IMG/VR virus record: IMGVR_UViG_3300045988_126140 | Span: 69,599 to 133,598 of that record | Origin: a virus | Strand: one strand, 5' to 3' | DNA length: 64,000 bases | Part shown: positions 1-64,000 of the stretch, piece after piece | Position numbering within the stretch: the first letter of the stretch is position 1 | Layout of the letters: each line of letters opens with the position of its first letter | Made by a program: the position numbers and the translations under genes | Notes under the pieces: generated by a model | What the model saw: the letters and a program-made list of their open reading frames with translations, nothing else | The model's database searches: none | Told to the model about the DNA's origin: nothing

Positions 1-2018
1 CTTGTTTTCCAACCAGCCATATTTTGCATGATTGTTTTTAAACCATTACCTAATTTACTTGCATTTTGTAACGGTTCTTGACCTGCAATTATAATACCAA
101 CTAACTCTTGCATACTAACGCCTAATGTTTTTGCTACGGAAGCTGAACGCATCATTGCTTCAGATACGTCTTTACCTGTAACAGCATAGTTGTTGTTTGC
201 ATAGTTGACCATATCCATCATTTGCATCATTTTGGTAGTTTCTTTGGTGTTACCTTTGACTTTCATTGTGACTTTATCTAATGAGTTTGCAACACCACCA
301 TAAGATGCTAATGTTGATTTCAAGTATTTATCTGCATCTGCTTGGCTTGTATCTATAACGTTGGCAAACATAGATGCGTTTTTAGCATATTGTAAAGCTT
401 TGCTGACATTATGGAAACCAGATTGTAATGCCTCGGCAGTGGAATCAATTATATCAATACTACTTCTGGCAACCTCTTGACCTGCCTCACTTGCTTTTTG
501 AGTTAACCAATCTAATTGTTTAGCTGTTCCTGTAAAGGTATCTGGTGCAACCTTTAATAATTTTTTAATTGCTGTATCAGTATCAACAATAGTCTTAGGG
601 ATTGAAGATATAGCTTGAGTAATAACTCTAGCAAACATATTCGGTATTGAATACATTGACAACATAGAGGATAGAGAACTGAAAAATCCCGACGTTTTTC
701 TAGTTGTATTTCCTAGTATATTCATTGCTTGAGTTGCACTTCTAGCACTATTAGTAACTCCGTTTATACCATTTCCGTTAATATTAGATAAACTACTAGA
801 AAAAGTACTCACATCTTTAGTTAACGCTTTTAATTCTGCATCTCTATCTTTTAAATTACTCATATTAGCTATCGTTTGCAATCTTTGTCTAAATTCTTCT
901 ATTTTAGATGACGAAGCTCCTAACTCTTGACATCTTCTTGTTAGGTTCGTTAAATCTTGAGATACTTTATTAAAATCTGCATCAAATTTTACATTAGCTC
1001 TTTTAGTAGAAATTTCACTCTCAAATTGTTTATATTTATTTTCACATTCCGATATTTTATTTTTTAAACCATCAAATTCAGCTTTAGCACCTTCTGTATT
1101 AGGGTCTATATTTCGCAGTTTTGATTGATATTGTTCTATTTGAGTTATTAGCTCTTGTATTCCAGATGTATTAGCAAATTTACTCGTTCCTAATTCAGCA
1201 AGTTTAGCTTTAAGAGATTCTAACTTAGCGACAGATGTATTTACCTTATCAGTGAATGTAATTGAGCCGTTTAATCCTTTTAATGATACTGAAACATTAC
1301 TAATCTCTGCATTTAAATTATGTATTTGTTCATATGCCTTGTCGGATTTTAATATTTGACTTAAATCAGCACCTTTAACATTATTGATTTTATTTTGAAG
1401 TTCTTGGAGTTGCCCCACCTGTGAACTTGTTAAGTTTTTATTTTTGAACATATTGTTAATTTGTTCAGAGGTGTTATTAGCCTTTTGTTGAATTTTATCA
1501 AATGAACTTATTAAATCTCTACTTATATCTATATTAGATTTATTTTTTAAGTTATCCATTTTTTGTGCAGTAGATTGCATCTCGCTGTTAATTTTTGACA
1601 ACTTAGATTCTAACTCGTTATAAGCTTGAGTATTTATAGTTTTAGACATTTGTTTTTGAAGTGATTCTGATTGTTTTTGTAAAACTTTATATTTAGCTAT
1701 AGTATTATCTAATTCTTTATTACCAGTAGAAGTCTTAGTAGAACCACTGCCAAATAAATTTTTCTGTACGTCTTTACTTAAAGAATTTATTTCTTTCAAA
1801 GTATTCTGTATCTGCTTAAGATTGTTTAATTGGTCGTCTTTAAGTTTAAAAGCATTATTTAATACTTTTTGAAGTTCCTCCATTTGAGATTTCATTTTTG
1901 TCGTATCAAATTTCAGATTAACTTCTTTTTTTTCTAATTTCTCTTTCAATTTTGCAACTTCTTGTTCTGCTCCACTTCCGTCTACAGAAGTTTTTAATCT
2001 AATAGTTAAATCTGCCAT
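1..2018 (-). CDS. tail tape measure protein, N-terminal ~672 codons (3' end beyond window edge)
   Basis: Frame open from ATG at 2018 to the window edge. It is absent from the ORF track because there is no stop in the window, and no competing ORF lies in 1..2018. Coiled-coil K/E/Q/L/N-rich start, then ..NYAVTGKDVSEAMMRSASVAKTLGVSMQELVGIIIAGQE.., typical of a TP901-type tape-measure core. It follows two overlapping chaperone-like ORFs. Confidence 0.8.
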   Translation of the reverse strand, partial: MADLTIRLKTSVDGSGAEQEVAKLKEKLEKKEVNLKFDTTKMKSQMEELQKVLNNAFKLKDDQLNNLKQIQNTLKEINSLSKDVQKNLFGSGSTKTSTGNKELDNTIAKYKVLQKQSESLQKQMSKTINTQAYNELESKLSKINSEMQSTAQKMDNLKNKSNIDISRDLISSFDKIQQKANNTSEQINNMFKNKNLTSSQVGQLQELQNKINNVKGADLSQILKSDKAYEQIHNLNAEISNVSVSLKGLNGSITFTDKVNTSVAKLESLKAKLAELGTSKFANTSGIQELITQIEQYQSKLRNIDPNTEGAKAEFDGLKNKISECENKYKQFESEISTKRANVKFDADFNKVSQDLTNLTRRCQELGASSSKIEEFRQRLQTIANMSNLKDRDAELKALTKDVSTFSSSLSNINGNGINGVTNSARSATQAMNILGNTTRKTSGFFSSLSSMLSMYSIPNMFARVITQAISSIPKTIVDTDTAIKKLLKVAPDTFTGTAKQLDWLTQKASEAGQEVARSSIDIIDSTAEALQSGFHNVSKALQYAKNASMFANVIDTSQADADKYLKSTLASYGGVANSLDKVTMKVKGNTKETTKMMQMMDMVNYANNNYAVTGKDVSEAMMRSASVAKTLGVSMQELVGIIIAGQEPLQNASKLGNGLKTIMQNMAGWKT

Positions 2019-2039
2019 ATATTAATCTCACCTGCCTTT

Positions 2040-2483
2040 CTATATAACATCTAAACCTTGCTCTATTAAATATTGTTTCAATTCAGATGGTATTTGTTGA
2101 GCTATTTTAGCTTGTGAATCTGGTATAATAGTTGTTGGAGGATAATAAGCAACTGTAGAATCGCTTTTAAAACTCCAAACTTTACCTGCTTCCCAACCTA
2201 TAATAGGAAAGAAATGCTCTCCCGTTAATACACTTGTCCAGTCCCCATTATCTTGAAATTCTACTACAGCACAATTCATATCAATGCTTGATATTTGTGC
2301 TATTTCTCCCATTTGTCCTGTACGTCCATATGCAGATGGTTCATGGTCAGCATATATTTGTTCATTTACTTCTCGTTGCATTATTTCTACCATTTTATTT
2401 GCCATAGGTGTCATAGCCGTAGAAACAACGGATTTAATATAATTGACTGCACTTTCAATATCATTTACAACCAAATTAATCAC
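2040..2483 (-). CDS. tail assembly chaperone extension ORF (T-like), probably made only as a frameshift fusion
   Basis: Overlaps the end of 2476..2940 in another frame. It has only a GTG start, no SD, and a stop immediately upstream in its frame. Position is directly 5' of the tape measure gene. Confidence 0.45.
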   Translation of the reverse strand: MINLVVNDIESAVNYIKSVVSTAMTPMANKMVEIMQREVNEQIYADHEPSAYGRTGQMGEIAQISSIDMNCAVVEFQDNGDWTSVLTGEHFFPIIGWEAGKVWSFKSDSTVAYYPPTTIIPDSQAKIAQQIPSELKQYLIEQGLDVI

Positions 2484-2940
2484 CTTTTTTCATTTCTTTT
2501 ATTTCCTCTTCCAATTTTTCACATTGTTTATTTAATATTTCTAATTTTTCAGCCTCTAATAATATTCTTTTGCTTAAAGTTAATGAAGTCATATTTGCTA
2601 ATAGATTTTGTTTTTCTAACATGGCTTCTATAACAATTTCACTTACTATTTCATCTACGTCTTGTGCAATAAACATTAATTCTTTTTTACCCTTATTTAT
2701 TGATTTTATTAAATCTTCGCCTAATTCTAAATCCGTAGCTAATTCAAATGCTTTTTTATATATAAGTTCCATTAATGCTTTTTCTTCTAATCCTTGCTCT
2801 AGTCCTTTAGATATTTTTTCTTTTAATTCATTTCTATTCTCGCCAAATATATTATAAACTAAAACAGTTTCTATTTCGTTATTTATTTCCACGTCATATG
2901 AACTTCTAATCATATCTAATGTTAAATCACTTAATTTCAT
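2476..2940 (-). CDS. tail assembly chaperone (G-like), putative
   Basis: 154 aa acidic helical ORF with SD (AAGGGAG) preceded by the 15-mer. First of two overlapping ORFs upstream of the tape measure gene. Confidence 0.5.
   Translation of the reverse strand: MKLSDLTLDMIRSSYDVEINNEIETVLVYNIFGENRNELKEKISKGLEQGLEEKALMELIYKKAFELATDLELGEDLIKSINKGKKELMFIAQDVDEIVSEIVIEAMLEKQNLLANMTSLTLSKRILLEAEKLEILNKQCEKLEEEIKEMKKGD
2484..2490 (-). promoter_or_regulatory. candidate ribosomal slippery run A6G (AAAAAAG)
   Basis: Minus strand reads ATG AAA AAA GGT GAT TAA. The downstream ORF frame reads AAA AAG GTG ATT.., so Lys-tRNA on AAA (2487..2485) can re-pair +1 on AAG (2486..2484). Confidence 0.4.
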
Positions 2941-2995
2941 TTCTTAATCTCCCTTCTTTATTAATTATTTTAATATCTTTCCACTTTTATTTATT

Positions 2996-3036
2996 TTTAT
3001 AAAACAAAATAGGAGAAGGAATTAATCCTCTCCTAT
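2996..3036 (-). terminator. intrinsic terminator
   Basis: Minus-strand hairpin ATAGGAGA(GGA)..(TCC)TCTCCTAT at 3009..3036, followed by UUUGUUUU. Confidence 0.7.
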
Positions 3037-3125
3037 TTCACACATTATACAAATAGTAATTAGAGTTATAACACACAGCTGGTTTTGTATACGTTTATAT
3101 TATGTGTTTATTTTAAATTTTTATA

Positions 3126-3145
3126 CGCAATATTTTTAAATTGCG
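3126..3145. repeat. palindrome CGCAATATTTTTAAATTGCG (copy 1 of a tail-fibre-associated repeat)
   Basis: Same sequence as 5901..5920. Related coding copies at 7853..7875 and 4935..4955. Confidence 0.8.
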
Positions 3146-3148
3146 AAC

Positions 3149-3283
3149 TTACACTAATGAATCTCCATATCCGTCATAACCATCTTGTTTTAATATATCA
3201 AGTGTTGATTCTTTAAACATTTTTGGTACTTGTTCTATTGTTCTAAGTTTCTTTATAATTAAATTAGCATATATTCTTGCCAT
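3149..3283 (-). CDS. small XkdX-like tail-fibre-module protein (44 aa)
   Basis: Not in the ORF track (<60 aa). ATG overlaps the stop of 3283..3648 (TAATG). MARIYANLIIKKLRTIEQVPKMFKESTLDILKQDGY.. resembles the small XkdX/CD1375-type proteins that end Firmicute phage fibre modules (from memory). Confidence 0.4.
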   Translation of the reverse strand: MARIYANLIIKKLRTIEQVPKMFKESTLDILKQDGYDGYGDSLV

Positions 3284-3648
3284 TATTTAGCACCTCCTTC
3301 TTGTAAAGCTAGAATCATTTCAGTTAATTCTGCTAATGCCTCTTCATGTTCAGTGTCCACATTTTTAAGTTGTGTTATTTTTTCATCTATAGTCAGTTCT
3401 TGTTCTATTAAATCCATTTGTTTTACCGCATACACGATTGTTATTGTTGTATCTTGTTCTGTATATCCTGTTATTACTAGATATTCAGTATCTGCATTAT
3501 AACTTGGTTGTTGGTCTATCACTTCTTTAAATCCATATCTAGTCATTAGTGCAACAGATTTGTTAAAACCTACTATTGTTCTACCATCATTTAATTTGTA
3601 ATTTTGTGGAGCATATTCTAATGCTTCATTATTTAATTTTGCATACAT
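3283..3648 (-). CDS. hypothetical tail-fibre-associated protein (XkdW-like position)
   Basis: 121 aa ORF with SD GGAGG, placed between the fibre genes and the XkdX-like ORF. Confidence 0.4.
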   Translation of the reverse strand: MYAKLNNEALEYAPQNYKLNDGRTIVGFNKSVALMTRYGFKEVIDQQPSYNADTEYLVITGYTEQDTTITIVYAVKQMDLIEQELTIDEKITQLKNVDTEHEEALAELTEMILALQEGGAK

Positions 3649-3661
3649 ATTATTTTACCTC

Positions 3662-4222
3662 CTATTTTTTATAAGAAAATTTACCTGTACCTAAATTATA
3701 AAAATATTGTTGTGTTACTTCATCCCACAAACAAGCTACTCCTTTATTATCTAAGCAGGGTCTATAATCTCTAATAAGTTTATCGTTTTCTGATATTTTA
3801 AAATAATTCAAAATCATTCGTGCATATGATTTATTAGAATTACTGCCAAATATGTATATTGGTTCTGTACTATCGAAATTAAAAACCATACCATCTTCAA
3901 CAGTTTCTACTTCATCTATTGTAAAAGACTTATTTTTACTTTTAATTATATGTGGAACGTTATATTTACAATTAGAAAAATAATACACAACTGAATTTAC
4001 TGTTAATGCATATCTATTATCATAATTTCTAAATCCTTTAATTTGTGAATTACCAAATTCAAAACTTCTATCGCCTAAGGGAGTATAATTAAACTCAAAC
4101 ACACTATTTATATTCGGAACATAATTAGTATTTATATATTGGTTTCCAGAACTCTCTATATAAGATACATAATCTACATTTATTTTATTTTTAACGTTAT
4201 TAAATAATAATTTATGCGACAT
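3662..4222 (-). CDS. hypothetical tail-fibre-associated protein
   Basis: ORF track starts at TTG 4228. ATG at 4222 has the better SD (GGTGGGGTGA). Overlaps the stop of the upstream fibre gene. Confidence 0.5.
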   Translation of the reverse strand: MSHKLLFNNVKNKINVDYVSYIESSGNQYINTNYVPNINSVFEFNYTPLGDRSFEFGNSQIKGFRNYDNRYALTVNSVVYYFSNCKYNVPHIIKSKNKSFTIDEVETVEDGMVFNFDSTEPIYIFGSNSNKSYARMILNYFKISENDKLIRDYRPCLDNKGVACLWDEVTQQYFYNLGTGKFSYKK

Positions 4223-5777
4223 ACTCAATCACCCCACCTAACCATTCTGTAGTATAAGTAAAAATAAATTCATATGTTTTATTGGCAGATATTGTCGGAG
4301 TATTTCCATTTTGCCATTTACACGAAGGTAATATAAGTGTTAAATCTTTAGTAGTATTAAAAAACAAGTGGAGTTCTAAAGGTCTACTGCCAGAAATTGA
4401 AGGCAATAAAATTTCTGTTCCGTCTACCATATTGTTAACAATTTGATTCTTTTTTTCAGTTAAAGTCAATGTTGTATTACTTATCGTTAACTCTTCCCAT
4501 GTTTCAACAATTGCTCCACCAGTATCACCTTTTGGAATACCTAAATTTAATAACGGATTTTCAGTTGTTCCAGTAATACTTGCAGTTGCATTACTGCCAC
4601 TCTCAAGTGTAGTTACTTTTCCTATTTGTAAATTTGGAGTTGCACCAGTATCTCCATTGTCTCCTTTCCAATTATACCAAGTGTAATTTTTTGGATTTGT
4701 TGGAGAATCTGCATTTGTATCTACACATAAGCCTATATATGCGTTTGGTGTATCTGATATTTGTCCTGCTAACTGTGGTGCTCCTGTACTTGAATATTTT
4801 ATATGTAAATACTGACTTGTACCCCCACCACTTGATATAGGAAGTGTTATTCCGTTGCCTAATTTACTACCCTTTGAATTTACAAGTTGAAGTAAATTAG
4901 TAGCACTATCTAATGACAAATCAGTTGGTTGGTTGTTCGCAATATCTTTACATTGTGTATTAACTTCATTAATAGCTCCTATTAATGTTTTATTTGTGGT
5001 ATTTAATTCATCATGTGAAATATCATCTATACCATTAAATGAAACATCATCTTTATCAAGTTCAATTTGACTTTCTTGAACTTTCTTTATTTTATTATTT
5101 ACTTCATTTATCCCACCAGTAATTGTTTTTTCATCGGTATTTAAAAATTCATCATTTTTCTTTTGATAATCTTTTAATTCCACAGTTCCTCCACCGATTC
5201 CAGAATCAACATCTTCTCTTAACTGATTTATCGCACCTACTATAGTTTTGTTATCACCAACTAAATTTTCATCTCGTTTCATTTGAATTTCATCTTTATT
5301 TATTCCGTCGGTTATTTCTTTAACATCTTTTATTAATTTTTCTAACACAGGAAGATTTTTATCATTTTTTATTTTTTTATTTAACTTAGCAGTTATATTT
5401 GGTTTAACTACATAATCAAATTCTTCAGATGTAAAACATTTTAATTCATTTTCTATTGTTCCCGAAACTCTTATTTCACATTCATAAGTTCCAATTATAT
5501 CAAAATAATCTGTAGTTAAATCAACTTGATATAATAAATCTTCTTTAGATATTAATGTTGCATCTAAAGGTTTAAATTCATCTGTCTCTGGTTTTAATAC
5601 TGCAAATTCAACAATTAAATCATCTGGTATGGTTTTATCTTCATCAGTACAAATTAATTTAATAAAAATATTACATATATTTAAATCTGTATTATAGAAA
5701 AATATAGTTTTGTCGGATTTAACTTTTGTATTTTTTAAATCTACGGTAATTAAATAATCTTTATCTATATTAATCAT
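4212..5777 (-). CDS. tail fibre protein
   Basis: Three repeats of the fibre motif T(I/L)(V/T/I)G(A/G)INE(V/L)N.., collagen-like GDTG/GDNGDTG stretches, 521 aa, in the tail module. Confidence 0.6.
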   Translation of the reverse strand: MINIDKDYLITVDLKNTKVKSDKTIFFYNTDLNICNIFIKLICTDEDKTIPDDLIVEFAVLKPETDEFKPLDATLISKEDLLYQVDLTTDYFDIIGTYECEIRVSGTIENELKCFTSEEFDYVVKPNITAKLNKKIKNDKNLPVLEKLIKDVKEITDGINKDEIQMKRDENLVGDNKTIVGAINQLREDVDSGIGGGTVELKDYQKKNDEFLNTDEKTITGGINEVNNKIKKVQESQIELDKDDVSFNGIDDISHDELNTTNKTLIGAINEVNTQCKDIANNQPTDLSLDSATNLLQLVNSKGSKLGNGITLPISSGGGTSQYLHIKYSSTGAPQLAGQISDTPNAYIGLCVDTNADSPTNPKNYTWYNWKGDNGDTGATPNLQIGKVTTLESGSNATASITGTTENPLLNLGIPKGDTGGAIVETWEELTISNTTLTLTEKKNQIVNNMVDGTEILLPSISGSRPLELHLFFNTTKDLTLILPSCKWQNGNTPTISANKTYEFIFTYTTEWLGGVIEYVA

Positions 5778-5796
5778 TTAATCATCCTCCTTTATT

Positions 5797-5831
5797 ATTT
5801 TTAAAAGGGTTGTATTTTATAATACAACCCT
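5797..5831 (-). terminator. hairpin, weak terminator
   Basis: AGGGTTGTA..TACAACCCT (5806..5831), followed on the minus strand by UUUAAAAAU and then the SD of 4212..5777. Confidence 0.45.
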
Positions 5832-5897
5832 AATTTACATTCTTTCTAGCTTTTTTAAATTTTTCTTTCCTTTTTATATGAATGTAAGTGTGTAAGT

Positions 5898-5923
5898 GTT
5901 CGCAATATTTTTAAATTGCGAAC
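5898..5923. repeat. palindrome GTTCGCAATATTTTTAAATTGCGAAC (copy 2)
   Basis: 9-bp arms, starting 3 nt after the stop of 5927..7996 (positions 5924..5926 intervene). Core identical to 3126..3145. Confidence 0.8.
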
Positions 5924-5926
5924 TTA

Positions 5927-7996
5927 TTATAAACATAACAGATATTTTATTTCACTTGCTAAAGTATTTCCTACAGCAGTTATTCCATTATCACCTAAAT
6001 GTAAACCATCTGATAAATAGCCTATATTAGCTATGGTTGTATTTGGAACAACACCACTATGTCTATATAAATCTAAAGTTCTAATACTATATTCATCTTC
6101 GACTATTTTTTTAATTACTTCATTGACTAATAATTGAGTAGCATTTCCGTCAGCTCTTTGGGGTGGTAAACATACCAATATCTGAGCTGTTGGGTCATAG
6201 GCTTTTAATGTTTCCATACAATATCTAATTGCACCACACATTGTAGTTTTATCTGAACTTGTTTCACCTGTATCGGTATTACTACCTGCATTTGTTCCCA
6301 TTATAAAACAATATAAATCAAATTTTTCTTTATTAGCAACAATATAATCAACACGATTGACTGCACATTGAGTTTGTCCATCGCCTGTTTGCCACCATGC
6401 ACCTGCTAAACCTCTGTTAGTAGTTAATGCTCCCGTTTTATTATGTACAACTTTTAAAAAACCGTCTTGAGCATCATTACCTCCTCCCCAGTTAGTTAAA
6501 CTATCGCCAATACAAACCATAGTTTTTGGTATCACTTTTTCTTTTTCACCAGCTATATCTAATATCATTTTTCTTACATCGTCATTCCATTCAGAAAAAT
6601 ATTCATCTTCTAATATATCATAATCCAAAATAGGATTATATGAATAAATAGCAGAATAATGCAATGCATCTTTTACATAAGGTATTACATATGATACATT
6701 TGCTGGAAAGGTAGTAGAATATATTTGCTTATCATAAATGGAGTCGTTATTTTTATCAGTACACCAAGGTTGGGGGGCTTGATTTACTATATTCAATCCA
6801 AGGCTACTTACTAAATTTGTAATAACTCCACTATTTGTTGCTCCACTTACATATAAAAAATTTTTATTTTCATCAAAACATCCAAACGTAGGTGGCTTTT
6901 TATCTTTATAAACACACCAAGTTTTAAAGTAAAGTATTTTATTTGTACTGACATCTACATATCCATTATCTTTACCATACAATAAATTGCAATTTGAACC
7001 ATATTTTGTAGCTAAATCGCCAGAATATCCTGTATTTATGTATTTATATATGTTTACAGGTGGACTTTGTTTCGTTTTAAAATTTATATTGCTAGAATCA
7101 ATATTACTATACCAATATTTATTGTATTCATCTGAAAATGTTAATAGTTTCTCATATTTTTCTATTAGTGATAATTTGTTTGTTGTTAATGAAATTTTAA
7201 TATTATTAATATCTACATCACTCTCTGGTGTAAAACCGATTTTTATACCTGTTGCACCTAAAGATTTAAATTCGGATAAATCACATTCAAATTCATTTAT
7301 ATTTTTACCTAACGAATTATGTGACAACTTATTCCAAAACCAATGTGTTGCATCGTTATTTACGTTTTTTGTAGTTTCTGTAGTATTTATGAAATAGCTA
7401 AACCATATAACGGTGCAATTTTTACAATATATATATATATGTTCAGCATCAGTTATATCTATTAAATTCGTCATTTTTGCCCCTTTAGGTATATATCCAT
7501 GCGAATTATCCGTTTCTAATGTTGGAGATATACAAACATTTCTATAACTTAAAAAATCTGTTTTTTGAGGAGTTATACTATTATCTGTTATAGTCATATT
7601 AGTTAAAGTACCATCATCTATTTTAGATTGAATTATATTTGTTAATTGTTCATCTGTAACTACTGCTGTAGGAATTTCAACAGTTGCTATTTGATTACCG
7701 TAATTCATAAGTTTTAGAGTTTGACCACTCATACTCATAGATATTTTTGATAAGTCTACATCACTTCCACCTATTTCAATACCAGTTCCTAAAAGCGTCC
7801 CGTCTTGTTTTTTAATATAAACTTTTCCATCTGTATGTTTTGTAAGAGATAAGTTCGCAATATCTTTAAATTGCGCATCAATTTCATTAAACTTTGAAGT
7901 ATTACTTTTACCATTCTTATCCACAACTAAATCTGGTGAAGTGTAAGGGTAAGAATAACCATCATTACCGTCTCTTACTTTCATTTTATCGCTCAT
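5927..7996 (-). CDS. tail fibre / receptor-binding protein with C-terminal SGNH (GDSL) hydrolase domain
   Basis: C-terminal blocks CIGDSLTNWGG, IMGTNAGSN and DGLHLGDNG fit SGNH blocks I, III and V. N-terminus carries the fibre-type motif NEIDAQFKDIAN. Confidence 0.65.
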   Translation of the reverse strand: MSDKMKVRDGNDGYSYPYTSPDLVVDKNGKSNTSKFNEIDAQFKDIANLSLTKHTDGKVYIKKQDGTLLGTGIEIGGSDVDLSKISMSMSGQTLKLMNYGNQIATVEIPTAVVTDEQLTNIIQSKIDDGTLTNMTITDNSITPQKTDFLSYRNVCISPTLETDNSHGYIPKGAKMTNLIDITDAEHIYIYCKNCTVIWFSYFINTTETTKNVNNDATHWFWNKLSHNSLGKNINEFECDLSEFKSLGATGIKIGFTPESDVDINNIKISLTTNKLSLIEKYEKLLTFSDEYNKYWYSNIDSSNINFKTKQSPPVNIYKYINTGYSGDLATKYGSNCNLLYGKDNGYVDVSTNKILYFKTWCVYKDKKPPTFGCFDENKNFLYVSGATNSGVITNLVSSLGLNIVNQAPQPWCTDKNNDSIYDKQIYSTTFPANVSYVIPYVKDALHYSAIYSYNPILDYDILEDEYFSEWNDDVRKMILDIAGEKEKVIPKTMVCIGDSLTNWGGGNDAQDGFLKVVHNKTGALTTNRGLAGAWWQTGDGQTQCAVNRVDYIVANKEKFDLYCFIMGTNAGSNTDTGETSSDKTTMCGAIRYCMETLKAYDPTAQILVCLPPQRADGNATQLLVNEVIKKIVEDEYSIRTLDLYRHSGVVPNTTIANIGYLSDGLHLGDNGITAVGNTLASEIKYLLCL
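7853..7875. repeat. coding copy of the palindromic repeat (GTTCGCAATATCTTTAAATTGCG)
   Basis: Encodes AQFKDIAN in 5927..7996. A diverged coding copy at 4935..4955 encodes (Q)CKDIAN in 4212..5777. Confidence 0.7.
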
Positions 7997-8039
7997 TTAA
8001 TCATCCTCCATTTCTATATTTTGTAAGAGCAATAATTTG

Positions 8040-8200
8040 CCCCCATATAATTTGTATACTTTTTTGAACTACTCGCCAATAAATTGGCAAGATTCTTGGT
8101 CAATATGCCTAACGGCACAAGTTTACCCAAGCTACCGAGGTAGTCCCGACCTCACTGAATACTAAAATTATAGTGCTAATTTTAGTAAGTTTTTACTTGC
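8040..8200 (-). ncRNA. candidate omega (re)RNA of TnpB
   Basis: In this family the guide RNA scaffold is encoded by the 3' end of tnpB plus the right end. This stretch is visibly GC-richer and more helix-prone than its surroundings. Boundaries not determined. Confidence 0.4.
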
Positions 8201-9310
8201 ATTTATATCTCTATCGTGATGTGTATTACATTTAGGGCAAGTCCATTCTCTTAGTCCTAGATTTTTCACATCACTATTTTTATATCCACATTCAGAACAT
8301 AATTGAGAACTAGCATAGTTTGATGGTGCAATTACTATTTCTCTTCCATACCAATTAGCCTTATATTCTAACATTACTCTAAATTTATACCACGATACTT
8401 CTGATATAGCTCTTGCATTTTTATGATTTTTCACCATATTACCTATTCTTAAATCTTCTATTACTATTACTTGGTTTTCGTTTATTAGCTTTGTAGAGAT
8501 TTTTTGTAGATAATCAGTTCTTTGATTTTTAATCTTTTCATGTAATTTCGCAACTTTAATTCTCGTTTTATTCCAATTACTAGAGCCATATTGCTTTCTC
8601 GATAAATCTCTTTGTAATTTTTTCAATCTCTTAGTTTTATTTCTTAGCCACTTAGGATTTTTGAATTTAACTCCATCTGAACATATTGCAAAATCTTTTA
8701 GCCCAACATCTACTCCAACTTTCTTATTTATTTTAGGAAGCTCATTAATTTCTAGCTCACAAGTTAAAAATATGAAGTATTTCTCTGTGTTAGTTCTTCT
8801 TATAGTTGCAGTTTTAATTTTACCTTCTACCTCTCTCGACTTAGCAAACCTCACTTTCCCTAGTTTTGGTAGTTGAATATACTTATTTAATACTTTAATA
8901 TTTCCATTTACCATTTTTGTCTTGTAAGATTGTATTTCATTTTTCTTAGATTTAAATTTAGGTTTACCCCCTAAATGTTTATAATATCTACTGTATGCAT
9001 TATCTAAGTTTTCTACAGAAGATTGTAAAGCGATACTATCTACTTCTTTAAGAAAAGAATATTGTGATTTTAACTCTTTTACATCCTTAAAAGAGTTATT
9101 CTTGTTAAAAAACTCACCCTTCCAATTATTACAAGGAAGTTGCCCACATTGATACATTTCTTCTACTATATACCACATCTTATCTTTCTCTTGTTGTTTA
9201 TCTAAAAAATAGTTAAATACAAATCTAGCACAACCAATAGTCTTATTAATGAGAATTGTCTGTTCTTTATTTGGATAAATTCTGAATTTATATGCTTTCA
9301 TTTTTACCAT
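8168..9310 (-). CDS. tnpB: TnpB RNA-guided endonuclease (IS605 OrfB family)
   Basis: N-terminal [13 protein letters not shown]; RuvC motifs [11 protein letters not shown] and VIVIEDL; zinc ribbon [23 protein letters not shown]. True start is ATG 9310 after SD AGGGGGTGA; the ORF-track start at 9406 is an upstream extension. Confidence 0.9.
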
Positions 9311-9408
9311 AATATCACCCCCTAAAGGAATATGTTTTATAATTAAACATATACTAAAAAAGCCGATTTGTCTCATGTTTAAAGACATGAGTGTTCTTGG
9401 TTGCATAT

Positions 9409-9439
9409 AAAAAAATATGGGGACATTTCTGCCCCCATA
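9409..9439 (-). terminator. intrinsic terminator after major tail gene
   Basis: Hairpin TATGGGG..CCCCATA (9416..9439), followed on the minus strand by seven U (9409..9415). Confidence 0.75.
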
Positions 9440-9461
9440 AGTTAAAATTTATTAATTATTT

Positions 9462-9971
9462 TTATACACTTGCTTTATCTTCTTCAAATGTCATAAAATC
9501 TCCATTTGTATCAGTACCTATATCAAAAGTTACAGAATAAGTTTGTAAATCTAATGAACTTGTACCAAAGTCTTCAGTTATTTGTGGAGTACAATTAGCT
9601 ATTGTTGCATTTAATATTTTTCTTGTACCATCTGGGAATTTTAATTTCATTTTTCCTGTATAAGTATAAGTAGTAGATGGAGAATCACCTATATGTACTT
9701 TACCTTCTGCATCTTTTGTAGCTCCTAAAGTAACTAAGAACATATCAAAATTCATAACTTCCATTTCTGCTGTGAAAGTCATGGCTTTATTTGCTTTTAA
9801 TGTTATTTTATTTTTACCATCAGCTCTAGCATTTAAAGTGTCTTCTGATTGACCTAAATTAAATGCATTTACATAATCTAATGCTACGTCTTTATCTGTT
9901 CCAGTTTCACCGTTTGGATGAAGTTTCCCTTGCATAGCACCTTCTATTACGAATAAAGTTTCTTGTGCCAT
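9462..9971 (-). CDS. major tail protein, putative
   Basis: 169 aa beta-rich ORF with a strong SD, placed last of the connector cluster and followed by a strong terminator. The call rests on size and position only. Confidence 0.5.
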   Translation of the reverse strand: MAQETLFVIEGAMQGKLHPNGETGTDKDVALDYVNAFNLGQSEDTLNARADGKNKITLKANKAMTFTAEMEVMNFDMFLVTLGATKDAEGKVHIGDSPSTTYTYTGKMKLKFPDGTRKILNATIANCTPQITEDFGTSSLDLQTYSVTFDIGTDTNGDFMTFEEDKASV

Positions 9972-9999
9972 TTCACATTACCTCCATTTTATTAATTAT

Positions 10000-10740
10000 T
10001 TATTCATCCCTCATTAGTCTTGTACCCATATACCAAGGGGGAATTTCTTTACCTTTATATGCTCCTGCAATAGCAAGTTTCCAAGCCAATTCGCAATCTT
10101 CCATTGCTTTCATTGATTTATAAGTGTCTTGTAATTGCCAAGCAGTCCAATTTTTTATTTCTTCATACGTAATTTTTCTCGTATGTATTACTTGTCTTAC
10201 TATTTCTTCAAAATATATAGCATTTTTTTTCATTTGTTTTTCTTTGTATTCTTTTTCATACTTTTCAAATAATGCTATATCTTCAGCCGAACCTTCAATC
10301 TTTTGCTTGATTTCTTTTTTAGGTTCATCATAATACATTATTTCTAAAACAATTTTAGACAATATATTAAAATTGCTATCGTCTATAAAAGATTCAATAT
10401 TATCTTGAGATTTAATAAATATACTATATCCTTTATCTCCACAATTTTTTAACTTTATATCTTTCGTATCATATAAAATCATAAGATATAATATTAAATC
10501 TACTAATAAAGATTTATTCTTTTGAGATAAGGTATAATATATATTAAAAGGCATTTCCACTTCTTCAAAAGCACCATTATTATTCCAATATCGAACCATA
10601 TAAAAAGGCTTTATAAATTCTATACTATCTACCACTTCTATAAAGGTTTGAACCTTGGGTTGTTTAATAATGCCCAAATTAAATTCTTTTAAATCAATAT
10701 CTTTACCAGATAATAATTCTTTAGTGAATTTACATTTCAT
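10000..10740 (-). CDS. hypothetical virion/morphogenesis protein
   Basis: 246 aa ORF in the head-tail joining cluster. Its stop lies in a 15-mer variant. Confidence 0.5.
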   Translation of the reverse strand: MKCKFTKELLSGKDIDLKEFNLGIIKQPKVQTFIEVVDSIEFIKPFYMVRYWNNNGAFEEVEMPFNIYYTLSQKNKSLLVDLILYLMILYDTKDIKLKNCGDKGYSIFIKSQDNIESFIDDSNFNILSKIVLEIMYYDEPKKEIKQKIEGSAEDIALFEKYEKEYKEKQMKKNAIYFEEIVRQVIHTRKITYEEIKNWTAWQLQDTYKSMKAMEDCELAWKLAIAGAYKGKEIPPWYMGTRLMRDE

Positions 10741-11257
10741 TGAAATATCTCACTGTAACACTTGTTATATAAGTGTTGTAATCAATTGGTATTGAATAAT
10801 TTTGTGATGTAGTTCCTATAATTGGTTTTCCAATAGCCTCTAATCTTTCATCTTCTCTAAGAATTTCATTTATTCTTTTGTAAATGATAACATCTCTTGA
10901 ACCATTTAATGTATTGGAACAACTATTGTGACAAACTACACCTATATCTAATCTAAAAGAACTTATAAATGAAGAGGTTTTACCATTATTTAAAGAAGCT
11001 GGTTCATCTTTATACATATTTAAAAATATATAACAATCAGATTCAAATATAGCGTCAAAGAGTTTATTAACTCTACGGTCTATAAATATTTTTTTATCAT
11101 TAAGGTTCTTTATAGGCTCTTTTACTTTAGGTAGAGATAAAATATCATCTTCAGTGGTGTTCGTATAATACAACATTTTATTAATTGTATCATCAAGCAT
11201 TAAAAGAGTTCCCACTTTATTTATATATCTATCTGGAAATGTTATTAACTTGCCCAT
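10730..11257 (-). CDS. hypothetical head-tail joining protein
   Basis: 175 aa ORF, translationally coupled to its neighbours. Confidence 0.5.
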   Translation of the reverse strand: MGKLITFPDRYINKVGTLLMLDDTINKMLYYTNTTEDDILSLPKVKEPIKNLNDKKIFIDRRVNKLFDAIFESDCYIFLNMYKDEPASLNNGKTSSFISSFRLDIGVVCHNSCSNTLNGSRDVIIYKRINEILREDERLEAIGKPIIGTTSQNYSIPIDYNTYITSVTVRYFNEM

Positions 11258-11258
11258 T

Positions 11259-12254
11259 TTAAGATGCCCCCAATCCTCTTATTGTTATATTTTTAATATC
11301 TATAGTTTCACCATTCTTATTTTTTGCTATTAAAGTAATAACTTCTCCAATAATATCAAAATCTAAATCTACAGATATAGTACATTCTTTATTATTTGCA
11401 TTAGTAATTTTACAAAAACCATAATCAAAATCTAATTCAAAATTTACTTCTTCGTCATATTGAATTTTATAAATTAAATCTTCACCTATATGTATTTTAT
11501 CATTTCCTTCTATTTCTCCAGATTTAACAGACGAGTCATAAAAAGGATTATAAGCAACTAAATTATCGTCATCGTCTTCAACTAATTGAGTAGTTTCAAG
11601 TAACAACCATTTGATTAATCCATCACCAGGAGTTTCTCTTCTAGTATACTCAAAATCATTTTTATGAGTTATTTTATAAGCTTGTCTATCTTTTCCCATA
11701 AGTCTTGCACCGACTTTCAAACTAGAAGTTATCGGATTAGAACCTACTAAAACTGTTCTTTTTGCATCTAGGTTAGAAATATATTTATAATCGTGAATAC
11801 CTTTAGAATACATTGTTAAGTTAGTAATATTAACTGGTGTTCTATAAATTTCACCTTTGTATCCAATATTGAACCATTCATTACATCGTTTTAATGTATA
11901 CTTTTTATGAGTCATTGTACTTATTACTTCTTCAAATTCTAATATGTAATATGATTTATTCCAATATATATAACTACCCACATCCACAGGACATTCTAAT
12001 CTACAAACTAAATATTTTTCATCAAATGCTGTTTTATCATTATCAGCTACGTCTTTTATAATCATTCTTTCATGAAGATTAGTTTCTTTATTTATTAATT
12101 CATCTGGTCTCGTATATTGGATTTCATAAGCACTTCGAGCCTCTTTAGTTAAGTAAAACTCAAAGTCGTTAATCATATCATTTCTTTCTTTTTCCTCTAT
12201 TGTATTAAAATCTTTTAGATTTCTTTTTCTATATTTTTCAAAGTAATTACTCAT
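11259..12254 (-). CDS. hypothetical structural protein with Ig-like C-terminal region
   Basis: 331 aa. The C-terminal ~90 aa look beta-sandwich/Big-like (..TISVDLDFDIIGEVITLIAKNKNGETIDIKNITIRG). Location between capsid and tail genes. Confidence 0.45.
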   Translation of the reverse strand: MSNYFEKYRKRNLKDFNTIEEKERNDMINDFEFYLTKEARSAYEIQYTRPDELINKETNLHERMIIKDVADNDKTAFDEKYLVCRLECPVDVGSYIYWNKSYYILEFEEVISTMTHKKYTLKRCNEWFNIGYKGEIYRTPVNITNLTMYSKGIHDYKYISNLDAKRTVLVGSNPITSSLKVGARLMGKDRQAYKITHKNDFEYTRRETPGDGLIKWLLLETTQLVEDDDDNLVAYNPFYDSSVKSGEIEGNDKIHIGEDLIYKIQYDEEVNFELDFDYGFCKITNANNKECTISVDLDFDIIGEVITLIAKNKNGETIDIKNITIRGLGAS

Positions 12255-12657
12255 TTATGTCAACTCCTCTTGTGGCATAACCTATTCTTAACTTTCTTAA
12301 TTCTTTAACATACATTTCTCTAGTTTTCAAAAGGTTATTCAATAAGGTTGCAGGTGACTTAATAGAATATTCACTATCTGTTATATGAATAGTTAACGCA
12401 TCTCTATTAAGTATTTTTGTATCTACAAAAGGAATTAACATACCTTTAGCTAATATTTGTTTTTCTTTCCAATTTAATTCAGATTTAAAATAGCCGTCCT
12501 CTATAGTTAAATCTTGTTTGCATTGTTCAAAATTAGATATTGAAACATATAAATAGGATTCTAACAAATCTTCAAGGACGGATTCATCTATTTCTAATAA
12601 ATCATCTTTACCTAAATGTTTTAGAAATAAATCATAAATTTCTGTAACAGGTGTCAT
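12247..12657 (-). CDS. head-tail connector/adaptor protein, putative
   Basis: 136 aa acidic helical ORF, second gene after the capsid gene. Call by position only. Confidence 0.4.
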   Translation of the reverse strand: MTPVTEIYDLFLKHLGKDDLLEIDESVLEDLLESYLYVSISNFEQCKQDLTIEDGYFKSELNWKEKQILAKGMLIPFVDTKILNRDALTIHITDSEYSIKSPATLLNNLLKTREMYVKELRKLRIGYATRGVDINE

Positions 12658-12667
12658 TTAATCACCT

Positions 12668-13288
12668 CTAATCAATATCTAGTAATTGTTCTCTACCTAG
12701 TAAATCACATAATATTTTTTCTTTTCTTCTTGATAACTCGAAATCACTTTCTTCTGATTTAGTCATCATTATTGCTTTGCAGGCTAGATTTCTTAGGAAT
12801 GATTCTTTTCTATTTTGAATTTTTCTTTCAAATCTATCATCTGGAAGATTTAATAATTCTTCAGCTTTAGCAGTTAATTGACTTTCTTCACTATTATAAA
12901 TAGAAGCTATACCAACGTAATCTACAACATTATCTATTGTGTATTCATCTGATAATACGTCTGTTACAATTATCAGATAATCTTTAAAAAAAGATTTACA
13001 TTTATTTGCAACTTCCCATAATTCTGCTAAAGATATTTCAGTATATTCGTTTGGAAGTAAATCAAAATATACTTCTTCATTCTTATTCATATAAATAACA
13101 CTCATAAAAGACATATTACAAATCTGAACATATATTTCATCTTGATTCTTTTTTAGTTCCATGTTAATTTGTCTTTTAGTTTTTTTCTTTTCTATTTTTT
13201 CTTCTACCTTTTCCATAACATCTTCGGTTACTTCATTGGCAGTTTTCGCTTTAGTTGATTTAGTAGTAGCTTTTTTTATTTTTTCCAT
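12668..13288 (-). CDS. hypothetical protein (K/E-rich N-terminus)
   Basis: 206 aa ORF with SD, immediately after the capsid terminator. Confidence 0.5.
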   Translation of the reverse strand: MEKIKKATTKSTKAKTANEVTEDVMEKVEEKIEKKKTKRQINMELKKNQDEIYVQICNMSFMSVIYMNKNEEVYFDLLPNEYTEISLAELWEVANKCKSFFKDYLIIVTDVLSDEYTIDNVVDYVGIASIYNSEESQLTAKAEELLNLPDDRFERKIQNRKESFLRNLACKAIMMTKSEESDFELSRRKEKILCDLLGREQLLDID

Positions 13289-13307
13289 TTTGTTTATTCT
13301 CCCTTCT

Positions 13308-13341
13308 AAATTAAATAAAGCACTACCAATAAAGTAGTGCT
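13308..13341 (-). terminator. terminator after capsid gene
   Basis: Hairpin AGCACTAC..GTAGTGCT (13319..13341) followed by a U-rich tail on the minus strand. Preceded by a 15-mer variant (13348..13362). Confidence 0.6.
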
Positions 13342-13365
13342 ATGTTAATTATTAATTATTTTTGA

Positions 13366-13545
13366 TTAGTTTTGTATTTTTATTATAGCGTAAGTAGAAG
13401 CTACAGCTACACCTAAATGTACCATACGGTTCATTTCCATTTCGATTTGATAATCTTTTCTAGCTCCAGTAGTATCTTCGTTTAATTCTACATCGCCTAA
13501 TCTTCGCATAAGGTCGTTACTCTTATACCGTTCTCTAAGGAACTG
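13366..13545 (-). CDS. major capsid protein, exon 2 (5' boundary provisional)
   Basis: Frame encodes ..NDLMRRLGDVELNEDTTGARKDYQIEMEMNRMVHLGVAVASTYAIIKIQN*, a plausible capsid C-terminus with no start codon or SD of its own. In frame with 13904..14776 if 13546..13903 is removed. Confidence 0.6.
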   Translation of the reverse strand, partial: QFLRERYKSNDLMRRLGDVELNEDTTGARKDYQIEMEMNRMVHLGVAVASTYAIIKIQN

Positions 13546-13903
13546 CTCATGCTTTCACATGAGAGGAGACTATTTCTTCACCCTATATTTATAGGGGCAA
13601 CCCACTTCCGCCCACTTGGGTGTACGAACTTGCGTTCTAGTCGTTGGAGTTTTTCCTCGTTATATTATAAATTTATTTATAACAGGGGAACTTACCTGCA
13701 TGAACAGGGATTGTAATGAATTTAATCATCTAGTGTTTAGGATTTAACCATGCACCATCTCTACGTTTTTTCTACTTTCGTGCCGTTACGTTTTAGTTTT
13801 CACTATCCGCTTTGGTGTAGAGCTTTACCCATTACCTGCAATTCAAGTTGTGTCCTATACCGATTGCTCGATATACGAGGCGTTAAGCTACGTTTAGCTC
13901 GTT
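13546..13903 (-). ncRNA. putative ORF-less group I-like self-splicing intron in the capsid gene (boundaries +/- tens of nt)
   Basis: About 360 nt, visibly GC-richer and helix-rich, between two capsid reading-frame segments. The proposed 5' exon ends in U (13904) and the insert ends in G (13546) after hairpin CTCATG..CATGAG (13546..13563). Contains CCUAAAC and ACAAUCCC strings reminiscent of phage group IA cores (from memory). Confidence 0.55.
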
Positions 13904-14776
13904 ACCTTCATATCCTAATTTTACAATTGACTCACCGGCTGGTAGTAAAATCAAGTATTTATCTTCTATATCAAATTTACCTACTTCTTTATCATAATAG
14001 TTTGGTAATGGAACTAATGGAGTACCTTCAAATACTCTAGTGTAACCATAATTTCTTCTATCATCTTTTTCTGCGTCAGATAAGAAAGTAGCATCACTTT
14101 TTACATGAGCTAATGCTGATTTAGTACCTAATATTTGTACTTCTGCACCTGTATGGTCAGAAACTTTAGCTATCATTTCTCTTAATGTTTCTGCTAAAGC
14201 AGTATCATTAGAGGCTTTGCATAAATTTGGATTTCCAGAAGCATCATAAGCTCCGTATAAAGTTTTAGTTACTAAAGTACATATTTTTTTATCAAAAGAT
14301 TTAGAAACTCTTTCTACGAATAATGTCCAATCTATAGCACCTTTTAAGAAATCGAACATTTCTGCATAGATTTTGATACCTAGTCTAAAACCTTTAGTAT
14401 CAACTTTTCTATCAAAAATTCTTTGTCTATGAACAGTTTTGACACCAGTAGCCATTAAACTAACTTTAAATAATTCATCATTTTGTACTAAATATTCTTT
14501 TTTATCACCTAAATCAAATGTTTCAACATCAACTAAATCTCCATAAGATTCCATAGTTATTTCATTATGTGTTACTGTTATTAATTCTTCTAATAACTCA
14601 AATACAATAGTACCATTTCTATCTAACCATCTTTTATATTTAGATTTCTTTTCTGGTAATGGTTCTACTTTTTCAAATATCATATTTCTGATTATATCAG
14701 ATGCTTCCTTTTTAGAATAATTACATACTCCATTATGTAAATCTACTATCATTTGTCTAACATCGTTATCTATCAT
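13904..14776 (-). CDS. major capsid protein, exon 1
   Basis: The ORF 13883..14776 runs into the structured insert and stops 7 codons after ..KLGYEG. Size, position after the scaffold gene and downstream terminator fit a capsid gene. Confidence 0.65.
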
Positions 14777-14817
14777 TATTTATAACCTCCTAATTTTATT
14801 AATTGTTTTTCTTGATT

Positions 14818-15327
14818 TTAATAGAATAATATTTTAACCATATCTCTACCTTGTACTGTAAGTACCTCTACAACTTCACCAACTATTCTTTTAGCTCCTG
14901 TTTCACCAACATCTGGAGCAGTGTATTTTTTAAGATTATGTGAACTAGCTTTAACAGTTAATTGGTCTCCTACGGCAACAGTTTCGTCTATAAGTGTTTT
15001 TTCTATAGTGACAACCATTCCTTTATGTAAGAAATAACCTCTCACAGGGTTTCCTGCTTCTGTATCTGGATAATCTCCATGATTCCACATATCTCTTTTT
15101 TCATATCTATGACCGTCAGATGCTACCATAGCTAATATTTTATTAGCGTCATCTTCTAAATCAGTTACTTTGTAACATTCACCTTCTGCTCCTATATCAG
15201 ATACTTTAGCTAAAGTATTATCAGCAAGTCCTTTTACTAATACTACTTCTCCATTTTTTAATGCTTCATCTTCGCATATTATTGATTTGGCAAAATTATC
15301 TTCTACATAATTTAATATTTGTATCAT
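14818..15327 (-). CDS. hypothetical head protein (decoration/scaffold-associated?)
   Basis: 169 aa ORF with strong SD between the scaffold and capsid genes. Confidence 0.45.
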   Translation of the reverse strand: MIQILNYVEDNFAKSIICEDEALKNGEVVLVKGLADNTLAKVSDIGAEGECYKVTDLEDDANKILAMVASDGHRYEKRDMWNHGDYPDTEAGNPVRGYFLHKGMVVTIEKTLIDETVAVGDQLTVKASSHNLKKYTAPDVGETGAKRIVGEVVEVLTVQGRDMVKILFY

Positions 15328-15352
15328 TATTTATACCTCCTAATTTTGTTAA

Positions 15353-16627
15353 TTATTTTTTGTTTTTCCATTTTTCCAATCTACCACCGTAAGGTGCATT
15401 AGAATCCGTAAATTCTTCATTTGGATTTATTATACCTACTGAATTAGCTTTTCCATGTTTAGTTTTACTAAATGATTGAGCTTCTTTAACTTGTTTAGCC
15501 CACATTATAGCTAATTTTCCTTCATATTCTTCTTTAGATATTTCATGTTTTAATACTGTGTCTTGAAGTACTTTAGCATCTTCTGTATCTAAAGAATATT
15601 TTTCAGTTATAGAATCAATTTCTAATTTAAATTGTTTAGCATCGCTATCAGCTTTAAATTGTTTTAATTCTTCATAATCACTCATGTTTTCTAATTGAGT
15701 TTTTAATTCTTCATATTCAACTTTTAATTGGTCAAAAGCAGTTTTTAATTGTGCATATTTTTCATCTTCTGTGTTATCTTCAACAGAATGATTTTCCTTA
15801 TCTTTATCTTCTTCCTCTTCTGAACAATCTTCTTTCTTTTCTTCAGAATTATCTTGAGAACATTCTTCTTTTTGTTCTTCTTCATCTGGAGTGAAATCTT
15901 CTTGTTGAGTTTCCTCTTGATTTTCAAATTCTTCAGTTTCTTGAACTTCTTGATTTTCAAACTCTTTGTCCATTGTTTCACCTCCCTTTTCTAAAGAATA
16001 AATTTTCTTCATTTTTTCTAATTCAGTTTTAACATCTCCACAAGTGAACAGAGATAAGTTAGCTCCTGCCATAGCAGGTTTAACACCTACACCAAGCATT
16101 GTTATACCTAAAAAAGTAAAATCAGTTATTTCAAAGAATCCATCTTCTCTAAAGCTGAAATCGTCAACATTTATTTCCATAGATACTTCTAATACACCAT
16201 CGTTAGAATCTAATATATCAAGTAATTGTTGGGAATACTCCCTCCATATTAATGCTGTGCAAGATAAATATTTCTTACCGTCTTTTTCTACTTGTGTAAT
16301 TATAGTATCTTCTGGAACAAATCCATAAGCTTTTTCAAGGTATATTAATTGATAGTCATAACCATCTGGAGTATCAGTAGCCTCCATTTTAGTATCATGT
16401 CCACCTAAAACCCATTTGTCATCTTCATTTTTATAAACATGAGCTAATAAGGGTATGCCTCTAATACTTTTTTCAGCACATTTCATTTGTGTTTCTGAAT
16501 CAAACCAAGAACCATTTAAATTATCTTGGTCGTGGCATGCAAGTATTCTACAGGGAACGAATCTACTATCACTTGAAGATTTAAAAACTTCCATTTCACT
16601 ATATAATTTTAAATGTTTATTTCCCAA
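15353..16627 (-). CDS. scaffolding protein, possibly fused to an N-terminal prohead-protease-like domain
   Basis: Long acidic low-complexity centre (EEFENQEETQQEDF..) and a coiled-coil C-terminus typical of scaffolds. TTG start. N-terminal ~200 aa are globular. Confidence 0.45.
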   Translation of the reverse strand: MGNKHLKLYSEMEVFKSSSDSRFVPCRILACHDQDNLNGSWFDSETQMKCAEKSIRGIPLLAHVYKNEDDKWVLGGHDTKMEATDTPDGYDYQLIYLEKAYGFVPEDTIITQVEKDGKKYLSCTALIWREYSQQLLDILDSNDGVLEVSMEINVDDFSFREDGFFEITDFTFLGITMLGVGVKPAMAGANLSLFTCGDVKTELEKMKKIYSLEKGGETMDKEFENQEVQETEEFENQEETQQEDFTPDEEEQKEECSQDNSEEKKEDCSEEEEDKDKENHSVEDNTEDEKYAQLKTAFDQLKVEYEELKTQLENMSDYEELKQFKADSDAKQFKLEIDSITEKYSLDTEDAKVLQDTVLKHEISKEEYEGKLAIMWAKQVKEAQSFSKTKHGKANSVGIINPNEEFTDSNAPYGGRLEKWKNKK

Positions 16628-16651
16628 TTCTAATTCACACCCCCTTTCTTC

Positions 16652-16837
16652 TTAGAAAAATAATTTATTAGAAAACATGAATTTTCTTTTATCTTCATTA
16701 CTGAATTTAACTTTAGTACTATTAAGAAAAATATAAACAGTTTTATTATCTATAATACCTTCAGATAAAAACACTAATCCTCGATTTAAAAGTTCATGTT
16801 TATCTTCTTCATTAAATGCATATATGAATTTATTCAT
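16652..16837 (-). CDS. hypothetical protein
   Basis: 61 aa ORF between the subtilase and scaffold genes. Confidence 0.4.
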   Translation of the reverse strand: MNKFIYAFNEEDKHELLNRGLVFLSEGIIDNKTVYIFLNSTKVKFSNEDKRKFMFSNKLFF

Positions 16838-16847
16838 AATATATCAC

Positions 16848-17699
16848 CTACTCATTTATATATAAAAATCCCTCACCTTGAAGTTTTGAACTTATGCCCA
16901 AGTCTTTAGTATGCTTAATAAGTCTTGCATACAACTCTTCTTCTGAAGGAATTCTACCATATTTATTTATAAATTTTTCTCTTAATAATAATGATGCTCC
17001 TGTAACTATAGGTGCTGACATTGAAGTTCCACTGCTCTTACACCATTTATTATCGAAGTATACAGATACAATATCTGTTCCAACAGCTACTATATCCACC
17101 CATTCGTTACTATTACTATATCTAGCAATAGATAAATCTTGATTTACTGCACCAACGTTTACACATTCTTGATAACTAGCAGGATATCCATATTCATCTG
17201 TATTTGCATTTTCATCACCGTCATTACCTGCTGAAGTAACAACAAGAATACCACGTGTATTAGCTTCTTTTACTAATTCATGTAATTCTTCATCACTTTT
17301 GGTGCTTCCTAAACTCATAGATATTACATGAACATTTTGTTCTAAGGCATATTTAAAAGCATTTATAATACTTTTCATATCACCTTCACCTTTAGAGTTT
17401 AGTGCTTTAGCAACTACTACTTCACACTCTGGTGCTATTTGTATTACCTCACCTATACAGAAACTACCATGATTATTTTTATCAGTATAATCTTCTGAAG
17501 TTCCTTCATTTGTAAAATTTTTGCCTGCTACAATATTATTAACTATAAATGAATGAGAATGTGAACCTGTATCAATAATACAAACTCTTTGTCCTTTTCC
17601 GTTATATCCTTGTTCATGTAAAACTTGTATATTAGAAAGTTGTATTCCTTTACATATATAATTCTCATAAGGATTTGTTGATAAAATATTATAATCCAT
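16848..17699 (-). CDS. subtilisin-like (S8) serine protease
   Basis: Catalytic triad contexts VCIIDTGS (Asp), NHGSFCIG (His) and SGTSMSAPIVTG (Ser). Confidence 0.8.
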   Translation of the reverse strand: MDYNILSTNPYENYICKGIQLSNIQVLHEQGYNGKGQRVCIIDTGSHSHSFIVNNIVAGKNFTNEGTSEDYTDKNNHGSFCIGEVIQIAPECEVVVAKALNSKGEGDMKSIINAFKYALEQNVHVISMSLGSTKSDEELHELVKEANTRGILVVTSAGNDGDENANTDEYGYPASYQECVNVGAVNQDLSIARYSNSNEWVDIVAVGTDIVSVYFDNKWCKSSGTSMSAPIVTGASLLLREKFINKYGRIPSEEELYARLIKHTKDLGISSKLQGEGFLYINE

Positions 17700-17719
17700 T
17701 ATATCACCTCCTTATTTTT

Positions 17720-19186
17720 TTAATAATCACCTGCGTTATCCGCTTCTGGCGCTCTATTCGGGTCACCAGACTCCTCTGATGTACTCGGTCTACCACCTGT
17801 ATTTTCAATATCTGCTCCCGACATTGTATGCGAATTAGCTAACGGACTCATAAGAGTTCCAAAATCTAATATACTTTCTATTTGAAGTATATTTAACGCT
17901 TCTAATGGTGAATATCCACATATTCCTAAATGTTCTAGCTTGCTTGTCCACGTTGTTAATCTATTGCAACTAGATTGAATTTTTTCCTCTTTATTAAATT
18001 TGGTTGTATCACAGAAATATAATTGAAAATTTTTTAATGATGAATTTTTACTAAAAACATAATTTAACCATATTTTGATTCTATCTAATAAATTCAATGG
18101 TACTAAACTATCTACAATTGTCCCATAGATTACAGATTGAGTGCTACTTCTATTATCTCCATTAAATAAATTACTATCTATACCAGCTGTATCATATACA
18201 TTTTTAGTTAAATTGTTTATTTCCTCATAATCAGAAACTTTATTAGTTTGTAATGAAACAGAATCTATTGGGTAAGGTGAACTTACAACTCCTATACCAT
18301 CTCTGACATTTTTAACTAATGCTCTATGATAAAACGTTGCTGTTTCTGGCTCTATACTTAAATCACCGTCATCATCTGTAGGCAATAGTTGGTGAATTAA
18401 TTTGAAGTTATTAGCTTCAATATTTTCCATACTAGCATCTGCTAAATCTTTTATCCTACTTAAATCTAAAAGCAATCCAGAATAATATGGAATACCTTTA
18501 CTTTCTATTACTTCTGGAAGAAAAGCTATTGCATTTTCAAGTGGTAACATGTAATAGTTGTCTATGAAATTTTCATCATTTTTCAATTTACCTGCTTTAT
18601 AATCAGCGTATAAATTTTGAATATCTATTGGGTAATATCCTAATTGTTTAGTATTAATACCACTAAGTTTTATACTATAACCTAACATAAAAGATTCGGT
18701 ATAAGTAACTTTGCATAAATCTTCTGGTAAAGAAACAAATGTAATATTATCACTTGTTTCTTGTTTATATAAATATATTTCTCCTTTTCTAAATTCGCTT
18801 TCTAAAATCCAGGGACAAAGAGTTTTTAAATTATATTTTTCTAACTCTAAACAGGCTTTTCTGTAAGATTTAAAAAAGTTATCTTGTCCTTTAGTTATAA
18901 ATTTACTCGCATCTAATGGGACTAAATAATGGTCGTAAGTTAATAAATTCGATTTATAATTTATTATTTCTTTTAAATTACCATTAATAACCCTCATTAA
19001 TTCAGATTGTTGTTGTAGTGTAGTAACATTAGAATAAGGATTTTCTAAGGCACTAGCTATTGTATCCGTATCAACTTTACTTCTCTTTCTACTACTAGCT
19101 ACCTTATCTATACTATTTATATCAATCATAGAAGATTTCTGTGCAAATTCTAAATTATTCTTTCTATTATCTTTCCCTTCGTTCAA
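17720..19186 (-). CDS. portal protein, putative
   Basis: 488 aa ORF directly downstream of terL. TTG start 6 nt after SD AAAGGTGGTGA. Acidic/Gly-rich C-terminal tail. Confidence 0.6.
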   Translation of the reverse strand: MNEGKDNRKNNLEFAQKSSMIDINSIDKVASSRKRSKVDTDTIASALENPYSNVTTLQQQSELMRVINGNLKEIINYKSNLLTYDHYLVPLDASKFITKGQDNFFKSYRKACLELEKYNLKTLCPWILESEFRKGEIYLYKQETSDNITFVSLPEDLCKVTYTESFMLGYSIKLSGINTKQLGYYPIDIQNLYADYKAGKLKNDENFIDNYYMLPLENAIAFLPEVIESKGIPYYSGLLLDLSRIKDLADASMENIEANNFKLIHQLLPTDDDGDLSIEPETATFYHRALVKNVRDGIGVVSSPYPIDSVSLQTNKVSDYEEINNLTKNVYDTAGIDSNLFNGDNRSSTQSVIYGTIVDSLVPLNLLDRIKIWLNYVFSKNSSLKNFQLYFCDTTKFNKEEKIQSSCNRLTTWTSKLEHLGICGYSPLEALNILQIESILDFGTLMSPLANSHTMSGADIENTGGRPSTSEESGDPNRAPEADNAGDY

Positions 19187-19203
19187 ACATTTTCACCACC
19201 TTT

Positions 19204-20323
19204 TTAATTAGCCAAGAAAATATGTCTCTTTTTCTTATTCCTATTTTTCTTTCTTATATCTCTTTCTATCAATTCTGCTAAATAATTACCATAAGTAATA
19301 GAAGAATATCTATCCTTACGATTTCTTCCTTTTTCTTTAAGAACTATATCACCATTCCCCATAGTTTCATAATCTAAGTTTATTGATTCAAATATAAAAT
19401 TAGATGTTTGAATAAATGGTGCTATTTTATTAGCATGATATTCTGCGTCTTGATGATATTTTAAGTCTTTACTAAAATCTCCTCTTTTTTCATTTTCTTC
19501 TATTAATAATCTTATTTTTTTACTACTAAAAGCATTTTTAAGATATACTGCACAATCATTATTTATTTTTTGATTCCCTTTAATTACATATATACAATTT
19601 ATACCATTTTTTAAAGGTTGAAAATCTTTTGATTGCGTACTCATATCATAAATACCAAAAGGTTCGTAATGTTCATCAATATTTTCGTCATAAGATGATT
19701 TTTCCATCTCTTGTATTACTGCTATACCTAAACCACCACCATCTATAATGATTTTATCAGCTTTAAATTCTGTATATAATCTCTTAATTCTAGTGGCTTG
19801 TTTTTCAAATTTCATACCATTATGTGATTCCATATAAACAACTTCTCTAATAATATTATTTCCACTAGGAAGTAATCTCCATAAAGTAAAAATAGAGTTA
19901 TCATTTTTATTTGATTTGTTAGCTTTTGCCGTTGCTACGTCAACTGAAATTATTCTTATTTCATCTTTCTTTTTAGGCATTCGTTTTAATTTTTCTTTCT
20001 TTTTATCTGGATTCCTATAATCGTCGTCCGTTAATGGATAATAACAATTCTTTAAAACTCTTGCATTCAACATATCTGCTGTATTAAAGAAACAATCTCC
20101 ACTTTGTCCATGCCATATAGCACCATATTCCATATTAAATACAAATTCACCCATATCCTCTTTATCTTCTTCAATCTTATCTTTTAAGACAAGTTTATGG
20201 TCTAAAGATGCCAAATAAGGAATTGCACAAGCAAATGCTTTTCCATTTTCAAACATTCTATTAAATATGGTTGTGAATTTTTCATAACTCCAGTGAACTT
20301 TTAACCACGCACTAGAAAGATAT
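19204..20323 (-). CDS. terL: terminase large subunit, exon 2 (nuclease domain)
   Basis: The frame is open upstream of the annotated Met back to 20322 (YLSSAWLKVHWSYEKF..). RNase-H-like nuclease acidic motifs IISVDVA and IIIDGGGLG. Confidence 0.75.
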
Positions 20324-20577
20324 CAATTTGTTATTAACTATAGGTTTTTTATCCTATACTCTGGAGGTTTCCCTCATTTTCATCGGTTAGTCAATTCTAA
20401 CCCAGTTTAGCATATATTTTCATTCTCTAAATTCTGTATAATGAATGTAGGATACTCTTGGGATACTAATTTTAGTATGTAAAATAATTACGGCATTATA
20501 TTCTGTGGAGGGTAATTATCCCTCAAACAGTTTCAGCCCCTATGCGTTACAATACTTATAGTTTTTAAACATATAAG

Positions 20578-21558
20578 TTATCTCGGTATTAGCTTATTTA
20601 TAAAATAATCATTTAAAGTTTTAATTGTATTTTCATAATAAGGTATTCTTAACATATTTATATTATTACTTTTACAATAATTATTTTTAATTCCATCTTT
20701 AATTATTTGGATTTTAAATCCTTCTTCTCCTCCAAATAATTCTACTGGCATAAAATGTTGTCTACCATCGTATTCAACAACTAAATTATAATTAGGAATA
20801 TAAAAATCAAATCTTAGTACATCATTATATTTACAATCATTGAATATGTATTCTCTTTCAAATCCAATATTTTTACTTAATAAATATTCCAGAATTTCTT
20901 GTTCCCCTTTGCTAATTGTAGCTTTTGACATTTTGTCATATCCTTTTCTAGCCATACATTTGGGGCAAATTATTTCAATATTGTTTTTAATTTTATCTTT
21001 AATGTGATAAAAATTTTGCTCATATTCTTTTCCACATTTACATTTTAATTTTAATTTTTCGCCTGGAATATATTCAGTAGACAATAATTCACTTTCACCA
21101 GTACTTTCACATATAAGTTTTACGTCATGGAAACTACAATAATGTCCATTATTGTTTTCTATATTTCTTTGTTTTCTTATTTTTTCAGCACATTTAGGAC
21201 AAGTTTTTGTTTTACTTTTTTTAAATAATTCCCATGTTGTTTCATAAGTTTCACCACACGTTCCACATTTAACTAATAGTGAAGTATATACATTTTTATA
21301 TTCAGTTGAAAGTAATTTATTACCATAAGATTCAATTTCACTTCTAACTTTATCTATACTCACTTTGTTATTAGAACAAGTTTGACAATAATATCTTTTT
21401 TTATTTTTAAAATCTTGAAAACTTCTTTCAAATACATCTCCACATTTACAACGAATTTTCAATTTTTGTTTGTTATTAATATACTCTTTAGTTAATAAGG
21501 TACAACCTTTTGATTCTATATATTCCTTAACTTTATCATAATCATATCTAACTCCCAT
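20578..21558 (-). CDS. intron-encoded nuclease: triple zinc-ribbon repeat plus PD-(D/E)XK (Vsr/DUF559-like) domain
   Basis: Three repeats of LL(S/T)xEY..(K/V)C.CG..(F/Y)E..(F/W)..F........CP.C. C-terminal RFDFYIPNYNLVVEYDGRQHF matches the D..(E)xK nuclease core. Has its own class-2 promoter and SD. Confidence 0.6.
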   Translation of the reverse strand: MGVRYDYDKVKEYIESKGCTLLTKEYINNKQKLKIRCKCGDVFERSFQDFKNKKRYYCQTCSNNKVSIDKVRSEIESYGNKLLSTEYKNVYTSLLVKCGTCGETYETTWELFKKSKTKTCPKCAEKIRKQRNIENNNGHYCSFHDVKLICESTGESELLSTEYIPGEKLKLKCKCGKEYEQNFYHIKDKIKNNIEIICPKCMARKGYDKMSKATISKGEQEILEYLLSKNIGFEREYIFNDCKYNDVLRFDFYIPNYNLVVEYDGRQHFMPVELFGGEEGFKIQIIKDGIKNNYCKSNNINMLRIPYYENTIKTLNDYFINKLIPR

Positions 21559-21579
21559 AAATTCACCCCCTTTTTTATA

Positions 21580-21617
21580 TTATTGTATTAACATAACTCA
21601 ATGATTAATTACTTATA
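21580..21617 (-). promoter_or_regulatory. class-2 bipartite promoter-like element (copy a)
   Basis: Minus strand TATAAGTAATTAAT-N9-ATGTTAATAC, with a 23-nt register (21617 to 21594), upstream of the intron ORF. Confidence 0.5.
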
Positions 21618-21739
21618 AATTATTAATTATTTTATAAACTTAGCCTTTCTTACCATGTATATCACTATACATTTGACCGATTTTACCCTATTTTAAATAT
21701 AAGCACTTATACTTTACTTATATTGAGACATATCTTTTT

Positions 21740-22407
21740 ATCTCCATATTTGATTCTAATGGATAATCTTTATATTCGGGTTTTTCTAAAAACGGAGGTT
21801 TTCTTGGATTTGTTAAGAATTGTTTTAAAACTGAATTTATTACATCTAATTTGATAAGCCTAAATTCATCTGCAACCAATACATTCCCTCTCAAGCCTCT
21901 CGCTCCATCATTAGAAGCTATAGCTGTTATTACAGAACCATTTTTAAATATACATTTAACATTATCTTTATTATTTTGAACTTTTTTAATTTCTTTTGCT
22001 AACGCAGGGTAATCCCTTCGTAAATCTTCAATCTTTTCGGTTATAATTAATCCTGCCTGGTCTTTGTTACCAGATGCAACTATTATTTTAGAACCTGGAT
22101 ATAATATTGCTCTACAACATACAAATATCGCAGTTAGAAATGACTTACCGAGACCACGTGACGCAATAAAGCAGAAACTTGTGCATATATTCATCATATA
22201 AAGTAATATTTGTTGAAACAAATATAAATTAATTCCTAACCAATCCATACAAAATCTATGTGGATTTTTTCTAAAATATTCTGTCCATATTTTTACACCA
22301 TCTAATAAATTTTCATATGAATCTTTTTTTAAGTTTTTTCTTTGTTTGCATTTTAATCTATTCTCCATATCCTTTTTCATCCTCCTCTGTATAAGGAGTT
22401 GAATCAT
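21740..22407 (-). CDS. terL: terminase large subunit, exon 1 (ATPase domain)
   Basis: Walker A SRGLGKSFLT and Walker B VLVADEF. The ORF 21718..22407 reads 7 codons into the insert and then stops. Start is ambiguous (22407, 22380 or 22368). Confidence 0.75.
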
Positions 22408-23203
22408 TATTTATTAACTTTTTAATAGGATTTAAGAAGTAACGATTTAACCACCATTTAATTCTATCCACATCATCGTATTCTTGGTGGACATCTGGAA
22501 TAGGTTCATTTTTTTCTACTTTAGCAATTAATGTACCATAACTTAAATTATCGTCTTCACCATATTTGCTCATTTTAGATGGTAAAACATTTAGTTCTTC
22601 CATACGTTTAGAAATTTGATTAGTTAAGTTTTCAAATGCTTTTTGGTCATTCTTAACTATAGCTCTTTCTCTTAAAACTTCTAACATACATATTGTTTTA
22701 ATTAAATTAACTTCTTGAATGGCTTTAGACGGATAATTATCTGTGTATTGTTCATATTTTCTTTGGAGTAATTCATACTCATCATCTTGAAATCCCTTAC
22801 CCCAAAAGTTAACAATCTCACTTGAAGTAACTGTCTCTCCAGTAATAATATTAGTTACACCATCATAAGTAAGCATATTATCTAAAGATGTTAACCCTTT
22901 AAATGCTTTATCTCTATTCATTATTCTAGTATAATTACCTAAAAAATTATTGCCATATTTCTCAACACATTTTAGATATGTTTCTTCGTCATAATACATA
23001 TCTAAAACCATACATAAATGTATAAATGCTAATCTACGGTCGTTGTTATAATTTTTTAATAACTTTTTAAAATATTTATCAACTACTTCTTTACTCATGG
23101 GTAATTTCTTATCATGCTCATAAAGCATTGATTGTGTAGAGTAGAAATCTCTAACGGTAGGTTTAAATTTACCTGTAGCTGAACATTGTTTTGTGTCTGC
23201 CAT
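22358..23203 (-). CDS. terminase small subunit, putative
   Basis: 281 aa ORF, first gene of the late operon, overlapping the terL start. Call by position. Confidence 0.5.
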   Translation of the reverse strand: MADTKQCSATGKFKPTVRDFYSTQSMLYEHDKKLPMSKEVVDKYFKKLLKNYNNDRRLAFIHLCMVLDMYYDEETYLKCVEKYGNNFLGNYTRIMNRDKAFKGLTSLDNMLTYDGVTNIITGETVTSSEIVNFWGKGFQDDEYELLQRKYEQYTDNYPSKAIQEVNLIKTICMLEVLRERAIVKNDQKAFENLTNQISKRMEELNVLPSKMSKYGEDDNLSYGTLIAKVEKNEPIPDVHQEYDDVDRIKWWLNRYFLNPIKKLINNDSTPYTEEDEKGYGE

Positions 23204-23224
23204 TATATCACTCTCCTTTAAAAT

Positions 23225-23270
23225 GAAAAAAAATGGTTACGACTAATGGAAGGAGTTTTTAGCCGTAACC
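23225..23270 (-). terminator. intrinsic terminator in the late-operon leader
   Basis: Hairpin GGTTACG..CGTAACC (23235..23270), followed on the minus strand by eight U and then directly by the SD of the terS candidate. Confidence 0.65.
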
Positions 23271-23357
23271 TAAAGGGGAGAATTTATTATGAATTTTGAG
23301 CCTTATTTTAAAGACTCAAAAAATACTGATATAATTATCAATATCATTTCAATCCTT

Positions 23358-23388
23358 AAAATAAAAATACCACTCTTATTCGAGTGGT
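23358..23388 (-). terminator. intrinsic terminator after 23397..24524
   Basis: Hairpin ACCACTC..GAGTGGT (23369..23388), then AUUUUUAUUUU. Confidence 0.7.
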
Positions 23389-23396
23389 TTAATTAA

Positions 23397-24524
23397 TTAT
23401 TCAACTTTCATTACATAACTTGCAACTACTCCATCTTCATCAAGTATTAATAATGTTTGAGAAGGTTTATTATATAATTTTTTCTTCATAGCATAATCGT
23501 CTGTTGAAATCAAACTACCATTTACATATATATCTGTGTTATATTGTGAAAACATCTTAGGTTGATGATAATGTCCTAATAAAATTAAATCTATGTTTTC
23601 ACCACCTATAACCATAGATAATTCTTCACTTACTTTATTTAAATTAACTTGGTCGCCATGACATGAAACAACTGTATTTCCTTTTACATTCATTACAGAT
23701 AATTCACCATTATTTATCGAATCTAAAAATACAACATTAGATAAATTTAATGTTCTCATTTTTATCATCTCATTTAATAACATAGAGTAATTATTACCAT
23801 TACTTCTATCGTCTTTCATCATTTCTACTGCTTCATGGTTACCATTATTTTGAGTTACAGTTAAATAAAAATAATTTGACAATTTCTCTATTACCTGTGA
23901 TATTATTTCACTAACACTTACTATTTGTTTTACTAAAGATTCTTGATTAGATAGCTTTATACTATTATGTAATTCACCAGATATTAAATCTCCGTTCAAT
24001 ACTAAATGCAATTTATCTATGTTATTATCAATACAATGTTCTATTGTTTTATTAATTATTTTATCTAACCTTTCTATAGCTATATCTTTATTATATTTAT
24101 TTACTGAATTTTCTACAATCATAGAAATATGTAAATCGCTTAATATTAAAATTCCGTCTTTTCCACTTGAATCTTCTTTTAAAACATAACGATTTAATAA
24201 TGGACTTCTTAAATTTAAATTATTAATTTCTTCTCTTATTAAATCCATTACATTTTCCATCCTAGACAATCCTCTTAATTGTCTATTCACTTCTGTTCTT
24301 AAATCGGTTAGCTTTATTTTTTCCTTTTTTATTTCAGCTAATGTTTTACTGTCCATGTCATTTTCACTTATAGTTTCAGAATATAATTTAAATCCATATG
24401 CTAATTTTCTTAAATGGTCGTCTGAATAATCTGTTTCGTATTTTCTATTTATATCTTCCCATGACATATCATTTAATTTATTAAGTTTATTTAAACAATC
24501 CTGTATTAATCCCTTTTTATTCAT
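23397..24524 (-). CDS. calcineurin-like metallophosphoesterase (SbcD/Mre11-like fold)
   Basis: Motifs ILSDLHIS, LNGDLISG, GNHE, CHGDQ and LLGHYHQP, in the canonical order. Confidence 0.8.
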   Translation of the reverse strand: MNKKGLIQDCLNKLNKLNDMSWEDINRKYETDYSDDHLRKLAYGFKLYSETISENDMDSKTLAEIKKEKIKLTDLRTEVNRQLRGLSRMENVMDLIREEINNLNLRSPLLNRYVLKEDSSGKDGILILSDLHISMIVENSVNKYNKDIAIERLDKIINKTIEHCIDNNIDKLHLVLNGDLISGELHNSIKLSNQESLVKQIVSVSEIISQVIEKLSNYFYLTVTQNNGNHEAVEMMKDDRSNGNNYSMLLNEMIKMRTLNLSNVVFLDSINNGELSVMNVKGNTVVSCHGDQVNLNKVSEELSMVIGGENIDLILLGHYHQPKMFSQYNTDIYVNGSLISTDDYAMKKKLYNKPSQTLLILDEDGVVASYVMKVE

Positions 24525-24544
24525 AACATACCCCCCAAAATAAA

Positions 24545-24576
24545 CAAAAAAATAATTGGGAGGCTTTATACCTCCC
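24545..24576 (-). terminator. intrinsic terminator
   Basis: Hairpin GGGAGG..CCTCCC (24558..24576), then AAUUAUUUUUUUG on the minus strand. Confidence 0.65.
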
Positions 24577-24584
24577 TTATTTAA

Positions 24585-24776
24585 TTATCTTTCAATAGTA
24601 TTTTCTACTTTCAATTTAACATTTTTGTCTCCAACAAAATCAGCGAACAAATCATTAATTGCAAATTTTTCTATATCATAACCGTCTTTATCAGTTTCAA
24701 CAATGAAATATTCACCATCTTCTTCGATAATACGACCTATTTTTATTTCTAATGTTTTTCCTTCTTTAAAAATCAT
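24585..24776 (-). CDS. hypothetical protein
   Basis: 63 aa ORF with SD, downstream of the HU-like gene. Confidence 0.5.
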   Translation of the reverse strand: MIFKEGKTLEIKIGRIIEEDGEYFIVETDKDGYDIEKFAINDLFADFVGDKNVKLKVENTIER

Positions 24777-24798
24777 ATAATCATTCTCCCTTTATTAA

Positions 24799-25104
24799 TT
24801 ATTCACCTTGTATTCTTTTAGCAACAGACTTTTTAAGTCTAACCTTAACAACTTCTTTATCTTCGGTTTTAAAAGGTGTTTCTTTTCCTTCTTTAGTTTT
24901 CATTACACCTTCTCTACCTTTTTTAACTTTCTTATCTACTAAGAACATTCCTAGAGAAACAGATTCATCAACATCTATTTGTTCATATACAGAAGCTACA
25001 ACATCTTCTAATGCTTTTAATACTTCTCTAGCTTCTGCCTGTGATACTTTTAGACCTCTTTCTTCTAAAGCTCCTTGTAGTTCTTTTATTACGTTTATTT
25101 CCAT
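24799..25104 (-). CDS. HU/IHF-like DNA-binding protein, putative
   Basis: About 100 aa. Its pattern (helical N-terminus ..LKVSQAEAREVLKALEDVV.., then a beta-arm ..GMFLV.K.VKKGREG..) resembles the bacterial HU family. Confidence 0.5.
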   Translation of the reverse strand: MEINVIKELQGALEERGLKVSQAEAREVLKALEDVVASVYEQIDVDESVSLGMFLVDKKVKKGREGVMKTKEGKETPFKTEDKEVVKVRLKKSVAKRIQGE

Positions 25105-25242
25105 AAAACATACCCCCCTTATAAATTATAAAATATTAATAAAAATAACAAATATTATAGGCTTTTTTAGCCTTACATAAATAATAGTTAATATACTAGG
25201 AAAAAATTAGGATATTTTGCACACTTTTAAAATATATTATTT

Positions 25243-26418
25243 TTATCGACATTTTTTACATATAGATAATAATCCTTTACTTCCGTTTTTATTAAATTTA
25301 CTCACCAATTTAACTTTGCCACACTTATTACAACGTTTATATTCTCCTTTACATATATTCAAATAATACCAATCTTCTAATTCTTCTTCATAAGCTTGTA
25401 CTATGTTTTTTACTATTGTGTCTAACATTCCTGTAATTGAAGGAAGTTTTCGATTTAATTCCTTGGCTATATTTTTAATCGTCATACCTCCCATCCATAA
25501 ATCTAAAACTTCCTTCTGTTTATCTGTAAATTTAACTTTCTTTAATACTCGTCCTAAATCGTATAAAATACAATCTATATCCGACGTGAAATCATATGCT
25601 TCAGACTCTCTATATAATTGTAATAAAGGCTTAACATGAGTGACATCTAATGTATCTAAACAATCCCATGTTACCGCCCCATTATCTTTTAATAGTTTTT
25701 TAGGTATGTATAATGGATTATATGAATTTTGAACGTATTCCATATCACTTCTCAAACTACTTTTCATGTAATCACATTTATATTTAAACCATCCTTCATT
25801 TTTATTTTGATTTAATTTTTTATTAATATTATTTTGTAACTCTTTATTTTTCTGTATTTCATTTAAGTGATTTATTAAATCTTGATAACATTGTAATTCT
25901 TCATGTTCATTTATATATTCTTTATTAATTGTTCTTTTTGGTACTAATTTAATGTTTTGAACCGATTTTAATACAATCATTGGGTCGTCTTCATTTATTT
26001 GTTCACCATATTTATGAATGTAAGATTTTTCTTTTTTCAATGCTCTTTGAAACTCTTCTTCATTATTATATATTTTTAATTTATTCTTTTTCCTATATTC
26101 TTCATCTGGCTGGAGAATATATGTACCTAAGCTTTCTAATAATTTACATACATTACTATCTGTTGCTAAATCTTCGTTTGCATTCGGTGATAAATTTATA
26201 TGACTTCTCTTCTCATTTTTTTGTTCAAATATTTCGTCCCAAAACAGTTCACCGTTTAGTTCTACCTCGTCTATGTATTTTAAATTCAACAATTCTTTTA
26301 TGTATTCAATTCTTTCTTCCACAGTTTCTAATTTATATTTATCTTTATCTATCTGATAATCAAATATTGATTTACCATTTATTTTTCCGTAAAAATTATT
26401 AAAGTATATTCGTCCCAT
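25243..26418 (-). CDS. putative transcription regulator with sigma-70 region-4-like HTH and C-terminal zinc ribbon
   Basis: ..KFTDKQKEVLDLWMGGMTIKNIAKELNRKLPSITGMLDTIVKNI.. is region-4/LuxR-like. C-terminal CNKCGK..CKKC. Lies upstream of the packaging genes, like RinA/ArpU-type late activators. Confidence 0.4.
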   Translation of the reverse strand: MGRIYFNNFYGKINGKSIFDYQIDKDKYKLETVEERIEYIKELLNLKYIDEVELNGELFWDEIFEQKNEKRSHINLSPNANEDLATDSNVCKLLESLGTYILQPDEEYRKKNKLKIYNNEEEFQRALKKEKSYIHKYGEQINEDDPMIVLKSVQNIKLVPKRTINKEYINEHEELQCYQDLINHLNEIQKNKELQNNINKKLNQNKNEGWFKYKCDYMKSSLRSDMEYVQNSYNPLYIPKKLLKDNGAVTWDCLDTLDVTHVKPLLQLYRESEAYDFTSDIDCILYDLGRVLKKVKFTDKQKEVLDLWMGGMTIKNIAKELNRKLPSITGMLDTIVKNIVQAYEEELEDWYYLNICKGEYKRCNKCGKVKLVSKFNKNGSKGLLSICKKCR

Positions 26419-26453
26419 CTTATATCATCTCCTATTAATTTTATTAATTATTT

Positions 26454-26612
26454 TTACTTCGCATAATTATTTATTTCATCAATTTTATATTCTATCCTTT
26501 CTAAACTCCAACACAATCTTCGTATACATTCCTTACTCCTGCCCTCTTGAATTGCCTGTTTAATTTTTTCCTCCATTTTTATAGCTCTGTCTGTATTAGC
26601 TACTCTACTCAT
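26454..26612 (-). CDS. hypothetical small protein (52 aa)
   Basis: Not in the ORF track. ATG 26612 is coupled to the stop of the upstream ORF (GGGAGGTGATATGAAATG). Stop abuts a 15-mer. Confidence 0.45.
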   Translation of the reverse strand: MSRVANTDRAIKMEEKIKQAIQEGRSKECIRRLCWSLERIEYKIDEINNYAK

Positions 26613-26613
26613 T

Positions 26614-26856
26614 TCATATCACCTCCCATTCATTTATTTTAAACACAAGCGATTCGTACATACTGTCTAAAATATATTTATCGTCTTCTATCGTTGTTAT
26701 TGCCCAATCTTCATATTCAAATTGTTCTTCTAGTTGTTTCTTTACATATCCTTTTATTTTATCTCTAGCCGTATTTTTATCTTTACAAACACATTTAATA
26801 TCTTTCTGAATTCCTTCTTCACTATAATATATTTCTATGACAATATACACTTTCAT
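26614..26856 (-). CDS. hypothetical protein
   Basis: ATG 26856 after SD TAGGAGGTG. The ORF-track TTG at 26877 is a less likely start. Confidence 0.55.
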   Translation of the reverse strand: MKVYIVIEIYYSEEGIQKDIKCVCKDKNTARDKIKGYVKKQLEEQFEYEDWAITTIEDDKYILDSMYESLVFKINEWEVI

Positions 26857-26984
26857 GTTTACACCTCCTAAATTCAATTTTAAGCAATCCTATTTCTTTA
26901 TTGAATAACTAATCCTATTTTCAATTAAAAACTCTTAGAAAAGCTCTTATTAGATATTTTAACTATATCTTGTTTAACCACCTC

Positions 26985-27030
26985 CTATATTAGTGTATTA
27001 ACATTGATGGTAGATAAATTACCTATGAAT
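26985..27030 (-). promoter_or_regulatory. class-2 bipartite promoter-like element (copy b)
   Basis: Minus strand CATAGGTAATTTAT-N9-ATGTTAATAC, register 27027 to 27004 = 23 nt. Confidence 0.5.
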
Positions 27031-27035
27031 TAAAA

Positions 27036-27584
27036 TTATTCATTCTTATATACATAATAATAGAAGATATTATCTATAACGATTCCTATTAACATAAAAA
27101 TAAAACCTATATTTTGAGGTAATGTGATAATAAAACTAAAACCATAGCCAAGTATGCTAGTTATATTACAATAATAAACGGTTTTGTTATCAAATGTCTC
27201 CCTTTTTTCACCTATATATCTTCTAGATTTTAGTCTAGTTCCTCCGCATATTATATTTCTTGTTATTAAAGCACCAAGTATTCCATCCGCTATAAAATAA
27301 GTCACAGAATCAGCCAAGCCTGTCAAAAATAGAATAGTTAAAATTGTATATGCTACAGCTTCTAAGAATAATAATATTCCAAAATATTTATATAATTTTT
27401 CACTCTTAGATAACCATATTTTCGTTATTATAACTACAAAAATACAATTTAATAATGATGTAAAACTTAAAATATTTGAATTAATACTTTGTACTGTTAT
27501 CGTGTGAACTACGGGATAAGCAATACTATAAAATAAATTACTTATAGCTCCTGCAAAAAGTAATAAATCAACCTTTTTATTCAT
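27036..27584 (-). CDS. integral membrane protein (about 5-6 TM)
   Basis: Hydrophobic 182 aa ORF with an ATG start. Confidence 0.6.
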   Translation of the reverse strand: MNKKVDLLLFAGAISNLFYSIAYPVVHTITVQSINSNILSFTSLLNCIFVVIITKIWLSKSEKLYKYFGILLFLEAVAYTILTILFLTGLADSVTYFIADGILGALITRNIICGGTRLKSRRYIGEKRETFDNKTVYYCNITSILGYGFSFIITLPQNIGFIFMLIGIVIDNIFYYYVYKNE

Positions 27585-27920
27585 ATTTAACCCCCCTTCA
27601 TATAATTAAAATTATTTATAGTGTCACTCTAAGTTTACGAATGTAATGAGTAAATGAAAGAGTGTGAGGAAAGAGTTAATGTTCTTTGTTAACTCTTGAC
27701 GAATAAATACAATTCTATCCCCTAGGTAATTCATAATAATTTAAAAACTAAATTATTATTCATTCCTTCCCCTTATCAAAGGGGAATTATCTCTTTATTA
27801 ATTATTTTTACTCTTCTCTTATTTTCTAAGAAAATGAATTTTTTGTCTTTAAAATGTTGCGATTTTTTCATATTATTTTAAATGGCGTTTTTTAGTTTTG
27901 TAACCTTAATGGTAACAAAT

Positions 27921-29120
27921 TTATTTATCCAACCATTTTTTTAAAAGATTCCTCATCCTCTTAGAAGGTATATATAAATTAATTTCTTTTTCTTCTCGTA
28001 TACCACTTCTAAATAACCATTGAATTAATTCTGATAATGACCAAATATCTTCATCTATTTTTACACCTTTATCTGTGAAGAAATTGTTAATTGTAGGTTT
28101 ATAGTATCTATTTATTAAATAGGCACAATTAGTTTTATCTTTATATTCATTTGTCGCTCTACTGTTACAAGGTACAAATCCATTCGTGTATCCTTTACCT
28201 TTACACTGATTTTTATAATCTTCAAAGCAAGTCCACATATTAAATTGACCCTTTCCTTTAATTATGTGTGTAAAGTAATTGACTGTGTTATTTTTTAATT
28301 TCTTCATCAATTCCTTCTTACTAGATTTATCATACCAACTTTTAGATAGTGCAGTAGTTTTGTCTCCTATATCATTTAATTTTCCTTCGTATATATGTAT
28401 CAAACTTTTATATTTAGCACCATTAATTTCTTGATATTCACATAAGTTATAGCTGTCATTAATTTTACTTATTGATTTATATTCATATTCAACATTATTT
28501 AAATCATAGTAATATCTTTGTACTTGACCTTTAAACATATACGTTAATATGTAAACTTCTTTGAATGCTGTAAATATATTAATTGGAAAAGTCCACAGCA
28601 TTAATGAATTATTAAAGAAATATACATCTCCATTTTTAATTGGATTTTTCATACTACTAAATTTACCTTCATATGTATCATCTATCCAATGGGCTTTATT
28701 TTCTTCATCTATTTTGATTATTTTTTCATTTATTAATATTTGAATATCTCGTTTACTTATAGGTATTTGTTCGACAACATCACACACTTCATCTAATATA
28801 AGTATATACTCACCTTCTCGTATGTCATTTATCACTTCTTGACTTAACCCTCTAAATAAAGAATGTGTTGAAATTACGTTATAACCTTCTTTTACAAGTT
28901 CATAGAAGTGATTTGTCTTACTTCCTTTCCCTAGTTTCTCATTCGGCTTTCTGAACTCTCTATTATCACAAGTTTTAATTACTCTATCTATTTCAGATAA
29001 AAACGGTGTTATATACATAAATCTTTCAAATAGTTCATTATTCATATATTGTATTGCAAACGAAGTCTTACCGTACCCACATGGCGCATCAACTACTGTT
29101 ATTTTACATTGATTTTTCAT
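27921..29120 (-). CDS. SF2 helicase-like P-loop ATPase
   Basis: Walker A DAPCGYGKTS, DExx-like ILILDEV, STHS, and a motif-VI-like QWLFRSGIR. Confidence 0.5.
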   Translation of the reverse strand: MKNQCKITVVDAPCGYGKTSFAIQYMNNELFERFMYITPFLSEIDRVIKTCDNREFRKPNEKLGKGSKTNHFYELVKEGYNVISTHSLFRGLSQEVINDIREGEYILILDEVCDVVEQIPISKRDIQILINEKIIKIDEENKAHWIDDTYEGKFSSMKNPIKNGDVYFFNNSLMLWTFPINIFTAFKEVYILTYMFKGQVQRYYYDLNNVEYEYKSISKINDSYNLCEYQEINGAKYKSLIHIYEGKLNDIGDKTTALSKSWYDKSSKKELMKKLKNNTVNYFTHIIKGKGQFNMWTCFEDYKNQCKGKGYTNGFVPCNSRATNEYKDKTNCAYLINRYYKPTINNFFTDKGVKIDEDIWSLSELIQWLFRSGIREEKEINLYIPSKRMRNLLKKWLDK

Positions 29121-29122
29121 AA

Positions 29123-29392
29123 TTATTTATCTCCTTTATTAATTTTTCTTCTAGCTATGTAATATTTGATTTTATCTATTATAACTTTTCCTAAATACCA
29201 AGATATTAACAAACAAAATGCACAAACTGTAGTCAATATTATAAATTCTATAATTTTTATGTTCATTAATAAATAAAACAAAATAAGACATGTATAAGCC
29301 GATACATAAATACTTGTAAATATTCCTATCCAACCTAAAACACCTAATAACACATATCCTATATTAAATAATATATTTTTAAATTTAATCAC
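29123..29392 (-). CDS. small membrane protein (3 TM)
   Basis: GTG start 6 nt after SD AAGGAGTGG, preceded by the 15-mer. Confidence 0.55.
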   Translation of the reverse strand: MIKFKNILFNIGYVLLGVLGWIGIFTSIYVSAYTCLILFYLLMNIKIIEFIILTTVCAFCLLISWYLGKVIIDKIKYYIARRKINKGDK

Positions 29393-29514
29393 AATACCAC
29401 TCCTTTTTATTAATTATTTTTGATAATGCTTATATTTTTTATACAATCCATATAACACTAATGTATTTTAAATGCTTTATCTTTTCTCATACATTCATGG
29501 TCTACCACCTCCTT

Positions 29515-29562
29515 TCTTATATTACTATATTAACGAAATTATATTAAAAATTACCTATGATT
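29515..29562 (-). promoter_or_regulatory. class-2 bipartite promoter-like element (copy c) with mini-ORF
   Basis: Minus strand CATAGGTAATTTTT-N9-TCGTTAATAT, register 29559 to 29536 = 23 nt. Followed by SD and ATG AAT GTA TGA (29498..29487). Confidence 0.5.
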
Positions 29563-29781
29563 TTATTTCTTTTTATTTTTAATTATAGCGTCGTGAATTA
29601 CTACTATCATTATTAGTATAATCATAGGAAGAAACATAATTCCTGTTAATGTTATTATAAAAGCTACCTCTCCAAATGCTTCACCAACTATAACTGAATA
29701 TTTTAAAGCTTTAAATAATATAAATGCAGTTATCACAGCTCCTGATAATGTTGCACTATTTTTACCAGCATATCTCCACAT
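29563..29781 (-). CDS. small membrane protein (2-3 TM; holin-like size)
   Basis: 72 aa hydrophobic ORF with SD AAGGAG, downstream of two tandem class-2 elements. Confidence 0.55.
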   Translation of the reverse strand: MWRYAGKNSATLSGAVITAFILFKALKYSVIVGEAFGEVAFIITLTGIMFLPMIILIMIVVIHDAIIKNKKK

Positions 29782-29809
29782 AATATCAACTCCTTTTTAT
29801 TTATTTCTT

Positions 29810-29852
29810 ATTTATGTATTAACATAACTGTATCAAAAATTACCTATGAATT
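29810..29852 (-). promoter_or_regulatory. class-2 bipartite promoter-like element (copy d)
   Basis: Minus strand CATAGGTAATTTTT-N9-ATGTTAATAC, register 29848 to 29825 = 23 nt. Confidence 0.55.
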
Positions 29853-29934
29853 ACAAAAAATATGTATGTCCTCCAAGATTTTTATTAAGCTTCTTTAATA
29901 CCATTACAAAAACACTCCGAATATATGTGTTATT

Positions 29935-29976
29935 TTATATAATTAACAACTAATAATGAAAAATTACCTATGAATT
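29935..29976 (-). promoter_or_regulatory. class-2 bipartite promoter-like element (copy e)
   Basis: Minus strand CATAGGTAATTTTT-N9-TTGTTAATTA, register 29972 to 29949 = 23 nt. Confidence 0.45.
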
Positions 29977-29996
29977 ACATTATTTTTAATATATAT

Positions 29997-30027
29997 AGTA
30001 TTTAATTTAGTATTTAATAGTATTTAG
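29997..30027 (+). repeat. three tandem ~11-bp AT repeats TAGTATTTAAT (possible unwinding element)
   Basis: TAGTATTTAATT TAGTATTTAA TAGTATTTAG directly upstream of the iterons. Confidence 0.5.
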
Positions 30028-30070
30028 AGTGCCTATATATGTTGATATCGCTTGTATTCAGACTATTATA

Positions 30071-30263
30071 TATGAGTTTTAAAGGTTTTAATATGTGTTT
30101 TTAAGGAACAAATATGTTAAATTAAGTATTATTTCATTTATAAATATGTGTTTTTAAGGTTATTTTATTTCCTTAATTACTCATAATAATTTTAAATATG
30201 TTAAAATAAGGGACTATTAATATGAGATATTAAGGGTTATAATATAACTATGAGAAATTAAGG
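30071..30263 (+). repeat. iteron array upstream of rep
   Basis: Seven copies of TATG(A/T)G(N5-7)TAAGG at 30071, 30092, 30113, 30145, 30197, 30221 and 30249. The first three are 21 bp apart and the last overlaps the rep SD. Confidence 0.7.
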
Positions 30264-30272
30264 AGGTTTAAT

Positions 30273-31229
30273 ATGAGCAAAAATCAAATACTTATGAAAA
30301 ATAATACAATAGTTAGTGCTAGATATAACATATCTCTTATGCATAATAATATATTTATTTTCATATTGTATAAACTTCAGAAAGCTAAGTCTGGTAATGC
30401 ATATTGTTATATAAGCAAACAAGAATTTCAAAATCTTATTTCAAATAAAACACAGAAAACAGTTCCAGGTATTAAAAAAGTATTAGATAATATGCTAGAT
30501 GAAAAAATATATTTTAGAGAAGATGGTGAGTGGAGCTGTAAATATAGTATTATAGCTGGGTATGAATATAATAAAAAAGAAGATTTATTTAAAATAGTTG
30601 TCATTGATAAAGTTTATCATCTTCTTATGAATTACAAAGCTTATACACCTATTAATATGAAAATATTTTTAACTTTAAAATCAATATATAGCCAAAGATT
30701 ATATGACCTTCTTAGATTATGGAGTAATACAAAAGAAAATATAACATATGAACTAGATGAATTAAAAGATTTGTTAATGCTAAATAACAAATATAATTTG
30801 TATGCTGATTTTAAAAGAAATGTTCTTCAACGAGCTAAAAAAGAATTAAATAATACTGGAATGTTTGAATTATCATATACCGAAAATAAAAAAGGACGAA
30901 GTGTAAAGTCTATAACATTTCATGTGAAAGATTTAGATAAAAGAGTATATTTTAAAAAGAAACAAACTGAACAAATTTCGCCATTGTCATACATTTCTAA
31001 TAAGGATTTAATATCAAATGATTGTATATCATCTTTTCAAAAAGATTTTGAACTAATAGATTTCACATACGAAGATATGAATCAAGCTTTTATTGAATCA
31101 ATTAATATAACATTATCTAAATTTAATGTAGATAAAATAGATTATAATGTATATCCTTACTTTAAAGCTGTGTTAAATAATAAAATTAAGTATTATACTG
31201 ACTTATTTATAAAGACAAGTATTTTTTAA
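30273..31229 (+). CDS. plasmid replication initiator (Rep_3/RepB-like)
   Basis: The N-terminus NNTIVSARYNISLMHNNIFIFILYKL fits the Rep_3 signature (from memory). 318 aa, with iterons immediately upstream. Confidence 0.6.
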   Translation: MSKNQILMKNNTIVSARYNISLMHNNIFIFILYKLQKAKSGNAYCYISKQEFQNLISNKTQKTVPGIKKVLDNMLDEKIYFREDGEWSCKYSIIAGYEYNKKEDLFKIVVIDKVYHLLMNYKAYTPINMKIFLTLKSIYSQRLYDLLRLWSNTKENITYELDELKDLLMLNNKYNLYADFKRNVLQRAKKELNNTGMFELSYTENKKGRSVKSITFHVKDLDKRVYFKKKQTEQISPLSYISNKDLISNDCISSFQKDFELIDFTYEDMNQAFIESINITLSKFNVDKIDYNVYPYFKAVLNNKIKYYTDLFIKTSIF

Positions 31230-31369
31230 TCAATTTATCGACAAAATATATTTTCCATGTTATCATAATATAGTACACTCTCATAAGAATTGCAAATATC
31301 ACGTATAACATAGAATTTTCTTACAATTTTAATTAAATTATTACCTTTTGGAGATAAAATGTAATAATC

Positions 31370-31400
31370 AGCCCTTTTTAGGGCTTTTTCTTTTGTTTTT
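31370..31400 (+). terminator. terminator after rep
   Basis: Hairpin AGCCC..GGGCT, then TTTTTCTTTTGTTTTT. Confidence 0.65.
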
Positions 31401-31478
31401 TATAAAAATAAGCAATTTTTCTTAATTTTTAATGTTTTTTATGCATTTTTACTCATTTTTTACTAAAATTTTAGCATT

Positions 31479-31673
31479 TTATTCGTATTTTTTCTTAACA
31501 ATCTCACCAAATTCAGGAGCTTTCATTAAAATTTTCTCACGTATTGACCTATCTTTATAAATTTCCATCAATGATTCTAATTCTTTCAATGAGTTTTCTC
31601 TGATTACTCCACCAATTATTTCTCTTCCATCTCTTGATTTCATTTCCCATTCTACTTCCCAAATTTCTCTCAT
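31479..31673 (-). CDS. hypothetical protein
   Basis: 64 aa ORF, last of a three-gene leftward operon. Confidence 0.5.
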   Translation of the reverse strand: MREIWEVEWEMKSRDGREIIGGVIRENSLKELESLMEIYKDRSIREKILMKAPEFGEIVKKKYE

Positions 31674-31685
31674 ACCATCGACCTC

Positions 31686-31868
31686 CTAAAATAATTTTTT
31701 AACTATATTATATTCACATCCATATTGTGGATTTTTATTGCATTTTTCTTTTAACTCTTCAATTTCTTCCTTGACTTGTTCTTTATTTTTAAGTTTTGTT
31801 TCCTTTTTATAAACTGTTTCACAACAATCATCTATATCATATATATATCCGTACAATTCATATCTCAT
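31686..31868 (-). CDS. hypothetical protein
   Basis: 60 aa ORF with SD. Confidence 0.5.
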   Translation of the reverse strand: MRYELYGYIYDIDDCCETVYKKETKLKNKEQVKEEIEELKEKCNKNPQYGCEYNIVKKLF

Positions 31869-31880
31869 AATTGCCCCTCC

Positions 31881-32999
31881 TTATTTCTTTTTACCATACT
31901 TTTCACATATTTTAAGTACAGTCTCTCTATCAATATAGAAAGTTTGTATTTCTGTACCATATTCCTCATAGTCAAACACTCTCATATTCCCTGCTCCTCT
32001 TAATAAATGTAAATATCCATAGTTAATTATCATATTAGACCTAATTTCATCTTTACATTTACCACCTATAACGATATTTATATTTTGTTTAGTTATATTA
32101 GGTAATATATCTTTAGAAGGTAATTGGGTAGTTAGTATTAAAAATACCCCTGCCCCTGCACCTCTACTAGCTATTAAAGCTAACATATTGTGAAAATCTT
32201 TATTCTTCATATAAGAAGATAACTCTTCTATCACTATAAATCTAATAGGCATTTTTTTAAACTTTCTATATTGCCATATATCAGTACAATTTCTATAAGT
32301 AAACTGTTCATATCTTTTATCTATATCTTGTATAGCATCAAATAATATATCTTCAGCTTCATCTCTGTTTTCTGTATAATGAATTACGTTCTTACAGTTT
32401 CTAAATTCAAATAAATCTACTCTCTTTTCATTGATTAAATCTAATACAACATCACATTTTCTTTTCATTACTAATTGAGATATAATAACTCTTAAACAAT
32501 TAGATTTACCACATCTAGTAGCACCTGCTAAATACATATGTGCATTAGAAGGTTCGCTAAAATCAATATATCTAATGCTACAATCTTCTAAATTAATCCC
32601 AATAGGTATTTTATATCCTTTAGCCTTATGTTTTTCTAAATCAAAGTCAGCACATACTATCTCTTCCTTTTTAATTCTTAATTGAATATAATATCCATTC
32701 TTTTTAAAACTAACATCTTCTTTTTCTTTATTTAATAAATGACAAAACTTATTCTTATTATTACTAAAATCATCTATAGTCATTCCTACAGGTATTATAA
32801 ATTCATATATCTTATAATTTTCATCCTCCCATTTCTTTCTTAACTTAGGTATATCTCCAGAAACATTCTTCATATTGATATTATTAAAGAAATCAGTAAA
32901 ATCAATATGTTTAATATTAAATACATCTAAAACTGATTTACATAATAATGTTATTGTATCCCAAATAGTATTTGTTAAAGGTTCTATTACATTACTCAT
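31881..32999 (-). CDS. FtsK/SpoIIIE-family DNA translocase-like ATPase
   Basis: Walker A GATRCGKSN and Walker B RFIVIEEL. Its size of 372 aa matches plasmid Tra/TcpA-like proteins. Confidence 0.65.
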   Translation of the reverse strand: MSNVIEPLTNTIWDTITLLCKSVLDVFNIKHIDFTDFFNNINMKNVSGDIPKLRKKWEDENYKIYEFIIPVGMTIDDFSNNKNKFCHLLNKEKEDVSFKKNGYYIQLRIKKEEIVCADFDLEKHKAKGYKIPIGINLEDCSIRYIDFSEPSNAHMYLAGATRCGKSNCLRVIISQLVMKRKCDVVLDLINEKRVDLFEFRNCKNVIHYTENRDEAEDILFDAIQDIDKRYEQFTYRNCTDIWQYRKFKKMPIRFIVIEELSSYMKNKDFHNMLALIASRGAGAGVFLILTTQLPSKDILPNITKQNINIVIGGKCKDEIRSNMIINYGYLHLLRGAGNMRVFDYEEYGTEIQTFYIDRETVLKICEKYGKKK

Positions 33000-33118
33000 A
33001 TTATCATCTCCTTTTACTTAACTATATGCAAGTGTGTAGTAAATGTTTCCTAAATATTAAAAAAAATATTTTAGTAACATTATTTAAATATATACATATA
33101 CTATATTGAGGTGATAAT

Positions 33119-33712
33119 ATGACGGAAAGAGATTTAAATGTATTAAACTTTATTAATTTAGTTGCTATGTGTAGAACAGAACATATAAGAAACTTATTTT
33201 TTACAGGATTAACTAATACCACTTGGGATAGAAGAGCTAATAAATTAGTAGAATATAAGCAATTAAAACGATTTAGAAGTGGAATATATAATAGAGAATA
33301 TATTTATTATATTGAAAATAAACCTAATGAAAGATTACTTAGGCATGATATGTATATAACTGAATTAATATATAATTTATTATTACTAGGTGTAGAAATA
33401 ATATACGTAGATAGAAACGTTCAATTAGGTAATGTTATAGCAGATGGTTATATTATAATTAGATATAAAAAAGACAATACTATAATTAAGAAAGGCTTAT
33501 TAATAGAAGTTCAATTGCATGGTAGATTATCAGATTGTATAGATAAATACACAGATATTAATCCCATTAAAGAATATGTTATAGAACAAGGTATGCAGAC
33601 TCTTCCTTCTCTACTTATTATAAGCGACTTACAGGGTAAGATTAGAAATAAAATTCTTAAAACTATGTGTGTAAACTGTAACTTAGAGTGTTTAGACAAG
33701 TGTATATTATAA
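33119..33712 (+). CDS. replication-relaxation (Replic_Relax) family protein, putative
   Basis: N-terminal MTERDLNVLNFINLVAMCRTEHIRNLFF resembles the family signature (from memory). Divergently paired with the FtsK-like gene, as on Gram-positive plasmids. Confidence 0.45.
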   Translation: MTERDLNVLNFINLVAMCRTEHIRNLFFTGLTNTTWDRRANKLVEYKQLKRFRSGIYNREYIYYIENKPNERLLRHDMYITELIYNLLLLGVEIIYVDRNVQLGNVIADGYIIIRYKKDNTIIKKGLLIEVQLHGRLSDCIDKYTDINPIKEYVIEQGMQTLPSLLIISDLQGKIRNKILKTMCVNCNLECLDKCIL

Positions 33713-33721
33713 TGTAAAATT

Positions 33722-33765
33722 GAGTGTGTGATACAACTATTGCTTGTACTACACACTCTTTTATT
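33722..33765 (+). terminator. intrinsic terminator
   Basis: Hairpin GAGTGTGT..ACACACTC, then TTTTATTT. Confidence 0.65.
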
Positions 33766-34322
33766 TGGTATTTCAATGGTTTGATACGGTAAACTAAGGA
33801 GTTTATATAGATAAATTAATACGTAGTGGGGAGTATATTATGTCCAATTAACACCGTATTTTCCCATTTATTTCCAATATATTAAATATACTATTAAATT
33901 CCCATTAAATCAAGTACTAATTTATAAACGTAAAATAACATATTTATGATACCATTTCCCGAGAATAAGCACAACATAGAAACATTTAATTTTAATACTT
34001 TTAAATTAGGCAAAATGAAGTATAACAAAAACGTATTAATTTCCTAGTATTCTTGATTTGCAAATATGGCTATGTTGCAAATATAGGAGCTTGTAGGAAT
34101 TGCTAAAAATCTAATTCGGTATTTTTTACGACATGTAGTTGGTAAACTACTACACAGAATAAAATTTTTGTCAAGCCCCTCCGAATATGATACCACCCCC
34201 TAGATGTTGAAATATCAACATTTCTTACCCTTTGAAAAAAAATTCCTTCTCCAAAAAGTGTGATTAAGTATTAATTAATCGTACATTCTTAATTTTTTAA
34301 AGTGGTTGACTTGTCCAGAATT

Positions 34323-34388
34323 CTAGTTGTCTACAAGCATTTTGCTAGTTATCCACAAGTATTTTGCTAGTTATCCACAAGCTGTTAA
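34323..34388 (+). repeat. three tandem 22-bp repeats each containing a DnaA box
   Basis: CTAGTTGTCTACAAGCATTTTG / CTAGTTATCCACAAGTATTTTG / CTAGTTATCCACAAGCTGTTAA. Boxes are TTGTCTACA at 34327 and TTATCCACA at 34349 and 34371. Confidence 0.75.
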
Positions 34389-34535
34389 TATGTATAAATA
34401 TATATACGAAGGCAAGTATTACCAATACTTACAATTACATTTACAACTACATCTCAAGCTAACAACCTATAAGTCTATATAATCTAGTAATATCAACGCT
34501 TTCATACACTTATACACTTTTTTTCTTAATCTAAG

Positions 34536-34544
34536 TTATCCACA
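34536..34544 (+). promoter_or_regulatory. fourth consensus DnaA box TTATCCACA
   Basis: Exact consensus in the same orientation, in the context CTAAGTTATCCACAAGTA that matches the 22-bp repeats. Confidence 0.6.
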
Positions 34545-35002
34545 AGTAAAATTTTTCTAATTTTTTCATTTTACATTTTTTACCATTTATTCAATTTCCC
34601 CTAATAATCTAAAGTAATTTGTCTATTTTCCTTTATTTTCCTAAAGCGTCTACACTAAAATGTTCTACGGTTTACCTTTATTACCCAATACTATACAACC
34701 GTTGCAATAACTGTATCCTATACCTATAGTGGGTATATTGTAAAGCGTGAAACGGTTGAAACTGCTACATTCTTCTGTTTTCTTCTATTTGTGTATACCT
34801 ATGTATGGTATTCAATCCTAGTTATATCAACACTTCTATTGTTTTCCTTTGCATTTTCCTAAAGCTTACAACCGTTGATAATGCTAGATAGTTAATAAAT
34901 ATACCTATGATAATTAAGATAATAAATCATAATGTTAATTTACATTAATTAATTAAACTATTCTCTTCTGTTCTCTTTACTATATAAACCATGCATATAT
35001 TT

Positions 35003-35013
35003 TGTCGAATACT
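35003..35013 (-). repeat. AGTATTCGACA repeat (inverted copy; contains TGTCGAA)
   Basis: One of four copies (35003, 35340, 35372, 35553). Confidence 0.6.
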
Positions 35014-35339
35014 CTAAAGCTAGTAATATCAACAACTACAGTATTTTATAATAACTTTACAATATAAAACAATCTTTATATTTTCCCTAATTAAATAAAG
35101 CTAATCCTTGATTTACCTTAATATTTTAAAGGAGATATTATCATTCTGCTTTATTTAATTAAGTTAAACTTATTAATTAATACCAACTTTATTTATTAAA
35201 CTTTAAAATCAATTTTAAAATGGAGTATTCCATAAAAATAATTTTGTACTATATACTTTTTTATAGCTTTACTAAAATAAGTATATAGTACTATTCACTT
35301 TAATAAAATTCGTGACCCTATTTTCTACTATCAATAAGT

Positions 35340-35352
35340 AAAGTATTCGACA
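35340..35352 (+). repeat. AAAGTATTCGACA repeat
   Basis: Exact 13-mer, repeated at 35372. Confidence 0.6.
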
Positions 35353-35371
35353 TAATGCACTTTACTTATAT

Positions 35372-35384
35372 AAAGTATTCGACA
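35372..35384 (+). repeat. AAAGTATTCGACA repeat
   Basis: Exact 13-mer, 32 bp after the previous copy. Confidence 0.6.
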
Positions 35385-35552
35385 CTTGCTTTCACTATAT
35401 CAATTATTTTTTATGTAAGAATTATCTAATATGATACAAATATATTTTAATATATAAATTATTTTTTATGTAAAGAATTAATTATTTAGAGGGCGTAAAC
35501 TTTAATAAATAAAGTGACCATATTTTTTACTATCACTTTTTAAAGTAAAACT

Positions 35553-35565
35553 TGTCGAACACTTT
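35553..35565 (-). repeat. AAAGTGTTCGACA repeat (inverted, 1 mismatch)
   Basis: The plus strand reads TGTCGAACACTTT. Confidence 0.55.
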
Positions 35566-35787
35566 AATAATTGACTGTGGAGTCTATCAATTGCCTTGTT
35601 TTTTAAAGTGTTAATTGTCGGACTATCATATAAATTTATTTTTATGTAAAAATTTAATTTTATAATAAGAAAATCCAACACAACTAAAATATAGCTTAAA
35701 CTGTTGATATTACTAACTTGTAGCGTTTTTACTTATCATTTTTCTATCTATATATTTTTTAAGAAAAAAATAAATTTCAAAAAATTG

Positions 35788-35817
35788 TTGACAAATTAAA
35801 CTAGAACGTGATATTAT
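35788..35817 (+). promoter_or_regulatory. sigma-A-type promoter
   Basis: TTGACA-18-TATTAT with TG extension. First of two tandem promoters opening the rightward arm. Confidence 0.6.
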
Positions 35818-35869
35818 ATAAACATAAACAACAACAAAAAAATAATTAATAAAAAATTAAAAAAAGTTG

Positions 35870-35898
35870 TTGACAAAATAGACGACAAGTGATAACAT
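35870..35898 (+). promoter_or_regulatory. sigma-A-type promoter
   Basis: TTGACA-17-TAACAT with TG extension, preceded by the 15-mer at 35839. Confidence 0.55.
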
Positions 35899-35982
35899 TA
35901 AAGTATAAGTATTAGACAAGGGAGAACGCCCAACCGTTCATAAAGTAACAATAAAAATAATTAATAAATAGGAGTGGTAAAT

Positions 35983-36342
35983 ATGAAAACAAGAAATCCA
36001 AAGAACTTAGTTAAAAGATATGGAAATCTTTGCGAATTAGAAAACACTGTATCAGATTGTTATTTAGGAAATTCAAGTTTCTATATGTTATCTGACGGTA
36101 GATACTTGAATGCCGAATCTGATGGTAGTTACAGAGCAGTCGACCATAGAATAATTTTTGGAGCTACAAAAATAAGTGCATACGATAATGACGCTTTTGG
36201 AAAATTACAAAGAAATTACCAACTTATTAGAATAGTTCCAGAGTGTGAAACTATAATGTTAGATAAAAAGCAGAAGATAACATTAGAACAACAAAGAGAA
36301 CTTGACAACCTTGGTTTTGACATAGAATATTATTGGGAATAA
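35983..36342 (+). CDS. hypothetical protein
   Basis: ATG 35983 lies 8 nt after AGGAG; the ORF-track GTG at 35974 is unlikely. The stop sits in a hairpin followed by AGCTC. Confidence 0.7.
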   Translation: MKTRNPKNLVKRYGNLCELENTVSDCYLGNSSFYMLSDGRYLNAESDGSYRAVDHRIIFGATKISAYDNDAFGKLQRNYQLIRIVPECETIMLDKKQKITLEQQRELDNLGFDIEYYWE

Positions 36343-36402
36343 TAATCTATTCCCTAAAGCTCAAGTTTTAAAAATAATTAATAAATAAAGGGGATGTTTT
36401 AA

Positions 36403-36846
36403 ATGCTAAAAGGTGAAATAAGAAAAGGAACAATAAGAAATACAGAAGGACAAGAAAAGAAATATATTAAACAGTTCAAAGGTAACGACCTAGAAAAGTG
36501 TATCATAGCAATAAATAATATGATGCATCAACGTATATACACATCAAGTCACTTAAGAAAAAAATCAACAGTATCATATAATATGAGAACAATTTGCGAA
36601 ATGTTGAAATATGGAGAATTTGACGTCATAGAATACAATTACACTAGAGGACAAGGAAGAATATTAGTGGAAAGTTGGAGTACATTTCCAGTAGAAATTG
36701 ATGATAAAATGACACAATGTACAATGAAGGTTGTCGTTGAACCAAAAACACAAAAAATTATAACAGTATGGTATAATAGCGTTGACGACACTCATGTAAG
36801 TTTAAATATGAAAAGATATAACAAGGACTTAGAAATTGTGTTCTAG
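36403..36846 (+). CDS. hypothetical protein
   Basis: 147 aa. 15-mer, then SD AAAGGGGA, then ATG. The stop is embedded in a 7-bp hairpin followed by AGCTC. Confidence 0.7.
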   Translation: MLKGEIRKGTIRNTEGQEKKYIKQFKGNDLEKCIIAINNMMHQRIYTSSHLRKKSTVSYNMRTICEMLKYGEFDVIEYNYTRGQGRILVESWSTFPVEIDDKMTQCTMKVVVEPKTQKIITVWYNSVDDTHVSLNMKRYNKDLEIVF

Positions 36847-36899
36847 TCCTTCCAGCTCAATACTATCATTTATGATAATGAAAACAATTAATAAAATTG

Positions 36900-36928
36900 T
36901 TGACAAATATTAAATGATAGTATATAAT
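36900..36928 (+). promoter_or_regulatory. sigma-A-type promoter
   Basis: TTGACA-17-TATAAT. Shares the core AAATGATAGTATATAATAT with promoters at 37397, 37861 and 39135. Confidence 0.7.
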
Positions 36929-36963
36929 ATCGATATAAAATAAATTGATAGGAGTGATGAGTT

Positions 36964-37110
36964 ATGAAGAAAGTATATTATAGCTTATATTTAGTAACAG
37001 AAGAAAGCGAAGAATTTTTAGCAAAAGTAAAGTCAAAAGGTCTTGCAATAAGAACTAAAATGTTATATAACAAAATATATGAAGGCAAAGGAAAAATAAT
37101 TATTAAATAG
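36964..37110 (+). CDS. hypothetical small protein (48 aa)
   Basis: Not in the ORF track. Has SD GGAGTG, its own promoter, and a stop inside a hairpin followed by AGCTC. Confidence 0.55.
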   Translation: MKKVYYSLYLVTEESEEFLAKVKSKGLAIRTKMLYNKIYEGKGKIIIK

Positions 37111-37182
37111 AGGATTTTAAGCCCTCTAGCTCAAGCTATCGAATGATAGCAAATTATATTAATAAAAAGGAGATATAAGATT

Positions 37183-37347
37183 ATGAAAAATAAAATGTTA
37201 TTTGTATTAGTGTTAGTATTAGGAATTGTTATATTTAAAAATCAAATATCCATAGCATTGATGTATGCAGTTGACTGTATAGGTTATGCATTCAACATTA
37301 ATGTGGTTGATATTATTGATTTGCTTAATACAATATACTATTTATAG
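37183..37347 (+). CDS. hypothetical small membrane protein (54 aa)
   Basis: Not in the ORF track. SD AAGGAG and a hydrophobic N-terminus. Confidence 0.5.
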   Translation: MKNKMLFVLVLVLGIVIFKNQISIALMYAVDCIGYAFNINVVDIIDLLNTIYYL

Positions 37348-37396
37348 TATTAAGCAATGATGGCAAAAATAATTAATAAATTTTTTAAAATAATTA

Positions 37397-37425
37397 TTGA
37401 CAACATCTAAATGATAGTATATAAT
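37397..37425 (+). promoter_or_regulatory. sigma-A-type promoter
   Basis: TTGACA-17-TATAAT. Confidence 0.7.
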
Positions 37426-37458
37426 ATTAAGTATAAGTAAATAAAGGAGTTGGTTTAA

Positions 37459-37806
37459 ATGACTAAAAAAGAAAAAAATATATTATTAGAAGAATATGGA
37501 TATCAATATCAAATGGAACAACTAATGGATAAGGATATTAGATTTTATAAAAATCTATTAGACAAATTAGGACTTCATAATGACAGAATAAATATAGAAA
37601 ACGATGTTTATTATATGGAAAATGAATTGAGTACTGTAAAATCCCATGCCTATGAAAGCCTTAATGATATAATTGAAAAATACAATGATGGTAAAAGAGT
37701 TAACGTTGAAGTCATGGAAATTTATTTAGAAGAAATAAAATATCAAGCTACTAATGATGATAAAAAATATATAGAAAGCAGTAAAAAAATTATATTAGGA
37801 GAATAA
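37459..37806 (+). CDS. hypothetical protein
   Basis: 115 aa helical ORF. SD, promoter and a stop in the GGAGAA..TTCTCC hairpin followed by AGCTC. Confidence 0.7.
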   Translation: MTKKEKNILLEEYGYQYQMEQLMDKDIRFYKNLLDKLGLHNDRINIENDVYYMENELSTVKSHAYESLNDIIEKYNDGKRVNVEVMEIYLEEIKYQATNDDKKYIESSKKIILGE

Positions 37807-37860
37807 TTTTCTCCTAAGCTCAAGCTATCTAAATTATAGTGAATAATATTAATAAAATTG

Positions 37861-37889
37861 TTGACTTGTTGTAAATGATAGTATATAAT
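37861..37889 (+). promoter_or_regulatory. sigma-A-type promoter
   Basis: TTGACT-17-TATAAT. Confidence 0.7.
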
Positions 37890-37924
37890 ATTAAATATAG
37901 AATAAATAAAGGGGAGTCGATAAT

Positions 37925-38422
37925 ATGAAATATTTTGAAAGTTGTAAGAGTAAAGAAGACGCAAAAAAATTATATAAAAAATTAGCTTTCCAATATCATC
38001 CCGATAAAGGCGGGGATGTTGAAATAATGAAAGCCATCAATAATGAATTTGATGACTTTATGAAGAACTTTAGAGAAGAAAAAAAAGATAGTAAAAAAGA
38101 ATATGAATTTACGGCAACTACATATAGAAACCTTATAGAACAATTAATAAAATTTGACGATATAACCATTGATGTAGTAGGCTGTTTTATATGGATAACT
38201 GGCAACACTTATCCAATAAAAGAAGAATTAAAACAATTAGGATTTAGATTTAGTAAAAATAAAAAATCATGGTATATTGCGCCAGAAGAATATATGAAAA
38301 ATAGAGTCAATTATAAGAAAAAATACAGTATGAATGAAATAAAAAATAAATATGGATGTACTTCTATAAAATCAAAAGGAGGATACAAGAAGGAAAAAGA
38401 TAATATAATAATGATAGGATAA
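37925..38422 (+). CDS. J-domain (DnaJ-like) protein, paralog 1
   Basis: KKLAFQYHPDKGGD carries the HPD motif. C-terminal LKQLGFRFSKNKKSWY block is shared with 42715..43569. Confidence 0.75.
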   Translation: MKYFESCKSKEDAKKLYKKLAFQYHPDKGGDVEIMKAINNEFDDFMKNFREEKKDSKKEYEFTATTYRNLIEQLIKFDDITIDVVGCFIWITGNTYPIKEELKQLGFRFSKNKKSWYIAPEEYMKNRVNYKKKYSMNEIKNKYGCTSIKSKGGYKKEKDNIIMIG

Positions 38423-38497
38423 ATAATTAATAATACTGCTTATAAGAACATAAGCAGTATAGCTCAAAATGATTATATAAATTATTAATAAAAACTA

Positions 38498-38527
38498 TTG
38501 ACAAAAGATAGTAAAATATGATATTAT
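38498..38527 (+). promoter_or_regulatory. sigma-A-type promoter
   Basis: TTGACA-18-TATTAT with TG extension. Confidence 0.6.
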
Positions 38528-38568
38528 ATAATCATGATAAAAATAATTAATAAATAGGAGTGGTAAAT

Positions 38569-39078
38569 ATGAATAAAAAAACATTATGGACTATATTAGG
38601 TATAACAAGTAATGCTATATTTCTAATAGGATTATTATTAATAATAGTATCATTTAAATATGATACTCATAAAGAATATGCATATACAGAAATGACTAGC
38701 ATAAACATACAAAAAGATGACAAAATAATAGCTAATGAACGTCCTCTTGATGATAGTCAAGAGCATGACAATAGAGTTAATAAAGATAATAAAGATTATG
38801 CTACTAATAACACTAGTGATTATGTTATAAAAACAACTACAAAAAAATCTACATACAATAATAATAGCAAAAACAATAGTAATGATAATAAAAACTATAG
38901 TAACACTAATACTAATAATACTAATAATACTAATAATACTAATAATACTAATAACAATAATAACTATACAGTTGAATATACAAACACCAGTTATTGTGGA
39001 TTTTGTGGTAAACAATTAAATAACAACGATGGTATTTGTGAAACTTGCAAAGATATAAGAAGTAAATTAGGAGAATAA
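38569..39078 (+). CDS. membrane-anchored Asn/Thr-rich protein with C-terminal zinc ribbon
   Basis: ATG 38569 after AGGAG. N-terminal TM helix, an (NNT)n tract and CGFCGK..CETC. Confidence 0.65.
   Translation: MNKKTLWTILGITSNAIFLIGLLLIIVSFKYDTHKEYAYTEMTSINIQKDDKIIANERPLDDSQEHDNRVNKDNKDYATNNTSDYVIKTTTKKSTYNNNSKNNSNDNKNYSNTNTNNTNNTNNTNNTNNNNNYTVEYTNTSYCGFCGKQLNNNDGICETCKDIRSKLGE
38914..38949 (+). repeat. 9-bp tandem repeat (AATAATACT) x4 inside CDS
   Basis: Four perfect units encoding NNT repeats. Confidence 0.85.
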
Positions 39079-39134
39079 TTTTCTCCTAAGCTCAATACTA
39101 TCATTTTGATATTGAAAAATAATTAATAAAACTA

Positions 39135-39163
39135 TTGACAACTTATGAATGATAGTATATAAT
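39135..39163 (+). promoter_or_regulatory. sigma-A-type promoter
   Basis: TTGACA-17-TATAAT. Confidence 0.7.
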
Positions 39164-39202
39164 ATTAAATATAAGTAAATTAATAAAAAGGAGAATGATA
39201 TT

Positions 39203-39517
39203 ATGAATAAAAAAGAATTAAGAACAATAGTAAAAGGTTTAGAAGGATATAAAATAGTTTTAACAAAAGAAGAATATAGAAAAGAAGGAAGAAAAAACTT
39301 CCCTAAAAATCCTTTAGAAATAACTGTTGAAGAAATAACAAGAGAAGAATATGAAAAAATATTCTCTAGTGTAAACTTCTTTATTGAAACATTTGGAGGG
39401 ACTGAAAGAATTTATAAAAGTTATACTTTAGCAGGTTATATACCTACTAAATTAGTAAGTACAAGTCCTAATAAAGAAATTAAAATTGTAAGAAGAATAT
39501 CTATTGAAAGATATTAA
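39203..39517 (+). CDS. hypothetical protein
   Basis: 104 aa. SD AAAGGAG. Stop TAA abuts the 15-mer. Confidence 0.7.
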   Translation: MNKKELRTIVKGLEGYKIVLTKEEYRKEGRKNFPKNPLEITVEEITREEYEKIFSSVNFFIETFGGTERIYKSYTLAGYIPTKLVSTSPNKEIKIVRRISIERY

Positions 39518-39574
39518 AAATAATTAATAAAGTTATTTATAATGATGACAAAATCATATATTATATAAATATAA

Positions 39575-39610
39575 AAAGGTTTACTGGTTCATCCTTTAAA
39601 AACCAGTCGT
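39575..39610 (+). ncRNA. covarying stem-loop with conserved 11-nt loop (copy 1)
   Basis: AAAGGTTT ACTGGTT cATCCTTTAAA AACCAGT (stem 39583..39589 / 39601..39607), followed by the 15-mer. Confidence 0.5.
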
Positions 39611-39681
39611 AAAAATAATTAATAAATTTTTTAAAAAGCTTTTGACAATGATAATAAAATATATTAATTGGAGGTTTTAAA

Positions 39682-39918
39682 ATGAACAACAATTTAATAA
39701 GATTAAGAAGTTTAATAGGGAGCGAATTAGATTATGATGATATAATTTGTGCAATGATAGATAAAGACGAAGAAGTAATAATCGATAACGTAAATCGTAG
39801 TAGCAACTTTGAAGAATATGGACTTTGCAATTTGTATCTAGTATATTACAACGACCCAATAAGTAGGACATATGGCATATGGGTTGATGTTGATAATATA
39901 ATACGTGTAATATCATAA
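39682..39918 (+). CDS. hypothetical protein
   Basis: 78 aa acidic ORF with SD GGAGG. A mirror ORF on the minus strand was rejected. Confidence 0.6.
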   Translation: MNNNLIRLRSLIGSELDYDDIICAMIDKDEEVIIDNVNRSSNFEEYGLCNLYLVYYNDPISRTYGIWVDVDNIIRVIS

Positions 39919-39989
39919 GGGCGTTAAGCCCTGGTTCTTAGTCATCAAAATGATGACAGAATATATTAATATTTTGGAGGTAATAATAT

Positions 39990-40220
39990 ATGCGTATAGA
40001 AGGTTATATATTGGACTGTGATAATAATAACTTAGCTAATAGCGTATTAGAATATTTAAAAAGAAAAACAAATAATTTAACTTATAAATATGAAGAGGAT
40101 ATTTACAGTTTATTTGTAAAAGGTGATATAGTATCAAATGATACAGAAATATATATTAACAATTTTATAGATTTTTTAGAAAATAATAATATGTGTTTTA
40201 TGGGTATGTTTGGGGAGTAA
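39990..40220 (+). CDS. hypothetical protein
   Basis: 76 aa ORF with SD GGAGG. Confidence 0.6.
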   Translation: MRIEGYILDCDNNNLANSVLEYLKRKTNNLTYKYEEDIYSLFVKGDIVSNDTEIYINNFIDFLENNNMCFMGMFGE

Positions 40221-40343
40221 TTCCTCAAGTTCTAGATTGTCTAAAATGATACTAAAAATAATTAATAATACTGCCTATATTTATAGGTGATATTGCTCAA
40301 AACTATCAAATGATAGTAAATAATATTAAAGGGGATGGAATAT

Positions 40344-41168
40344 ATGAACGAATTACAAATAAATAATAAATTAGTTGCTACTATACCAAGTTACGAAATT
40401 GCTAAAATGATGGATAGAAGACATAGCGATGTATTAAGAATGTTGGAAGGGAGTGAAAAACCTAAAGTTATCGGAATAATACCAGTTATAGAGGAGAACG
40501 TAGAACTACACTTATCCGATTATTTTATTAAATCTACATTCATAACAAGTCAAAATAAAAAAGTAACTTGTTATGAATGTACGCGAATGGGTTGTGATAT
40601 ATTAGCGAATAAAATGACAGGTGAAAAGGGAATATTATTTACTGCGAAATATGTTAAACGTTTTAGAGAGATGACAGAATATATTGATAATCAAATACAA
40701 CAATTGTCACCAGAAGACCAAGCTGTATTAAATATAATAAATGCAAATGATAAACTTGATAAAGCATTAGCCATAAAGGATTACAAAGATATCATAGAAA
40801 AGCCTTTATTGCAAGAAATAGATAAAATTAAACCATTAGCTCAAAAATTTGAAGCATTTTTAAAAGATGATGGATTAATTGATATAAATACATTTGCTAA
40901 AACATTAGGGATAAAAAATCTTGGAAGAAATAATATGTATAAATATCTTAGAGATAATCACTACATAGATAAAAATAATTATGCTATGCAGAGATATATT
41001 AATCAAAAATTATTTATTCTTAAACCAAGGGGGTATAAAGAAAATTATTATGGTGAGCGTATGCTAATATTTAAAACTTTTATAACTAAAAAGGGATTGG
41101 CTTATCTATTAGGAAAATTAGTCGAAGACGGATATATAACTTTTACAGATGATAATAAAAATAATTAA
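40344..41168 (+). CDS. antirepressor (Rha N-terminal domain plus KilAC/ANT C-terminal domain)
   Basis: LVATIPSYEIAKMMDRRHSDVLRMLE is Rha-like. C-terminal INTFAKTLGIKNLGRNNMYKYLRDNHYI is KilAC-like. ATG 40344 is better spaced from the SD than 40335. The stop lies inside the 15-mer. Confidence 0.7.
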   Translation: MNELQINNKLVATIPSYEIAKMMDRRHSDVLRMLEGSEKPKVIGIIPVIEENVELHLSDYFIKSTFITSQNKKVTCYECTRMGCDILANKMTGEKGILFTAKYVKRFREMTEYIDNQIQQLSPEDQAVLNIINANDKLDKALAIKDYKDIIEKPLLQEIDKIKPLAQKFEAFLKDDGLIDINTFAKTLGIKNLGRNNMYKYLRDNHYIDKNNYAMQRYINQKLFILKPRGYKENYYGERMLIFKTFITKKGLAYLLGKLVEDGYITFTDDNKNN

Positions 41169-41179
41169 TAAATATTATT

Positions 41180-41206
41180 GACTGGAGTTTTATCCAGTCT
41201 TTTTTA
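41180..41206 (+). terminator. intrinsic terminator
   Basis: GACTGG..CCAGTC, then TTTTTTATT. Confidence 0.75.
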
Positions 41207-41679
41207 TTGTCTATAAAATGATAATGATTTTCATTAACATTAAATATTAACTCCAGAAGTTATTTTTATAAAAGCTCAATAAAATCAACCTCTTAAACGC
41301 CCTTCTAAGGCGTTTTAAAATGATTAAGGTATAAATACCTTGTAGGCTATCGAATTCCTTTATAATGGATTATATAGGATATTTTATATTTTTATCTATA
41401 ATTGATAATACTTTTCATTTATATATTTATTCTCATTTAAAAATGATACTAAAATATATTAATTTATGAATTGATAATAAATATCAAATAAAATTATTTG
41501 TTATTGAGAATAATAATCATAACTATAAAAATTAATTTATATATAAAATAATATATTTTTAAAAAAATTTATATTTATTATTGATTTATAAAATTGAATA
41601 TGATATTATATAATCATAGTAGTAAATAAAAAGTTTTAAAAGATTATAAAAATAATTAATAAAATTAATAAAAAAGCTC

Positions 41680-41708
41680 TTGACAACGATAGTTAAATCA
41701 TATATAAT
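41680..41708 (+). promoter_or_regulatory. sigma-A-type promoter
   Basis: AGCTCTTGACA-17-TATAAT. Confidence 0.7.
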
Positions 41709-41740
41709 AATATTAGATAATTAAATAAGGAGTTGATATT

Positions 41741-42253
41741 ATGTTAAGTTTACAAAAAGCAAATAAAATATTGGAATTAGTTAAATCAGAAGGTATAAAG
41801 CTAGATAATATAAAATTAATAAAAGATGATAAATTTTCATATAGTACAAATGGTGTGATAACAATTCAAAATTGTAATTTTAACATAAATTCTAAATGGT
41901 ATGAATTTATGATTAAATACTTAGAAAAAGAATATAATTTAGACTCTAATGTTTATATGTTTTATGACTTTTTAGAAACATTTTCATTTTTACATGAGGT
42001 AGGGCACGCAACACAAGGATTAAAGAATAATGAAAAATATGATGATGAATACTTTTTATATAAAAATACAATATATAAAAGTTATGAAGAAGCTTACAAA
42101 ACTTATAGAAATTTGACACTAGAAAAACAAGCTGATAAATTTGCGGTATCATTCATTAAAAATCATAAACTTGAAATCTGGGCAATAATGAATGATATAA
42201 GTGTAAAAGAGGCTGAAGAAGAGTCTCAATTTTGGGAAACAAATTTATATTAA
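41741..42253 (+). CDS. putative zinc metallopeptidase (HExxH)
   Basis: FLHEVGHATQG contains HEVGH. 170 aa. Family not resolved. Confidence 0.45.
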   Translation: MLSLQKANKILELVKSEGIKLDNIKLIKDDKFSYSTNGVITIQNCNFNINSKWYEFMIKYLEKEYNLDSNVYMFYDFLETFSFLHEVGHATQGLKNNEKYDDEYFLYKNTIYKSYEEAYKTYRNLTLEKQADKFAVSFIKNHKLEIWAIMNDISVKEAEEESQFWETNLY

Positions 42254-42278
42254 TCCTAATAGCTCGAGCTATTAGGAT
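42253..42278. repeat. perfect 26-bp palindrome ATCCTAATAGCTC|GAGCTATTAGGAT
   Basis: 13-bp arms with no loop, centred on CTCGAG. It overlaps the last base (42253) of the stop codon of 41741..42253 and contains AGCTC. Confidence 0.85.
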
Positions 42279-42313
42279 AATTATAAAAACAATTAATAAA
42301 TTTAAAAAAGCTC

Positions 42314-42342
42314 TTGACAAAATAAAATGAAGTGTGATATAA
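42314..42342 (+). promoter_or_regulatory. sigma-A-type promoter
   Basis: AGCTCTTGACA-17-TATAAT with TG extension. Confidence 0.7.
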
Positions 42343-42375
42343 TTAAAATATAAAATAAATAAAGGAGTTGATAAT

Positions 42376-42651
42376 ATGAAAACAAATAGAGATAGAATAT
42401 TAGAAAAATTAAAGAAGGAAGGGTTTATAATAGGTTGTTATGACAGTAATATAGATAAATTAAATTATAACAACATTAAAAAAGTACTAGACGATATTCC
42501 TTTTGGAAGTACTGATATACAAGTATCCCTAAATAGAAAAAAATACATTGTCGAAGTTTCTGATGTAGACAATGAGTATGATTTTAAAATGACAGAAAAA
42601 AACACTTATTTAGACAGATATGGAGATGATGAATATTATGAAAAATGGTAA
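42376..42651 (+). CDS. hypothetical protein
   Basis: 91 aa. SD. Stop in the hairpin AAGGGA..TCCCTT followed by AGCTC. Confidence 0.7.
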   Translation: MKTNRDRILEKLKKEGFIIGCYDSNIDKLNYNNIKKVLDDIPFGSTDIQVSLNRKKYIVEVSDVDNEYDFKMTEKNTYLDRYGDDEYYEKW

Positions 42652-42714
42652 GGGAATTAATCCCTTCCAGCTCTTAAAAATAATTAATAAGATAATTGAA
42701 AGGGGACAAATGAT

Positions 42715-43569
42715 ATGAAATATTTTAAAAATGTAAACTCTTTAGAAGACTTAAAAAAACAATTTAAAAAATTAGCTTTTAAACATCATCCAGATAGAGG
42801 TGGAGACGCTGAAATAATGAAAGCTGTCAATAATGAATATGATATGTTATTTCCTATTTGGAAAAATAGAGATAATATAAAAACAGAGGAAACAGCAGAA
42901 AGCACAAGAAATGAATTTTATACTGCAAATGGTTGGAAGGGTGACAAATATAATAGAGATTTAGATATTAAAACAATAGCAAAATTAGTTAGAAAACAAT
43001 TAAAAGAAGAATTTCCAGATTGTAAATTTAGTGTTACAAAAAATGAATTTTCTGGAGGTTGTAGTTTAACTGTAATTGTAAAAGAAACTCCTAAAAGTGT
43101 TTATGCAAATGATGATAAAAATATAATCAATTATGATATATCACCGTATATCGAATATCCAGAATTATCAATATATGGTAAAGAATTAGTTATAAGAGTT
43201 TGGGAAATAATAAATCAATATAGATATTCTGATTGTGACTATCAAATAGATTATTTTGACGTTAATTTTTATCCATCTTTAAACCTTGGTAATTATGATG
43301 AAACAGTCAAAGTGGTTGAAAAAGTTAAAAAATCTAAAAGACAAGAAAAAAATAATAAAAATAATAATAAATTTGATATAATAGAAAACCTTGAAAAAAA
43401 TGGAATAGAATTATATTTTGAAGGTAAACCATCAGAAGATTTTAGAAATATGTTGAAACAATTTGGATTTAGATGGAATAGAAATAAAAAATGTTGGTAT
43501 GCTAAAAGAGATTCAGATATTTTAATAGTATTTGAAAATTTACAAAATCAATATAAATTAATAGGATAA
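42715..43569 (+). CDS. J-domain (DnaJ-like) protein, paralog 2
   Basis: KKLAFKHHPDRGGD carries HPD. C-terminal LKQFGFRWNRNKKCWYAKR block as in paralog 1. Confidence 0.75.
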   Translation: MKYFKNVNSLEDLKKQFKKLAFKHHPDRGGDAEIMKAVNNEYDMLFPIWKNRDNIKTEETAESTRNEFYTANGWKGDKYNRDLDIKTIAKLVRKQLKEEFPDCKFSVTKNEFSGGCSLTVIVKETPKSVYANDDKNIINYDISPYIEYPELSIYGKELVIRVWEIINQYRYSDCDYQIDYFDVNFYPSLNLGNYDETVKVVEKVKKSKRQEKNNKNNNKFDIIENLEKNGIELYFEGKPSEDFRNMLKQFGFRWNRNKKCWYAKRDSDILIVFENLQNQYKLIG

Positions 43570-43574
43570 TATTA

Positions 43575-43608
43575 TAGGTTTATTGGTTTATCCTTTAAAA
43601 ACCAGCAT
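43575..43608 (+). ncRNA. covarying stem-loop with conserved 11-nt loop (copy 2)
   Basis: AGGTTTA TTGGTT tATCCTTTAAA AACCAG (stem 43583..43588 / 43600..43605), followed by the 15-mer. Confidence 0.5.
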
Positions 43609-43675
43609 AAAAATAATTAATAAATTTTTTAAAAATTCTTGACAATGATAGTAAAAATAATTAATAAGATAGCAC

Positions 43676-43705
43676 TTGACTTTTATATGGGTTGAGTGCT
43701 ATAAT
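43676..43705 (+). promoter_or_regulatory. sigma-A-type promoter
   Basis: TTGACT-18-TATAAT with TG extension. Confidence 0.65.
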
Positions 43706-43732
43706 ATAATATAAGATAACTGAAAGGGGAAA

Positions 43733-44227
43733 ATGATGATGAATAATATTAAAAGATTCTTAAAATTATTAAATGACGAAACAATAGAAGGCAAAATAAT
43801 AGACTGCTATTGCACTCTTCATAAACAAGCATGGTATGATGGAAAAATAAAAACTAAAATAGTACTAGATTTAAATGGAGTAATAACAGCTACAAATGAA
43901 GTAAAAGATAATCAATTACTAATAATAGAACTCAATGAATATGTAGAAGTACCAGAGACAGAATTTGGTAACATTGAATTACAAGATGATTATCAAGAAT
44001 TTGTAAATTATCTAATGGAAGAATGTGAAGAAATATTTGAAAGTGATATAGATAAACAGCAGTATATTTGGGATAATGCAACATGGAATGAATATAAAGA
44101 TTTCAATGGATTAGGTTATGAGGATGAAGAACAATATGTTTGGAATTATATTTGTGATATGGAAGATGCAGATTTTATATATAATGTTATATCAAAATTA
44201 ATAAGCCAACTAGAAATGATGGTATAA
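43733..44227 (+). CDS. acidic hypothetical protein (paralog of 45645..46193)
   Basis: Shared N-terminus (K/E)(R/K)FL..LND(E/D).I.G.I..Y..LH...W.DG.IK..I.L..G. Very D/E-rich C-terminal half. Confidence 0.7.
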   Translation: MMMNNIKRFLKLLNDETIEGKIIDCYCTLHKQAWYDGKIKTKIVLDLNGVITATNEVKDNQLLIIELNEYVEVPETEFGNIELQDDYQEFVNYLMEECEEIFESDIDKQQYIWDNATWNEYKDFNGLGYEDEEQYVWNYICDMEDADFIYNVISKLISQLEMMV

Positions 44228-44303
44228 ACTATTATATGGTAGTATGGAAATATCTATACTACCATATAGAAAAAAGATAATAAAAATAATTAATAAATAG
44301 CTC

Positions 44304-44333
44304 TTGACAAATATATCTACAATGATATATAAT
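44304..44333 (+). promoter_or_regulatory. sigma-A-type promoter
   Basis: AGCTCTTGACA-18-TATAAT. Confidence 0.65.
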
Positions 44334-44365
44334 ATAACTATAATAATAAATAAGGAGTTGATAAT

Positions 44366-44617
44366 ATGAAACAATGCACAGGAGATTATTTATATAAAGG
44401 TTTCTTAATTAATTTTAGCGAATACGACCAAGCTTGGAGATTAGAACCTACATTACAATTAACAGGAGATGATTCCGACACAGCAATAGATTTTGCTATA
44501 GAGTATAACAATGATAGTAAAAAATTTAGAACTATCAATCAAGCTAAAAGATATATAAAAGATAATTACAATGAATTAGTATTAGAAATTAAAAAATTAT
44601 ATGAGGATTTTAAATAG
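44366..44617 (+). CDS. hypothetical protein
   Basis: 83 aa. SD AAGGAG. Stop in the hairpin GAGGA..TCCTC followed by AGCTC. Confidence 0.7.
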   Translation: MKQCTGDYLYKGFLINFSEYDQAWRLEPTLQLTGDDSDTAIDFAIEYNNDSKKFRTINQAKRYIKDNYNELVLEIKKLYEDFK

Positions 44618-44664
44618 TCCTCAAGCTCAAAAGTCAATGATGATAAAAATAATTAATAAAATCA

Positions 44665-44694
44665 TTGACAAATAATAACATAACATGATATACT
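44665..44694 (+). promoter_or_regulatory. sigma-A-type promoter
   Basis: TTGACA-18-TATACT with TG extension. Confidence 0.65.
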
Positions 44695-44723
44695 TAATAT
44701 ATAAAATTGATTGGAGGAATTAA

Positions 44724-45575
44724 ATGATGGAAAAATACATTAAAAGTCCGATGAATTACACAGGGGGCAAAGGTAAATTATTAAGTCAAATATTACCACT
44801 ATTTCCAAAAAATATAAATACTTTTGTAGATTTATTTACAGGTGGTTGTAATGTAGCAGTAAATGTATCAGCTAATAAAATAATAGCTAATGATTTATGC
44901 ACTCAAGTAATAAATACATATAAAGGAATACAAAATAATACTACAGAAAAAGCTATCGAAATGATAGAAAAAATAATTAACGAATATGATTTAAGTAAAG
45001 AAAACAAAGAAGGTTATTTAGAATTAAGAAAAGCTTACAATGATGGTAATAAAGAATGGCATATATTCTATACTTTATTAGCTTATTCATTCAATAATCA
45101 AATTAGATTCAATAAAAAAGGCGAATTTAATATGCCTTTTGGAAAGGGTAGAAGTAGTTTTAACTCAACTTTAAAAAAGAAATTTGAAGACTTTTCAGAC
45201 GCAATTCATAATAAAAATATAAAATTTACAAATAACGATTTTAAAAAATTAAATATAGATAAATTAAAGAATGATGATTTTGTATATTTAGACCCACCAT
45301 ACTTAGTAACAGAAGCTACTTACAATACAGGTTGGAATGAAGAAACTGAAAAAGAATTATTATCATTATGTGACAGATTAAATGAAAAAGGTATAAAATT
45401 TGCAATATCTAATGTATTAGAACATAATGGAAGTAAAAATGAAATATTAATAAACTGGAGCAAAAATTATAATATAAACTACTTAGATTATAATTATTCA
45501 AATTGTAATTATCATAAAAAAGATAATGGACATAAAAGTATAGAAGTTTTAATTACTAACTACAAAAATAATTAA
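44724..45575 (+). CDS. dam: N6-adenine DNA methyltransferase (Dam/D12 class), orphan
   Basis: N-terminal NYTGGKGKLL..FVDLFTGG and catalytic VYLDPPY. No adjacent restriction gene. The stop lies inside the 15-mer. Confidence 0.8.
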   Translation: MMEKYIKSPMNYTGGKGKLLSQILPLFPKNINTFVDLFTGGCNVAVNVSANKIIANDLCTQVINTYKGIQNNTTEKAIEMIEKIINEYDLSKENKEGYLELRKAYNDGNKEWHIFYTLLAYSFNNQIRFNKKGEFNMPFGKGRSSFNSTLKKKFEDFSDAIHNKNIKFTNNDFKKLNIDKLKNDDFVYLDPPYLVTEATYNTGWNEETEKELLSLCDRLNEKGIKFAISNVLEHNGSKNEILINWSKNYNINYLDYNYSNCNYHKKDNGHKSIEVLITNYKNN

Positions 45576-45583
45576 TAAAACCC

Positions 45584-45612
45584 TTGACAATGATAGTTAA
45601 ACATGATATACT
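45584..45612 (+). promoter_or_regulatory. sigma-A-type promoter
   Basis: TTGACA-17-TATACT with TG extension. Confidence 0.65.
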
Positions 45613-45644
45613 TAATATATAAAAATAAAAAGGTGGTTGATATT

Positions 45645-46193
45645 ATGAATAAAACTGAAAAATTTTTAGGATTTTTAAATGATGACAAAATATTTGGTGA
45701 AATACAAGAATTATATCACGAACTACATCTAAATTTATGGACTGACGGTCATATAAAACATGATATAATATTAACTATAGACGGAGATGTTGAATATACA
45801 AGTTATATAGGTAATCAGTCTAGAATGGATGTATATGAAGGTGATGCAATACTTATATGTACTATGGACGAATATCCAGAAGTATTTGACGAAGATTTAG
45901 GGGAATTATCAGAAGTTGATAATTATAATGAATACCTTGAATGGTTAGAAAAAGATGCTAGAATCAATTATGAATATGAAACAACAGAAGAAGTTAAAGA
46001 GCATATTGAAGAGTATGCTGACGACTGGGAAAAATATTCAGAATTTGATTTAATAACATACGAAGAACAGCAACTTTTAGTTTGGCAATTTAATTGTGAA
46101 CAATACGACTGGGATTATATAAACGATAAAATTTATCAAAGAATAGACGAGTTAGAAGAAATAGGGGAAAATTACTTTAAAAGAGGGTTTTAA
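45645..46193 (+). CDS. acidic hypothetical protein (paralog of 43733..44227)
   Basis: ATG 45645 after AAAGGTGG; the ORF-track start at 45603 lies inside the promoter. D/E-rich C-terminal half. Stop in the hairpin AGAGGG..CCCTCT followed by AGCTC. Confidence 0.7.
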   Translation: MNKTEKFLGFLNDDKIFGEIQELYHELHLNLWTDGHIKHDIILTIDGDVEYTSYIGNQSRMDVYEGDAILICTMDEYPEVFDEDLGELSEVDNYNEYLEWLEKDARINYEYETTEEVKEHIEEYADDWEKYSEFDLITYEEQQLLVWQFNCEQYDWDYINDKIYQRIDELEEIGENYFKRGF

Positions 46194-46241
46194 ATAACCC
46201 TCTAGCTCAATCAATGATGATAAAAATAATTAATAAAATTA

Positions 46242-46270
46242 TTGACTTATATAATATAGTATGTTATATT
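46242..46270 (+). promoter_or_regulatory. sigma-A-type promoter
   Basis: TTGACT-17-TATATT with TG extension. The -10 region is duplicated by the 26-bp tandem repeat. Confidence 0.55.
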
Positions 46271-46300
46271 TAATATATAATATAGTATGTTATATTTAAT
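46249..46300 (+). repeat. perfect 26-bp tandem duplication ATATAATATAGTATGTTATATTTAAT x2
   Basis: Units at 46249..46274 and 46275..46300, then a partial third unit. Confidence 0.85.
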
Positions 46301-46330
46301 ATATAATATAAATAAAGGGGTGTTGATAAT

Positions 46331-46633
46331 ATGGATGAAAATGTATGTGCGAATTGTGATTATAATAAGATGTGGGGAGGTAATTGTGAATATGAACAAG
46401 AAGAAAAATGCATATATGCAACTGCTAGATATTTAACTCATGATGAACGTAATAAGATAGAAAAGAAATTAATTATGATTGATTATTTATTAAATGATAT
46501 AGTCGAAATCGACAAAGAGAATACTATCGAGGATTTAACAGATAAGATTTCAGATGTATTGTGTGAAATGGAATATGAAGTCAAATATAGAATTAGAGAC
46601 TTTGAATATATGAAAAAGGAGGGTTTTAAATAA
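46331..46633 (+). CDS. hypothetical Cys-rich protein
   Basis: N-terminal CANCDY..GGNCEYEQEEKC. Stop in an 8-bp hairpin followed by AGCTC. Confidence 0.7.
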   Translation: MDENVCANCDYNKMWGGNCEYEQEEKCIYATARYLTHDERNKIEKKLIMIDYLLNDIVEIDKENTIEDLTDKISDVLCEMEYEVKYRIRDFEYMKKEGFK

Positions 46634-46688
46634 CCTTCCAGCTCTTGAAATGATAGTAAAAATAATTAATAAATTTTTTAAAAAGCTC

Positions 46689-46717
46689 TTGACATCTTAG
46701 TTAAAATCATATATGAT
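46689..46717 (+). promoter_or_regulatory. sigma-A-type promoter
   Basis: AGCTCTTGACA-17-TATGAT. Confidence 0.6.
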
Positions 46718-46755
46718 AATATTAAGATTAAGATAATTGAAAGGGGTTTTATAAT

Positions 46756-47193
46756 ATGAGCAAATATATAACATTACCTAGTACAATAACAATGACTACT
46801 TTAGCATTAGCAAAAAGTTTATCAAGTAAACCAGTATCAACATCACCAGTAATAACATACCTTACTCCAGCAACTGTAAAACCACACATAAGCAAAGTAA
46901 TTTGCACTCTAAAAGCATCTAGTACTCCAGCAACAATGTTGCCTTATCTTGTAGGTTATAAAATAGCATTGCGTGGTACTCACCACAAATACGTATGTGT
47001 GCATAGTGTCAAAATTCCTACATCTTTGTTGATAGTATCAACAACATCAACTGGTATTATTACTTATACAGGTATGAGTTACAGTGGTGGTTATGCACAT
47101 TATACAGTACATGTATTTCCATACACTAGCACAACAACATTAACTGGTTTAATAAAGATGCTAAAAAGTGGTATGTATACATTACTACCATAA
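46756..47193 (+). CDS. Thr/Ser-rich basic protein lacking D, E, N, Q and W
   Basis: 145 aa ORF with its own promoter and SD (AAAGGGG). It is the only long ORF in any frame here. Composition is unlike all neighbours. Confidence 0.55.
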   Translation: MSKYITLPSTITMTTLALAKSLSSKPVSTSPVITYLTPATVKPHISKVICTLKASSTPATMLPYLVGYKIALRGTHHKYVCVHSVKIPTSLLIVSTTSTGIITYTGMSYSGGYAHYTVHVFPYTSTTTLTGLIKMLKSGMYTLLP

Positions 47194-47228
47194 TATAAAA
47201 GGTTTGCAGGTAATCCTTTAAAACCTGC
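47194..47228 (+). ncRNA. covarying stem-loop with conserved 11-nt loop (copy 3)
   Basis: AAAGGTTT GCAGGT aATCCTTTAAA ACCTGC (stem 47206..47211 / 47223..47228), followed by two overlapping 15-mers (47242, 47255). Confidence 0.5.
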
Positions 47229-47332
47229 TAAAAAGATTATCAAAATAATTAATAAAAATAATTAATAAATTTTTTAAAAGCTCTTGGCAATGATAGTAAA
47301 AATAATTAATAAATAATATCAAGGGGGTAAAA

Positions 47333-48115
47333 ATGATGGGGAAAAATATTAATAGAATAGGAGAGAGAAATATAAATACATTTGGAAGTGAAATGGTTAT
47401 AGTAGAATATAGAATGAATAGAGATATCGACGTTTATTTTCCAGAATATGACTGGACTTTTAAAAATGCGAGATATGAAACTTTTAAAAAAGGAAACATT
47501 AAATGTCCTTATGATAGAAGTATATATGGTGTTGGTTACATTGGTGAGGGTAATTATAAGGTAAGTGAAAATCGCAAACTAACTAAAGTTTATAGCACTT
47601 GGCAAAGCATGCTACAAAGATGTTATAGTAATAAATTTCATAAGAAACAACCTACTTATATTGGTTGTGATGTTTCTGAAGAATGGCATAATTTTCAAAA
47701 CTTTGCCAAATGGTATTATGAAAATTATTATGAGGTAGAAGGAGAAAAAATGCATTTGGATAAAGATATTTTATATAAACATAATAAGATATACTCTCCT
47801 AGGACTTGCATATTTGTACCTCAAACTATTAATGGTTTATTTATTAAAAGGGATAATAATAGAGGTAAATCAGTTATAGGGACAACGCCTCGTAAAAATG
47901 GTAAATATCAAGTAAAATGTTGTTTAATAAATCCAGAAACAGGTAAGTCTAAATATGAATATTTAGGGATTTATGACACACAAGAAAAAGGGTTTAAAAT
48001 ATATAAGTATTATAAAGAGAAAAATATTAAACAAGTTGCTGACTATTACAAAGATTTAATACCATACAAATTATATCAAGCTTTATATGAGTATGTTGTT
48101 GAAATAGATGATTGA
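47333..48115 (+). CDS. HNH_3-like/AP2-like homing-endonuclease-family protein, paralog 1 of 6
   Basis: Blocks NRIGE..NTFGSEM, Y(S/N)TW.(S/N)MLQRCY, EWHNFQNFAKWY, HLDKDIL.KHNKIYSP.TCIFVPQTIN (HNH_3-like, with the usual His position reading K) and a C-terminal AP2-like GKYQV....NP.TGKSK.EYLG.YDT.E..F..YK. Confidence 0.55.
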   Translation: MMGKNINRIGERNINTFGSEMVIVEYRMNRDIDVYFPEYDWTFKNARYETFKKGNIKCPYDRSIYGVGYIGEGNYKVSENRKLTKVYSTWQSMLQRCYSNKFHKKQPTYIGCDVSEEWHNFQNFAKWYYENYYEVEGEKMHLDKDILYKHNKIYSPRTCIFVPQTINGLFIKRDNNRGKSVIGTTPRKNGKYQVKCCLINPETGKSKYEYLGIYDTQEKGFKIYKYYKEKNIKQVADYYKDLIPYKLYQALYEYVVEIDD

Positions 48116-48169
48116 AAATTTAAAATGATACCAAAAACTATTAATAAATAATATTAAGGGGTGGTAAAA

Positions 48170-48769
48170 ATGATGAAAGAAACTTGGACTGAAAAAGAAA
48201 TAAGAAGTTATATGAAGAACTTTGTTAATGACATGGACGAAGAAGACAAAATGGTAATAGGGGATATAATTGATGCAATTCCAATATCAGTAGACGGACG
48301 ACTTAAAAATAGTCTAGGTTACTTCTCTGGTATATATAAAAGAAGTGGAGAATTTGTAGAACCTGTAAAATTTAAATTTTCCAAACGTATTAACTGTTAT
48401 GACGATAACACTATAAAACATATTATAAATCACGAACTTTTACACTTATTATCAGACAAGAAGTATGGTAAAAGTACAAGCCATAACAAAGAATGGAAAG
48501 AACTTTGCTGTAAATATAGGATAAATGATGATGAATTCTTTACTCCTAATTTAGAATTAGAAAAAGATTATCACCGTTATCATATATATTGTAATGAATG
48601 TTATAAATTAGTAGGTGTAAGAGACAGATTATCAAAAGAGAAAATAATTCAATTGTTATTATATGGAAGACATCAAGATGATTATGGTAAATTAAGAATA
48701 TATGATAATAAAGAAAAAGGATATATTAAATTAAACAATATAATGGTAAATGATGGTGAAAATAATTAA
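48170..48769 (+). CDS. SprT-like zinc metalloprotease
   Basis: GYFSG..FKFSKR.. and HIINHELLHLL (HExxH), then GK.TSHNKEWK..C. ATG 48170 after GGGGTGG. The stop lies inside the 15-mer. Confidence 0.6.
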   Translation: MMKETWTEKEIRSYMKNFVNDMDEEDKMVIGDIIDAIPISVDGRLKNSLGYFSGIYKRSGEFVEPVKFKFSKRINCYDDNTIKHIINHELLHLLSDKKYGKSTSHNKEWKELCCKYRINDDEFFTPNLELEKDYHRYHIYCNECYKLVGVRDRLSKEKIIQLLLYGRHQDDYGKLRIYDNKEKGYIKLNNIMVNDGENN

Positions 48770-48777
48770 TAAAACTG

Positions 48778-48807
48778 TTGACAAATGATAGTGAAATATG
48801 ATATAAT
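48778..48807 (+). promoter_or_regulatory. sigma-A-type promoter
   Basis: TTGACA-18-TATAAT with TG extension. Confidence 0.65.
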
Positions 48808-48839
48808 TAATGATATAAAACATAAGGAGGTTGGTAATT

Positions 48840-49322
48840 ATGAATAAAAAATTATCAGTACTAATATTAACAGGGATGTTATCAATATCTATGATAGGAT
48901 GCAAAGATGTTGAACTTGATTCTGTGCCAGAAAATACAACTCAACAAATGGATGAGGAAGCAAAAGATAAACAAAAACAACAACTGGTAGAAATAGCATA
49001 TTATTTAACCGAAAATAAGGTGGATGAAATATTCTATGGAAAAGATTACGTTTATAAAATGGAAAAAGATGGTTTAGTATTAACTAACTATTTCCAATAT
49101 GATGAGGTATCTAATGCTATATATACTGGTAAATGGGATAATCTGTTAGATACATTAAAAGAAACATCTAGTACCTTAAAAGAATACTTAAACGACAAAG
49201 GTTACACTAATGTTAGCTTTACAATTCAAATTTGTGACGCAAAGGATAGGGAGGGAACTTGTTATTTGATAATAAAAGATGGTGAAATTGTATTTAACAT
49301 AGCAGATAACATGAATCAATAA
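48840..49322 (+). CDS. lipoprotein
   Basis: Signal peptide MNKKLSVLILTGMLSISMIGC with lipobox S-M-I-G-C. ATG 48840 after AAGGAGG. Confidence 0.7.
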   Translation: MNKKLSVLILTGMLSISMIGCKDVELDSVPENTTQQMDEEAKDKQKQQLVEIAYYLTENKVDEIFYGKDYVYKMEKDGLVLTNYFQYDEVSNAIYTGKWDNLLDTLKETSSTLKEYLNDKGYTNVSFTIQICDAKDREGTCYLIIKDGEIVFNIADNMNQ

Positions 49323-49356
49323 AAGAACTAAAATGATGACAAATAATATTAATTGA

Positions 49357-49388
49357 TAGGCTAGATTTTATTCTAGTCTATTCTTTTA
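49357..49388 (+). terminator. intrinsic terminator
   Basis: TAGGCTAGA..TCTAGTCTA (one mismatch), then TTCTTTT. Confidence 0.55.
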
Positions 49389-49425
49389 TAGTTCAAAAAG
49401 ATTGTAAAAATTATTAATAAATCTA

Positions 49426-49454
49426 TTGACAAAATATACCATATGATATATACT
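49426..49454 (+). promoter_or_regulatory. sigma-A-type promoter
   Basis: TTGACA-17-TATACT. Confidence 0.65.
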
Positions 49455-49487
49455 TATACATATATAAGATATTAAAGGGAGGAAAAG

Positions 49488-50390
49488 ATGATGGAAAAAG
49501 TTAATAATATGGAAAGATTAATAAATAATTATATAGCATACTTGAAGGATATAAAAAACTTATCACCTAAAAGTATTAAATCATATATTCCAGTAGTAAA
49601 GGAAATGATTGAGTATTGTGGATTTAAAAGAATAGATGATATACAAAATTCTACTATAATCCAATTACAAAATTGGTTAAACAAAAAAAGAAATGAAGGA
49701 TTATCTAATCAAAGTCTTAACAGAAGGATAGCTAGTTGTAAATCATTTTATGGTTATCTATGTGCATTTAGGATTATTGATTTTAATGCTAGTAAGGAAC
49801 TTAAACAATTAAGAATTGAATCTAAAGGTAAAATAGGAAACACAGGACAAGTTGACAAAATAAGAACTTATTTAGAATCTGAATATAATAGAAAACCTAA
49901 TTATATGAATATGAGAAATAGATTGATTGTTGAAGTCATGCTTAATTGTGCTTTAAGAAATTCAGAGCTTAGACAATTAAATATAGATAGTATCAATCCC
50001 AATACTGGAGAATTTACAGTTATCCAAAAAGGCGGGACTAGGAAATCTTGCGTGTTATCTAGTAAAACATTACAACTATATAATGAATACATGATAGAAC
50101 GCAACAGAATCCCTTCTAAGGATAATTCTCTATTTCTTAGTAGTTATAAGAGTAGAATAAGTATTGGTGGCTTAGAAAAGCTTATACACAAGATAACAGA
50201 GGTTACAGGACAACAGTTAAATCCCCACGATTTACGTCATATTTCAGCTACAAAATACGTGGAAGCTGGATTTAGTTGTGATGAGGTCGCAAAGTTACTA
50301 GGGCACTCAAGTAGTAATACAACCTTCAGATTTTATTATCACCAAGATAATGACAATAAAAAGAAAATGGTTGAAAATACATGGGATTAA
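49488..50390 (+). CDS. tyrosine recombinase (XerC/D-like integrase family)
   Basis: N-terminal SAM-like domain. ..ALRNSELRQL.. (Arg), HDLRH, LLGHSSSNTTFRFYYH (His, Tyr). Confidence 0.8.
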   Translation: MMEKVNNMERLINNYIAYLKDIKNLSPKSIKSYIPVVKEMIEYCGFKRIDDIQNSTIIQLQNWLNKKRNEGLSNQSLNRRIASCKSFYGYLCAFRIIDFNASKELKQLRIESKGKIGNTGQVDKIRTYLESEYNRKPNYMNMRNRLIVEVMLNCALRNSELRQLNIDSINPNTGEFTVIQKGGTRKSCVLSSKTLQLYNEYMIERNRIPSKDNSLFLSSYKSRISIGGLEKLIHKITEVTGQQLNPHDLRHISATKYVEAGFSCDEVAKLLGHSSSNTTFRFYYHQDNDNKKKMVENTWD

Positions 50391-50398
50391 TTTTAATT

Positions 50399-50436
50399 CA
50401 TAGGTAATTTTACTTAAAGTTATGTTAATATAATGA
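50399..50436 (+). promoter_or_regulatory. class-2 bipartite promoter-like element (copy f)
   Basis: CATAGGTAATTTTA-N9-ATGTTAATAT, register 50399 to 50422 = 23 nt. Confidence 0.5.
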
Positions 50437-50533
50437 TAACAATTAATAAAGTGGATAAAGTTTTGTTGTGTCACAATTAAAAATAACGTTACTTATCCTC
50501 TTTATTAAATTATAATATAAAGGAGGAGATATT

Positions 50534-51346
50534 ATGGGAAGAAAATCAATAAATAGAACAGGGGAGAAAGGAATTAATAATTTTGGAAGTGAGATGATAA
50601 TTGTTAATTCTTATATGAAATTCAATGATAAATATAAAAGAAATTATACTTATGTAGACGTTTATTTCCCAGAGTATAATTGGACTTTTAAAGGTGTAAG
50701 ATATGAGAGTTTCAAAAATGGTAATGTCAAATGCCCATATGAGAGAACTGTGTTTGGAATAGGTTATGTTGGCGAAGGAAAGTATAAGGTAAGTGAAAAT
50801 GGCAAAGACACTAAGAGTTATAATACTTGGCGTAATATGTTGCAAAGATGTTATAATGAAAAATGTCAAGAGAAAAATCCAACTTATAAAGGTTGTACTG
50901 TATGTGATGAGTGGCATAATTTTCAGAACTTTGCGAAATGGTATGAAGACAATTATTATGAGATAGAAGGTGAGAGAATACATTTGGACAAAGATATTTT
51001 ATGTAAAGGCAATAAAATATATACTCCAGAAACTTGTGTTTTTGTACCACAGACAATTAATATGTTATTTACTAAAAGGCAAAATGATAGAGGGGAATCA
51101 GTTATTGGAACAAGCTATCATAAAAGAGATAAAAAATATCAAGCATATTGTAGTTTAATTAATCCTAAAACTGGTAAATCTAAAGATAAATACTTGGGAT
51201 ATTATGATACAGAAATAGAAGCATTTGAGATATACAAATATTATAAAGAACGTAATATTAAACAAGTAGCTGATTATTATAGAGATTTAATACCAGAAAG
51301 ATTATACATGGCATTGTATAATTATGAAGTTGAAATTACAGACTAA
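50534..51346 (+). CDS. HNH_3-like/AP2-like homing-endonuclease-family protein, paralog 2 of 6
   Basis: Same block structure as 47333..48115, with its own SD AAGGAGG. Confidence 0.55.
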   Translation: MGRKSINRTGEKGINNFGSEMIIVNSYMKFNDKYKRNYTYVDVYFPEYNWTFKGVRYESFKNGNVKCPYERTVFGIGYVGEGKYKVSENGKDTKSYNTWRNMLQRCYNEKCQEKNPTYKGCTVCDEWHNFQNFAKWYEDNYYEIEGERIHLDKDILCKGNKIYTPETCVFVPQTINMLFTKRQNDRGESVIGTSYHKRDKKYQAYCSLINPKTGKSKDKYLGYYDTEIEAFEIYKYYKERNIKQVADYYRDLIPERLYMALYNYEVEITD

Positions 51347-51384
51347 AATTGACTATAAAAATAATTAATAAAGGAGATGATAAT

Positions 51385-52194
51385 ATGAGTAACAAAGTAC
51401 AAAAATTATTTGATAAATTAGTAGAAAAATATAATATGAGAGCAATAAAAATAGGTGATGAAACATGGTATGCGATGAACGATTTACCATTAGATAGAAA
51501 AGCAATAAACAGAAAAATGAGTGACCTTAGAAAAAACTTATCTGGTAACGGTGATTTTAAATATACTCCAAACTTTGTAGAGCAAAACACAAGATTAATA
51601 ACAAATTCAACGGTGATTTTAAATCACCTTAGAAATTTTGATAAAGTTCATAATACAGGAGAAATGTTTGGTAACTTTACAATGATAAATTACATAGTTA
51701 TGACAAGTAGACTTGGACACGAATATAAAATAGAAATGATAAAAATTTTAGACGAAATAAGAAAAAATGATTTCTATGTAGATGACAATATATCAAAAGA
51801 ACAATTAAACTCGCTTCAGAACAAAGTTAATAAACTAAAAGATAGATTACATTATGAAAGACGTAGAAAGGCTTACGGGGCTACTCAAATAGTTAAAAAA
51901 ATAAATATAGATAATTTGTTGCCAAGTACATTATTTAGATACCTAGATGAATATTTGAATTTAGGAGATTATATAATAGTAAATAAAAATAGAAGATTTA
52001 GACCTAATGATAATTTTGTTAACAAATGTGCTGATTTAGGTGTAGTCAGAATTGGAGTAAACAATAATATAATATTCTTTAGTGAATTTGCAGAACAAGT
52101 AAATAGAAACAAAGACATCCTTAATATATTGAAAATAATTAATAAAGAAGAATTACAAATAAGAGAAAAGGGAATTGAAAACAGAATTAAATAA
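51385..52194 (+). CDS. putative antirepressor-like DNA-binding protein
   Basis: ATG 51385 after AAGGAG; the track start at 51349 is inside the 15-mer. N-terminal region is KilA-N/Bro-like (weak). One 15-mer copy lies in frame at 52132. Confidence 0.4.
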   Translation: MSNKVQKLFDKLVEKYNMRAIKIGDETWYAMNDLPLDRKAINRKMSDLRKNLSGNGDFKYTPNFVEQNTRLITNSTVILNHLRNFDKVHNTGEMFGNFTMINYIVMTSRLGHEYKIEMIKILDEIRKNDFYVDDNISKEQLNSLQNKVNKLKDRLHYERRRKAYGATQIVKKINIDNLLPSTLFRYLDEYLNLGDYIIVNKNRRFRPNDNFVNKCADLGVVRIGVNNNIIFFSEFAEQVNRNKDILNILKIINKEELQIREKGIENRIK

Positions 52195-52205
52195 TCATTG
52201 CTTTC

Positions 52206-52233
52206 AAGAGGTTTTATACCTCTTATTTTTTTT
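52206..52233 (+). terminator. intrinsic terminator
   Basis: AAGAGGT..ACCTCTT, then ATTTTTTTT. Confidence 0.75.
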
Positions 52234-52319
52234 GCTTTATTTTCAAAATAATTAATAAATTATGAATATTTAAACTCCATTTTGTATATAATATAGTAAA
52301 GAAAATTAATAAAAAGTAG

Positions 52320-52348
52320 TTGTCATTAAGGATATCATATGTTATACT
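52320..52348 (+). promoter_or_regulatory. sigma-A-type promoter
   Basis: TTGTCA-17-TATACT with TG extension. Confidence 0.55.
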
Positions 52349-52375
52349 AAGCAAGACAACTAAGAAGGAGTTAAA

Positions 52376-53248
52376 ATGAAAAAAATGTGTGATAAAAAAA
52401 TTAAAATGGACAGAATGGAAAATAGAGTAAACGATTTAATTAATGAAATAGGTGAAAAAAATATAAATGAAGAAGTGATAAAAGATTTTGCTATAAAAAA
52501 TTTAAAGACAATTAATAGAAGTAGTTTCTACGATGGATTTAGAATTTTAAAAGAAGTATTAGATACAAAGGGAATTAAATACGATTTAAAAGAAGATGAA
52601 TTAATGGAAAAATGTTTATATTTTGACGAATCTAAATACTTCACAAAAACTCAAATATTAGATATAATCAATTCACTTATAAATGCACAAGACAAATTAT
52701 TAATATACATGATATTTAATAAAGTATTAGGTAAGAAATTCAAAGACCTATTAGAAATTAAGGTTTCTGACGTAGCCGAAGACTATAGTTATATAAATGT
52801 AAATGGAAATAAAATACTATGCGACGATATAATGAAAGAGTTAGTTAAAGACACAATAGAACAAGAAGTATATGTTAATACAACAAGAAGTAGAAACGTA
52901 CTTTATTATGATTTAAATATGAATAGTGAATATTTATTCAAGACATTATGTAATAGATATACCAATAATGGTTTAGAACCAATGAAACGTAGTAATTTAA
53001 GTGGAAAATTAACTGTTTTAACAAAAGAATTACAACATGGAGGATTAAATGTTACCTTAACAGCTACAGGAATATATCAGTCTGGAATCATGTATGACAT
53101 GTTTGTATTGCAAGTATTAGATAATATTATATGGACTATACAAAATACAAAGAGCTATCTTGATATAAATGGATATAATATGAATGCCAATGAATTAACC
53201 TATAAATATCACCATTTATATTATGGAACGAACTCTTCAAGAAATTAG
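52376..53248 (+). CDS. hypothetical protein (weak resemblance to a degenerate integrase-like fold)
   Basis: 290 aa ORF with SD AAGGAG. No catalytic R-H-R-Y set recognised. Confidence 0.5.
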   Translation: MKKMCDKKIKMDRMENRVNDLINEIGEKNINEEVIKDFAIKNLKTINRSSFYDGFRILKEVLDTKGIKYDLKEDELMEKCLYFDESKYFTKTQILDIINSLINAQDKLLIYMIFNKVLGKKFKDLLEIKVSDVAEDYSYINVNGNKILCDDIMKELVKDTIEQEVYVNTTRSRNVLYYDLNMNSEYLFKTLCNRYTNNGLEPMKRSNLSGKLTVLTKELQHGGLNVTLTATGIYQSGIMYDMFVLQVLDNIIWTIQNTKSYLDINGYNMNANELTYKYHHLYYGTNSSRN

Positions 53249-53275
53249 AGGTTTTTCTCTAGTTTCTTTTTTTTT
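53246..53275 (+). terminator. intrinsic terminator
   Basis: TAGAG..CTCTA, then GTTTCTTTTTTTTT. Confidence 0.55.
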
Positions 53276-53278
53276 GTT

Positions 53279-53312
53279 TATAGGTAATTTTTCAATACTA
53301 ATTGTTAATATA
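53279..53312 (+). promoter_or_regulatory. class-2 bipartite promoter-like element (copy g) with mini-ORF
   Basis: TATAGGTAATTTTT-N9-TTGTTAATAT, register 53279 to 53302 = 23 nt. Followed by SD AAAGGAG and TTG AGT GTA GAA TAA (53340..53354). Confidence 0.45.
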
Positions 53313-53373
53313 TTAGTATAAGAAAGGAGTTGATGCAAATTGAGTGTAGAATAAAAATAATTAATAAAATCAG

Positions 53374-53402
53374 TTGACAAATTGTAGTGAATATCATATA
53401 CT
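53374..53402 (+). promoter_or_regulatory. sigma-A-type promoter
   Basis: TTGACA-17-TATACT. Confidence 0.65.
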
Positions 53403-53463
53403 TAATATTATAAATAATCAATAAAATATTAATAAAAATAATAAATAAAGGGGATGGAATATT

Positions 53464-54240
53464 ATGGGAAATAAAATAGATAGAACAGGAGAAATAAATT
53501 GTAATACGTTTGGAAGTGAAATGATAATTACGGAATATAGAAGTGCAAAAGACATTGATGTTTATTTTTCAGAATATAACTGGACTTTTAAAAATGTTCG
53601 ATATAGTATTTTTAAAAATGGTAATATGAAATGTCCGTATGAAAGAAGACATTATAAAATTGGTTATTTAGGTGAAGGTGAGTATAAAATGAGTGAAAAT
53701 CGTAAACATACCAAAGTTTATAATACTTGGCATCATATGTTAGAAAGATGTTATGATAAAAAATTTCAAGAGAAACACCCCACTTACAAAGATTGTAAAA
53801 TATCTGAAGAATGGCATAACTTTCAGAATTTTGGCAATTGGTATAATGAAAATTATTATGAGGTAGAAGGCGAGATTATGTGTTTAGATAAAGACATTCT
53901 TGTTAAGCATAACAAGATATATTCACCAGATACTTGTATATTTGTACCTCAAATAATTAATACTTTATTTGTTAAAAGAGATAATGATAGAGGTGAATCA
54001 TGTATAGGTACAAGTCTTAAAGATGGAAAATATCAAGTAAGTTGTAATTTAATTAATCCTAAAACTGGAAAATCAAAAAGCGAATATTTAGGAATTTATG
54101 ATACAGAACTAGAAGCATTTGAGGTTTATAAGTATTATAAAGAAAAGAATATAAAACAAGTAGCTGATTATTATAAAGAACAAATACCATATAAACTTTA
54201 TAACGCTTTATACAAGTATAAAGTTGAAATAAATGATTAA
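53464..54240 (+). CDS. HNH_3-like/AP2-like homing-endonuclease-family protein, paralog 3 of 6
   Basis: Same block structure as the other paralogs. Confidence 0.55.
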   Translation: MGNKIDRTGEINCNTFGSEMIITEYRSAKDIDVYFSEYNWTFKNVRYSIFKNGNMKCPYERRHYKIGYLGEGEYKMSENRKHTKVYNTWHHMLERCYDKKFQEKHPTYKDCKISEEWHNFQNFGNWYNENYYEVEGEIMCLDKDILVKHNKIYSPDTCIFVPQIINTLFVKRDNDRGESCIGTSLKDGKYQVSCNLINPKTGKSKSEYLGIYDTELEAFEVYKYYKEKNIKQVADYYKEQIPYKLYNALYKYKVEIND

Positions 54241-54257
54241 AACAATTAGTAATATTA

Positions 54258-54285
54258 AGACTAGATAATTCTAGTCTATTTTTTG
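54258..54285 (+). terminator. intrinsic terminator
   Basis: AGACTAG..CTAGTCT, then ATTTTTTG. Confidence 0.75.
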
Positions 54286-54347
54286 TTCATTTTTTAGTTG
54301 ATAAATATATCAAGATGTGCTACTTTTATATTAAAGGGGTGATAGAT

Positions 54348-54416
54348 ATGAAATATGTATTAACATTTATGTTTATAAATTTAGTTGGTATAACAATGGG
54401 CTTTATATTATTTTAA
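54348..54416 (+). CDS. possible 22-aa hydrophobic peptide
   Basis: SD AAAGGGGTG 6 nt before the ATG. MKYVLTFMFINLVGITMGFILF. Too short to be confident. Confidence 0.3.
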   Translation: MKYVLTFMFINLVGITMGFILF

Positions 54417-54444
54417 TTGATTTTAAAAATAATTAATAAAACAG

Positions 54445-54473
54445 TTGATAAATTATAATAAACATCATATAAT
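54445..54473 (+). promoter_or_regulatory. sigma-A-type promoter
   Basis: TTGATA-17-TATAAT. Confidence 0.6.
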
Positions 54474-54501
54474 ATATATAAAATAAAAACAAGGGGGATA
54501 A

Positions 54502-54813
54502 ATGATAAATATGATAATAGAACCTATGAACTGTGCAGGGGGAAATGTAATCGAAAAAAATAAAGAAAGAATTAGAAATATAAAACTAGAAATACAAAGA
54601 GGTGGTATTTCGATAAATAATCTATATAGTAAATATAACTACGAAGGATTTAAAACTTTTTTATGTAACAATGTATTATTTGAAGATATACCAGATTCAG
54701 AAGTTATTAGGATATATAATTGTATAAACAAGGAGCAGTTTAAAGAATGGTATATGAGTAGAGGGACTAGAGGTGCGTATGATTTAATAGCATATTATAA
54801 AATTTATAAATAA
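54502..54813 (+). CDS. hypothetical protein
   Basis: 103 aa. SD AAGGGGGA. Start is 54502 or 54511. The stop lies in a 15-mer variant. Confidence 0.65.
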   Translation: MINMIIEPMNCAGGNVIEKNKERIRNIKLEIQRGGISINNLYSKYNYEGFKTFLCNNVLFEDIPDSEVIRIYNCINKEQFKEWYMSRGTRGAYDLIAYYKIYK

Positions 54814-54825
54814 TTAATAAAGATG

Positions 54826-54855
54826 TTGACAAAATAGTAAAGGATATGTTATACT
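54826..54855 (+). promoter_or_regulatory. sigma-A-type promoter
   Basis: TTGACA-18-TATACT with TG extension. Confidence 0.65.
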
Positions 54856-54892
54856 TAGTACATAAATAAAATAATAAAGGAGCTGATATAAT

Positions 54893-55234
54893 ATGAATAC
54901 AGATTTATATAACTTAAATAAAAATTATATATACAAAGGAGAACTTGTAACACTTGTGGATGAGTTTACAGGCGTAATAGAAGAAAATGGTAAAGAGAAA
55001 ATAATTTTACCATCACAAACTGAATGTTTAGGTTACAAAGTAGAAGAGTTTGAAGTAGGAAAACAATATGTATTTGATAAGAGATTAATATCAAAACATC
55101 TAGGAGAATTGAGTGGATGGCAAATAGAAATAGATGGTAAACCAGTCAAAGTTGAAAATAAAAAAAATGGTTATTGTTTCAATGATAAAGGTGAATTGTA
55201 TATGGTATTTGCGAGTTGGTGTAAAGAAGTATAA
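54893..55234 (+). CDS. hypothetical protein
   Basis: 113 aa. SD AAGGAG. The C-terminal ..ASWCKEV resembles the C-terminus of 56452..57063. Confidence 0.65.
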   Translation: MNTDLYNLNKNYIYKGELVTLVDEFTGVIEENGKEKIILPSQTECLGYKVEEFEVGKQYVFDKRLISKHLGELSGWQIEIDGKPVKVENKKNGYCFNDKGELYMVFASWCKEV

Positions 55235-55272
55235 TATAATATACAAAAGATAAAATAAGGGGGAAATTGAAT

Positions 55273-55470
55273 ATGAAATTAATAGAAGCATTTCAAATAG
55301 TTACTGATTCTATAGAAGACGATATAAAATTTTGTAAGGAAATTAACAATGACTTTGACGATGAGTTTCTACATGAAGTTATTGATTTCTTAGAAACAAG
55401 ATGCGATGTATTGAATCGTGCTGAACAAAGGGAGAGAAAATGGAATCAACGTAGAAATTTAGAAAAATAA
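55273..55470 (+). CDS. hypothetical protein
   Basis: ATG 55273 after AAGGGGGA. 65 aa. The stop lies in the 15-mer. Confidence 0.6.
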   Translation: MKLIEAFQIVTDSIEDDIKFCKEINNDFDDEFLHEVIDFLETRCDVLNRAEQRERKWNQRRNLEK

Positions 55471-55492
55471 TTAATAAAAAAGGGGGATTAAA

Positions 55493-56269
55493 ATGGGGAA
55501 AGTAATAGATAGAACAGGAGAAAAGAATTATAATACATTTGGAAGTAAAATGATAATAGCGAATTATAATGGATGTATGGATATTGATATATATTTCCCA
55601 AAGTATGATTGGACTTTTAAAAATGCAAAATATCAACATTTTAAAAATGGAGATATAAAATGTCCTTATGATAGAAGTATATATGGTGTTGGTTACATTG
55701 GTGAGGGTAATTATAAGGTAAGTGAAAATCGCAAACTAACTAAAGTTTATAGCACTTGGCAAAGCATGTTACAAAGATGTTATTCTGAAAAATTTCAAGA
55801 GAAACATCCTACATATATTACTTGTGAAGCATCTGAAGAATGGCATAATTTTCAAAACTTTGCTAAATGGTACAATGAGAATTACTATGAAATTGAAGGC
55901 GAAAGAATGGATTTAGATAAAGATATTTTAGTAAAGCACAATAAAATATATTCTCCAGAGACTTGTATATTTGTACCACAAACTATTAACAAATTATTTG
56001 TTAGATGCGATAGAAGTAGAGGTGAATCAGTTATAGGTACAACTCCTGTAAATGGTAAATATCAAGTAAAATGTTATTTACTTAATCCTAAAACAGGAAA
56101 ATCTAAAAATGAATATTTAGGCTATTATGATAGTCAAGAAAAAGCATTTGAGGTATACAAATACTATAAAGAAAAGAATATAAAAGAAGTCGCTGATTAT
56201 TTTAAAGATGAAATTCCAGTTAAACTTTATAACGCTTTATATTCATATGAAGTTGAAATTACAGATTAA
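55493..56269 (+). CDS. HNH_3-like/AP2-like homing-endonuclease-family protein, paralog 4 of 6
   Basis: Same blocks. 111 nt (55658..55768) are identical to 47501..47611 in paralog 1. Confidence 0.55.
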   Translation: MGKVIDRTGEKNYNTFGSKMIIANYNGCMDIDIYFPKYDWTFKNAKYQHFKNGDIKCPYDRSIYGVGYIGEGNYKVSENRKLTKVYSTWQSMLQRCYSEKFQEKHPTYITCEASEEWHNFQNFAKWYNENYYEIEGERMDLDKDILVKHNKIYSPETCIFVPQTINKLFVRCDRSRGESVIGTTPVNGKYQVKCYLLNPKTGKSKNEYLGYYDSQEKAFEVYKYYKEKNIKEVADYFKDEIPVKLYNALYSYEVEITD

Positions 56270-56297
56270 TAATAATGTATAAAGGAGGTTATATAAT

Positions 56298-56435
56298 ATG
56301 AAACATTTATTTAAATTTATATTATTATTGTTAATTTATGGAGTTTTATTTGAAACATTCGGAGTAAAAAGTTTTGATGGTAAGTGGTTAATTATGACTA
56401 TTTGTGTTACATTGACATATATGTTAGGTAATTAA
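56298..56435 (+). CDS. small membrane protein (45 aa)
   Basis: Not in the ORF track. SD AAAGGAGG and two hydrophobic segments. Confidence 0.45.
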   Translation: MKHLFKFILLLLIYGVLFETFGVKSFDGKWLIMTICVTLTYMLGN

Positions 56436-56451
56436 TAAAGGAGGAGAAAAT

Positions 56452-57063
56452 ATGTTAGATAAATTTAATTTAGAATCATTATATATATTTAATAAAAACA
56501 AATACAAAGTCTACAATGGTACAATTCCTAATTGGGTTGAAATATGTCACGGATTAATAGTTGAAGTGGAAAACGAATATATAGGTAATATTAAAGTAGA
56601 AGGCGAAGAGTACGTTGTATTTCCTTATAGTTGTAATAAAATAGAAGTAGATGTTAAATCCGCAGAAACAGAAAATGTATATGGAAATGATATTATAAAT
56701 GACGTTATAGGAACAATACAAACAAAATCAAGTTTTCAAGGTGGTAAACCTAAAGAATTTGAAGGAAAAATATTTTTTGGTATAGATAAAAATGATATTT
56801 GGACAGACGCAGGATTTTCATTATTAGATAATTTAGAAGATAAATCTATAAATAATCACTCAAAAGAACTTACATTTAATGTAAATAAGAAATATTATTT
56901 TGATGTGAATTTAGTTGATAAAAAAGACATAAAAGATTGGATGTATAAATGTAGTGGAGTTAATGTCGATGTAGCTGATGTAAATAAAGGATTTGTTTTA
57001 GATTCGTGGGAAGATGAATATCATGTTGTAGTTAGAAAATGGTGTAAGTTGAAAAATAATTAA
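56452..57063 (+). CDS. hypothetical protein
   Basis: 203 aa. SD AAGGAGG. The stop lies inside the 15-mer (..LKNN*). Confidence 0.7.
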   Translation: MLDKFNLESLYIFNKNKYKVYNGTIPNWVEICHGLIVEVENEYIGNIKVEGEEYVVFPYSCNKIEVDVKSAETENVYGNDIINDVIGTIQTKSSFQGGKPKEFEGKIFFGIDKNDIWTDAGFSLLDNLEDKSINNHSKELTFNVNKKYYFDVNLVDKKDIKDWMYKCSGVNVDVADVNKGFVLDSWEDEYHVVVRKWCKLKNN

Positions 57064-57121
57064 TAAACTTATTGACGAATAATATTGAAAACTAAATAAT
57101 TAATAAAAAGGAGGAGAAAAT

Positions 57122-57904
57122 ATGAGTGAAAAAACAATAGGTAGAACAGGTGAAACAGCTTATAATAAATTTGGAAGCGAGATGATAATTATTGATTATA
57201 AAGGATGTATGGACGTAGATGTTTATTTTCCAGAATATAATTGGACCTTTAAAAATGCACATTATAGTAGTTTTAAAAAAGGAAATATTAAATGCCCTTA
57301 TGAGAGGAGATATTATGAAGTTGGATATTTAGGAGAAGGAAAATATAAAGTAAGTGAAAATGGTAAACATACCAAAGTTTACCAAACATGGCACGATATG
57401 TTGAGAAGATGCTATGACGAAAAAAGTCTTAAAAGAAATCCTACTTATATAGGCTGTAAGGTAGATAAAGAGTTTCATAATTTTCAAGAATATGGAGAAT
57501 GGAGCGAAGATAACTATTATGAAATAAAAGAAGAAAAGATGTGTCTTGACAAAGACATATTAGTTAAACATAATAAAATCTACTCACCAGAAACCTGTAT
57601 ATTTGTACCGCAAAGAATAAATACTTTATTTACAAAAAGAGATAGTAAAAGAGGAAATAATCCAATAGGTGTTTCAGATTATATAAATGGTAAGTATGTA
57701 GCACAATGTCATATAATTAATCCCGAAACAGGAAAATCAAAATATGAATGTTTAGGTGTTTATGAAACTCAACTTAAAGCTTTTGAGGTGTATAAAGAAT
57801 TTAAAGAGAAAAATATCAGACAAGTAGCTGACTATTACTTTGGTTTAATCCCTAACAAACTATACAATACTTTATATAATTATGAAGTTGAGATAACAGA
57901 TTAA
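57122..57904 (+). CDS. HNH_3-like/AP2-like homing-endonuclease-family protein, paralog 5 of 6
   Basis: Same blocks. 65 nt (57239..57303) are identical to 63936..64000 in paralog 6. Confidence 0.55.
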   Translation: MSEKTIGRTGETAYNKFGSEMIIIDYKGCMDVDVYFPEYNWTFKNAHYSSFKKGNIKCPYERRYYEVGYLGEGKYKVSENGKHTKVYQTWHDMLRRCYDEKSLKRNPTYIGCKVDKEFHNFQEYGEWSEDNYYEIKEEKMCLDKDILVKHNKIYSPETCIFVPQRINTLFTKRDSKRGNNPIGVSDYINGKYVAQCHIINPETGKSKYECLGVYETQLKAFEVYKEFKEKNIRQVADYYFGLIPNKLYNTLYNYEVEITD

Positions 57905-57933
57905 AAATAATTAATAAAATTTATTAGAAGGTA

Positions 57934-57962
57934 TTGACTTTCTAGTAAATACTTTATATAAT
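57934..57962 (+). promoter_or_regulatory. sigma-A-type promoter
   Basis: TTGACT-17-TATAAT, upstream of the first sigma gene. Confidence 0.7.
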
Positions 57963-57995
57963 ATGTAGTATAAGATAAACAAAGGGGGAGAAAAT

Positions 57996-58586
57996 ATGAA
58001 AGAAAAAATTTCAAATGAACAAGGAAGATTGATGATAAAAATAACAAAGGGGATATGGAATAAACGATTTAAAACATTCTCTCTATTTAAAGACGATATG
58101 CAATCATATGCTTATATGCAAATGTGTAGTGCTATAAAAAGATATGATGAAAGCAAAAATGTTTCATTAAATACTTATCTCAATGCTATTGCATGGAAGA
58201 GCATGACAAAATATGTGAGAGACTTTGTATATAAAAATAAAGGTAAAGTTATTTCTGCTGAAGGAATATATACAATGAATGATACATCACTGGATTGTAG
58301 AAAGGAATATAATAAAATAATTAGTCATTTTCTTAAGGAAGATATCAACTATGAAAATATTGAAAAACAAGAGTTTATAGATAAATTTAATAATATAGTT
58401 GAAGAGAGAAATAAACATACGAGCCGAAAAATAAATTTAGATGAACTACATTTCATAATTAATAAACTATATGAAGGTTACAATAAATGCGAAATCAGCA
58501 AAATGTTAGGAGTAAGTAGTACAAATGTTAATAAAAAAGTAAATAGAATAAGAGATATAATTACAGAAATAAAAAATAATGAATAA
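57996..58586 (+). CDS. sigma-70-family sigma factor (small, ECF/group-5 size), paralog 1
   Basis: Region-2-like ..YDESKNVSLNTYLNAIAWKSMTKYVRD.. and region-4 HTH ..CEISKMLGVSSTNVNKKVNRIRDII.. 196 aa. Confidence 0.65.
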   Translation: MKEKISNEQGRLMIKITKGIWNKRFKTFSLFKDDMQSYAYMQMCSAIKRYDESKNVSLNTYLNAIAWKSMTKYVRDFVYKNKGKVISAEGIYTMNDTSLDCRKEYNKIISHFLKEDINYENIEKQEFIDKFNNIVEERNKHTSRKINLDELHFIINKLYEGYNKCEISKMLGVSSTNVNKKVNRIRDIITEIKNNE

Positions 58587-58591
58587 AGCAA

Positions 58592-58621
58592 TTGGCAAAG
58601 ATAGTTTGGTTATGTTGTACT
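58592..58621 (+). promoter_or_regulatory. weak sigma-A-type promoter
   Basis: TTGGCA-18-TGTACT. Confidence 0.35.
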
Positions 58622-58651
58622 TAATATATAAAATAAAGAGAGGTGATAAAT

Positions 58652-58858
58652 ATGAAAACATTAAAATTAACAGACCAAGAGCTAGAAACGTTAATATTGA
58701 TATTGAGTGAAGCTAAAGTATGTCTATCTGGTTGTATTGTTGAAGAATATCAAGACGAAGATTTTGATTGCGAGGATTGTCCATTTGAGCAAAGTAAATG
58801 GGATATTTGGGAAAAACTAATGGAGATTAACTGTGAAGACGACCCAGCTTATAAATAA
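58652..58858 (+). CDS. hypothetical Cys-containing acidic protein
   Basis: ATG 58652 after AGAGGTG. 68 aa. The stop abuts the 15-mer. Confidence 0.6.
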   Translation: MKTLKLTDQELETLILILSEAKVCLSGCIVEEYQDEDFDCEDCPFEQSKWDIWEKLMEINCEDDPAYK

Positions 58859-58897
58859 AAATAATTAATAAACTAATGGATAATAGGGGGATAAGTT

Positions 58898-59470
58898 ATG
58901 AATAAAACAATGATAAGTGATACAGAATATATAAATTTATCTTTAGAATTAACAGGAAAAATTTACAACAAAAATTATAATGGGTTTTCTTCTATTAAAG
59001 AGGATATGATTCAACATTCGTTACTGGAACTTTGGAAATCTAGAAATAAATTTGATGAGTCTAAAGGGGATATTAAAAAATTTATTTGTGCAATTATATA
59101 CAATTCATACAATGTATATTTAAGAAACACTTATTATAAAGATAAAGATATGCTTACATCTATGGATGTTAATATATCTGACGATGGAAAAGAAGAGACT
59201 ACTCTATTAGATACCATAGGAAAAATAGATTTGAAATATAAAGATATTGAATATATGGAATTATTAAAAGAATTTGATGATGTAATTGCAATGCGTAATT
59301 TGGGGAAATACAATAAGATTAATGCAGAAGAATTACATATAATCATGAATATGTTGATGGATGGATACAAACAAAATGAAATATCTAAAACATTAAATGT
59401 AAGCAGTGTGACAATTAATAAAAAAATTAATTTAATCAAGGACGTAATAAAAGAAATTAAAAATAACTAA
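58898..59470 (+). CDS. sigma-70-family sigma factor (small), paralog 2
   Basis: Collinear with 57996..58586 (..FDESKGDIKKFICAIIYNSYNVYLRN.. / ..NEISKTLNVSSVTINKKINLIKDVI..). 190 aa. Confidence 0.65.
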   Translation: MNKTMISDTEYINLSLELTGKIYNKNYNGFSSIKEDMIQHSLLELWKSRNKFDESKGDIKKFICAIIYNSYNVYLRNTYYKDKDMLTSMDVNISDDGKEETTLLDTIGKIDLKYKDIEYMELLKEFDDVIAMRNLGKYNKINAEELHIIMNMLMDGYKQNEISKTLNVSSVTINKKINLIKDVIKEIKNN

Positions 59471-59486
59471 TAAAGGAGAGATAAAT

Positions 59487-60203
59487 ATGAGAAAAATAAG
59501 TCAAGAAGAATTAAATAAAATATTAAAGGAACATGAATTATGGTTAAAAGGAGAAGGAAGAAAATGTGCTGATTTAAGCAATGCTAATTTGAGAGGCATT
59601 AATTTAAGTAATGTTGATTTAACGGGTGCTAATTTGAATAATGCTGATTTAAATAATGCCGACTTAAGCAATACTGACTTTAGCAATGTTAATTTAAGAT
59701 GTGCTAATTTAGAAGACGCTAATTTGAGAGGTGCTACTTTAGTACATACTGATTTAAGATGTACTACTTTAATACGAGCTGATTTAACATCTGCTAATTT
59801 AAGCAATGCTAATTTAAGTAGTGCTAATTTATCCAATGCTGATTTAAAAGATATAAAAACAAATATTCATACTATTGGTTATAATTTAGCTTGTCCAGAA
59901 AAAGGTAGTTTTATAGGATATAAGAAAGCTGGTGGATGTCTAATCGAATTATTGATATTAGAAGATGCTAAAAGAAGTAGTGCAACTACTGCAAAATGTA
60001 GATGTGATAAAGCTAAAGTATTAGATATAGAAAATATTGAAACAGAAGAGAAAATAACTAAGATAAATAGTAACCATGATAGTAATTTTATATATAGAGT
60101 TGGAGAAATAGTACATGTGGATAATTTTGATAATAATAGATGGAATGAATGTAGTACTGGAATACATTTCTTTATAAATAAAGAAAATGCAATAAATTAT
60201 TAA
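59487..60203 (+). CDS. pentapeptide-repeat protein with distinct C-terminal domain
   Basis: About 20 consecutive A(D/N)LxX pentapeptides (CADLSNANLRGINLSNVDLTGANLNNADL..). C-terminal ~110 aa globular part ends ..NRWNECSTGIHFF.. Confidence 0.8.
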   Translation: MRKISQEELNKILKEHELWLKGEGRKCADLSNANLRGINLSNVDLTGANLNNADLNNADLSNTDFSNVNLRCANLEDANLRGATLVHTDLRCTTLIRADLTSANLSNANLSSANLSNADLKDIKTNIHTIGYNLACPEKGSFIGYKKAGGCLIELLILEDAKRSSATTAKCRCDKAKVLDIENIETEEKITKINSNHDSNFIYRVGEIVHVDNFDNNRWNECSTGIHFFINKENAINY

Positions 60204-60236
60204 TAAGACATTGAAGTAAAAATAATTAATAAAGTA

Positions 60237-60265
60237 TTGACTTTTATCCAAAAAAGTTATATAAT
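60237..60265 (+). promoter_or_regulatory. sigma-A-type promoter
   Basis: TTGACT-17-TATAAT. Confidence 0.7.
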
Positions 60266-60290
60266 TATAAGTATAAGGAGGATTGATATT

Positions 60291-60461
60291 ATGTTTAACA
60301 TTAACGATTGGATTTATTACCGACCAAAGAAAGGTAAAAGAAAAGAAAAAGTAAAGGTTATAGGGGTTACTTATGACTTGACTAACTTTAAGTATATACT
60401 AGAAACTAAAGACGAAAGAGTTATCGAGAATGTATCTGTTACTCAATTAAGCGATAGATAA
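60291..60461 (+). CDS. hypothetical small basic protein (56 aa)
   Basis: ATG 60291 after AAGGAGG; the track TTG at 60237 is the promoter -35. The stop abuts the 15-mer. Confidence 0.6.
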   Translation: MFNINDWIYYRPKKGKRKEKVKVIGVTYDLTNFKYILETKDERVIENVSVTQLSDR

Positions 60462-60489
60462 AAATAATTAATAAAAGGAGAGATGAATT

Positions 60490-60669
60490 ATGATGGAAGA
60501 ATTAATAGAAAAAATGGAAAGATTGGAAGAGTTAGTAATAAATACTATATGTGATAGTCAAAGTATATGCAATTATTTTTGTAATGATTGCGATGTGCAT
60601 AAAGATATAAATGAAATAAAAGAAGAATTTGAGGATTTAAAACAGTTATTAGAATTATCAAATATGTAA
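60490..60669 (+). CDS. hypothetical small protein (59 aa)
   Basis: Not in the ORF track. SD AAGGAGAG. Central CDSQSICNYFCNDC. Confidence 0.5.
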   Translation: MMEELIEKMERLEELVINTICDSQSICNYFCNDCDVHKDINEIKEEFEDLKQLLELSNM

Positions 60670-60695
60670 AAATAATTAATGAAGGAAGTGATAAC

Positions 60696-61448
60696 TTGGA
60701 AGAATTAGAAACAAAAGATGTTATAATAATAAAAATGGAAAAAGAAAAAATAGTAAAACAAGTAATAAAACCACCCTTCATTTTTGAAACAAACCAAAAT
60801 TCAATAGTCATTCCAACTAAAGAATTGATAAAAATGAAGGATAGTGACTTTAGAGTTTTACTTGGAATAAGTGGATTAACTAATTGTGAAGATGTAGAGC
60901 AAGAAGGTAATAATGCTAGATACATAGATTTAAAGAAATTAGATAAGTATGTTATAGATTTGACCAAAACTATAGGTATAGATATATCTAATTTTAATAA
61001 AAAAATTAGAACAATGTTAAGAAAAAATTCAGATGAATTTAAACTGATACAATATATAAACGATAAAGGAAATAAAGTAAATTGTTATGAGATTAATTAT
61101 GAAAGTGGTGGATTTGTAACAATACCTAAAGCTAAAGCTGAAAGAGCCTTGTTAACATTAGGAAATAATCCTATTAAAATGTATTGCAATTTATTATGGT
61201 TGTGTCAATTTGAAGGTAAATTTAAACCTACTCATGTTACACAACCAACATTAGCTACATTAATGGGATTAAGTCCTAATAGTGAAAGAATAGTTAAGGC
61301 TAGTATGCAGACATTAATAAATGAAGACTTTATAGAGGTAAATAAGATTAAACAAGCAGTTACAGTTATAGATAAAAATGGATTACCTGTAACACAAACT
61401 AGAACTAAACTAGAGTATAATATAATAGTAGAAGAAGAAAATTTTTAA
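60696..61448 (+). CDS. hypothetical protein with winged-helix-like C-terminal half (replication-organizer-like?)
   Basis: TTG start after GAAGGAAG. ..THVTQPTLATLMGLSPNSERIVKASMQTLINEDFIEV.. looks wHTH-like. Confidence 0.4.
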   Translation: MEELETKDVIIIKMEKEKIVKQVIKPPFIFETNQNSIVIPTKELIKMKDSDFRVLLGISGLTNCEDVEQEGNNARYIDLKKLDKYVIDLTKTIGIDISNFNKKIRTMLRKNSDEFKLIQYINDKGNKVNCYEINYESGGFVTIPKAKAERALLTLGNNPIKMYCNLLWLCQFEGKFKPTHVTQPTLATLMGLSPNSERIVKASMQTLINEDFIEVNKIKQAVTVIDKNGLPVTQTRTKLEYNIIVEEENF

Positions 61449-61670
61449 GCGTAAATTGAAGTGAAACTGAAAATTTACTCTATAATAATCTATAATAATA
61501 TCTATAAGTACTCTATAATAACATCGCACTTTTATATGGTGGTGGGTGGAATTTAGGTAGGGTAAAAATGGAAAAAAGTAATAGCTGAATGGTAAAATTT
61601 GCCTAACTGTTGAAATTACTAGCTTTAAGGAATATAATTAAAAATAATTAATAAAATAGGAGGAGATATT

Positions 61671-62369
61671 ATGAATGAATTAATGTTATTTGATTTTGAA
61701 GGGAATAAAGTAGATATTATAATAAATGATAATGGAGAACCTTTATTTGAAATATATAGTACTGGTATGGCATTAGGGCATGTGAAATATAATTCTATTG
61801 GTAAAGCTTACCCAAGAAAAGAAAGAATAGATAAAGATATTAGAAATGCAGAAATTAAAGTTTGTGTCCAAGCTGGACACAATTATATAACAGAAGAACA
61901 ACTTTATGATTTTATGTTAGAATGTAAAACTGAGAAGTGTAAACCATTTAGAAGATGGGTAACTCATGAAGTATTACCATCATTAAGAAAGACAGGTAAA
62001 TATGAAATACAAACGGATAGTGAATTACCTCAATTACTCAATGATATGACACAATTAGTTGAAGATATGAAATATAGAATTGAAAAACAAAATAAACAAA
62101 TCAATGAACAAAATAAACAAATAGAAGAAATAAAACATTTAGTTGGTATAAGAGCAAAAGATGTATTTGATTACGGTAAAATAATTAAAGAACATTTAGG
62201 TATTAGTAAAGTTAATAAAGATTATAATATTATAAAAGAAATGTTTTTCTATGAAGTCGGAGTATCTAAATGGGAAGATTTAAATTATTCCAGAAATAAC
62301 GTGAAATTATTAATTGATATTTGTAATGATTACAAGCCAAGTATTCAAATCAATATGTTTGAGGATTAA
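61671..62369 (+). CDS. BRO-N-family antirepressor-like protein
   Basis: ..CKPFRRWVTHEVLPSLRKTGKYE.. is the Bro-N signature. Coiled-coil centre. Confidence 0.65.
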   Translation: MNELMLFDFEGNKVDIIINDNGEPLFEIYSTGMALGHVKYNSIGKAYPRKERIDKDIRNAEIKVCVQAGHNYITEEQLYDFMLECKTEKCKPFRRWVTHEVLPSLRKTGKYEIQTDSELPQLLNDMTQLVEDMKYRIEKQNKQINEQNKQIEEIKHLVGIRAKDVFDYGKIIKEHLGISKVNKDYNIIKEMFFYEVGVSKWEDLNYSRNNVKLLIDICNDYKPSIQINMFED

Positions 62370-62539
62370 TTACTCCTTTAACTAATGCAGAACCCCTTAA
62401 ACAAGCATTTACAAGATATTTTGGATATTTCAATAAGAGTAGAGACCAGCTTATATAAATAAAAATTTTACAATATTTGTGAAGATATGTAACATATTTT
62501 TTGTAAATACATAATATATATTAAAAAGGGGTTGATATT

Positions 62540-63445
62540 ATGAATAAAAATACAAGTGTAGCGATAGATATAGGCAATATCACATCTATTGGTGTGTCAA
62601 ATGAAAAAGAAGTTGTTATCGAATCAAGAATTAAAGAGCTTGAAGTAGGTATAGATGACTTTAACCTAAATGAAAATTTTGAATGTGATGGAATTAAATA
62701 TATATCTAACAGTGGTAAATTTGAAAATGATTTATTGAAGTTTAATAAAGAAAACTATCTTCCATTATTATATTATTCAATATCTAAATCAACAGAATCT
62801 AATTTAATTAATTTAATAACTGCTATACCTGCTAGTCAATATAAGAAAAAGGAAGAAATGAAAAACTTTATAGAAAAAAATAATAAGAAAACTTTAATTG
62901 TAGACGGAAAATTAAGAACAATAACGATTAACAGAGTGGAAATATTACCAGAATCATATGCGATTAAAACAATAAAATCTTTAATGAACAAAATAAATAG
63001 AAATACTGATACAATAGTGGTTGATATTGGTGGTGGAACTGTCGATATATCAAATTTTGATAACAATATGAATCTTAAAAATGCAAATTCTATAGCAATG
63101 GGCTTGATAAACATATATCAAAATACTAGAGAATATTTAAATATAACTTATGATTTAAATATGAGCTTAGAAGAAGCTAAAAGAATATTTGATGGAGAAC
63201 AACAATTATTAAATGGTAAATCTGATTATAAACCAGAAATAGTGAAACGATTTATAAGAGCTTTAGTGAATGAAATAAGAGGTTTATATCCTAATTTAAA
63301 AAACAGTAACATAATTCTTGTAGGTGGTGGTAGTAATATATTATATCCCACTTTTTCTAAATTATATCCACAAACGATAATGAACGATGAGGTTAAACTT
63401 CAATGTCAAGGGTTGTTTAATATAGCAGAAAAATTATTTAAATAA
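62540..63445 (+). CDS. parM: ParM/StbA-like actin-type plasmid segregation ATPase
   Basis: Actin-fold phosphate motifs AIDIGNITSIG, VVDIGGGTVDIS and ILVGGGS. 301 aa. Confidence 0.7.
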   Translation: MNKNTSVAIDIGNITSIGVSNEKEVVIESRIKELEVGIDDFNLNENFECDGIKYISNSGKFENDLLKFNKENYLPLLYYSISKSTESNLINLITAIPASQYKKKEEMKNFIEKNNKKTLIVDGKLRTITINRVEILPESYAIKTIKSLMNKINRNTDTIVVDIGGGTVDISNFDNNMNLKNANSIAMGLINIYQNTREYLNITYDLNMSLEEAKRIFDGEQQLLNGKSDYKPEIVKRFIRALVNEIRGLYPNLKNSNIILVGGGSNILYPTFSKLYPQTIMNDEVKLQCQGLFNIAEKLFK

Positions 63446-63458
63446 GTAGGTGATAATC

Positions 63459-63707
63459 ATGGCAAAGACGATTAGAGAGGTTAGGTTAACTTTTAATGAA
63501 AAAGATAAAGATATATCTGAATGGTTAAAAGGAAAATCAAGTCAAACAGCTTATATTAAAGACATTCTTCGATTACACATGCAGATTGAACAGTCGTATT
63601 TAGCTAATAGTGTAAATGTAGAGCAAAGTGTTTCACGTGAAACTGTAAAGGTGGAAGAAAAGAAACAAGATGAGTTTGACTTCTCATTAGATGATTTGGG
63701 CTTATAA
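63459..63707 (+). CDS. parR: ParR-like (ribbon-helix-helix) adaptor, putative
   Basis: 82 aa. N-terminal beta-strand/helix pattern AKTIREVRLTFNEKDKDISEWLK. Immediately downstream of parM. ATG 63459. Confidence 0.45.
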   Translation: MAKTIREVRLTFNEKDKDISEWLKGKSSQTAYIKDILRLHMQIEQSYLANSVNVEQSVSRETVKVEEKKQDEFDFSLDDLGL

Positions 63708-63765
63708 AGAGGGGTTAATTTCCCCTCTAATTTTTTAAAGGAGATTTAAATAATAAAATAATAAT

Positions 63766-63805
63766 CATAGGTAATTTTTATAAAGTTTATGTTAATACAG
63801 TAATA
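63766..63805 (+). promoter_or_regulatory. class-2 bipartite promoter-like element (copy h)
   Basis: CATAGGTAATTTTT-N9-ATGTTAATAC, register 63766 to 63789 = 23 nt, then SD and ATG 63822. Confidence 0.55.
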
Positions 63806-63821
63806 TAAGGAGGTAGATAAT

Positions 63822-64000
63822 ATGGTAGCTAAAATAGATAGGACAGGAGAAGAGAGTATAAATAATTTTGGTAGTAAAATTGTTATTGTTAATTATAGAA
63901 AATACTCTGATATTGATGTATACTTTCCAGAGTACAATTGGACCTTTAAAAATGCACATTATAGTAGTTTTAAAAAAGGAAATATTAAATGCCCTTATGA
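63822..64000 (+). CDS. HNH_3-like/AP2-like homing-endonuclease-family protein, paralog 6 of 6 (5' part; runs off window)
   Basis: MVAKIDRTGEESINNFGSKIVIVNY..DVYFPEYNWTFKNAHYSSFKKGNIKCPY matches the N-terminus of the other five. Confidence 0.55.
   Translation, partial: MVAKIDRTGEESINNFGSKIVIVNYRKYSDIDVYFPEYNWTFKNAHYSSFKKGNIKCPY

Follow-up and report, generated by a model that had tools for sequence, protein, structure and literature searches.

Layout of the early arm and its promoters

The window analysed here, a 64,000-nt stretch, belongs to a phage-plasmid of ~133 kb that is distantly SPbeta-like and would derive from an uncultured gut Firmicute. The element encodes a Rep_3 initiator, a ParM-like/ParR-like pair, Xer-like recombinases, a portal and a terminase, and iterons with DnaA boxes are a further plasmid feature, which bears out the phage-plasmid part of an earlier note's description of it as a temperate phage-plasmid. 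A plus-strand early/regulatory arm (35788-63728) and a minus-strand late arm diverge from an origin region (~34.3-35.7 kb) where GC skew flips. The early arm holds 47 mostly small genes (curated over 35983-64000), 21-24 sigma-A promoters and 32 copies of a short repeated box. Its ORFs are mostly orphans. Plus-strand genes with recognizable products include those for a J-domain protein (G6), a Dam methyltransferase (G17), a Bro-N protein (G44) and two ECF-like phage sigma factors (57996-58586 and 58898-59470) flanking the small G38. An Xer-like tyrosine recombinase (G24, 49488-50390, plus strand) is the conserved partner just upstream of an MrpR-like gene, G27 (52376-53248, plus strand).

We scanned both strands of the whole window for TTGACA-16..18-TATAAT with at least 11 of 12 matches. 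All 24 sites found lie on the plus strand between 35788 and 61638, with none on the minus strand and none in 1-35787; dinucleotide shuffles of 35788-61700 gave 2.1 +/- 1.5 (maximum 9). The earlier note had reported such a density for 35788-60265, where 23 of these sites fall. Perfect sites number seven against 0.05 expected, and weaker matches (at least 9/12) occur at chance level (221 vs 182 and 80 vs 85); the enrichment is limited to the near-consensus class. Perfect sites precede G3 (36900-36928), G5 (37397-37425), G8 (39135-39163), G12 (41680-41708, the first after the terminator at 41180), G13 (42314-42343), G16 (44304-44333) and G23 (48778-48807). Sites with 11/12 matches lie at 35788-35817 (TTGACA-18-TATTAT) and upstream of G6 (37861-37889), G7 (38498-38527), G15 (43676-43705), G17 (44665-44694), G18 (45584-45612), G20 (46689-46717), G24 (49426-49454), G28 (53374-53402), G30 (54445-54473), G31 (54826-54855), the first sigma-factor gene (57934-57962), G41 (60237-60265) and G44 (61610-61638, with a box between the -10 and the SD). 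Eight of the near-consensus promoters have a TG extension (35788, 38498, 42314, 43676, 44665, 45584, 48778 and 54826). Promoter-like 10/12 sites, each with TG, lie upstream of G1 (a second site there, TTGACA-17-TAACAT, 35870-35898), G19 (TTGACT-17-TATATT, 46242-46270) and G27 (TTGTCA-17-TATACT, 52320-52348).

Of the 24 near-consensus promoters, 21 are intergenic and three (36317, 52640 and 57546) lie inside ORFs. The distance from the end of the -10 to the ATG is 25-41 nt in 17 of the 21, with a mode of 32-33. In 61 orthologous promoter copies, substitutions affect 5.5% of positions in the -35 hexamer and 9.6% in the -10, against 19.8% in the spacer and 14.7% at third codon positions (Fisher p 1e-11 and 6e-6), and the -35 and extended -10 of the G13 promoter are unchanged in eight genomes. 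Judged by their sequences, the sites of the arm are probably active promoters. About 17 of the first 24 genes have their own promoter, as do five to seven of the last 23, so that the proposal of one promoter per gene is overstated (~21-24 promoters for 47 genes).

Canonical intrinsic terminators on the plus strand number only six (41180-41199, 49355-49382, 52206-52224, 53239-53268, 54258-54277 and 63708-63728) and together partition the arm, whose hairpins lack U-tracts. With so few terminators, transcripts should span several genes. The idea that each cassette is self-contained fails on these two counts and on the variable pairing of promoters and ORFs in relatives.

Reused blocks and a near-invariant box

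The intergenic DNA is a chain of reusable blocks, as first proposed. At least 60 direct-repeat families of 24-87 nt are present in 35700-49600. AGCTC is concentrated between genes, with 17 occurrences in 3.3 kb of intergenic sequence (0.44 expected) and a single one in 11.4 kb of coding sequence. A 19-nt promoter core, AAATGATAGTATATAATAT, had been listed as identical at four promoters; it is exact at 36912, 37409 and 37873, and the copy at 39147 differs in its first base. A 3' block consisting of a GC-rich hairpin that contains the stop codon, followed by AGCTCAA, is seen on the plus strand at 36335-36364, 36823-36860, 37108-37134, 37795-37823, 38433-38467, 39067-39095, 42254-42279, 42646-42675, 44602-44630, 46182-46210 and 46618-46646; 29 nt of it are identical between G5 and G7, although their proteins are unrelated. 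We also recovered the described combinations with a 15-mer: AATGATAGTA lies directly 5' of it at 43644, 46649 and 47289, and plus-strand composite units without a -10 are found at 43639-43669 (TTGACA-ATGATAGTA-box) and 47283-47313 (TTGGCA-ATGATAGTA-box).

The earlier note listed this 15-mer, AAAATAATTAATAAA, on a par with the other blocks. Its 38 exact copies (0.02 expected) confirm the repetition, and it is also the most conserved sequence of the arm and a probable operator. The full box, (TA)AAAATAATTAATAAA, is a 17-letter, AT-rich, asymmetric and near-invariant element found at almost every gene boundary, always oriented with transcription (32 copies on the early arm and six on the late arm). 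About 40% of copies carry a left extension, aaWGATnnTA (ATGATAGTA). Across 54 orthologous alignments the 15-mer shows 1.0% substitutions, compared with 11.6% and 13.5% in the 15 nt on either side. Frequent gene conversion that homogenises the copies could alone account for this 1% rate.

Measured from the -35 or the start codon, box positions group into discrete phasing classes. Class A boxes lie 3-6 nt upstream of the -35 (39116-39130, and 15-nt copies starting at 44283, 44646, 45565, 46223, 48759, 53354, 54426, 57053 and 60219), and class B boxes ~14-16 nt upstream of it, roughly one helical turn further (37366-37380, and copies at 35839, 39612, 41649, 43610, 46659, 47255 and 57904). Class C boxes lie 12-25 nt upstream of the start codon and abut the SD without an intervening promoter (35954-35968, and copies at 36371, 38540, 47299, 51358, 55464, 58858, 60461 and 61641). 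Some boxes coincide with gene ends: that at 41158-41172 gives G11 its KNN* terminus, those at 45565 (Dam), 48759 (G22) and 57053 (G35) lie at 3' ends, and those at 39517, 55464, 57904, 58858 and 60461 overlap stop codons. The remaining plus-strand copies are at 47242 (in tandem with 47255), 52132 (in frame inside G26) and 52245 (60 nt upstream of the -35 of G27). Minus-strand boxes of the late arm (29406-29420, and copies starting at 27794, 26440, 24048, 9448 and 2957) are co-oriented with the genes, and that at 24048 is in frame inside one. The same box occurs about once per kb, on the plus strand only, in 15 of 15 relatives; unrelated AT-rich phage loci and C. difficile LIBA2945 lack it.

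A candidate master repressor within the array

Profile and fold place G27 in the MrpR/YopR/SroF family, the monomeric master repressors of SPbeta-like phages, which have a tyrosine-recombinase fold. Its sequence similarity to MrpR and SroF is remote (13-23% identity), and the assignment therefore rests on the Pfam record, a profile match and the ranking of folds. G27 and 43 of 43 homologues have a PF22823 (MrpR_C_cat) record, and a PDB profile search returned phi3T SroF as the best match (E 4.9e-6), ahead of an Xer-like protein (E 0.044). An hhalign comparison with SPbeta YopR gave E 1.3e-4 over 184 columns at a probability of only 54%. For the AF2 model (pLDDT 89.8), the top seven fold matches are SroF, YopR and MrpR (E 1e-8 to 1e-6, TM 0.52-0.61), and Cre, IntI and Xer rank lower (E >= 1e-4, TM <= 0.41). 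G27 is also the arm's most conserved protein, at 93-97% identity in most relatives.

The SPBRE, a 15-bp sequence bound by MrpR, lies in ~10 intergenic promoter regions, and MrpR represses PaimR and PyosX (PMC10516654). For SroF, the site is an asymmetric AT-rich box of 26 bp, bound by a monomer and distributed genome-wide (bioRxiv 10.1101/2025.11.27.690993). In our inspection of SPbeta DNA, SPBRE copies are co-oriented with the genes and occupy the same two kinds of position as the box described here, directly upstream of the -35 (aimR) or adjoining the SD (yopV, yopM and yonX). Gene order is similar as well, with Xer-like G24 preceding G27 as in yopP-yopQ-yopR, and four distant relatives likewise have an Xer-like gene immediately before the MrpR-like one. 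The box differs from SPBRE in sequence, apart from being AT-rich and asymmetric, and its ~38 sites per 64 kb are far above SPbeta's roughly 10, a density that counts against an SPBRE-type system.

Where sister lineages have a diverged MrpR-like protein (36-49% identity), their repeated boxes differ in sequence and keep the positional classes: TATAAAATTAATAAA in L278, (GTA)CAAAATAAATAAA in L280, and ATAATAATTAATAA in L279 and L281. The box stays identical among relatives in which the MrpR-like proteins have only 59% identity; co-variation is therefore visible only at greater distance, and a linker drifting with its lineage could account for it equally well. We regard the box as the probable operator of a master repressor of the MrpR/SroF type that the array itself encodes, and infer that G27 binds it. 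Many boxes lack a promoter or overlap a stop codon, which counts against an operator; at such sites a repressor could work only as a roadblock, if the box has any role there.

Gene shuffling and a proposed repressible regulon

Across 15 related contigs (86-140 kb), genes have been gained, lost and permuted, and neighbouring genes within one relative range from 44 to 100% amino-acid identity. The earlier note's recombination-driven cassette shuffling, which conserved gene order and even divergence among relatives would have contradicted, survives this comparison. Homology breakpoints are intergenic in 125 of 188 cases (66%, vs 17.6% expected; p 1e-49), and 46 of these 125 fall within 3 nt of a box (17.5% expected; p 3e-7); some junctions are exactly the 15-16-nt box, as at 42690->43653. 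Upstream of the Dam gene, relatives show four different contexts, including 15-mer plus promoter, 15-mer plus SD only, and hairpin-AGCTCAA plus SD. Promoter and ORF separate freely. The promoter early stem loops (PeSLs) of T4-like phages likewise act as seams for gene exchange at gene boundaries. The pathway of recombination is our suggestion from breakpoint positions, and two points count against the box as a seam: 15 nt of identity is short for RecA-type recombination, and the DNA examined yielded no phage recombinase.

The most likely reading, in which we place moderate confidence, is a silencing regulon of the SPBRE type, much enlarged, in which the repeated modules also act as recombination seams. 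Host sigma-A RNA polymerase could start at ~21 intergenic promoters, each ~32 nt before a small ORF. During plasmid maintenance, G27 alone would bind the box and silence the entire promoter-dense arm; all promoters would be freed simultaneously once an antirepressor acted or the repressor was lost, and the arm-encoded sigma factors would then drive later genes. The modules of box, promoter and RBS form direct repeats of 15-100 nt that recur about every 1 kb, and would therefore serve as portable homology. Recombination within or between related genomes could then insert, delete, replace or permute ORFs at gene boundaries, as a side effect of the repeated regulatory modules. If this is true, a gene joined via the box would come pre-wired to the repressor, and the box as operator would change the nature of the array, making it a repressible regulon and not merely a substrate for shuffling.

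Layout and putative origin of the replicon

The window forms the final 64 kb of a 133,562-bp scaffold from a human-gut metagenome, has a base composition of about 25% G+C, and is matched at 100% identity by one contig (L002) over positions 52540-64000. Genes lie on the minus strand up to about 33 kb and on the plus strand from 35983 on, and the sign of the GC skew switches where gene direction changes. The minus-strand, or late, arm carries a portal gene, a terminase-like ORF, a sigma-like protein, tail-like proteins, and an IS605 TnpB. Between the two arms are a Rep_3 initiator gene (30273-31229) and a non-coding stretch of about 2 kb holding 22-bp iterons, CTAGTTATCCACAAGTATTTTG, three of them in tandem at 34323-34388 and one at 34534, each with the DnaA box TTATCCACA. 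Repeats of CTAGTAATATCAACA are dispersed through 34200-35050, and this region, together with the adjoining Rep_3 gene, is likely to be the plasmid origin. An FtsK/SpoIIIE-family gene occupies 31881-32999, and an actin-like ParM homologue with a small gene downstream of it lies close to the window end.

Virion genes (portal, terminase-like) thus share one replicon with plasmid replication and partition genes (Rep_3, ParM-like, iterons with DnaA boxes), and the portal is 30-33% identical to the portals of plasmidial phages of about 130 kb from C. difficile. Taken together, these features make the designation phage-plasmid well founded at the level of sequence, and we infer that the element is maintained as a plasmid. 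The link to a host is a single MAG contig labeled "uncultured Firmicutes bacterium". No close cultured relatives were found by megablast of the region against phage and plasmid collections, whose sole match, at 77% identity, came from an HNH gene in Bacillus phage Sophrita. Scans of the window returned no Rfam families or tRNAs. Queries with Erf, RuvC, and RecJ from the C. difficile element LIBA2945 gave no tblastn match in the lineage DNA searched, which likewise yielded no annealase; the replication module lies outside the window. In the late arm, the terminase-large-subunit-like ORF (19204-20256, minus strand) adjoins an HNH/intron-type endonuclease gene (20578-21558, minus strand), and the terminase gene may have been split by this mobile endonuclease.

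Promoters, intergenic blocks, and gene exchange in the early arm

A search of both strands of the 64 kb for at least 11 of 12 matches to TTGACA-16..18-TATAAT returned 24 promoter sites, every one on the plus strand between 35788 and 61610, and none elsewhere on either strand. Shuffled DNA yields 2.1 such sites (maximum 9), an 11-fold excess in the window, and perfect promoters number seven against 0.05 expected; weaker matches (at least 9 of 12) are not above chance level. These counts bear out the promoter-dense, near-consensus array described in an earlier note on this DNA. All but three of the sites (21 of 24) are intergenic, and 17 of those 21 end 25-41 nt before a start codon with a strong Shine-Dalgarno sequence (SD). 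Across 61 distinct orthologous copies in relatives, the substitution rate is 5.5% in the -35 hexamer and 9.6% in the -10 hexamer, as against 19.8% in the spacer and 14.7% at third codon positions (p 1e-11 and 6e-6), a pattern that indicates purifying selection on the hexamers. At the level of sequence the promoters are genuine, and they are presumably active. Each of the eight relative loci scanned for promoters has 9-17 consensus promoters; LIBA2945 has about 13 matches in 82 kb, so the array is not general in clostridial phage-plasmids of about 130 kb.

The same note's formula of one promoter per gene proved too strong: among the 47 curated genes of the plus-strand arm, about 17 of the first 24 and five to seven of the remaining 23 have a promoter of their own. 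Nor did its picture of self-contained cassettes hold, since canonical plus-strand terminators partition the arm at only six points (41180, 49355, 52206, 53239, 54258, and 63708). Because of these promoter-less genes and few terminators, the arm reads as a small number of long multi-promoter units and not as a row of insulated cassettes.

Most ORFs of the arm are without a Pfam or PHROG function. Exceptions include two J-domain (DnaJ-like) proteins (37925-38422 and 42715-43569, plus strand), one of them with an LPD29 domain; the two genes share 76% identity over roughly their first 150 nt and the upstream SD. A pentapeptide-repeat protein with a DUF5758 tail (59487-60203, plus strand), encoded directly after the second of two sigma-factor genes, may be a DNA-mimic or anti-defense candidate. 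The product of G7, an early-arm gene, is predicted to be membrane-anchored, with a C-terminal CxxC...CxxC motif, and the gene contains an Asn/Thr-rich low-complexity run of TAATAC/TAATAA repeats (38877-38967, plus strand).

Direct repeats of 24-87 nt, falling into at least 60 families, occupy the intergenic DNA of 35.7-49.6 kb, in keeping with the proposal that this DNA is built from reusable blocks. The usual order begins with a GC-rich hairpin that includes the upstream stop codon, followed by (Y)AGCTCAA; then come a GATAGT-type hairpin or half of one (ATGATAGTA), AAAATAATTAATAAA, and optionally TTTTTTAAAAAGCTC; the -35 and -10 elements and AAATAAGGAGTTGATAAT-ATG complete the series. In 3.3 kb of intergenic DNA, AGCTC was counted 17 times where 0.44 were expected, versus once in 11.4 kb of coding DNA, and 11 hairpin-AGCTC blocks were identified. 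Eleven GC-rich hairpins stand upstream of an invariant AT-rich 15-mer, hereafter the box, with folding energies of -6.6 to -15 kcal/mol, none of them with a U-tract. The 3' blocks of two unrelated genes, G5 and G7, are identical over 29 nt, the last three codons of each gene included. At 46247-46310, between a promoter-like site at 46242 and the gene G19, a unit of about 30 nt, ATATAATATAGTATGTTATATTTAATAT, is duplicated in tandem and looks like a slippage or recombination scar.

Comparison with 15 relatives by blastn and tblastn shows how variable this arm is. Many genes are present in some and absent from others, and further genes are replaced by unrelated ORFs. Where the window has G13-G14-G15-G16-G17, three relatives (L127, L128, and L131) have G13-G15-G16-G14-HNH-G17; L124 has the Dam methyltransferase gene (G17 in the window) ahead of G13, and L125 has G3 after G6. 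Within one relative, neighboring genes range from 44 to 100% amino-acid identity. Homology breakpoints are intergenic in 125 of 188 cases (17.6% expected, p 1e-49), and 44 of the 63 intragenic ones fall within 32 nt of a gene end. With gene content and order both varying across the 15 relatives, the recombination-driven shuffling suggested earlier is supported. A box, taken with 3 nt on either side, contains 46 of the 125 intergenic breakpoints (17.5% expected, p 3e-7). At the junction 42690->43653, the sequence common to both flanks is the 15-nt box AAAAATAATTAATAA; at other junctions it is a hairpin-AGCTC block of 32-38 nt or an entire box-promoter-SD module of 63-107 nt. The Dam gene has four different upstream contexts among relatives, with or without a promoter. 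An HNH gene at 47333 has a direct repeat of about 45 nt (box and SD) on both sides and is missing in L129, whose junction spans 69 nt. From 49.5 to 64 kb, in the second half of the arm, colinearity is greater and HNH genes occupy variable sites.

There are six paralogous HNH-family (AP2-like) endonuclease genes, at 47333-48115, 50534-51346, 53464-54240, 55493-56269, 57122-57904, and 63822-64000, with mutual DNA identities of 69-75% and positions that vary among relatives. In L001, the gene at 63822 is replaced by a shorter paralogous ORF of 133 aa, and one HNH segment shares 77% DNA identity with the HNH gene of phage Sophrita. An apparent move of the late-arm gene 27921-29120 into the array of L125, L152, and L154 was rejected: the gene there is a 78%-identical paralogue in an HNH-gene slot, with its junction at the SD, and was not counted as a mini-circle-type move.

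The oriented box and its candidate repressor

The box occurs in 38 exact copies in the window versus 0.02 expected, 32 on the plus strand in the plus arm and six on the minus strand in the minus arm, so that it is always co-oriented with the genes; its density differs 5-fold between the arms. A count matrix from 56 copies with at most one mismatch gives a 17-bp core, TA plus the 15-mer, with a weaker left extension, aaWGATnnTA, in about 40% of copies. The ATGATAGTA element, which the earlier note took for a block in its own right, does recur; given this extension, it is the left part of a box site of about 25 bp. The box takes up discrete positions. In 11 cases it lies 3-6 nt upstream of a -35 element, the position of an UP element, and in five it lies 15-16 nt upstream, roughly one helical turn further. 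Ten copies stand 12-19 nt ahead of a start codon without an intervening promoter, and about one third of all copies abut an SD without a promoter. The box often overlaps the upstream stop codon, and the KNN* C-terminus of four proteins comes from it. One late-arm copy (9448) and a terminator-like hairpin directly precede the IS605-family TnpB gene (8168-9406, minus strand; OrfB_IS605 and Cas12f-like TNB domains), a late-arm insertion.

In 54 orthologous alignments covering both flanks, the box has a substitution rate of 1.0% and its two 15-nt flanks have rates of 11.6% and 13.5%; its conservation exceeds that of the -35 hexamer and of coding DNA. The identical box recurs in all 15 related contigs, at about one per kb and on the plus strand only, with no immunity-like variation among these close relatives. 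Unrelated phage loci of 24-26% G+C and LIBA2945 have neither the box nor the promoter array, and LIBA2945 has no 12-14-mer with more than seven copies. A metagenome scan for the box plus TTGAC placed about 13 of 120 loci in the lineage, the matches being mostly single chance ones from unrelated environments, and the 120 loci gave no sign of host-chromosomal use of the box.

A candidate reader of the box is encoded by G27 (52376-53248), a gene with its own promoter and with terminators on both sides, whose product surpasses all other proteins of the arm in conservation (93-97% identity in most relatives). The collection's precomputed record lists Pfam PF22823 (MrpR_C_cat) for G27 and all 43 homologues; a search of G27 against a local Pfam copy gave no match, even at E 10. 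A profile of 24 homologues searched against the PDB placed phi3T SroF best (E 4.9e-6) and a Xer protein next (E 0.044), and hhalign aligned G27 with SPbeta YopR across 184 columns (E 1.3e-4). For the AlphaFold model (pLDDT 89.8), the seven best PDB fold matches are structures of SroF (apo, DNA-bound, and Sar-bound), YopR, and MrpR, at E 1e-8 to 1e-6 and TM 0.52-0.61, with Cre, IntI, and Xer at E >= 1e-4 and TM <= 0.41. On the strength of the domain record, the profile search, and the fold search, we assign G27 to the MrpR family, with a predicted tyrosine-recombinase (CB + CAT) fold. Its GIYQSG segment aligns opposite TIVRSG of YopR, a segment taken as the counterpart of the recombinase HxxR box, and the predicted fold ranks with non-catalytic repressors. 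G27 is the likely cognate repressor of the box and would bind it.

In SPbeta-like prophages, MrpR/YopR/SroF acts as the master repressor; its fold is that of a recombinase, without catalysis. MrpR binds and represses about 10 intergenic promoter regions through a repeated 15-bp element, SPBRE (PMC10516654), and SroF acts as a monomer on an asymmetric, AT-rich 26-bp box, of which 24 bp are read, at sites genome-wide (bioRxiv 10.1101/2025.11.27.690993). As extracted from SPbeta DNA, SPBRE (AAATACAAAWAATATGTATA) has seven copies in 50 kb, co-oriented with their genes and placed a few nt 5' of a -35 element (aimR) or directly against an SD (yopV, yopM, and yonX). The window box and SPBRE are thus both asymmetric, AT-rich intergenic repeats co-oriented with transcription, and they fall into the same positional classes. 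Both genomes, of about 134 kb, combine a late arm with a divergent arm of many small genes, and in both the early arm encodes a tyrosine-recombinase-fold protein downstream of an integrase-like gene; this order of an integrase-like and then an mrpR-like gene is found in the window (where the former is Xer-like), in the distant relatives L278-L281, and in SPbeta yopP-yopQ-yopR (L282:33691-37257). The differences are of scale and kind: the window has at least 38 boxes per 64 kb versus about 10 SPBREs per genome, of unrelated sequence and at almost every gene boundary, promoter-less ones and stop codons included; it has about 5-fold more consensus promoters (24 vs about four per 50 kb); and it belongs to a plasmid-prophage of Rep_3/ParM type. 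The window showed no arbitrium genes.

Where the MrpR-like protein shares 36-49% identity with G27, the contigs again have arrays of small plus-strand genes with a repeated AT-rich box in the same positions, of differing sequence: TATAAAATTAATAAA in L278 (13 sites at no more than one mismatch in 21 kb), (GTA)CAAAATAAATAAA in L280 (11 sites at no more than one mismatch), and ATAATAATTAATAA in L279 and L281. In lineages at 59% identity, the window's box is unchanged. Such co-variation would be the pattern expected of a protein-operator pair; drift of a mere linker could also have produced the differences among L278-L281.

The stoperators of cluster A mycobacteriophages, read by L5 gp71, offer another parallel, with over 20 asymmetric sites, placed at promoters and within short gaps between genes, a site orientation that follows transcription, and a monomeric repressor. 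That repressor combines an HTH with a stoperator domain, unlike the recombinase fold of the window's candidate, and no protein of this type was found among the window proteins scanned; the host clade and site sequence are also unrelated, and the window box is invariant among close relatives.

Sigma-like proteins are encoded at 57996-58586 and 58898-59470 (plus strand, early arm; both ECF-like) and at 25243-26418 (minus strand, late arm; 391 aa, PHROG "sigma factor", with a box copy in front). A second conserved promoter-like motif, TCATAGGTAATTT(T)-N12/13-GTTAATA, lies about 12-20 nt before an SD in eight copies, at 50401, 53281, and 63768 (plus strand) and at 29970, 29846, 29557, 27025, and 21615 (minus strand). 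All eight are co-oriented with genes, several stand upstream of HNH and late-arm genes, and the motif is possibly the target of a phage sigma factor.

Competing readings and implications

The best-supported account has two layers, a sigma-A early arm under one SroF/MrpR-type repressor and repeated modules that double as recombination seams. The repressor would act on the arm through an expanded set of oriented boxes, possibly as a roadblock at promoter-less copies, and the box, promoter, and ribosome-binding-site repeats would serve as seams for a presumed recombination pathway. An early-to-late cascade is a conjecture that would suit the second promoter-like motif and the two early-arm sigma factors (57996 and 58898). 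A stronger form, in which the operator is a universal gene-boundary adaptor and one 17-bp box both silences more than 20 promoters and mediates cassette exchange, is a tentative proposal that we regard as possible but doubtful.

The 15-mer might instead be no more than the AT-rich, UP-like and stop-codon part of a composite promoter/terminator cassette, with no dedicated reader and with its exactness maintained by concerted evolution (gene conversion) among frequently recombining copies. Plasticity bounded by promoter-early stem-loops (PeSLs) is described in T4-type phages (PMC2839356; PMC4122927), where PeSLs are mobile regulatory cassettes (Arbiol 2010; Comeau 2014): repeats of up to about 100 bp with an AT-rich stop-codon stretch, a consensus sigma-70-type promoter, a stem-loop, an SD, and a start codon, concentrated before orphan ORFs in a plastic region, with indels, replacements, and rearrangements between relatives ending at the modules. 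The window's succession of stop codon, AT-rich stretch, -35, -10, SD, and start codon fits that description (PMC2839356). Also in favor of this reading are the UP-element position of the box at 11 promoters and its near one-turn displacement at others, its enrichment for breakpoints, and the mostly orphan ORFs, which recall T4 hyperplastic regions. PeSLs belong to lytic myoviruses of Gram-negative hosts, however, and not to a Firmicute phage-plasmid, and the window's stem-loop lies upstream of the AT-rich part, contains the stop codon, and is without a U-tract. The window also has an invariant 17-bp box and a likely cognate repressor. A generic UP element does not need identity at 15 of 15 positions, and gene conversion tracts are not expected to end as sharply as a box 10-fold more conserved than its adjacent flanks; roughly one copy in three abuts an SD without a promoter, and six are in the late arm; and an MrpR/SroF-type protein is present in the arm, with the box differing where that protein has diverged. 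We therefore consider a box without a reader unlikely.

That the box acts at the RNA level, as a translation enhancer or standby site before the SD or as a site where polycistronic RNA is cleaved beside 3' hairpins, seems very improbable. It is strictly strand-specific, read-through carries every plus-strand copy into mRNA, 10-13 copies have a start codon 12-25 nt downstream, and many follow GC-rich hairpins without U-tracts. There is also a precedent in the Start-Associated Sequences (SAS/ESAS) of cluster K mycobacteriophages (PMC3203893), 13-bp oriented repeats beside start codons in the non-structural half, which sometimes contain upstream stop codons. SAS include the SD and lie 3-7 bp from the start codon, whereas the window box is upstream of an SD that is no part of it, and two thirds of its copies are not start-adjacent. 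The fixed phase of the promoter-associated copies to the -35 element points to a DNA-level constraint, and the box has no Rfam family match.

We also rejected an integron-like site-specific cassette system, with the Xer-like recombinase G24 (49488-50390, plus strand) or G27 acting at hairpin-AGCTC or the box, as hardly plausible. Stop-codon-overlapping hairpins do recall attC sites, the arm has two tyrosine-recombinase-fold genes, and integron-like sites have reportedly been seen in phages. Yet G24 scores 37 bits on the integron-integrase model TIGR02249 (cut-off 265), Xer models being best, and GTTRRRY cores stand at chance, 4 versus 3.6 expected in 3.3 kb of intergenic DNA (4 and 1 versus 3.6 and 2.4 for the two attC core forms, GTTRRRY and RYYYAAC). 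Junctions fall in differing blocks (hairpin-AGCTC, box, and promoter-SD) with no single crossover point, the cassettes have their own promoters, and the G27 alignment and fold side with non-catalytic repressors.

A polar replication or segregation motif of the KOPS, SRS, or Chi type, whose reader would be the FtsK-like ATPase or host AddAB, is scarcely credible: box orientation does flip at the origin region together with GC skew, and the FtsK/SpoIIIE-family gene is at hand, but gene and replication direction are confounded here, the box is confined to gene boundaries in phase with promoters and SDs and is unequally dense in the two arms, and known polar motifs are short and G-rich. A compositional artefact of 25% G+C DNA, suggested by the chance-level weak promoter matches, is refuted by the shuffle controls, the excess of near-consensus promoters on one strand, the copy number of the 15-mer, and other 24-26% G+C loci without both features, and its probability is negligible.

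A plasmid-prophage with about 20 consensus housekeeping promoters must silence them, and the evidence here suggests that an SPbeta-type repressor of recombinase fold does so, with a regulon that would be several times the size of any yet described. If so, a repressor family characterized only in 2023-2025 extends from Bacillus prophages to gut Firmicute phage-plasmids. The relatives provide nucleotide-level evidence for modular shuffling outside T4-like phages, with junctions down to the 15-16-nt box, and the box is a simple metagenome marker for gene boundaries, early arms, and relatives of the lineage. Orphan ORFs lying between boxes are candidates for host-takeover or anti-defense functions. 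If the adaptor reading is true, a newly acquired gene would come under prophage repression at the moment of insertion, and the phage-plasmid would possess a self-regulating, plug-and-play system for accessory genes.

Follow-up and report, generated by a model that had tools for sequence, protein, structure and literature searches.

PeSLs have been described as stem-loops that closely precede a promoter of sigma-70 type, itself near consensus and with AT-rich DNA on its upstream side (PMC2839356, PMC4122927). Their stem-loops are reported as effective terminators (PMC2839356), and degraded PeSLs, which keep just the stem-loop and the -35, are also described (PMC4122927). The window, which is the whole stretch of 64,000 nucleotides analysed here, belongs to a ~133-kb clostridial-type phage-plasmid, uncultured and very AT-rich. 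In the early, ORFan-rich region of this element, nearly all small genes end in differing hairpins that are followed by a common (A)GCTC. These sites are best explained as belonging to a recurring terminator-like/promoter cassette where related phages have swapped genes, similar to the PeSLs of T4-like phages. The hairpin and (A)GCTC(AA/TT) probably form (probability about 0.6) the upstream, 3'-of-gene part of this composite intergenic cassette, which would punctuate one-gene units at the RNA level and also act as a linker for cassette shuffling. The module architecture matches the published stem-loop/promoter layout, in agreement with the PeSL-like boundaries suggested by an initial annotation (PMC2839356, PMC4122927). 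Unlike the effective terminators of PeSLs (PMC2839356), the hairpins described here have no U-tract and probably lack efficient terminator activity, judging from their sequence.

Hairpins followed by AGCTC

The ten sites are all on the + strand:

36335..36364, + strand: hairpin GGGAATA/TATTCCC (36335-36354), taa and AGCTCAA (36358-36364); the stop of ORF 35974-36342 is in the 5' arm
36823..36860, + strand: hairpin AAGGACT/AGTCCTT with a 15-nt loop, cc and AGCTCAA; the loop holds the stop of ORF 36403-36846
37109..37134, + strand: hairpin (T)AGAGG/CCTCT(A) and AGCTCAA; stop TAG within the 5' arm
37796..37823, + strand: hairpin TAGGAGAA/TTCTCCTA and AGCTCAA; the loop holds the stop
38433..38467, + strand: free-standing hairpin ATACTGCTTAT/ATAAGCAGTAT and AGCTCAA, 10 nt past a stop and immediately behind a box copy; z -4.2
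39068..39095, + strand: second copy of hairpin TAGGAGAA/TTCTCCTA and AGCTCAA, behind the unrelated ORF 38560-39078
42650..42675, + strand: hairpin AAGGGA/TCCCTT, cc and AGCTCTT, followed by a box and the SD of ORF 42715 without an intervening sigma-A promoter
44602..44630, + strand: hairpin TGAGGATT/AGTCCTCA (one T·G) and AGCTCAA; kept in the relative L017
46182..46210, + strand: hairpin AGAGGGTT/AACCCTCT and AGCTCAA; z -3.4
46618..46646, + strand: hairpin GGAGGGTT/AACCTTCC and AGCTCTT; one G·T wobble, conserved in seven relatives

Every stem, coordinate and AGCTC position of the initial annotation was exact on re-check, but several stems are longer than it listed (TAGGAGAA/TTCTCCTA, 44602-44623 and 46182-46203 all have 8 bp). 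The first hairpin folds at all ten sites by MFE folding, and the 61-nt segment 36330-36390 has an MFE of -10.7 kcal/mol (z -2.9). At about half of the sites (37128, 37817, 38461, 46204 and a degenerate copy at 40294) the tag is single-stranded and is followed by a second hairpin; part of the tag is paired in the MFE fold at several others.

The + strand of 36001-47400 has 18 copies of AGCTC, with 1.89 expected. AGCTC is located 0-3 nt past a GC-containing hairpin ten times, a number that is not matched by 1000 dinucleotide shuffles of the same region (mean 0.022, maximum 1). Under a stricter perfect-stem criterion a hairpin precedes 8 of the 18 copies, against a positional background of 2.45% (P=4.6e-9), and the top pentamer after hairpins is AGCTC. 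In 1-36,000 there are 21 further (+) copies and 11 (-) copies, all without such a hairpin ahead of them, and the + strand of 47.3-64 kb has no AGCTC.

Layout of the intergenic module

The module is ordered as hairpin, (A)GCTC(AA/TT), often a second and weaker hairpin around AAATGAT, a AAAATAATTAATAAA box of 14-16 nt, a near-consensus sigma-A promoter and the SD, and in some modules the box leads directly to the SD with no sigma-A promoter. Box copies were mapped over 35.8-47.3 kb. The other elements of the region are:

36372..36385, + strand: box AAATAATTAATAAA, representative copy; other copies downstream of hairpins at 36882, 39117, 42678, 44647, 46224 and 46660
36900..36928, + strand: TTGACA-17-TATAAT promoter, representative of at least 14 near-consensus sigma-A-type promoters
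37397, 37861, 38498, 39135, 41680, 42314, 43676, 44304, 44665, 45584, 46242 and 46689, + strand: further near-consensus sigma-A-type promoters
41675..41685, + strand: AGCTC abutting the -35 TTGACA, likewise at 42309, 44299 and 46684
47279, + strand: fifth copy, AGCTC abutting TTGGCA
37135..37150, + strand: second hairpin GCTATC gaat GATAGC, 0-3 nt past AGCTCAA
36864-36877 and 39099-39111, + strand: weaker second hairpins
39918..39957, + strand: degenerate copy, hairpin AGGGC/GCCCT, GGTTCTT and second hairpin GTCATCA/TGATGAC; z -3.7
40209..40317, + strand: two degenerate copies, one with hairpin GGGGA../..TCCTC and AGTTC (40228), the other with a box, a hairpin at ~40266-40295 and TGCTCAA (40294)
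40302-40317, + strand: second hairpin ACTATC/GATAGT, behind the degenerate TGCTCAA copy (40294)
41180..41199, + strand: canonical intrinsic terminator (hairpin and T6), the sole such + strand terminator in 35.7-48 kb, as a contrast case

A sigma-A promoter scoring 10-12/12 lies 40-50 nt downstream of seven of the ten hairpin sites, and at 36358, 37128 and 42669 the next gene has no consensus promoter of its own. No + strand U-tract is found behind any of the ten hairpins, which are not canonical intrinsic terminators, as already noted by the initial annotation. Its statement that AGCTC directly precedes -35 boxes holds at four sites, each of which starts one base before the number it gave (41675, 42309, 44299 and 46684). 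In the window and its relatives, at least 18 distinct promoters have AGCTC abutting the -35 and no GC hairpin, a hint that the role of AGCTC is at the DNA level or purely historical, and the hexamers after AGCTC grade from TTGACA through TTGGCA and TTGAAA to TTAAAA, a series that resembles the degraded PeSLs (PMC4122927).

The degenerate copies, with hairpin and tag at 39918-39932 and GGTTCTT (39933), ~40209-40227 and AGTTC (40228), and ~40266-40295 and TGCTCAA (40294), were absent from the earlier list. The two arms of the second hairpin covary on either side of the conserved AAATGAT.

Stem covariation, stop codons and gene exchange

The window was compared with 12 related viral contigs of ~126-140 kb. 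Together they contain 80 hairpin-AGCTC occurrences, which are 50 distinct sequences with 39 distinct 5' arms, all on the sense strand. Among 11 hairpins of the same geometry, seven of the eight stem pairs show compensatory change on both sides and 90.9% of cells are paired; a double change is seen in 21 cells, where shuffles give 7.0±2.0 (0/500), and slid controls collapse. The hairpin of the 37109 site is retained in orthologues with other inner pairs (AGAGGAA/TTCCTCT, TAGAGGGA/TCCCTCTA), at 37796 an orthologue carries TTTGCTCAA in place of TAAGCTCAA, and in relatives the 38433 hairpin occurs in the compensatory forms ATACTGCCTATA/TATAGGCAGTAT and ATATTGCCTA/TAGGCAATAT. The TAAGAGGNTT hairpin has one pair with an A-T, G·T, G-C series. 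The stem thus varies by compensatory change beside a fixed 3' flank across the window and its relatives, although the first base of the tag and its position 3 (C/T) vary and AA and TT are swapped at orthologous sites.

Internal stem mismatches are ten G·T/T·G and one A·C, and the stem is therefore under selection, with sense-strand RNA as the simplest form. Mutation could account for part of the G·T excess, via a sense-strand C-to-T bias, and G·T tolerance also fits sense-strand ssDNA, so this tolerance alone is not decisive between RNA and attC. The stem-loop is under selection for sense-strand pairing and therefore acts most likely in the transcript. It may serve as an attenuator and/or as a barrier to 3' exonucleases, giving the mRNA of each cassette a defined and stabilised 3' end, and would in this way punctuate, at the RNA level, a tandem series of one-gene units with strong promoters. 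The single-stranded GCUC(A/U)(A/U) linker between the two hairpins would be the likely place of action of an endonuclease or other factor.

The stop codon lies within the 5' arm or loop at nine of the ten sites in the window, as the initial annotation reported. Over all instances it is embedded in the element in ~55% and upstream of it in 34%; 8% lack an ORF. The element was said to encode the last residues of the proteins; stops do fall in the hairpin, but as a side effect of ORFs that run into a pre-existing non-coding hairpin with stops in its loop. The hairpin element is non-coding and supplies stops and protein tails incidentally only. The window tail ..KKEGFK* is the product of a 13-nt deletion relative to related contigs, whose ..KKNGN* ends just ahead of the hairpin. 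In L017 the 44602 hairpin and AGCTC persist without any ORF, the promoter and ORF 44299-44595 having been lost.

The region is strongly mosaic among the relatives, all of which differ in the order and content of their blocks. Of 173 homology-block ends, 81% are outside gene interiors, though interiors make up 73% of bases. Block ends lie within 15 nt of a AAAATAATTAATAAA box in 44%, against 24% of random intergenic positions, with BLAST block ends being imprecise and drawn towards shared repeats. At AGCTC there is no enrichment of joints (12% vs 16% for random intergenic positions), so the hairpin/tag is not a preferred crossover point. Joints are spread over 0-86 nt of the module; one gene with its hairpin (orthologues of the 36823 site) is joined to five different downstream modules, and differing hairpins are joined to one downstream module exactly at AGCTC. 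Among relatives, the genes that lie between modules show gain, loss and replacement, with joints inside modules and mostly at the box. The short conserved motifs may double as homology linkers because they are common to every intergenic region, cassette shuffling being carried out by general or phage recombination; T4-type PeSLs have likewise been proposed as homology linkers for cassette shuffling. The cassette turnover expected by the initial annotation is thus seen, with joints in intergenic modules, but not as a fixed hairpin|AGCTC crossover; the box is preferred. Its covarying stem with fixed flank, its exclusion of canonical intrinsic terminators and its PeSL likeness also stand, and its fixed joint and attC analogy do not.

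One recombinase gene lies 2 kb past the array:

49488..50390, + strand: XerC/XerD/XerA-like tyrosine recombinase gene, the only tyrosine recombinase near; considered as an attC-type partner and rejected

With Rep3 and ParM-like genes as its neighbours, the simplest reading of this gene is a plasmid dimer resolvase.

Alternative explanations and a related palindrome

A mere exonuclease barrier does not account for the invariance of GCTC. AGCTC could instead be a DNA-level element of the promoter module, a -35 extension or regulator site that starts right after the end of the upstream unit, with an independent adjoining hairpin and with AGCTCAA and AGCTCTTGAAA as decayed promoters, which is possible but unlikely. 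The sequence upstream of AGCTC in the abutting promoters fits the UP-element consensus. AGCTC abuts TTGACA in the 18 or more promoters mentioned above, at -40 to -36, and the gradation of hexamers and the degraded PeSLs with stem-loop and -35 only (PMC4122927) agree with this explanation. However, 82 box-associated TTGACA promoters have no AGCTC, which is therefore dispensable for promoter function; 31 of the 50 hairpin sites read AGCTCAA with no -35-like hexamer next, the spacing between AGCTC and the following -10 or box ranges over 9-30 nt, and GYTC is kept in diverged orthologues despite changed flanks. It is more doubtful still that hairpin and GCUC are a dedicated sequence-plus-structure RNA signal for a phage or host factor, as a factor-dependent terminator or an endoribonuclease site that cuts early transcripts into monocistronic pieces. 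An invariant tag next to freely covarying stems, the evidence for sense-strand RNA, the single-stranded tag flanked by hairpins at roughly half of the folded sites and the confinement of the tag to one 11-kb region, while hairpins and boxes also occur elsewhere, argue for such a signal; the variable first base and position 3 (C/T), the AA/TT swaps at orthologous sites and the same-family hairpins that lead straight to a box with no tag argue against it, and the window yielded no candidate for an RNase or a termination factor.

A nut/rrn-type antitermination system, in which a boxB-like hairpin and a boxA-like GCTCTT(A/G)AAA load Nus factors on RNA polymerase, is very improbable. TT-type tags (13/50) read GCTCTTAAAAAT or GCTCTTGAAA and presumably resemble lambda nutL boxA CGCTCTTAAAAAT and rrn boxA, and the C/T variation of GYTC would parallel the E. 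coli/Bacillus boxA difference; but 31 of the 50 tags are GCTCAA without a U-run, AA and TT interchange at orthologous sites, the loops are mutually unrelated, more than ten sites per genome lie upstream rather than downstream of promoters, and Rfam gives no match even at E<=1. There is scarcely any likelihood that GCTC is functionless in itself, a legacy of a single ancestral stem-loop/promoter unit, with frequent recombination and gene conversion between modules keeping the tag uniform. The modules show clear common descent and frequent recombination, and some hairpin and box junctions have no tag, but GYTC has survived in 50 distinct contexts, also in L003 as the most diverged relative, despite complete stem turnover and diverged 3' sequence. 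Equally remote is an integron-like cassette array with attC-like single-strand sites used by the neighbouring tyrosine recombinase. The fixed flank beside variable stems, the strand-specific arrangement, the small cassettes with presence/absence polymorphism, the nearby recombinase and some joints exactly at |AGCTC point to it. Against it, the recombinase is XerC/D/A-like and not an integron integrase (37 bits against the integron-integrase model, cut-off 265), the hairpins have 17-29 nt without RYYYAAC/GTTRRRY-type paired inverse core sites or conserved extrahelical bases, joints are imprecise, cassettes have their own promoters, and G·T tolerance fits RNA, though sense-strand ssDNA too; attC-like sites were rejected on these grounds.

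A related palindrome was confirmed as perfect on re-check:

42253..42278, + strand: perfect 26-nt palindrome with AGCTC|GAGCT inside; z -4.5

L017 has the right half only of this palindrome, with an ordinary hairpin ahead.

Hairpins followed by AGCTC at gene 3′ ends

All ten stems and AGCTC positions reported at gene ends between 36.3 and 46.7 kb are recovered exactly as given in the initial annotation. On the + strand of the interval 36001-47400, AGCTC occurs 18 times against 1.89 expected, and ten of these copies start 0-3 nt after a GC-containing hairpin. AGCTC is also the top-ranking pentamer after hairpins. The ten sites stand well above chance, since 1000 dinucleotide shuffles give a mean of 0.022 hairpin-plus-AGCTC sites and a maximum of 1. 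Under a stricter criterion, which demands a perfect stem, 8 of the 18 copies follow a hairpin, compared with a positional background of 2.45% in the real sequence (P=4.6e-9). The association is not found in the rest of the window, and the tag, as the (A)GCTC(AA/TT) after the hairpin is called here, is restricted to 36.3-47.3 kb, with no + strand AGCTC in the window beyond 47283. Three degenerate copies had been overlooked:

39933, GGTTCTT
40228, AGTTC
40294, TGCTCAA

With the covariance models of Rfam 15, the window has no match at gathering thresholds, and a relaxed limit of E<=1 likewise yields nothing across 35.7-47.5 kb. Readings of the hairpins as tRNA-like or CRISPR-repeat-like were rejected, as no tRNA was found and the stems are too diverse, respectively.

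IMG/VR was scanned with a 24-nt pattern of the module, which retrieved 12 contigs of 86-140 kb that match the window blockwise with 68-98% identity. In this set of relatives the hairpin-AGCTC unit occurs 80 times, always on the sense strand; once duplicates are collapsed, 50 distinct sequences remain, and their 5′ arms are of 39 kinds. Stem and loop lengths differ between hairpins, so that MAFFT, which anchors them at the right, misaligns the 5′ arms; in place of a covariance model, the analysis used a shuffle-controlled descriptor search and pair counts in a same-geometry subset. Among 11 hairpins of equal geometry, 90.9% of the cells are paired, both sides change at 7 of 8 pairs, and double-change cells number 21 against 7.0±2.0 in shuffles (0/500). 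Pairing falls to 42-58% when the partner columns are slid. Orthologous hairpins behind the same gene keep their pairing with different inner pairs, and one stem pair runs through an A-T, G·T, G-C series. The earlier observation that the stem varies beside a fixed flank is borne out by the double changes, the slid control and the inner-pair swaps, which make the variation a paired one.

Internal stem mismatches comprise 10 G·T or T·G and 1 A·C. Selection on the sense-strand transcript predicts such an excess of G·T, which sense-strand single-stranded DNA or a mutational bias may also produce. Terminators of the antisense strand were considered, the - strand being T-rich after the hairpins, and rejected, since G·T would be A·C there. 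The comparison shows selection for pairing on the sense strand in hairpin 1, the upstream stem-loop of the module.

The stop codon lies in the 5′ arm or loop at nine of the ten window sites, as first described. Over the 50 distinct instances it is found in the 5′ arm (16), in the loop (11), 0-23 nt upstream (17) or further 3′ (2), and at 4 no ORF ends. From the stop position at the nine window sites it had been concluded that the element encodes C-terminal residues and so gives unrelated proteins shared tails. The orthologues of ORF 46331-46633 end in ..KKNGN* or ..KKDNN* right ahead of the GGAGGGTT hairpin, and the window ORF reads into it (..KKEGFK*) because 13 nt are missing relative to the orthologues. 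The related contig L017 lacks the promoter and ORF matching 44299-44595, and retains the hairpin and AGCTC between two boxes. The shared tails are therefore a by-product of ORFs entering a non-coding element, and the coding is incidental. The hairpin loop TTTTAAATAA has stops in two frames. Judged by these alignments, hairpin 1 is shown to be non-coding.

Architecture of the module and its box

The hairpin and tag are the opening part of a longer repeated intergenic module, which continues often with hairpin 2, then with a 14-16 nt box, AAAATAATTAATAAA, and with a sigma-A promoter or directly a Shine-Dalgarno sequence (SD). The tag is followed by AA in 31 and by TT in 13 of the 50 distinct instances in the window and its relatives, and both types interchange at orthologous sites. 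Hairpin 2 is weak and present in many AA-type copies; AAATGAT is kept at the boundary of its loop and 3′ arm, and its 5′ arm covaries (ACTATC/GATAGT, GCTATC/GATAGC, GTCATC/GATGAC, CCTTCA/TGAGGG). It is located at:

37135-37150, hairpin 2
39941-39957, hairpin 2
40302-40317, hairpin 2
orthologues of 40213 in the related contigs L003, L012 and L017, hairpin 2

MFE folding leaves the tag unpaired between the two hairpins at roughly half of the sites folded.

Seven of the ten sites lie 40-50 nt upstream of TTGACA-N17-18-TATAAT (10-12 of 12 matches), with an A/T box between, and at the other three the box leads directly to the SD with no consensus promoter, like degraded or partial units. The -35 hexamer comes directly after AGCTC in five promoters of the window, and overall the number of distinct promoters so arranged is at least 18; the hexamers after AGCTC grade through TTGACA, TTGGCA, TTGAAA and TTAAAA. 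GCTC is dispensable for hairpins and promoters, as 82 promoters lack the tag and some hairpins run straight into the box. The AATGATAGTA string of hairpin 2 is also found directly before TATAAT in the strongest promoters (36914, 37411, 37875, 39149). Two descriptions were rejected: AGCTCAA as an alternative, MotA-box-like -35 lies at a varying distance (9-30 nt) from the next -10 or box, and a hairpin before every AGCTC, with A/T-only hairpins counted, is present in 9 of 18 AGCTC-TTGACA promoters versus 21 of 82 controls.

The loop ATCCTTTAA(A), which is complementary to the SD-like AAAGGAU, is conserved in a third family of hairpins, whose stems covary (ACTGGTT, TTGGTTT, GCAGGT, GTGAGTT); the box follows directly, or AGCTCTT and the box. 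Its members are:

39583-39607, window
43583-43605, window
47206-47228, window
1428-1454, related contig L002
1449, related contig L018

The box is a genome-wide feature, its exact 12-mer AATAATTAATAA having 38 copies on the + strand (35840-61656) and 10 on the - strand (2958-29418), always oriented with the genes on both arms. It is placed 3-5 nt upstream of TTGACA, the position of an UP element, or 0-8 nt upstream of the SD, contains a -10-like AATAAT, and often holds the stop codon of the upstream ORF, which produces ..KNN* tails. The box could be a phage sigma-factor promoter, a start-associated sequence or a recombination linker. The promoter role is possible because the phage has genes for two ECF-like sigma factors and for a larger sigma-like protein. 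As a -10 element with an upstream -35 at a fixed distance, the box is inconsistent at sites 36358 and 42669.

Phage-plasmid setting and cassette exchange

The window has a G+C content of about 25% and contains the following features:

1-35 kb, - strand, portal, tail-like, terminase-like and sigma-like genes
8168-9406, - strand, IS605 OrfB/TnpB-like gene (OrfB_IS605 and Cas12f1-like TNB domain) inserted among the structural genes
25243-26418, - strand, 391-aa protein of the PHROG 'sigma factor' family, common to phiCD211-like phages
30273-31229, Rep3 initiator
35.8-64 kb, + strand genes
49488-50390, Xer-like tyrosine recombinase
57996-58586, small ECF-like sigma factor
58898-59470, small ECF-like sigma factor
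62540-63445, ParM/Alp-like protein

The ~130-kb Clostridioides phages phiCD211, phiCDIF1296T and LIBA have portal and sigma-like proteins with 30-35% identity to those of the window, and a 133.6-kb metagenome scaffold (ERZ28662998 scaffold_26) carries a gene whose product matches the 391-aa sigma-like protein exactly. The Rep3, ParM/Alp-like and Xer-like genes indicate a phage-plasmid. We infer a clostridial host because the nearest Rep3 relatives, with 40-43% identity, sit on Paraclostridium and Clostridium plasmids.

The cassette region (35.97-48.8 kb) holds 22 ORFs, most without Pfam or PHROG function, and the order and content of its blocks differ in every relative. Gene interiors account for 73% of the bases in 35974-48769, and 81% of the 173 homology-block ends there fall outside them. 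The box is the chief place where blocks end: 44% of the ends lie within 15 nt of it, where random positions give 7% and random positions in intergenic DNA 24%. For AGCTC the corresponding value is 12%, against 16% of random intergenic positions, and pairwise homology to the right of AGCTC stops after 0-13, 29-38 or 53-86 nt. The gene with the AAGGACT hairpin has five different downstream modules, with the switch after AGCTCAA(T/G)(G/A)CTATC; the module of the MKNKMLFV gene has three different hairpins upstream, with the switch exactly at AGCTC; and the GGAGGGTT hairpin, tag and box precede three different genes, with the switch at the box end. The expectation that gene gain and loss would be bounded by these elements holds for the module, at which exchange takes place, but not for AGCTC itself, where block ends are not enriched. 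This mosaic pattern fits homologous recombination between short conserved linkers, and site-specific recombination at a single point would not fit it. Alignment of the relatives shows exchange of gene cassettes at conserved multi-part intergenic modules that contain hairpin 1.

Two paralogue pairs lie inside the array: 37925-38422 and 42715-43569, which share a J-domain-like N-terminus (67% over 43 aa) and a DUF5710-like C-terminal motif, and 43733-44227 and 45645-46193 (30% identity over 171 aa). Therefore, the array also grows by duplication. Five paralogous ORFs of ~260 aa (47333-48115, 50534-51346, 53464-54240, 55493-56269 and 57122-57904) cross-match at 70-76% nucleotide identity; the first was scanned and matches PHROG HNH endonuclease families (2e-59). 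Since the five ORFs occupy differing places in the relatives, they may act as homing endonucleases and contribute to the mosaicism.

Relation to known elements and proposed role

PeSLs, the promoter-early stem-loops of T4-like phages, are small composite elements in which a stem-loop immediately precedes a near-consensus sigma-70 promoter, with an AT-rich region as the third part (PMC2839356, PMC4122927). They crowd ORFan-rich hyperplastic regions, and indels that distinguish closely related phages are located at them (Arbiol et al. 2010, PMC2839356; Comeau et al. 2014, PMC4122927). Their terminator activity has been shown, the ORFs they flank excise as mini-circles, degraded copies retain only the stem-loop and the -35, and recombination is proposed in the AT-rich part (PMC2839356, PMC4122927). 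The cassettes of the window similarly combine, in short intergenic units, a stem-loop upstream of a strong, near-consensus sigma-70-type promoter, an AT-rich upstream region, an SD and a start. They are densely repeated between small, function-poor ORFan genes of a hypervariable, hyperplastic early region, have variable stem sequences, and include degraded copies with stem-loop and -35. Where close relatives differ by insertion, deletion or replacement, the differences fall at these cassettes, and the box is the counterpart of the AT-rich part proposed for crossover.

Unlike PeSLs, they belong to a probably Gram-positive, clostridial-type host and to a siphovirus-like phage-plasmid lineage unrelated to T4, which has phiCD211-like proteins (30-35% identity) and plasmid genes instead of those of a T4-like myovirus. 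Their stems are short and purine-rich in the 5′ arm, no U-tract follows them, and in many cases the stop codon overlaps them. Three extra fixed parts are not described for PeSLs: the invariant (A)GCTC tag after the stem, hairpin 2 around AAATGAT and the exactly conserved 14-16 nt box. As every sequence-level feature of PeSLs is present, the module appears to work like a PeSL without being a member by descent, and the preferred reading is of cassettes with PeSL-like regulatory and shuffling roles, carried by a phage-plasmid of Firmicute type. Previous descriptions of PeSL-type mobile regulatory cassettes concern T4-like phages of Gram-negative hosts; an unrelated, uncultured lineage of low-GC Firmicutes phage-plasmids would now have an analogous system, more elaborate than PeSLs and highly regular, with shuffling already visible in thirteen genomes (the window and the 12 related contigs). 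This supports conserved terminator-like/promoter linkers as a general way of swapping phage accessory genes with their neighbours undisturbed.

In RNA, hairpin 1 would punctuate tandem, strongly promoted single-gene units as an attenuator, a barrier to 3′-exonucleases, or both, and the GCUC(A/U)(A/U) linker would be the place where an endonuclease or another factor acts; overall, we give this RNA-level reading a probability of about 0.6. The ten hairpins have the GC-containing stem-loop of intrinsic terminators, and on the + strand none is followed by a U-tract, taken as five or more T within 8 nt that begin no further than 2 nt behind the stem, in agreement with the initial annotation; the sole fully canonical + strand terminator of the region is at 41180-41199. 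Strong intrinsic termination is doubtful because the U-tract is lacking, and the hairpins are not efficient terminators, unless the box is a promoter, because three sites precede genes without a consensus promoter. It is improbable that the covarying hairpin and GCUC(A/U)(A/U) form a new punctuation signal read in RNA by a factor, as a factor-dependent terminator or an endoribonuclease site between hairpins, and still less likely that they are read as single-stranded DNA for cassette exchange. If such a signal existed, the phage-plasmid lineage would have a dedicated system that insulates and mobilises one-gene early cassettes.

The integron attC reading, also proposed originally, does not survive comparison. 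Like attC sites, the hairpins are imperfectly conserved, strand-specific palindromes with variable stems and a conserved flank, placed at the 3′ end of gene cassettes; however, they measure 17-29 nt against about 57-141 nt in attC, the cassettes have promoters, and their boundaries are imprecise, homology ending 0-86 nt after AGCTC depending on the pair. Paired inverse core sites (RYYYAAC ... GTTRRRY) and extrahelical bases are absent at the ten sites; the tag is unpaired 3′ of the stem, and its complement GAGCT, of which the region has just two + strand copies, is absent 5′ of the stems. No IntI-type integrase is found: ORF 49488-50390 scores 137, 137 and 122 bits with XerA, XerC and XerD, and 37 bits with the integron-integrase model TIGR02249 (cut-off 265), over the C-terminal 50 aa only. 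Antitermination sites of the nut/rrn type have a boxA beside a boxB hairpin, one or two of them downstream of early promoters. Only the TT-type tags resemble boxA (a GCUCUUUA-like consensus), but these are 13 of 50 against 31 of 50 with GCTCAA, both types replace each other at orthologous sites, and there are more than ten sites per genome, upstream of promoters.

Lambdoid linker or boundary sequences and the start-associated sequences (SAS) of cluster K mycobacteriophages are short gene-boundary motifs in many copies, co-oriented with genes, and have been proposed as recombination linkers or expression signals. The placement of the AAAATAATTAATAAA box just upstream of SDs is like that of SAS, whereas sequences and hosts differ and the hairpin-plus-tag unit is not known from either. 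REP elements and the RNase III-processed hairpins of T7 early mRNA, which act as exonuclease barriers or processing sites in polycistronic transcripts, are likewise intergenic stem-loops without U-tract at cistron 3′ ends. They have conserved stem sequences or long irregular stems, whereas here short stems vary freely, and conservation lies in the single-stranded tag 3′ of them.

GenBank phages give no megablast match to the region. Among more distant relatives, MT835477 (35% GC) has no box and no hairpin with a tag after it, and phiCD211 at 40-90 kb has tightly packed operons with no k-mer enriched after hairpins; therefore, the module is specific to this lineage. The module DNA pattern finds only seven single chance matches in genome contigs, in unrelated AT-rich MAGs, and AGCTCTTGACA-N16-18-TATAAT gives scattered, uninformative single matches in many unrelated viral contigs. 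A literature search for the motif strings returned nothing relevant on motifs or lineage. The GCTC tag, hairpin 2 and box are concrete targets for mutation, with respect to RNA-level insulation and recombination of cassettes, and useful reference points when gene boundaries and promoters are annotated in metagenomic genomes of this kind.

Other repeats occur in the array. An in-frame microsatellite, TAATACTAA/AATAAT (38857-38968), encodes an Asn/Thr-rich run in ORF 38560-39078, and a perfect 26-nt tandem duplication of 2.4 copies (46248-46310), which duplicates -10-like TATAAT strings, lies within the promoter/leader region of ORF 46331. Just after the canonical terminator, a non-coding, extremely AT-rich stretch of ~540 nt (41200-41740) is a candidate site for a small RNA, a regulatory region or an origin-like region. 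It contains a lone AGCTC at 41273, conserved in the related contigs L012 and L017, a conserved hairpin, AAACGCC/GGCGTTT with TTAAAA, at 41295-41315, and a 16-nt tandem repeat at 41524-41574.

Follow-up and report, generated by a model that had tools for sequence, protein, structure and literature searches.

A predicted compact RNA pseudoknot in untranslated spacers of phage early transcripts, related to the repeating unit of wcaG RNA

Three recurrent stem-loops in a 64 000-nucleotide stretch of viral DNA (here called the window) are predicted to form a compact RNA pseudoknot of the H type, about 30 nt long, and not a plain hairpin; judged by sequence and pairing pattern the element is a stand-alone version of the repeating unit of wcaG RNA (Rfam RF01761). 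The wcaG RNA was already known; the single module has no catalogue entry of its own. The window corresponds to the early-gene arm of a large phage with a Gram-positive (Firmicutes) host, and copies of the element, both here and in other phages, are always found in untranslated spacers of early transcripts and on the sense strand. As a tentative best guess, the knot may act within the nascent transcript as a signal that guards early transcription against termination.

The layout of the element runs S1a (AGG), UUU, S2a (5–8 nt of free sequence), 0–3 nt, S1b (CCU), UUAAA(A) and S2b, with the flank triplet AGG pairing with the loop triplet CCU, the UUU joining this helix to the variable stem of 5–8 bp and the A-rich linker closing the fold. 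All three stem-loops listed in a preliminary description of the window were found in the sequence exactly, with the following parts (flank, L1, 5' arm, L2, loop triplet, L3, 3' arm).

39575–39607, + strand: copy 1, AAAGG-TTT-ACTGGTT-CAT-CCT-TTAAA-AACCAGT; S1a AGG 39577–39579 (extension to AAAGG possible, from 39575), L1 UUU 39580–39582, S2a ACUGGUU 39583–39589, L2 CAU 39590–39592, S1b CCU 39593–39595, L3 UUAAA 39596–39600, S2b AACCAGU 39601–39607
43574–43605, + strand: copy 2, ATAGG-TTTA-TTGGTT-TAT-CCT-TTAAA-AACCAG; S1a AGG 43576–43578, L1 UUU(A) 43579–43582, S2a UUGGUU 43583–43588, L2 UAU 43589–43591, S1b CCU 43592–43594, L3 UUAAA 43595–43599, S2b AACCAG 43600–43605, the outer pair being a U·G wobble
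47198–47228, + strand: copy 3, AAAGG-TTT-GCAGGT-AAT-CCT-TTAAA-ACCTGC; S1a AGG 47200–47202, L1 UUU 47203–47205, S2a GCAGGU 47206–47211, L2 AAU 47212–47214, S1b CCU 47215–47217, L3 UUAAA 47218–47222, S2b ACCUGC 47223–47228

The exact 10-mer ATCCTTTAAA occurred three times in the window, solely within these hairpins. A covariance model built from copies of other phages, with no window sequence included, matched only these three sites in the 64 kb, scoring copy 3 at 40.0 bits, copy 1 at 24.6 and copy 2 at 20.6, with the next best at 10, and a generic scan for pseudoknot modules recovered copies 1 and 3 against an expectation of 0.03 per window in Markov-shuffled sequence. Folding energies of the three hairpins alone were unremarkable (z-scores of −0.2 to −1.6), and the case for a structure would thus be made by comparative evidence, not by stability. 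Within the window, a C-to-T change relative to copy 1 accounts for the U·G wobble of copy 2, which has also lost the outermost pair; in copy 3, two pairs have changed with full compensation relative to copy 1 (A-T to G-C and T-A to A-T) and one has been lost. The stem of copy 3 had been called completely different with full compensation; a C.GG/CC.G core is in fact retained, and compensation holds for the two pairs mentioned.

Much stronger covariation was seen in relatives, as expected for a selected nucleic-acid structure and not for a fortuitous hairpin. Public viral contigs contained dozens of further copies with at least 31 different stems, and the 44 stand-alone copies comprised 31 distinct S1/S2 combinations. 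In the model alignment 98.5% of the cells were paired and 16 cells had changed on both sides, values reached by none of 500 shuffles. The pairing of the loop CCUUU with the 5' flank AAAGG, suggested earlier as a possible pseudoknot, was borne out by concerted swaps: a second subfamily has jointly switched the pair to GAG/CUC, and the 11-nt loop described as invariant is so within one subfamily only. Among the matches listed from viral-contig scans, a valid hairpin was found in 19 of 89 distinct matches for AGG..CC and in 17 of 102 for GAG..CUC, compared with 3 of 98 and 5 of 103 for the two mixed flank/loop combinations. Of these eight mixed cases, five keep a complementary loop triplet, three related cases need a different register to pair and one is doubtful; mixed combinations are essentially absent. 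One phage (L015) carries both subfamily types a few hundred bases apart. The same flank–loop pairing was evident in wcaG modules (UGG:CCA, CAG:CUG, CUG:CAG and UAG:CUA), and in wcaG module 2 the triplets pair in 92 of 94 cases, with five triplet types, compared with 56 on average and at most 65 in shuffles. Single-sided transitions within the stems of close relatives were always of the G·U and never of the A·C type (for example in window copy 2, in L086 and twice in L100). The reverse complement of the fold is likewise pseudoknot-shaped, and the assignment of strand therefore comes from gene orientation together with a few wobble pairs.

This covariation also bears on the earlier proposal that the loop mimics an anti-Shine-Dalgarno sequence and pairs with, or titrates, Shine-Dalgarno (SD) sequences in mRNA. 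CCUUU is indeed complementary to AAAGG, and the SD sequences of this phage are AAAGGAG-like. However, the triplet changes to CUC, CCA, CUG, CAG or CUA in concert with its flank partner, so that the identity of CCU is not the conserved feature as long as the flank changes too, and the triplet is already paired within the pseudoknot. As the motif also occurs beside tRNA genes and in phages without visible SD sequences at their genes (for example the L031/L043/L090 group and Polaribacter phage P12002L), we regard such mimicry as extremely improbable.

Two copies had been noted to begin right after a stop codon, and this proved to be a general property of the family. Copies 2 and 3 each start 6 nt past a TAA (43567–43569 and 47191–47193), whereas copy 1 starts 59 nt past the stop at 39515–39517. 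Across phages the start is usually 5–12 nt past a stop codon, and of the 40 copies that have an upstream ORF, 30 start at most 15 nt past a co-oriented stop codon, 6 nt being the commonest distance. The next gene may lie at any distance, with 6 to 189 nt between knot and start codon, and the downstream genes are diverse (small ORFs, PRPP-synthetase-like, macro-domain-like and HNH endonuclease genes, and tRNAs). In L074 a TTGACA-17-TATAAT promoter is followed after 7 nt by the pseudoknot and after another 5 nt by tRNA-Ile, and in L209 the pseudoknot fills the 38-nt spacer separating tRNA-Lys from tRNA-Asn. With such variable start-codon distances and tRNA neighbours, the knot is not coupled to translation of the gene that follows. 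The complete genome of P12002L has one copy, after the second gene of a long leftward early operon; L015 has three in consecutive spacers and L066 has two. The phages with stand-alone knots include some with Firmicutes and some with Bacteroidetes hosts, and the motif is kept in unrelated phages having no common flanking sequence. A search of 185 579 species genomes gave eight matches, all on metagenome-assembled-genome contigs; the element is phage-specific.

Within the window, each copy belongs to a promoter-led unit, behind the first or second ORF after a consensus promoter, and alignment of the three copies confirmed the shared downstream module reported before, which runs from the 15-mer AAAATAATTAATAAA through T6A4-5 to (G)CT(C/T)TTG(A/G)CAATGATA. 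The units and modules, as found by promoter scan, ORF list and alignment, were as follows.

39135–39163, + strand: perfect sigma-70-type promoter of the copy 1 unit (12/12 consensus positions), followed by ORF 39203–39517, the pseudoknot and ORF 39682–39918
39608–39660, + strand: module after copy 1, with the 15-mer AAAATAATTAATAAA at 39612–39626, a T6A5 run, and TTGACA at 39642–39647 then ATGATA
42314–42343, + strand: perfect promoter of the copy 2 unit, followed by ORFs 42376–42651 and 42715–43569 and the pseudoknot
43606–43668, + strand: module after copy 2, with the 15-mer at 43610–43624, T6A5, TTGACA at 43639–43644 then ATGATAGT, and a second 15-mer at 43654–43668
46689–46717, + strand: promoter of the copy 3 unit (11/12 consensus positions), followed by ORF 46756–47193, the pseudoknot and the HNH/AP2 endonuclease gene 47333–48115
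47229–47313, + strand: module after copy 3, with overlapping 15-mers at 47242–47256 and 47255–47269, a T6A4 run, TTGGCA at 47284–47289 then ATGATAGT, and a third 15-mer at 47299–47313

In the copy 1 module no good −10 box follows the TTGACA and the promoter scan lists no promoter there; the real promoter 3' of the copy 2 module is at 43676–43705. The position after stop codons and before promoters, the approximately 60 nt of downstream sequence common to the window copies, and a T run directly 3' of the stem in one group (L009/L019/L021) would suit an ordinary intrinsic terminator or a part of a recently duplicated intergenic module. Most copies nevertheless lack a U-tract, the stems are weak (−5 to −9 kcal/mol), and the terminator scan of the window did not list the three knots, yet found a canonical terminator at 41180–41199. 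Flank–loop covariation is not a terminator feature, and the motif is conserved among unrelated phages without shared flanks; this reading is very unlikely and already largely refuted.

A doubtful alternative is that the knot is a mechanically stable structure just past the stop codon that shields the preceding cistron against 3'-exonucleases or flags a site of processing, and that it is also the stem-loop part of a cassette resembling PeSLs, the composite terminator/promoter cassettes of T4-like phages (PMC2839356, PMC4122927), mediating modular shuffling. Such punctuation would agree with anchoring to the upstream stop codon instead of the downstream start. The arrangement in the window and in relatives such as L052, L022, L100, L084, L067 and L136, where an AT-rich stretch and a sigma-70-type promoter lie 3' of the knot, fits the PeSL layout (PMC4122927), in which AT-rich sequence and an early promoter of sigma-70 type come just 3' of a stem-loop, repeated among small cassette genes of a plastic early region with indels and recombinant junctions at the repeats. 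L100 is a recombinant in which the gene upstream of copy 2 is joined to the context downstream of copy 3, with the junction inside the module and a hybrid stem as the result, and the HNH gene (47333–48115) is an indel with module repeats on both sides. PeSL stem-loops, however, are simple, stem-defined hairpins without a conserved loop or pseudoknot and are genome-specific, whereas the knot is common to unrelated phages, many of which have no promoter behind it. Linkers and S1 conserved across phages of different phyla would be needless for a generic protective structure, which should moreover follow many genes, yet P12002L has its single copy, and in the window three of at least 14 promoter-led units carry one. 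The L074 copy lies at the 5' end of a tRNA precursor and has no cistron upstream.

Mosaic junctions at the module could also be seen as signs of a fold formed in single-stranded DNA, on the lagging-strand template or during recombination, on which a recombinase, nickase or primase would then act; such a use has been the subject of speculation for the STAXI pseudoknot repeats. In the window and in L052, L056, L066 and L074, genes for XerC/D-type recombinases were found within 2–4 kb of the motif. The fold is nearly strand-symmetric, and should replication begin close to the GC-skew switch (about 35–36 kb in the window), the motif strand would also be the lagging-strand template. We nonetheless consider this reading unlikely, as only the sense strand tolerates G·T pairs in the stem, the motif keeps a strict position relative to stop codons and is co-oriented with transcription in every phage group, most loci have no recombinase in their flanks, and the variable part is made up of the very arms that a recombinase would bind. 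STAXI (RF01728; Weinberg et al. 2010) is a repeated pseudoknot near XerC/D integrase, antirestriction and SSB genes that is possibly borne by mobile elements. It is tandemly repeated and enterobacterial, whereas the recombinase association found here is loose, and the window element gave no Rfam match to it.

In size and topology the pseudoknot resembles the smallest riboswitch aptamers, such as preQ1-I. This counts in favour of a regulatory aptamer that binds a small molecule or a phage or host protein and tunes neighbouring genes by translational repression or attenuation, a possibility that we take seriously while finding it somewhat doubtful. The linker nucleotides are conserved, and 8 nt separate the end of the knot from the start codon in the L031/L043/L090/L033 group. 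On this reading wcaG RNA, an orphan riboswitch candidate of cyanophages for which such a role has been proposed, would be a tandem version of the knot; the motif that contains the same module was rated by Weinberg et al. (2010, PMC2864571) as probably cis-regulatory and possibly a riboswitch. On the other side, no common feature links the downstream genes, their start codons lie at unconstrained distances, there is no visible expression platform, and the length of L2 differs between subfamilies (0 to 3 nt), which argues against a fixed ligand pocket.

Returning to protection of early transcription, the knot would fold on the nascent transcript once out of the translated region and address the transcription elongation machinery, not the ribosome. 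RNA polymerase may thereby be kept running across the untranslated stretch and on through the genes or tRNA arrays behind it, an anti-termination or anti-polarity action comparable with that of lambda nut, HK022 put, rrn boxA and Bacillus EAR RNA. Stop-codon spacing and the restriction to G·U transitions suggest an RNA acting on the sense strand, and the element is promoter-proximal with few copies per genome, as seen in P12002L and the window units. In the window phage, the knot fused to the AT-rich 15-mer and a promoter box may form a composite inter-cassette module that doubles as a recombination substrate, and the L100 junction and the HNH-gene indel point to such shuffling of gene cassettes. 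The three copies of L015 and two of L066, however, exceed what a processive signal needs, read-through is not obviously required at copy 2 because a strong promoter of its own follows, and we know of no antiterminator RNA with such a fold.

The lambda nut, HK022 put, rrn boxA and Bacillus EAR signals are cis-acting in nascent RNA, as the knot would be, and are likewise promoter-proximal, untranslated and present in one or a few copies per operon. The nutR site lies just past cro, antitermination signals act whatever lies downstream, and boxA serves rRNA and tRNA operons. Their folds differ from that of the knot, for which no N-like protein or terminator targets were identified. The loop matches the boxA consensus GYUCUUUAANA (PMC5725501) at 9–10 of 11 positions, a weak resemblance as G1 is missing, wcaG modules do not keep it, and positions 2–4 are paired and covary with the flank, whereas boxA is recognized single-stranded. 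Other small H-type knots, such as the preQ1-I aptamer and luteovirus frameshift pseudoknots, share the topology, size, U-rich first linker and A-rich last linker, whereas S2 is long here and carries no SD; no Rfam preQ1 match was found. The 5–12 nt from the stop codon equal the spacing of recoding pseudoknots from slippery or stop sites, yet no slippery sequence was found by the knot, and the reading frame relative to it is not constant, which implies no recoding product.

None of the Rfam families matched the window element, and the Rfam wcaG model gave no match in the window. The wcaG RNA differs in its length of 98 nt, in having a central hairpin, in its conserved linkers (UGGUGCGGA... and GUGGCGAGCCUG), which are absent from the window element, and in its position in 5' leaders of cyanophage metabolic genes, compared with past stop codons or beside tRNAs for the stand-alone knot. 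Both are phage-borne and on the sense strand, wcaG in untranslated leaders. The module was found in 105 distinct wcaG RNAs, two per RNA, with the same order of a 3-nt flank, UUU, stem, U(U), complementary triplet, A-rich linker and stem, and some wcaG first modules (L161 and L171) read GAGUUU...CUCUUUAAAA, identical to the second stand-alone subfamily.

The three hairpins reported in the preliminary description were found in the sequence exactly as listed there, and an alignment confirmed that they also have a downstream module in common. Their positions were as follows.

39575-39607, + strand, stem-loop copy 1
43574-43605, + strand, stem-loop copy 2
47198-47228, + strand, stem-loop copy 3

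The 10-mer ATCCTTTAAA occurs three times in the 64 kb, always within these hairpins. A covariance model built on 15 equal-length copies from other phages, containing no window sequence, recovered the three at 40.0, 24.6 and 20.6 bits, with no further match above 10 bits in the window, and a generic scan for the layout of a pseudoknot is expected to give 0.03 matches per window by chance. The preliminary reading was right at its core, with regards to a functional structure and a pseudoknot, and the element is real. The stem of copy 3, described as completely different, in fact retains a C.GG/CC.G core and shows two compensated pairs relative to copy 1, while that of copy 2 contains a U.G wobble. 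The free energies of the hairpins alone (-5.3 to -8.6 kcal/mol) were unremarkable, the tails following them are CGTAAAAA, CATAAAAA and TAAAAAGA, and the combination of a G+C-rich stem with a direct U-tract that defines an intrinsic terminator was not found in any copy. The terminator scan omitted all three, yet listed 41180-41199, and with scan, tails and hairpin energies pointing the same way it is highly improbable that the element is a plain terminator.

An exact scan of IMG/VR using the pattern AGGTTT-N6-9-ATCCTTTAAAA gave matches with considerable noise, and in many of them the variable segment was complementary to the bases after the loop despite very different sequences, with stems such as GAGGT/ACCTC, GCGGT/ACCGC, ACGGT/ACCGT, CCGGT/ACCGG, TGTGAGT/ACTCACA and GTGGGT/ACCTGC, among others. 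The further copies and covariation in relatives, on which the initial claim had been made to depend, were thereby found. On the model alignment the stem was 98.5% paired with 16 doubly changed cells, values reached by 0 of 500 shuffles, and the stand-alone copies collected (44) have 31 distinct helix combinations. The covariance model also retrieved variants having flank and loop changed in concert, for example AAGAG-UUUU-[GCGGU]-AA-CUCUU-UAAAA-[ACCGC] in locus L015, lying a few hundred bases from two copies of the standard subfamily (AGG flank, CCU loop). Scanning for GAGTTT...CTCTTTAAAA brought out an entire second subfamily (GAG flank, CUC loop) with many stems, including GATAGTT, GGTAGTT, GGTCGTT, GGCAGTT, GGCAATT, GGTGGC and others, and mixed combinations of flank and loop were scanned as controls.

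Distinct matches having a valid hairpin for each flank/loop combination, among the matches listed
AGG flank with CC loop: 19 of 89
GAG flank with CUC loop: 17 of 102
AGG flank with CUC loop (mixed): 3 of 98
GAG flank with CC loop (mixed): 5 of 103

Five of the eight mixed matches, among the matches listed, retain a complementary loop triplet (AUCCUCUUUAAAA, GCCUC... and CUCCUUUAAAA); the three related matches L453, L455 and L490 pair only in another register, and L279 is dubious. The concerted changes of flank and loop, together with the rarity of mixed combinations among the matches listed, lead to the layout S1a (3 nt) - UUU - S2a - 0-3 nt - S1b (3 nt) - UUAAA(A) - S2b, in which the flank triplet S1a pairs with the loop triplet S1b and S2 is the variable stem. 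As judged by this covariation, the element is a pseudoknot, here called the knot. The loop had previously been proposed to act as an anti-Shine-Dalgarno mimic. Its triplet however covaries with the flank (CCU, CUC, CCA, CUG, CAG, CUA), so that no CCUCC/CCUUU identity is conserved, and the motif is also present in phages where no SD is used; such mimicry is therefore improbable in the extreme.

Loci carrying the motif fall into several unrelated phage groups upon protein clustering. Among cultured phages, BLAST of the 32-nt consensus gave convincing matches only to the Polaribacter phages P12002L and P12002S, the former (48.7 kb) having a single copy. Species genomes of bacteria and archaea (185,579) gave 8 occurrences of the strict pattern, each of them on a contig from a metagenome-assembled genome, and the element is hence phage-specific. 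No Rfam match was obtained at the stand-alone motif, either for the window at the gathering threshold or in E-value scans around copy 1 and loci L015, L122, L124, L031, L191, L219 and L125 (phage P12002L). A full-text literature search for ATCCTTTAAA returned primers and unrelated papers only, and a topical search on phage pseudoknot motifs found no description of the element. What was a curiosity in three copies has become a widespread family of phage RNA structures, absent from Rfam 15, whose defining feature is a pair of covarying helices and whose carriers infect hosts of at least three phyla.

The window has a G+C content of about 25%. Its genes point left below about 35 kb and right above about 36 kb, and the GC skew flips at the same place. 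At about 35000-36000, where the divergent gene arms meet, both GC skew and AT skew change sign, and either a replication origin or divergent transcription alone could account for this. Among the products of the left arm are a portal protein, a terminase-like protein, an exonuclease and a phage sigma factor, the portal being 33% identical to portals of the approximately 130-kb Clostridioides difficile phages of phiCD211 type. The right arm, where the knots are located, is an early-type region, in which many small ORFs are found together with genes for an antirepressor, a Dam methylase and a XerC/D-type recombinase and with several HNH/AP2 endonuclease paralogues, and a promoter scan gave at least 14 near-consensus sigma-70-type promoters on the + strand of the window. 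Very close relatives in IMG/VR are contigs of 86-141 kb from a single metagenome (L056, L067, L084, L086, L022 and L100); in GenBank phages and PLSDB plasmids no near-identical DNA was found, the sole match being a 171-bp stretch in an HNH/AP2 gene. Other features of this phage were an IS605/TnpB-type transposase-like gene within the structural arm (8168-9406, - strand; phrog_506, E=7e-129), with homologues in the related contigs L002 and L052, and a gene at 59561-59878 made of 15-nt (pentapeptide) repeats with at least 15 copies in register. The left arm also holds a five-membered family of 50-nt repeats (21573-21622, 26983-27032, 29515-29564, 29804-29853 and 29928-29977) with conserved GTATTAAC ... 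AATTACCTATGAATTA, near the phage sigma-factor gene (25243-26418), and these could be promoters for that factor.

The reverse complement of the fold is also pseudoknot-shaped, and because the fold is almost strand-symmetric its orientation must be read from context. Among 40 copies with an upstream ORF, 30 begin no more than 15 nt past a co-oriented stop codon (mode 6 nt, most 5-12 nt), and single-sided stem transitions among close relatives always give G.U on the motif strand, as for copy 2 compared with copy 1, L086 compared with L022, and two cases in L100 compared with copy 3. From the position after co-oriented stop codons and these G.U-only transitions, we read the knot as an RNA on the sense strand; an element working at the DNA level, as single-stranded DNA, seems very unlikely. 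A CsrA-type GGA loop on the antisense strand was also considered, but is contradicted by the orientation and by wobble pairs favouring the sense strand.

The spacing between the knot and the start codon that comes next (6-189 nt) is unconstrained, and the genes downstream have no function in common. In locus L074 the knot lies 7 nt past a consensus promoter and 5 nt ahead of tRNA-Ile, which opens a tRNA array, and in L209 the knot fills the 38-nt spacer between two tRNA genes. The sole copy of P12002L, at 47449-47482 of the phage record between gp81 and gp80, comes after the second gene of a long early operon, and in the window a strong promoter precedes every copy, with one or two ORFs in between. 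The unconstrained start distance, unrelated downstream genes, tRNA neighbours and promoter-proximal sites argue against a translation signal, and also against the anti-SD idea; the same facts fit a signal that, irrespective of what is located downstream, acts on the transcript or on the polymerase making it. As such a signal, the knot would shield early transcription from termination in untranslated stretches, a protective role that we infer from position only and propose tentatively. That the knot is instead a punctuation mark for stabilisation or processing is rather unlikely.

The knot lies 8 nt ahead of a PRPP-synthetase-like gene (starting MTSMKIFSGTSNLNLA) in one unrelated phage group (L031 10296-11249, L040 and L090), and in L043 (1846-2301) it precedes a different, possibly macro-domain-like gene, both assignments being made from sequence alone; the upstream gene is the same in all, and the mosaic junction is located at the knot. 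In P12002L, a weak tRNA-like match (L125 501-548, about 48140-48190 of the phage record) scored 28.3 bits, just short of the gathering score (29); it lies upstream of the knot-carrying early operon, in non-coding DNA at the right end of the genome.

In the window the knot is part of a composite module, in which it is joined to the 15-mer AAAATAATTAATAAA, a run of T and A and a TTGACA box. Complete promoters follow the same knots in the relatives L067, L084, L022, L100 and L052, and no -10 element is present behind window copies 1 and 3. Comparison with relatives revealed that these modules are places of cassette turnover. L067, L056 and L086 lack the HNH gene at 47333-48115, which has module repeats on both sides (47289-47326 and 48124-48161), and in L100 the gene upstream of copy 2 is joined to the downstream context of copy 3, with the junction inside the module and the hybrid stem held by two G.U pairs. 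The layout is that of the PeSL terminator/promoter cassettes of T4-like phages (PMC4122927), with a stem-loop, an AT-rich region and a sigma-70-type promoter, as well as repeats between cassette ORFs and indels. The box after copies 1 and 3 is however an incomplete promoter, the PeSL family is defined in T4-like myoviruses, and in other phages the knot also occurs without promoters.

The 15-mer AAAATAATTAATAAA, with AATGATAGTAAAAATAATTAATAAA as its longer form, has 56 window sites at no more than one mismatch compared with 1.05 expected (for example 35839-35853, 39612-39626 and 47242-47269, with - strand sites within 2957-29420). Its orientation is that of transcription at every site, it is placed both upstream of -35 boxes and directly ahead of SD sequences, and it frequently overlaps the stop codon ahead of it. 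Hairpins of a second type, GAGGGTT-TTAAAT-AACCCTC, were found at 44599-44628, 46179-46208 and 46615-46644. The stop codon of the preceding ORF is in their loop, and AGCTC and the 15-mer module come after the stem; related AGCTCAAAA tails are found behind other hairpins at 38433-38468 and 40268-40300. The window also contains six or more paralogues, each of about 260 aa, that resemble AP2-domain HNH homing endonucleases, with mutual DNA identities of 70-78%.

47333-48115, AP2/HNH-like paralogue
50534-51346, AP2/HNH-like paralogue
53464-54240, AP2/HNH-like paralogue
about 55490-56270, AP2/HNH-like paralogue
about 57120-57906, AP2/HNH-like paralogue
63792 onward, AP2/HNH-like paralogue

Several catalogued element classes were compared with the knot. 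Integron attC sites were rejected, as the copies have no R''/R' cores (RYYYAAC ... GTTRRRY) and the recombinase found 2.2 kb off is a phage integrase of generic XerC/D type, and so was a ToxI-like type III antitoxin RNA, the copies being single and 3.6-4.0 kb apart instead of tandem repeats; Pfam scans of the ORFs neighbouring the window copies gave no toxin families. A tRNA-like element was likewise discarded, with ARAGORN reporting tRNAs only adjacent to the motif and none at it. Compared with boxA of nut-type antitermination sites (GYUCUUUAANA, bound by NusB-NusE), the loop AUCCUUUAAAA agrees at 9 of 11 positions, G1 and U3 being different, and CUCUUUAAAA of the second subfamily agrees better, but positions 2-4 covary with the flank, so that the apparent resemblance is a weak lead. 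A regulatory aptamer binding a protein or ligand is only slightly less probable than the protective role proposed tentatively above. Neither preQ1-I (RF00522) nor any other pseudoknot aptamer in Rfam was matched at E<=10 or E<=5.

The closest likeness was to wcaG (RF01761), described in 2010 as a cyanophage/marine cis-regulatory motif and possible riboswitch (PMC2864571). The wcaG model, spanning three hairpins and the conserved linkers UGGUGCGGA and GUGGCGAGCC, gave no match in the window at its gathering score of 42 bits and none at E<=10 around copy 1, and the central hairpin and both linkers of wcaG are absent from the window copies. One match of the second subfamily (L161) was however the 5' hairpin of a wcaG RNA, scoring 94 bits and thereby serving as a positive control for the Rfam model. 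Upon collecting 105 distinct wcaG RNAs, we found the layout of the knot, with 3-nt flank, UUU, stem, 0-3 nt, complementary triplet, A-rich linker and stem, in both outer hairpins, and the window copies share this layout with both repeating modules of the 105 RNAs. In the 3' module, 92 of 94 flank/loop triplets were paired (shuffle mean 56, maximum 65), as UGG:CCA (65), AGG:CCU (11), CAG:CUG (8), CUG:CAG (4) or UAG:CUA (4). The window copies are stand-alone units of the wcaG-module fold, which had otherwise been seen only within wcaG RNA and has no catalogue entry of its own. At L160 (6270-6310) and L259 (3071-3110), knots of the second subfamily are followed by UGGUGG... in place of UGGUGCGGA; these may represent variants of wcaG, or a form midway from the stand-alone knot to the tandem.

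With low confidence, we suggest that the knot of about 30 nt could represent a class of regulatory RNA that is new, self-sufficient and specific to phages, either a minimal signal reprogramming the host elongation complex or an equally minimal aptamer for a phage-relevant ligand or protein, with the orphan wcaG 'riboswitch' being a tandem arrangement of it. Should it act on elongation or bind a defined partner, it would be among the smallest such signals known and a portable part for phage and synthetic-biology constructs, and it is in any event a very small, readily mutated unit for experiments. The comparison also shows how the long-orphan wcaG RNA is built, namely from two such knots, and if wcaG is indeed a tandem of knots, solving one would explain both.
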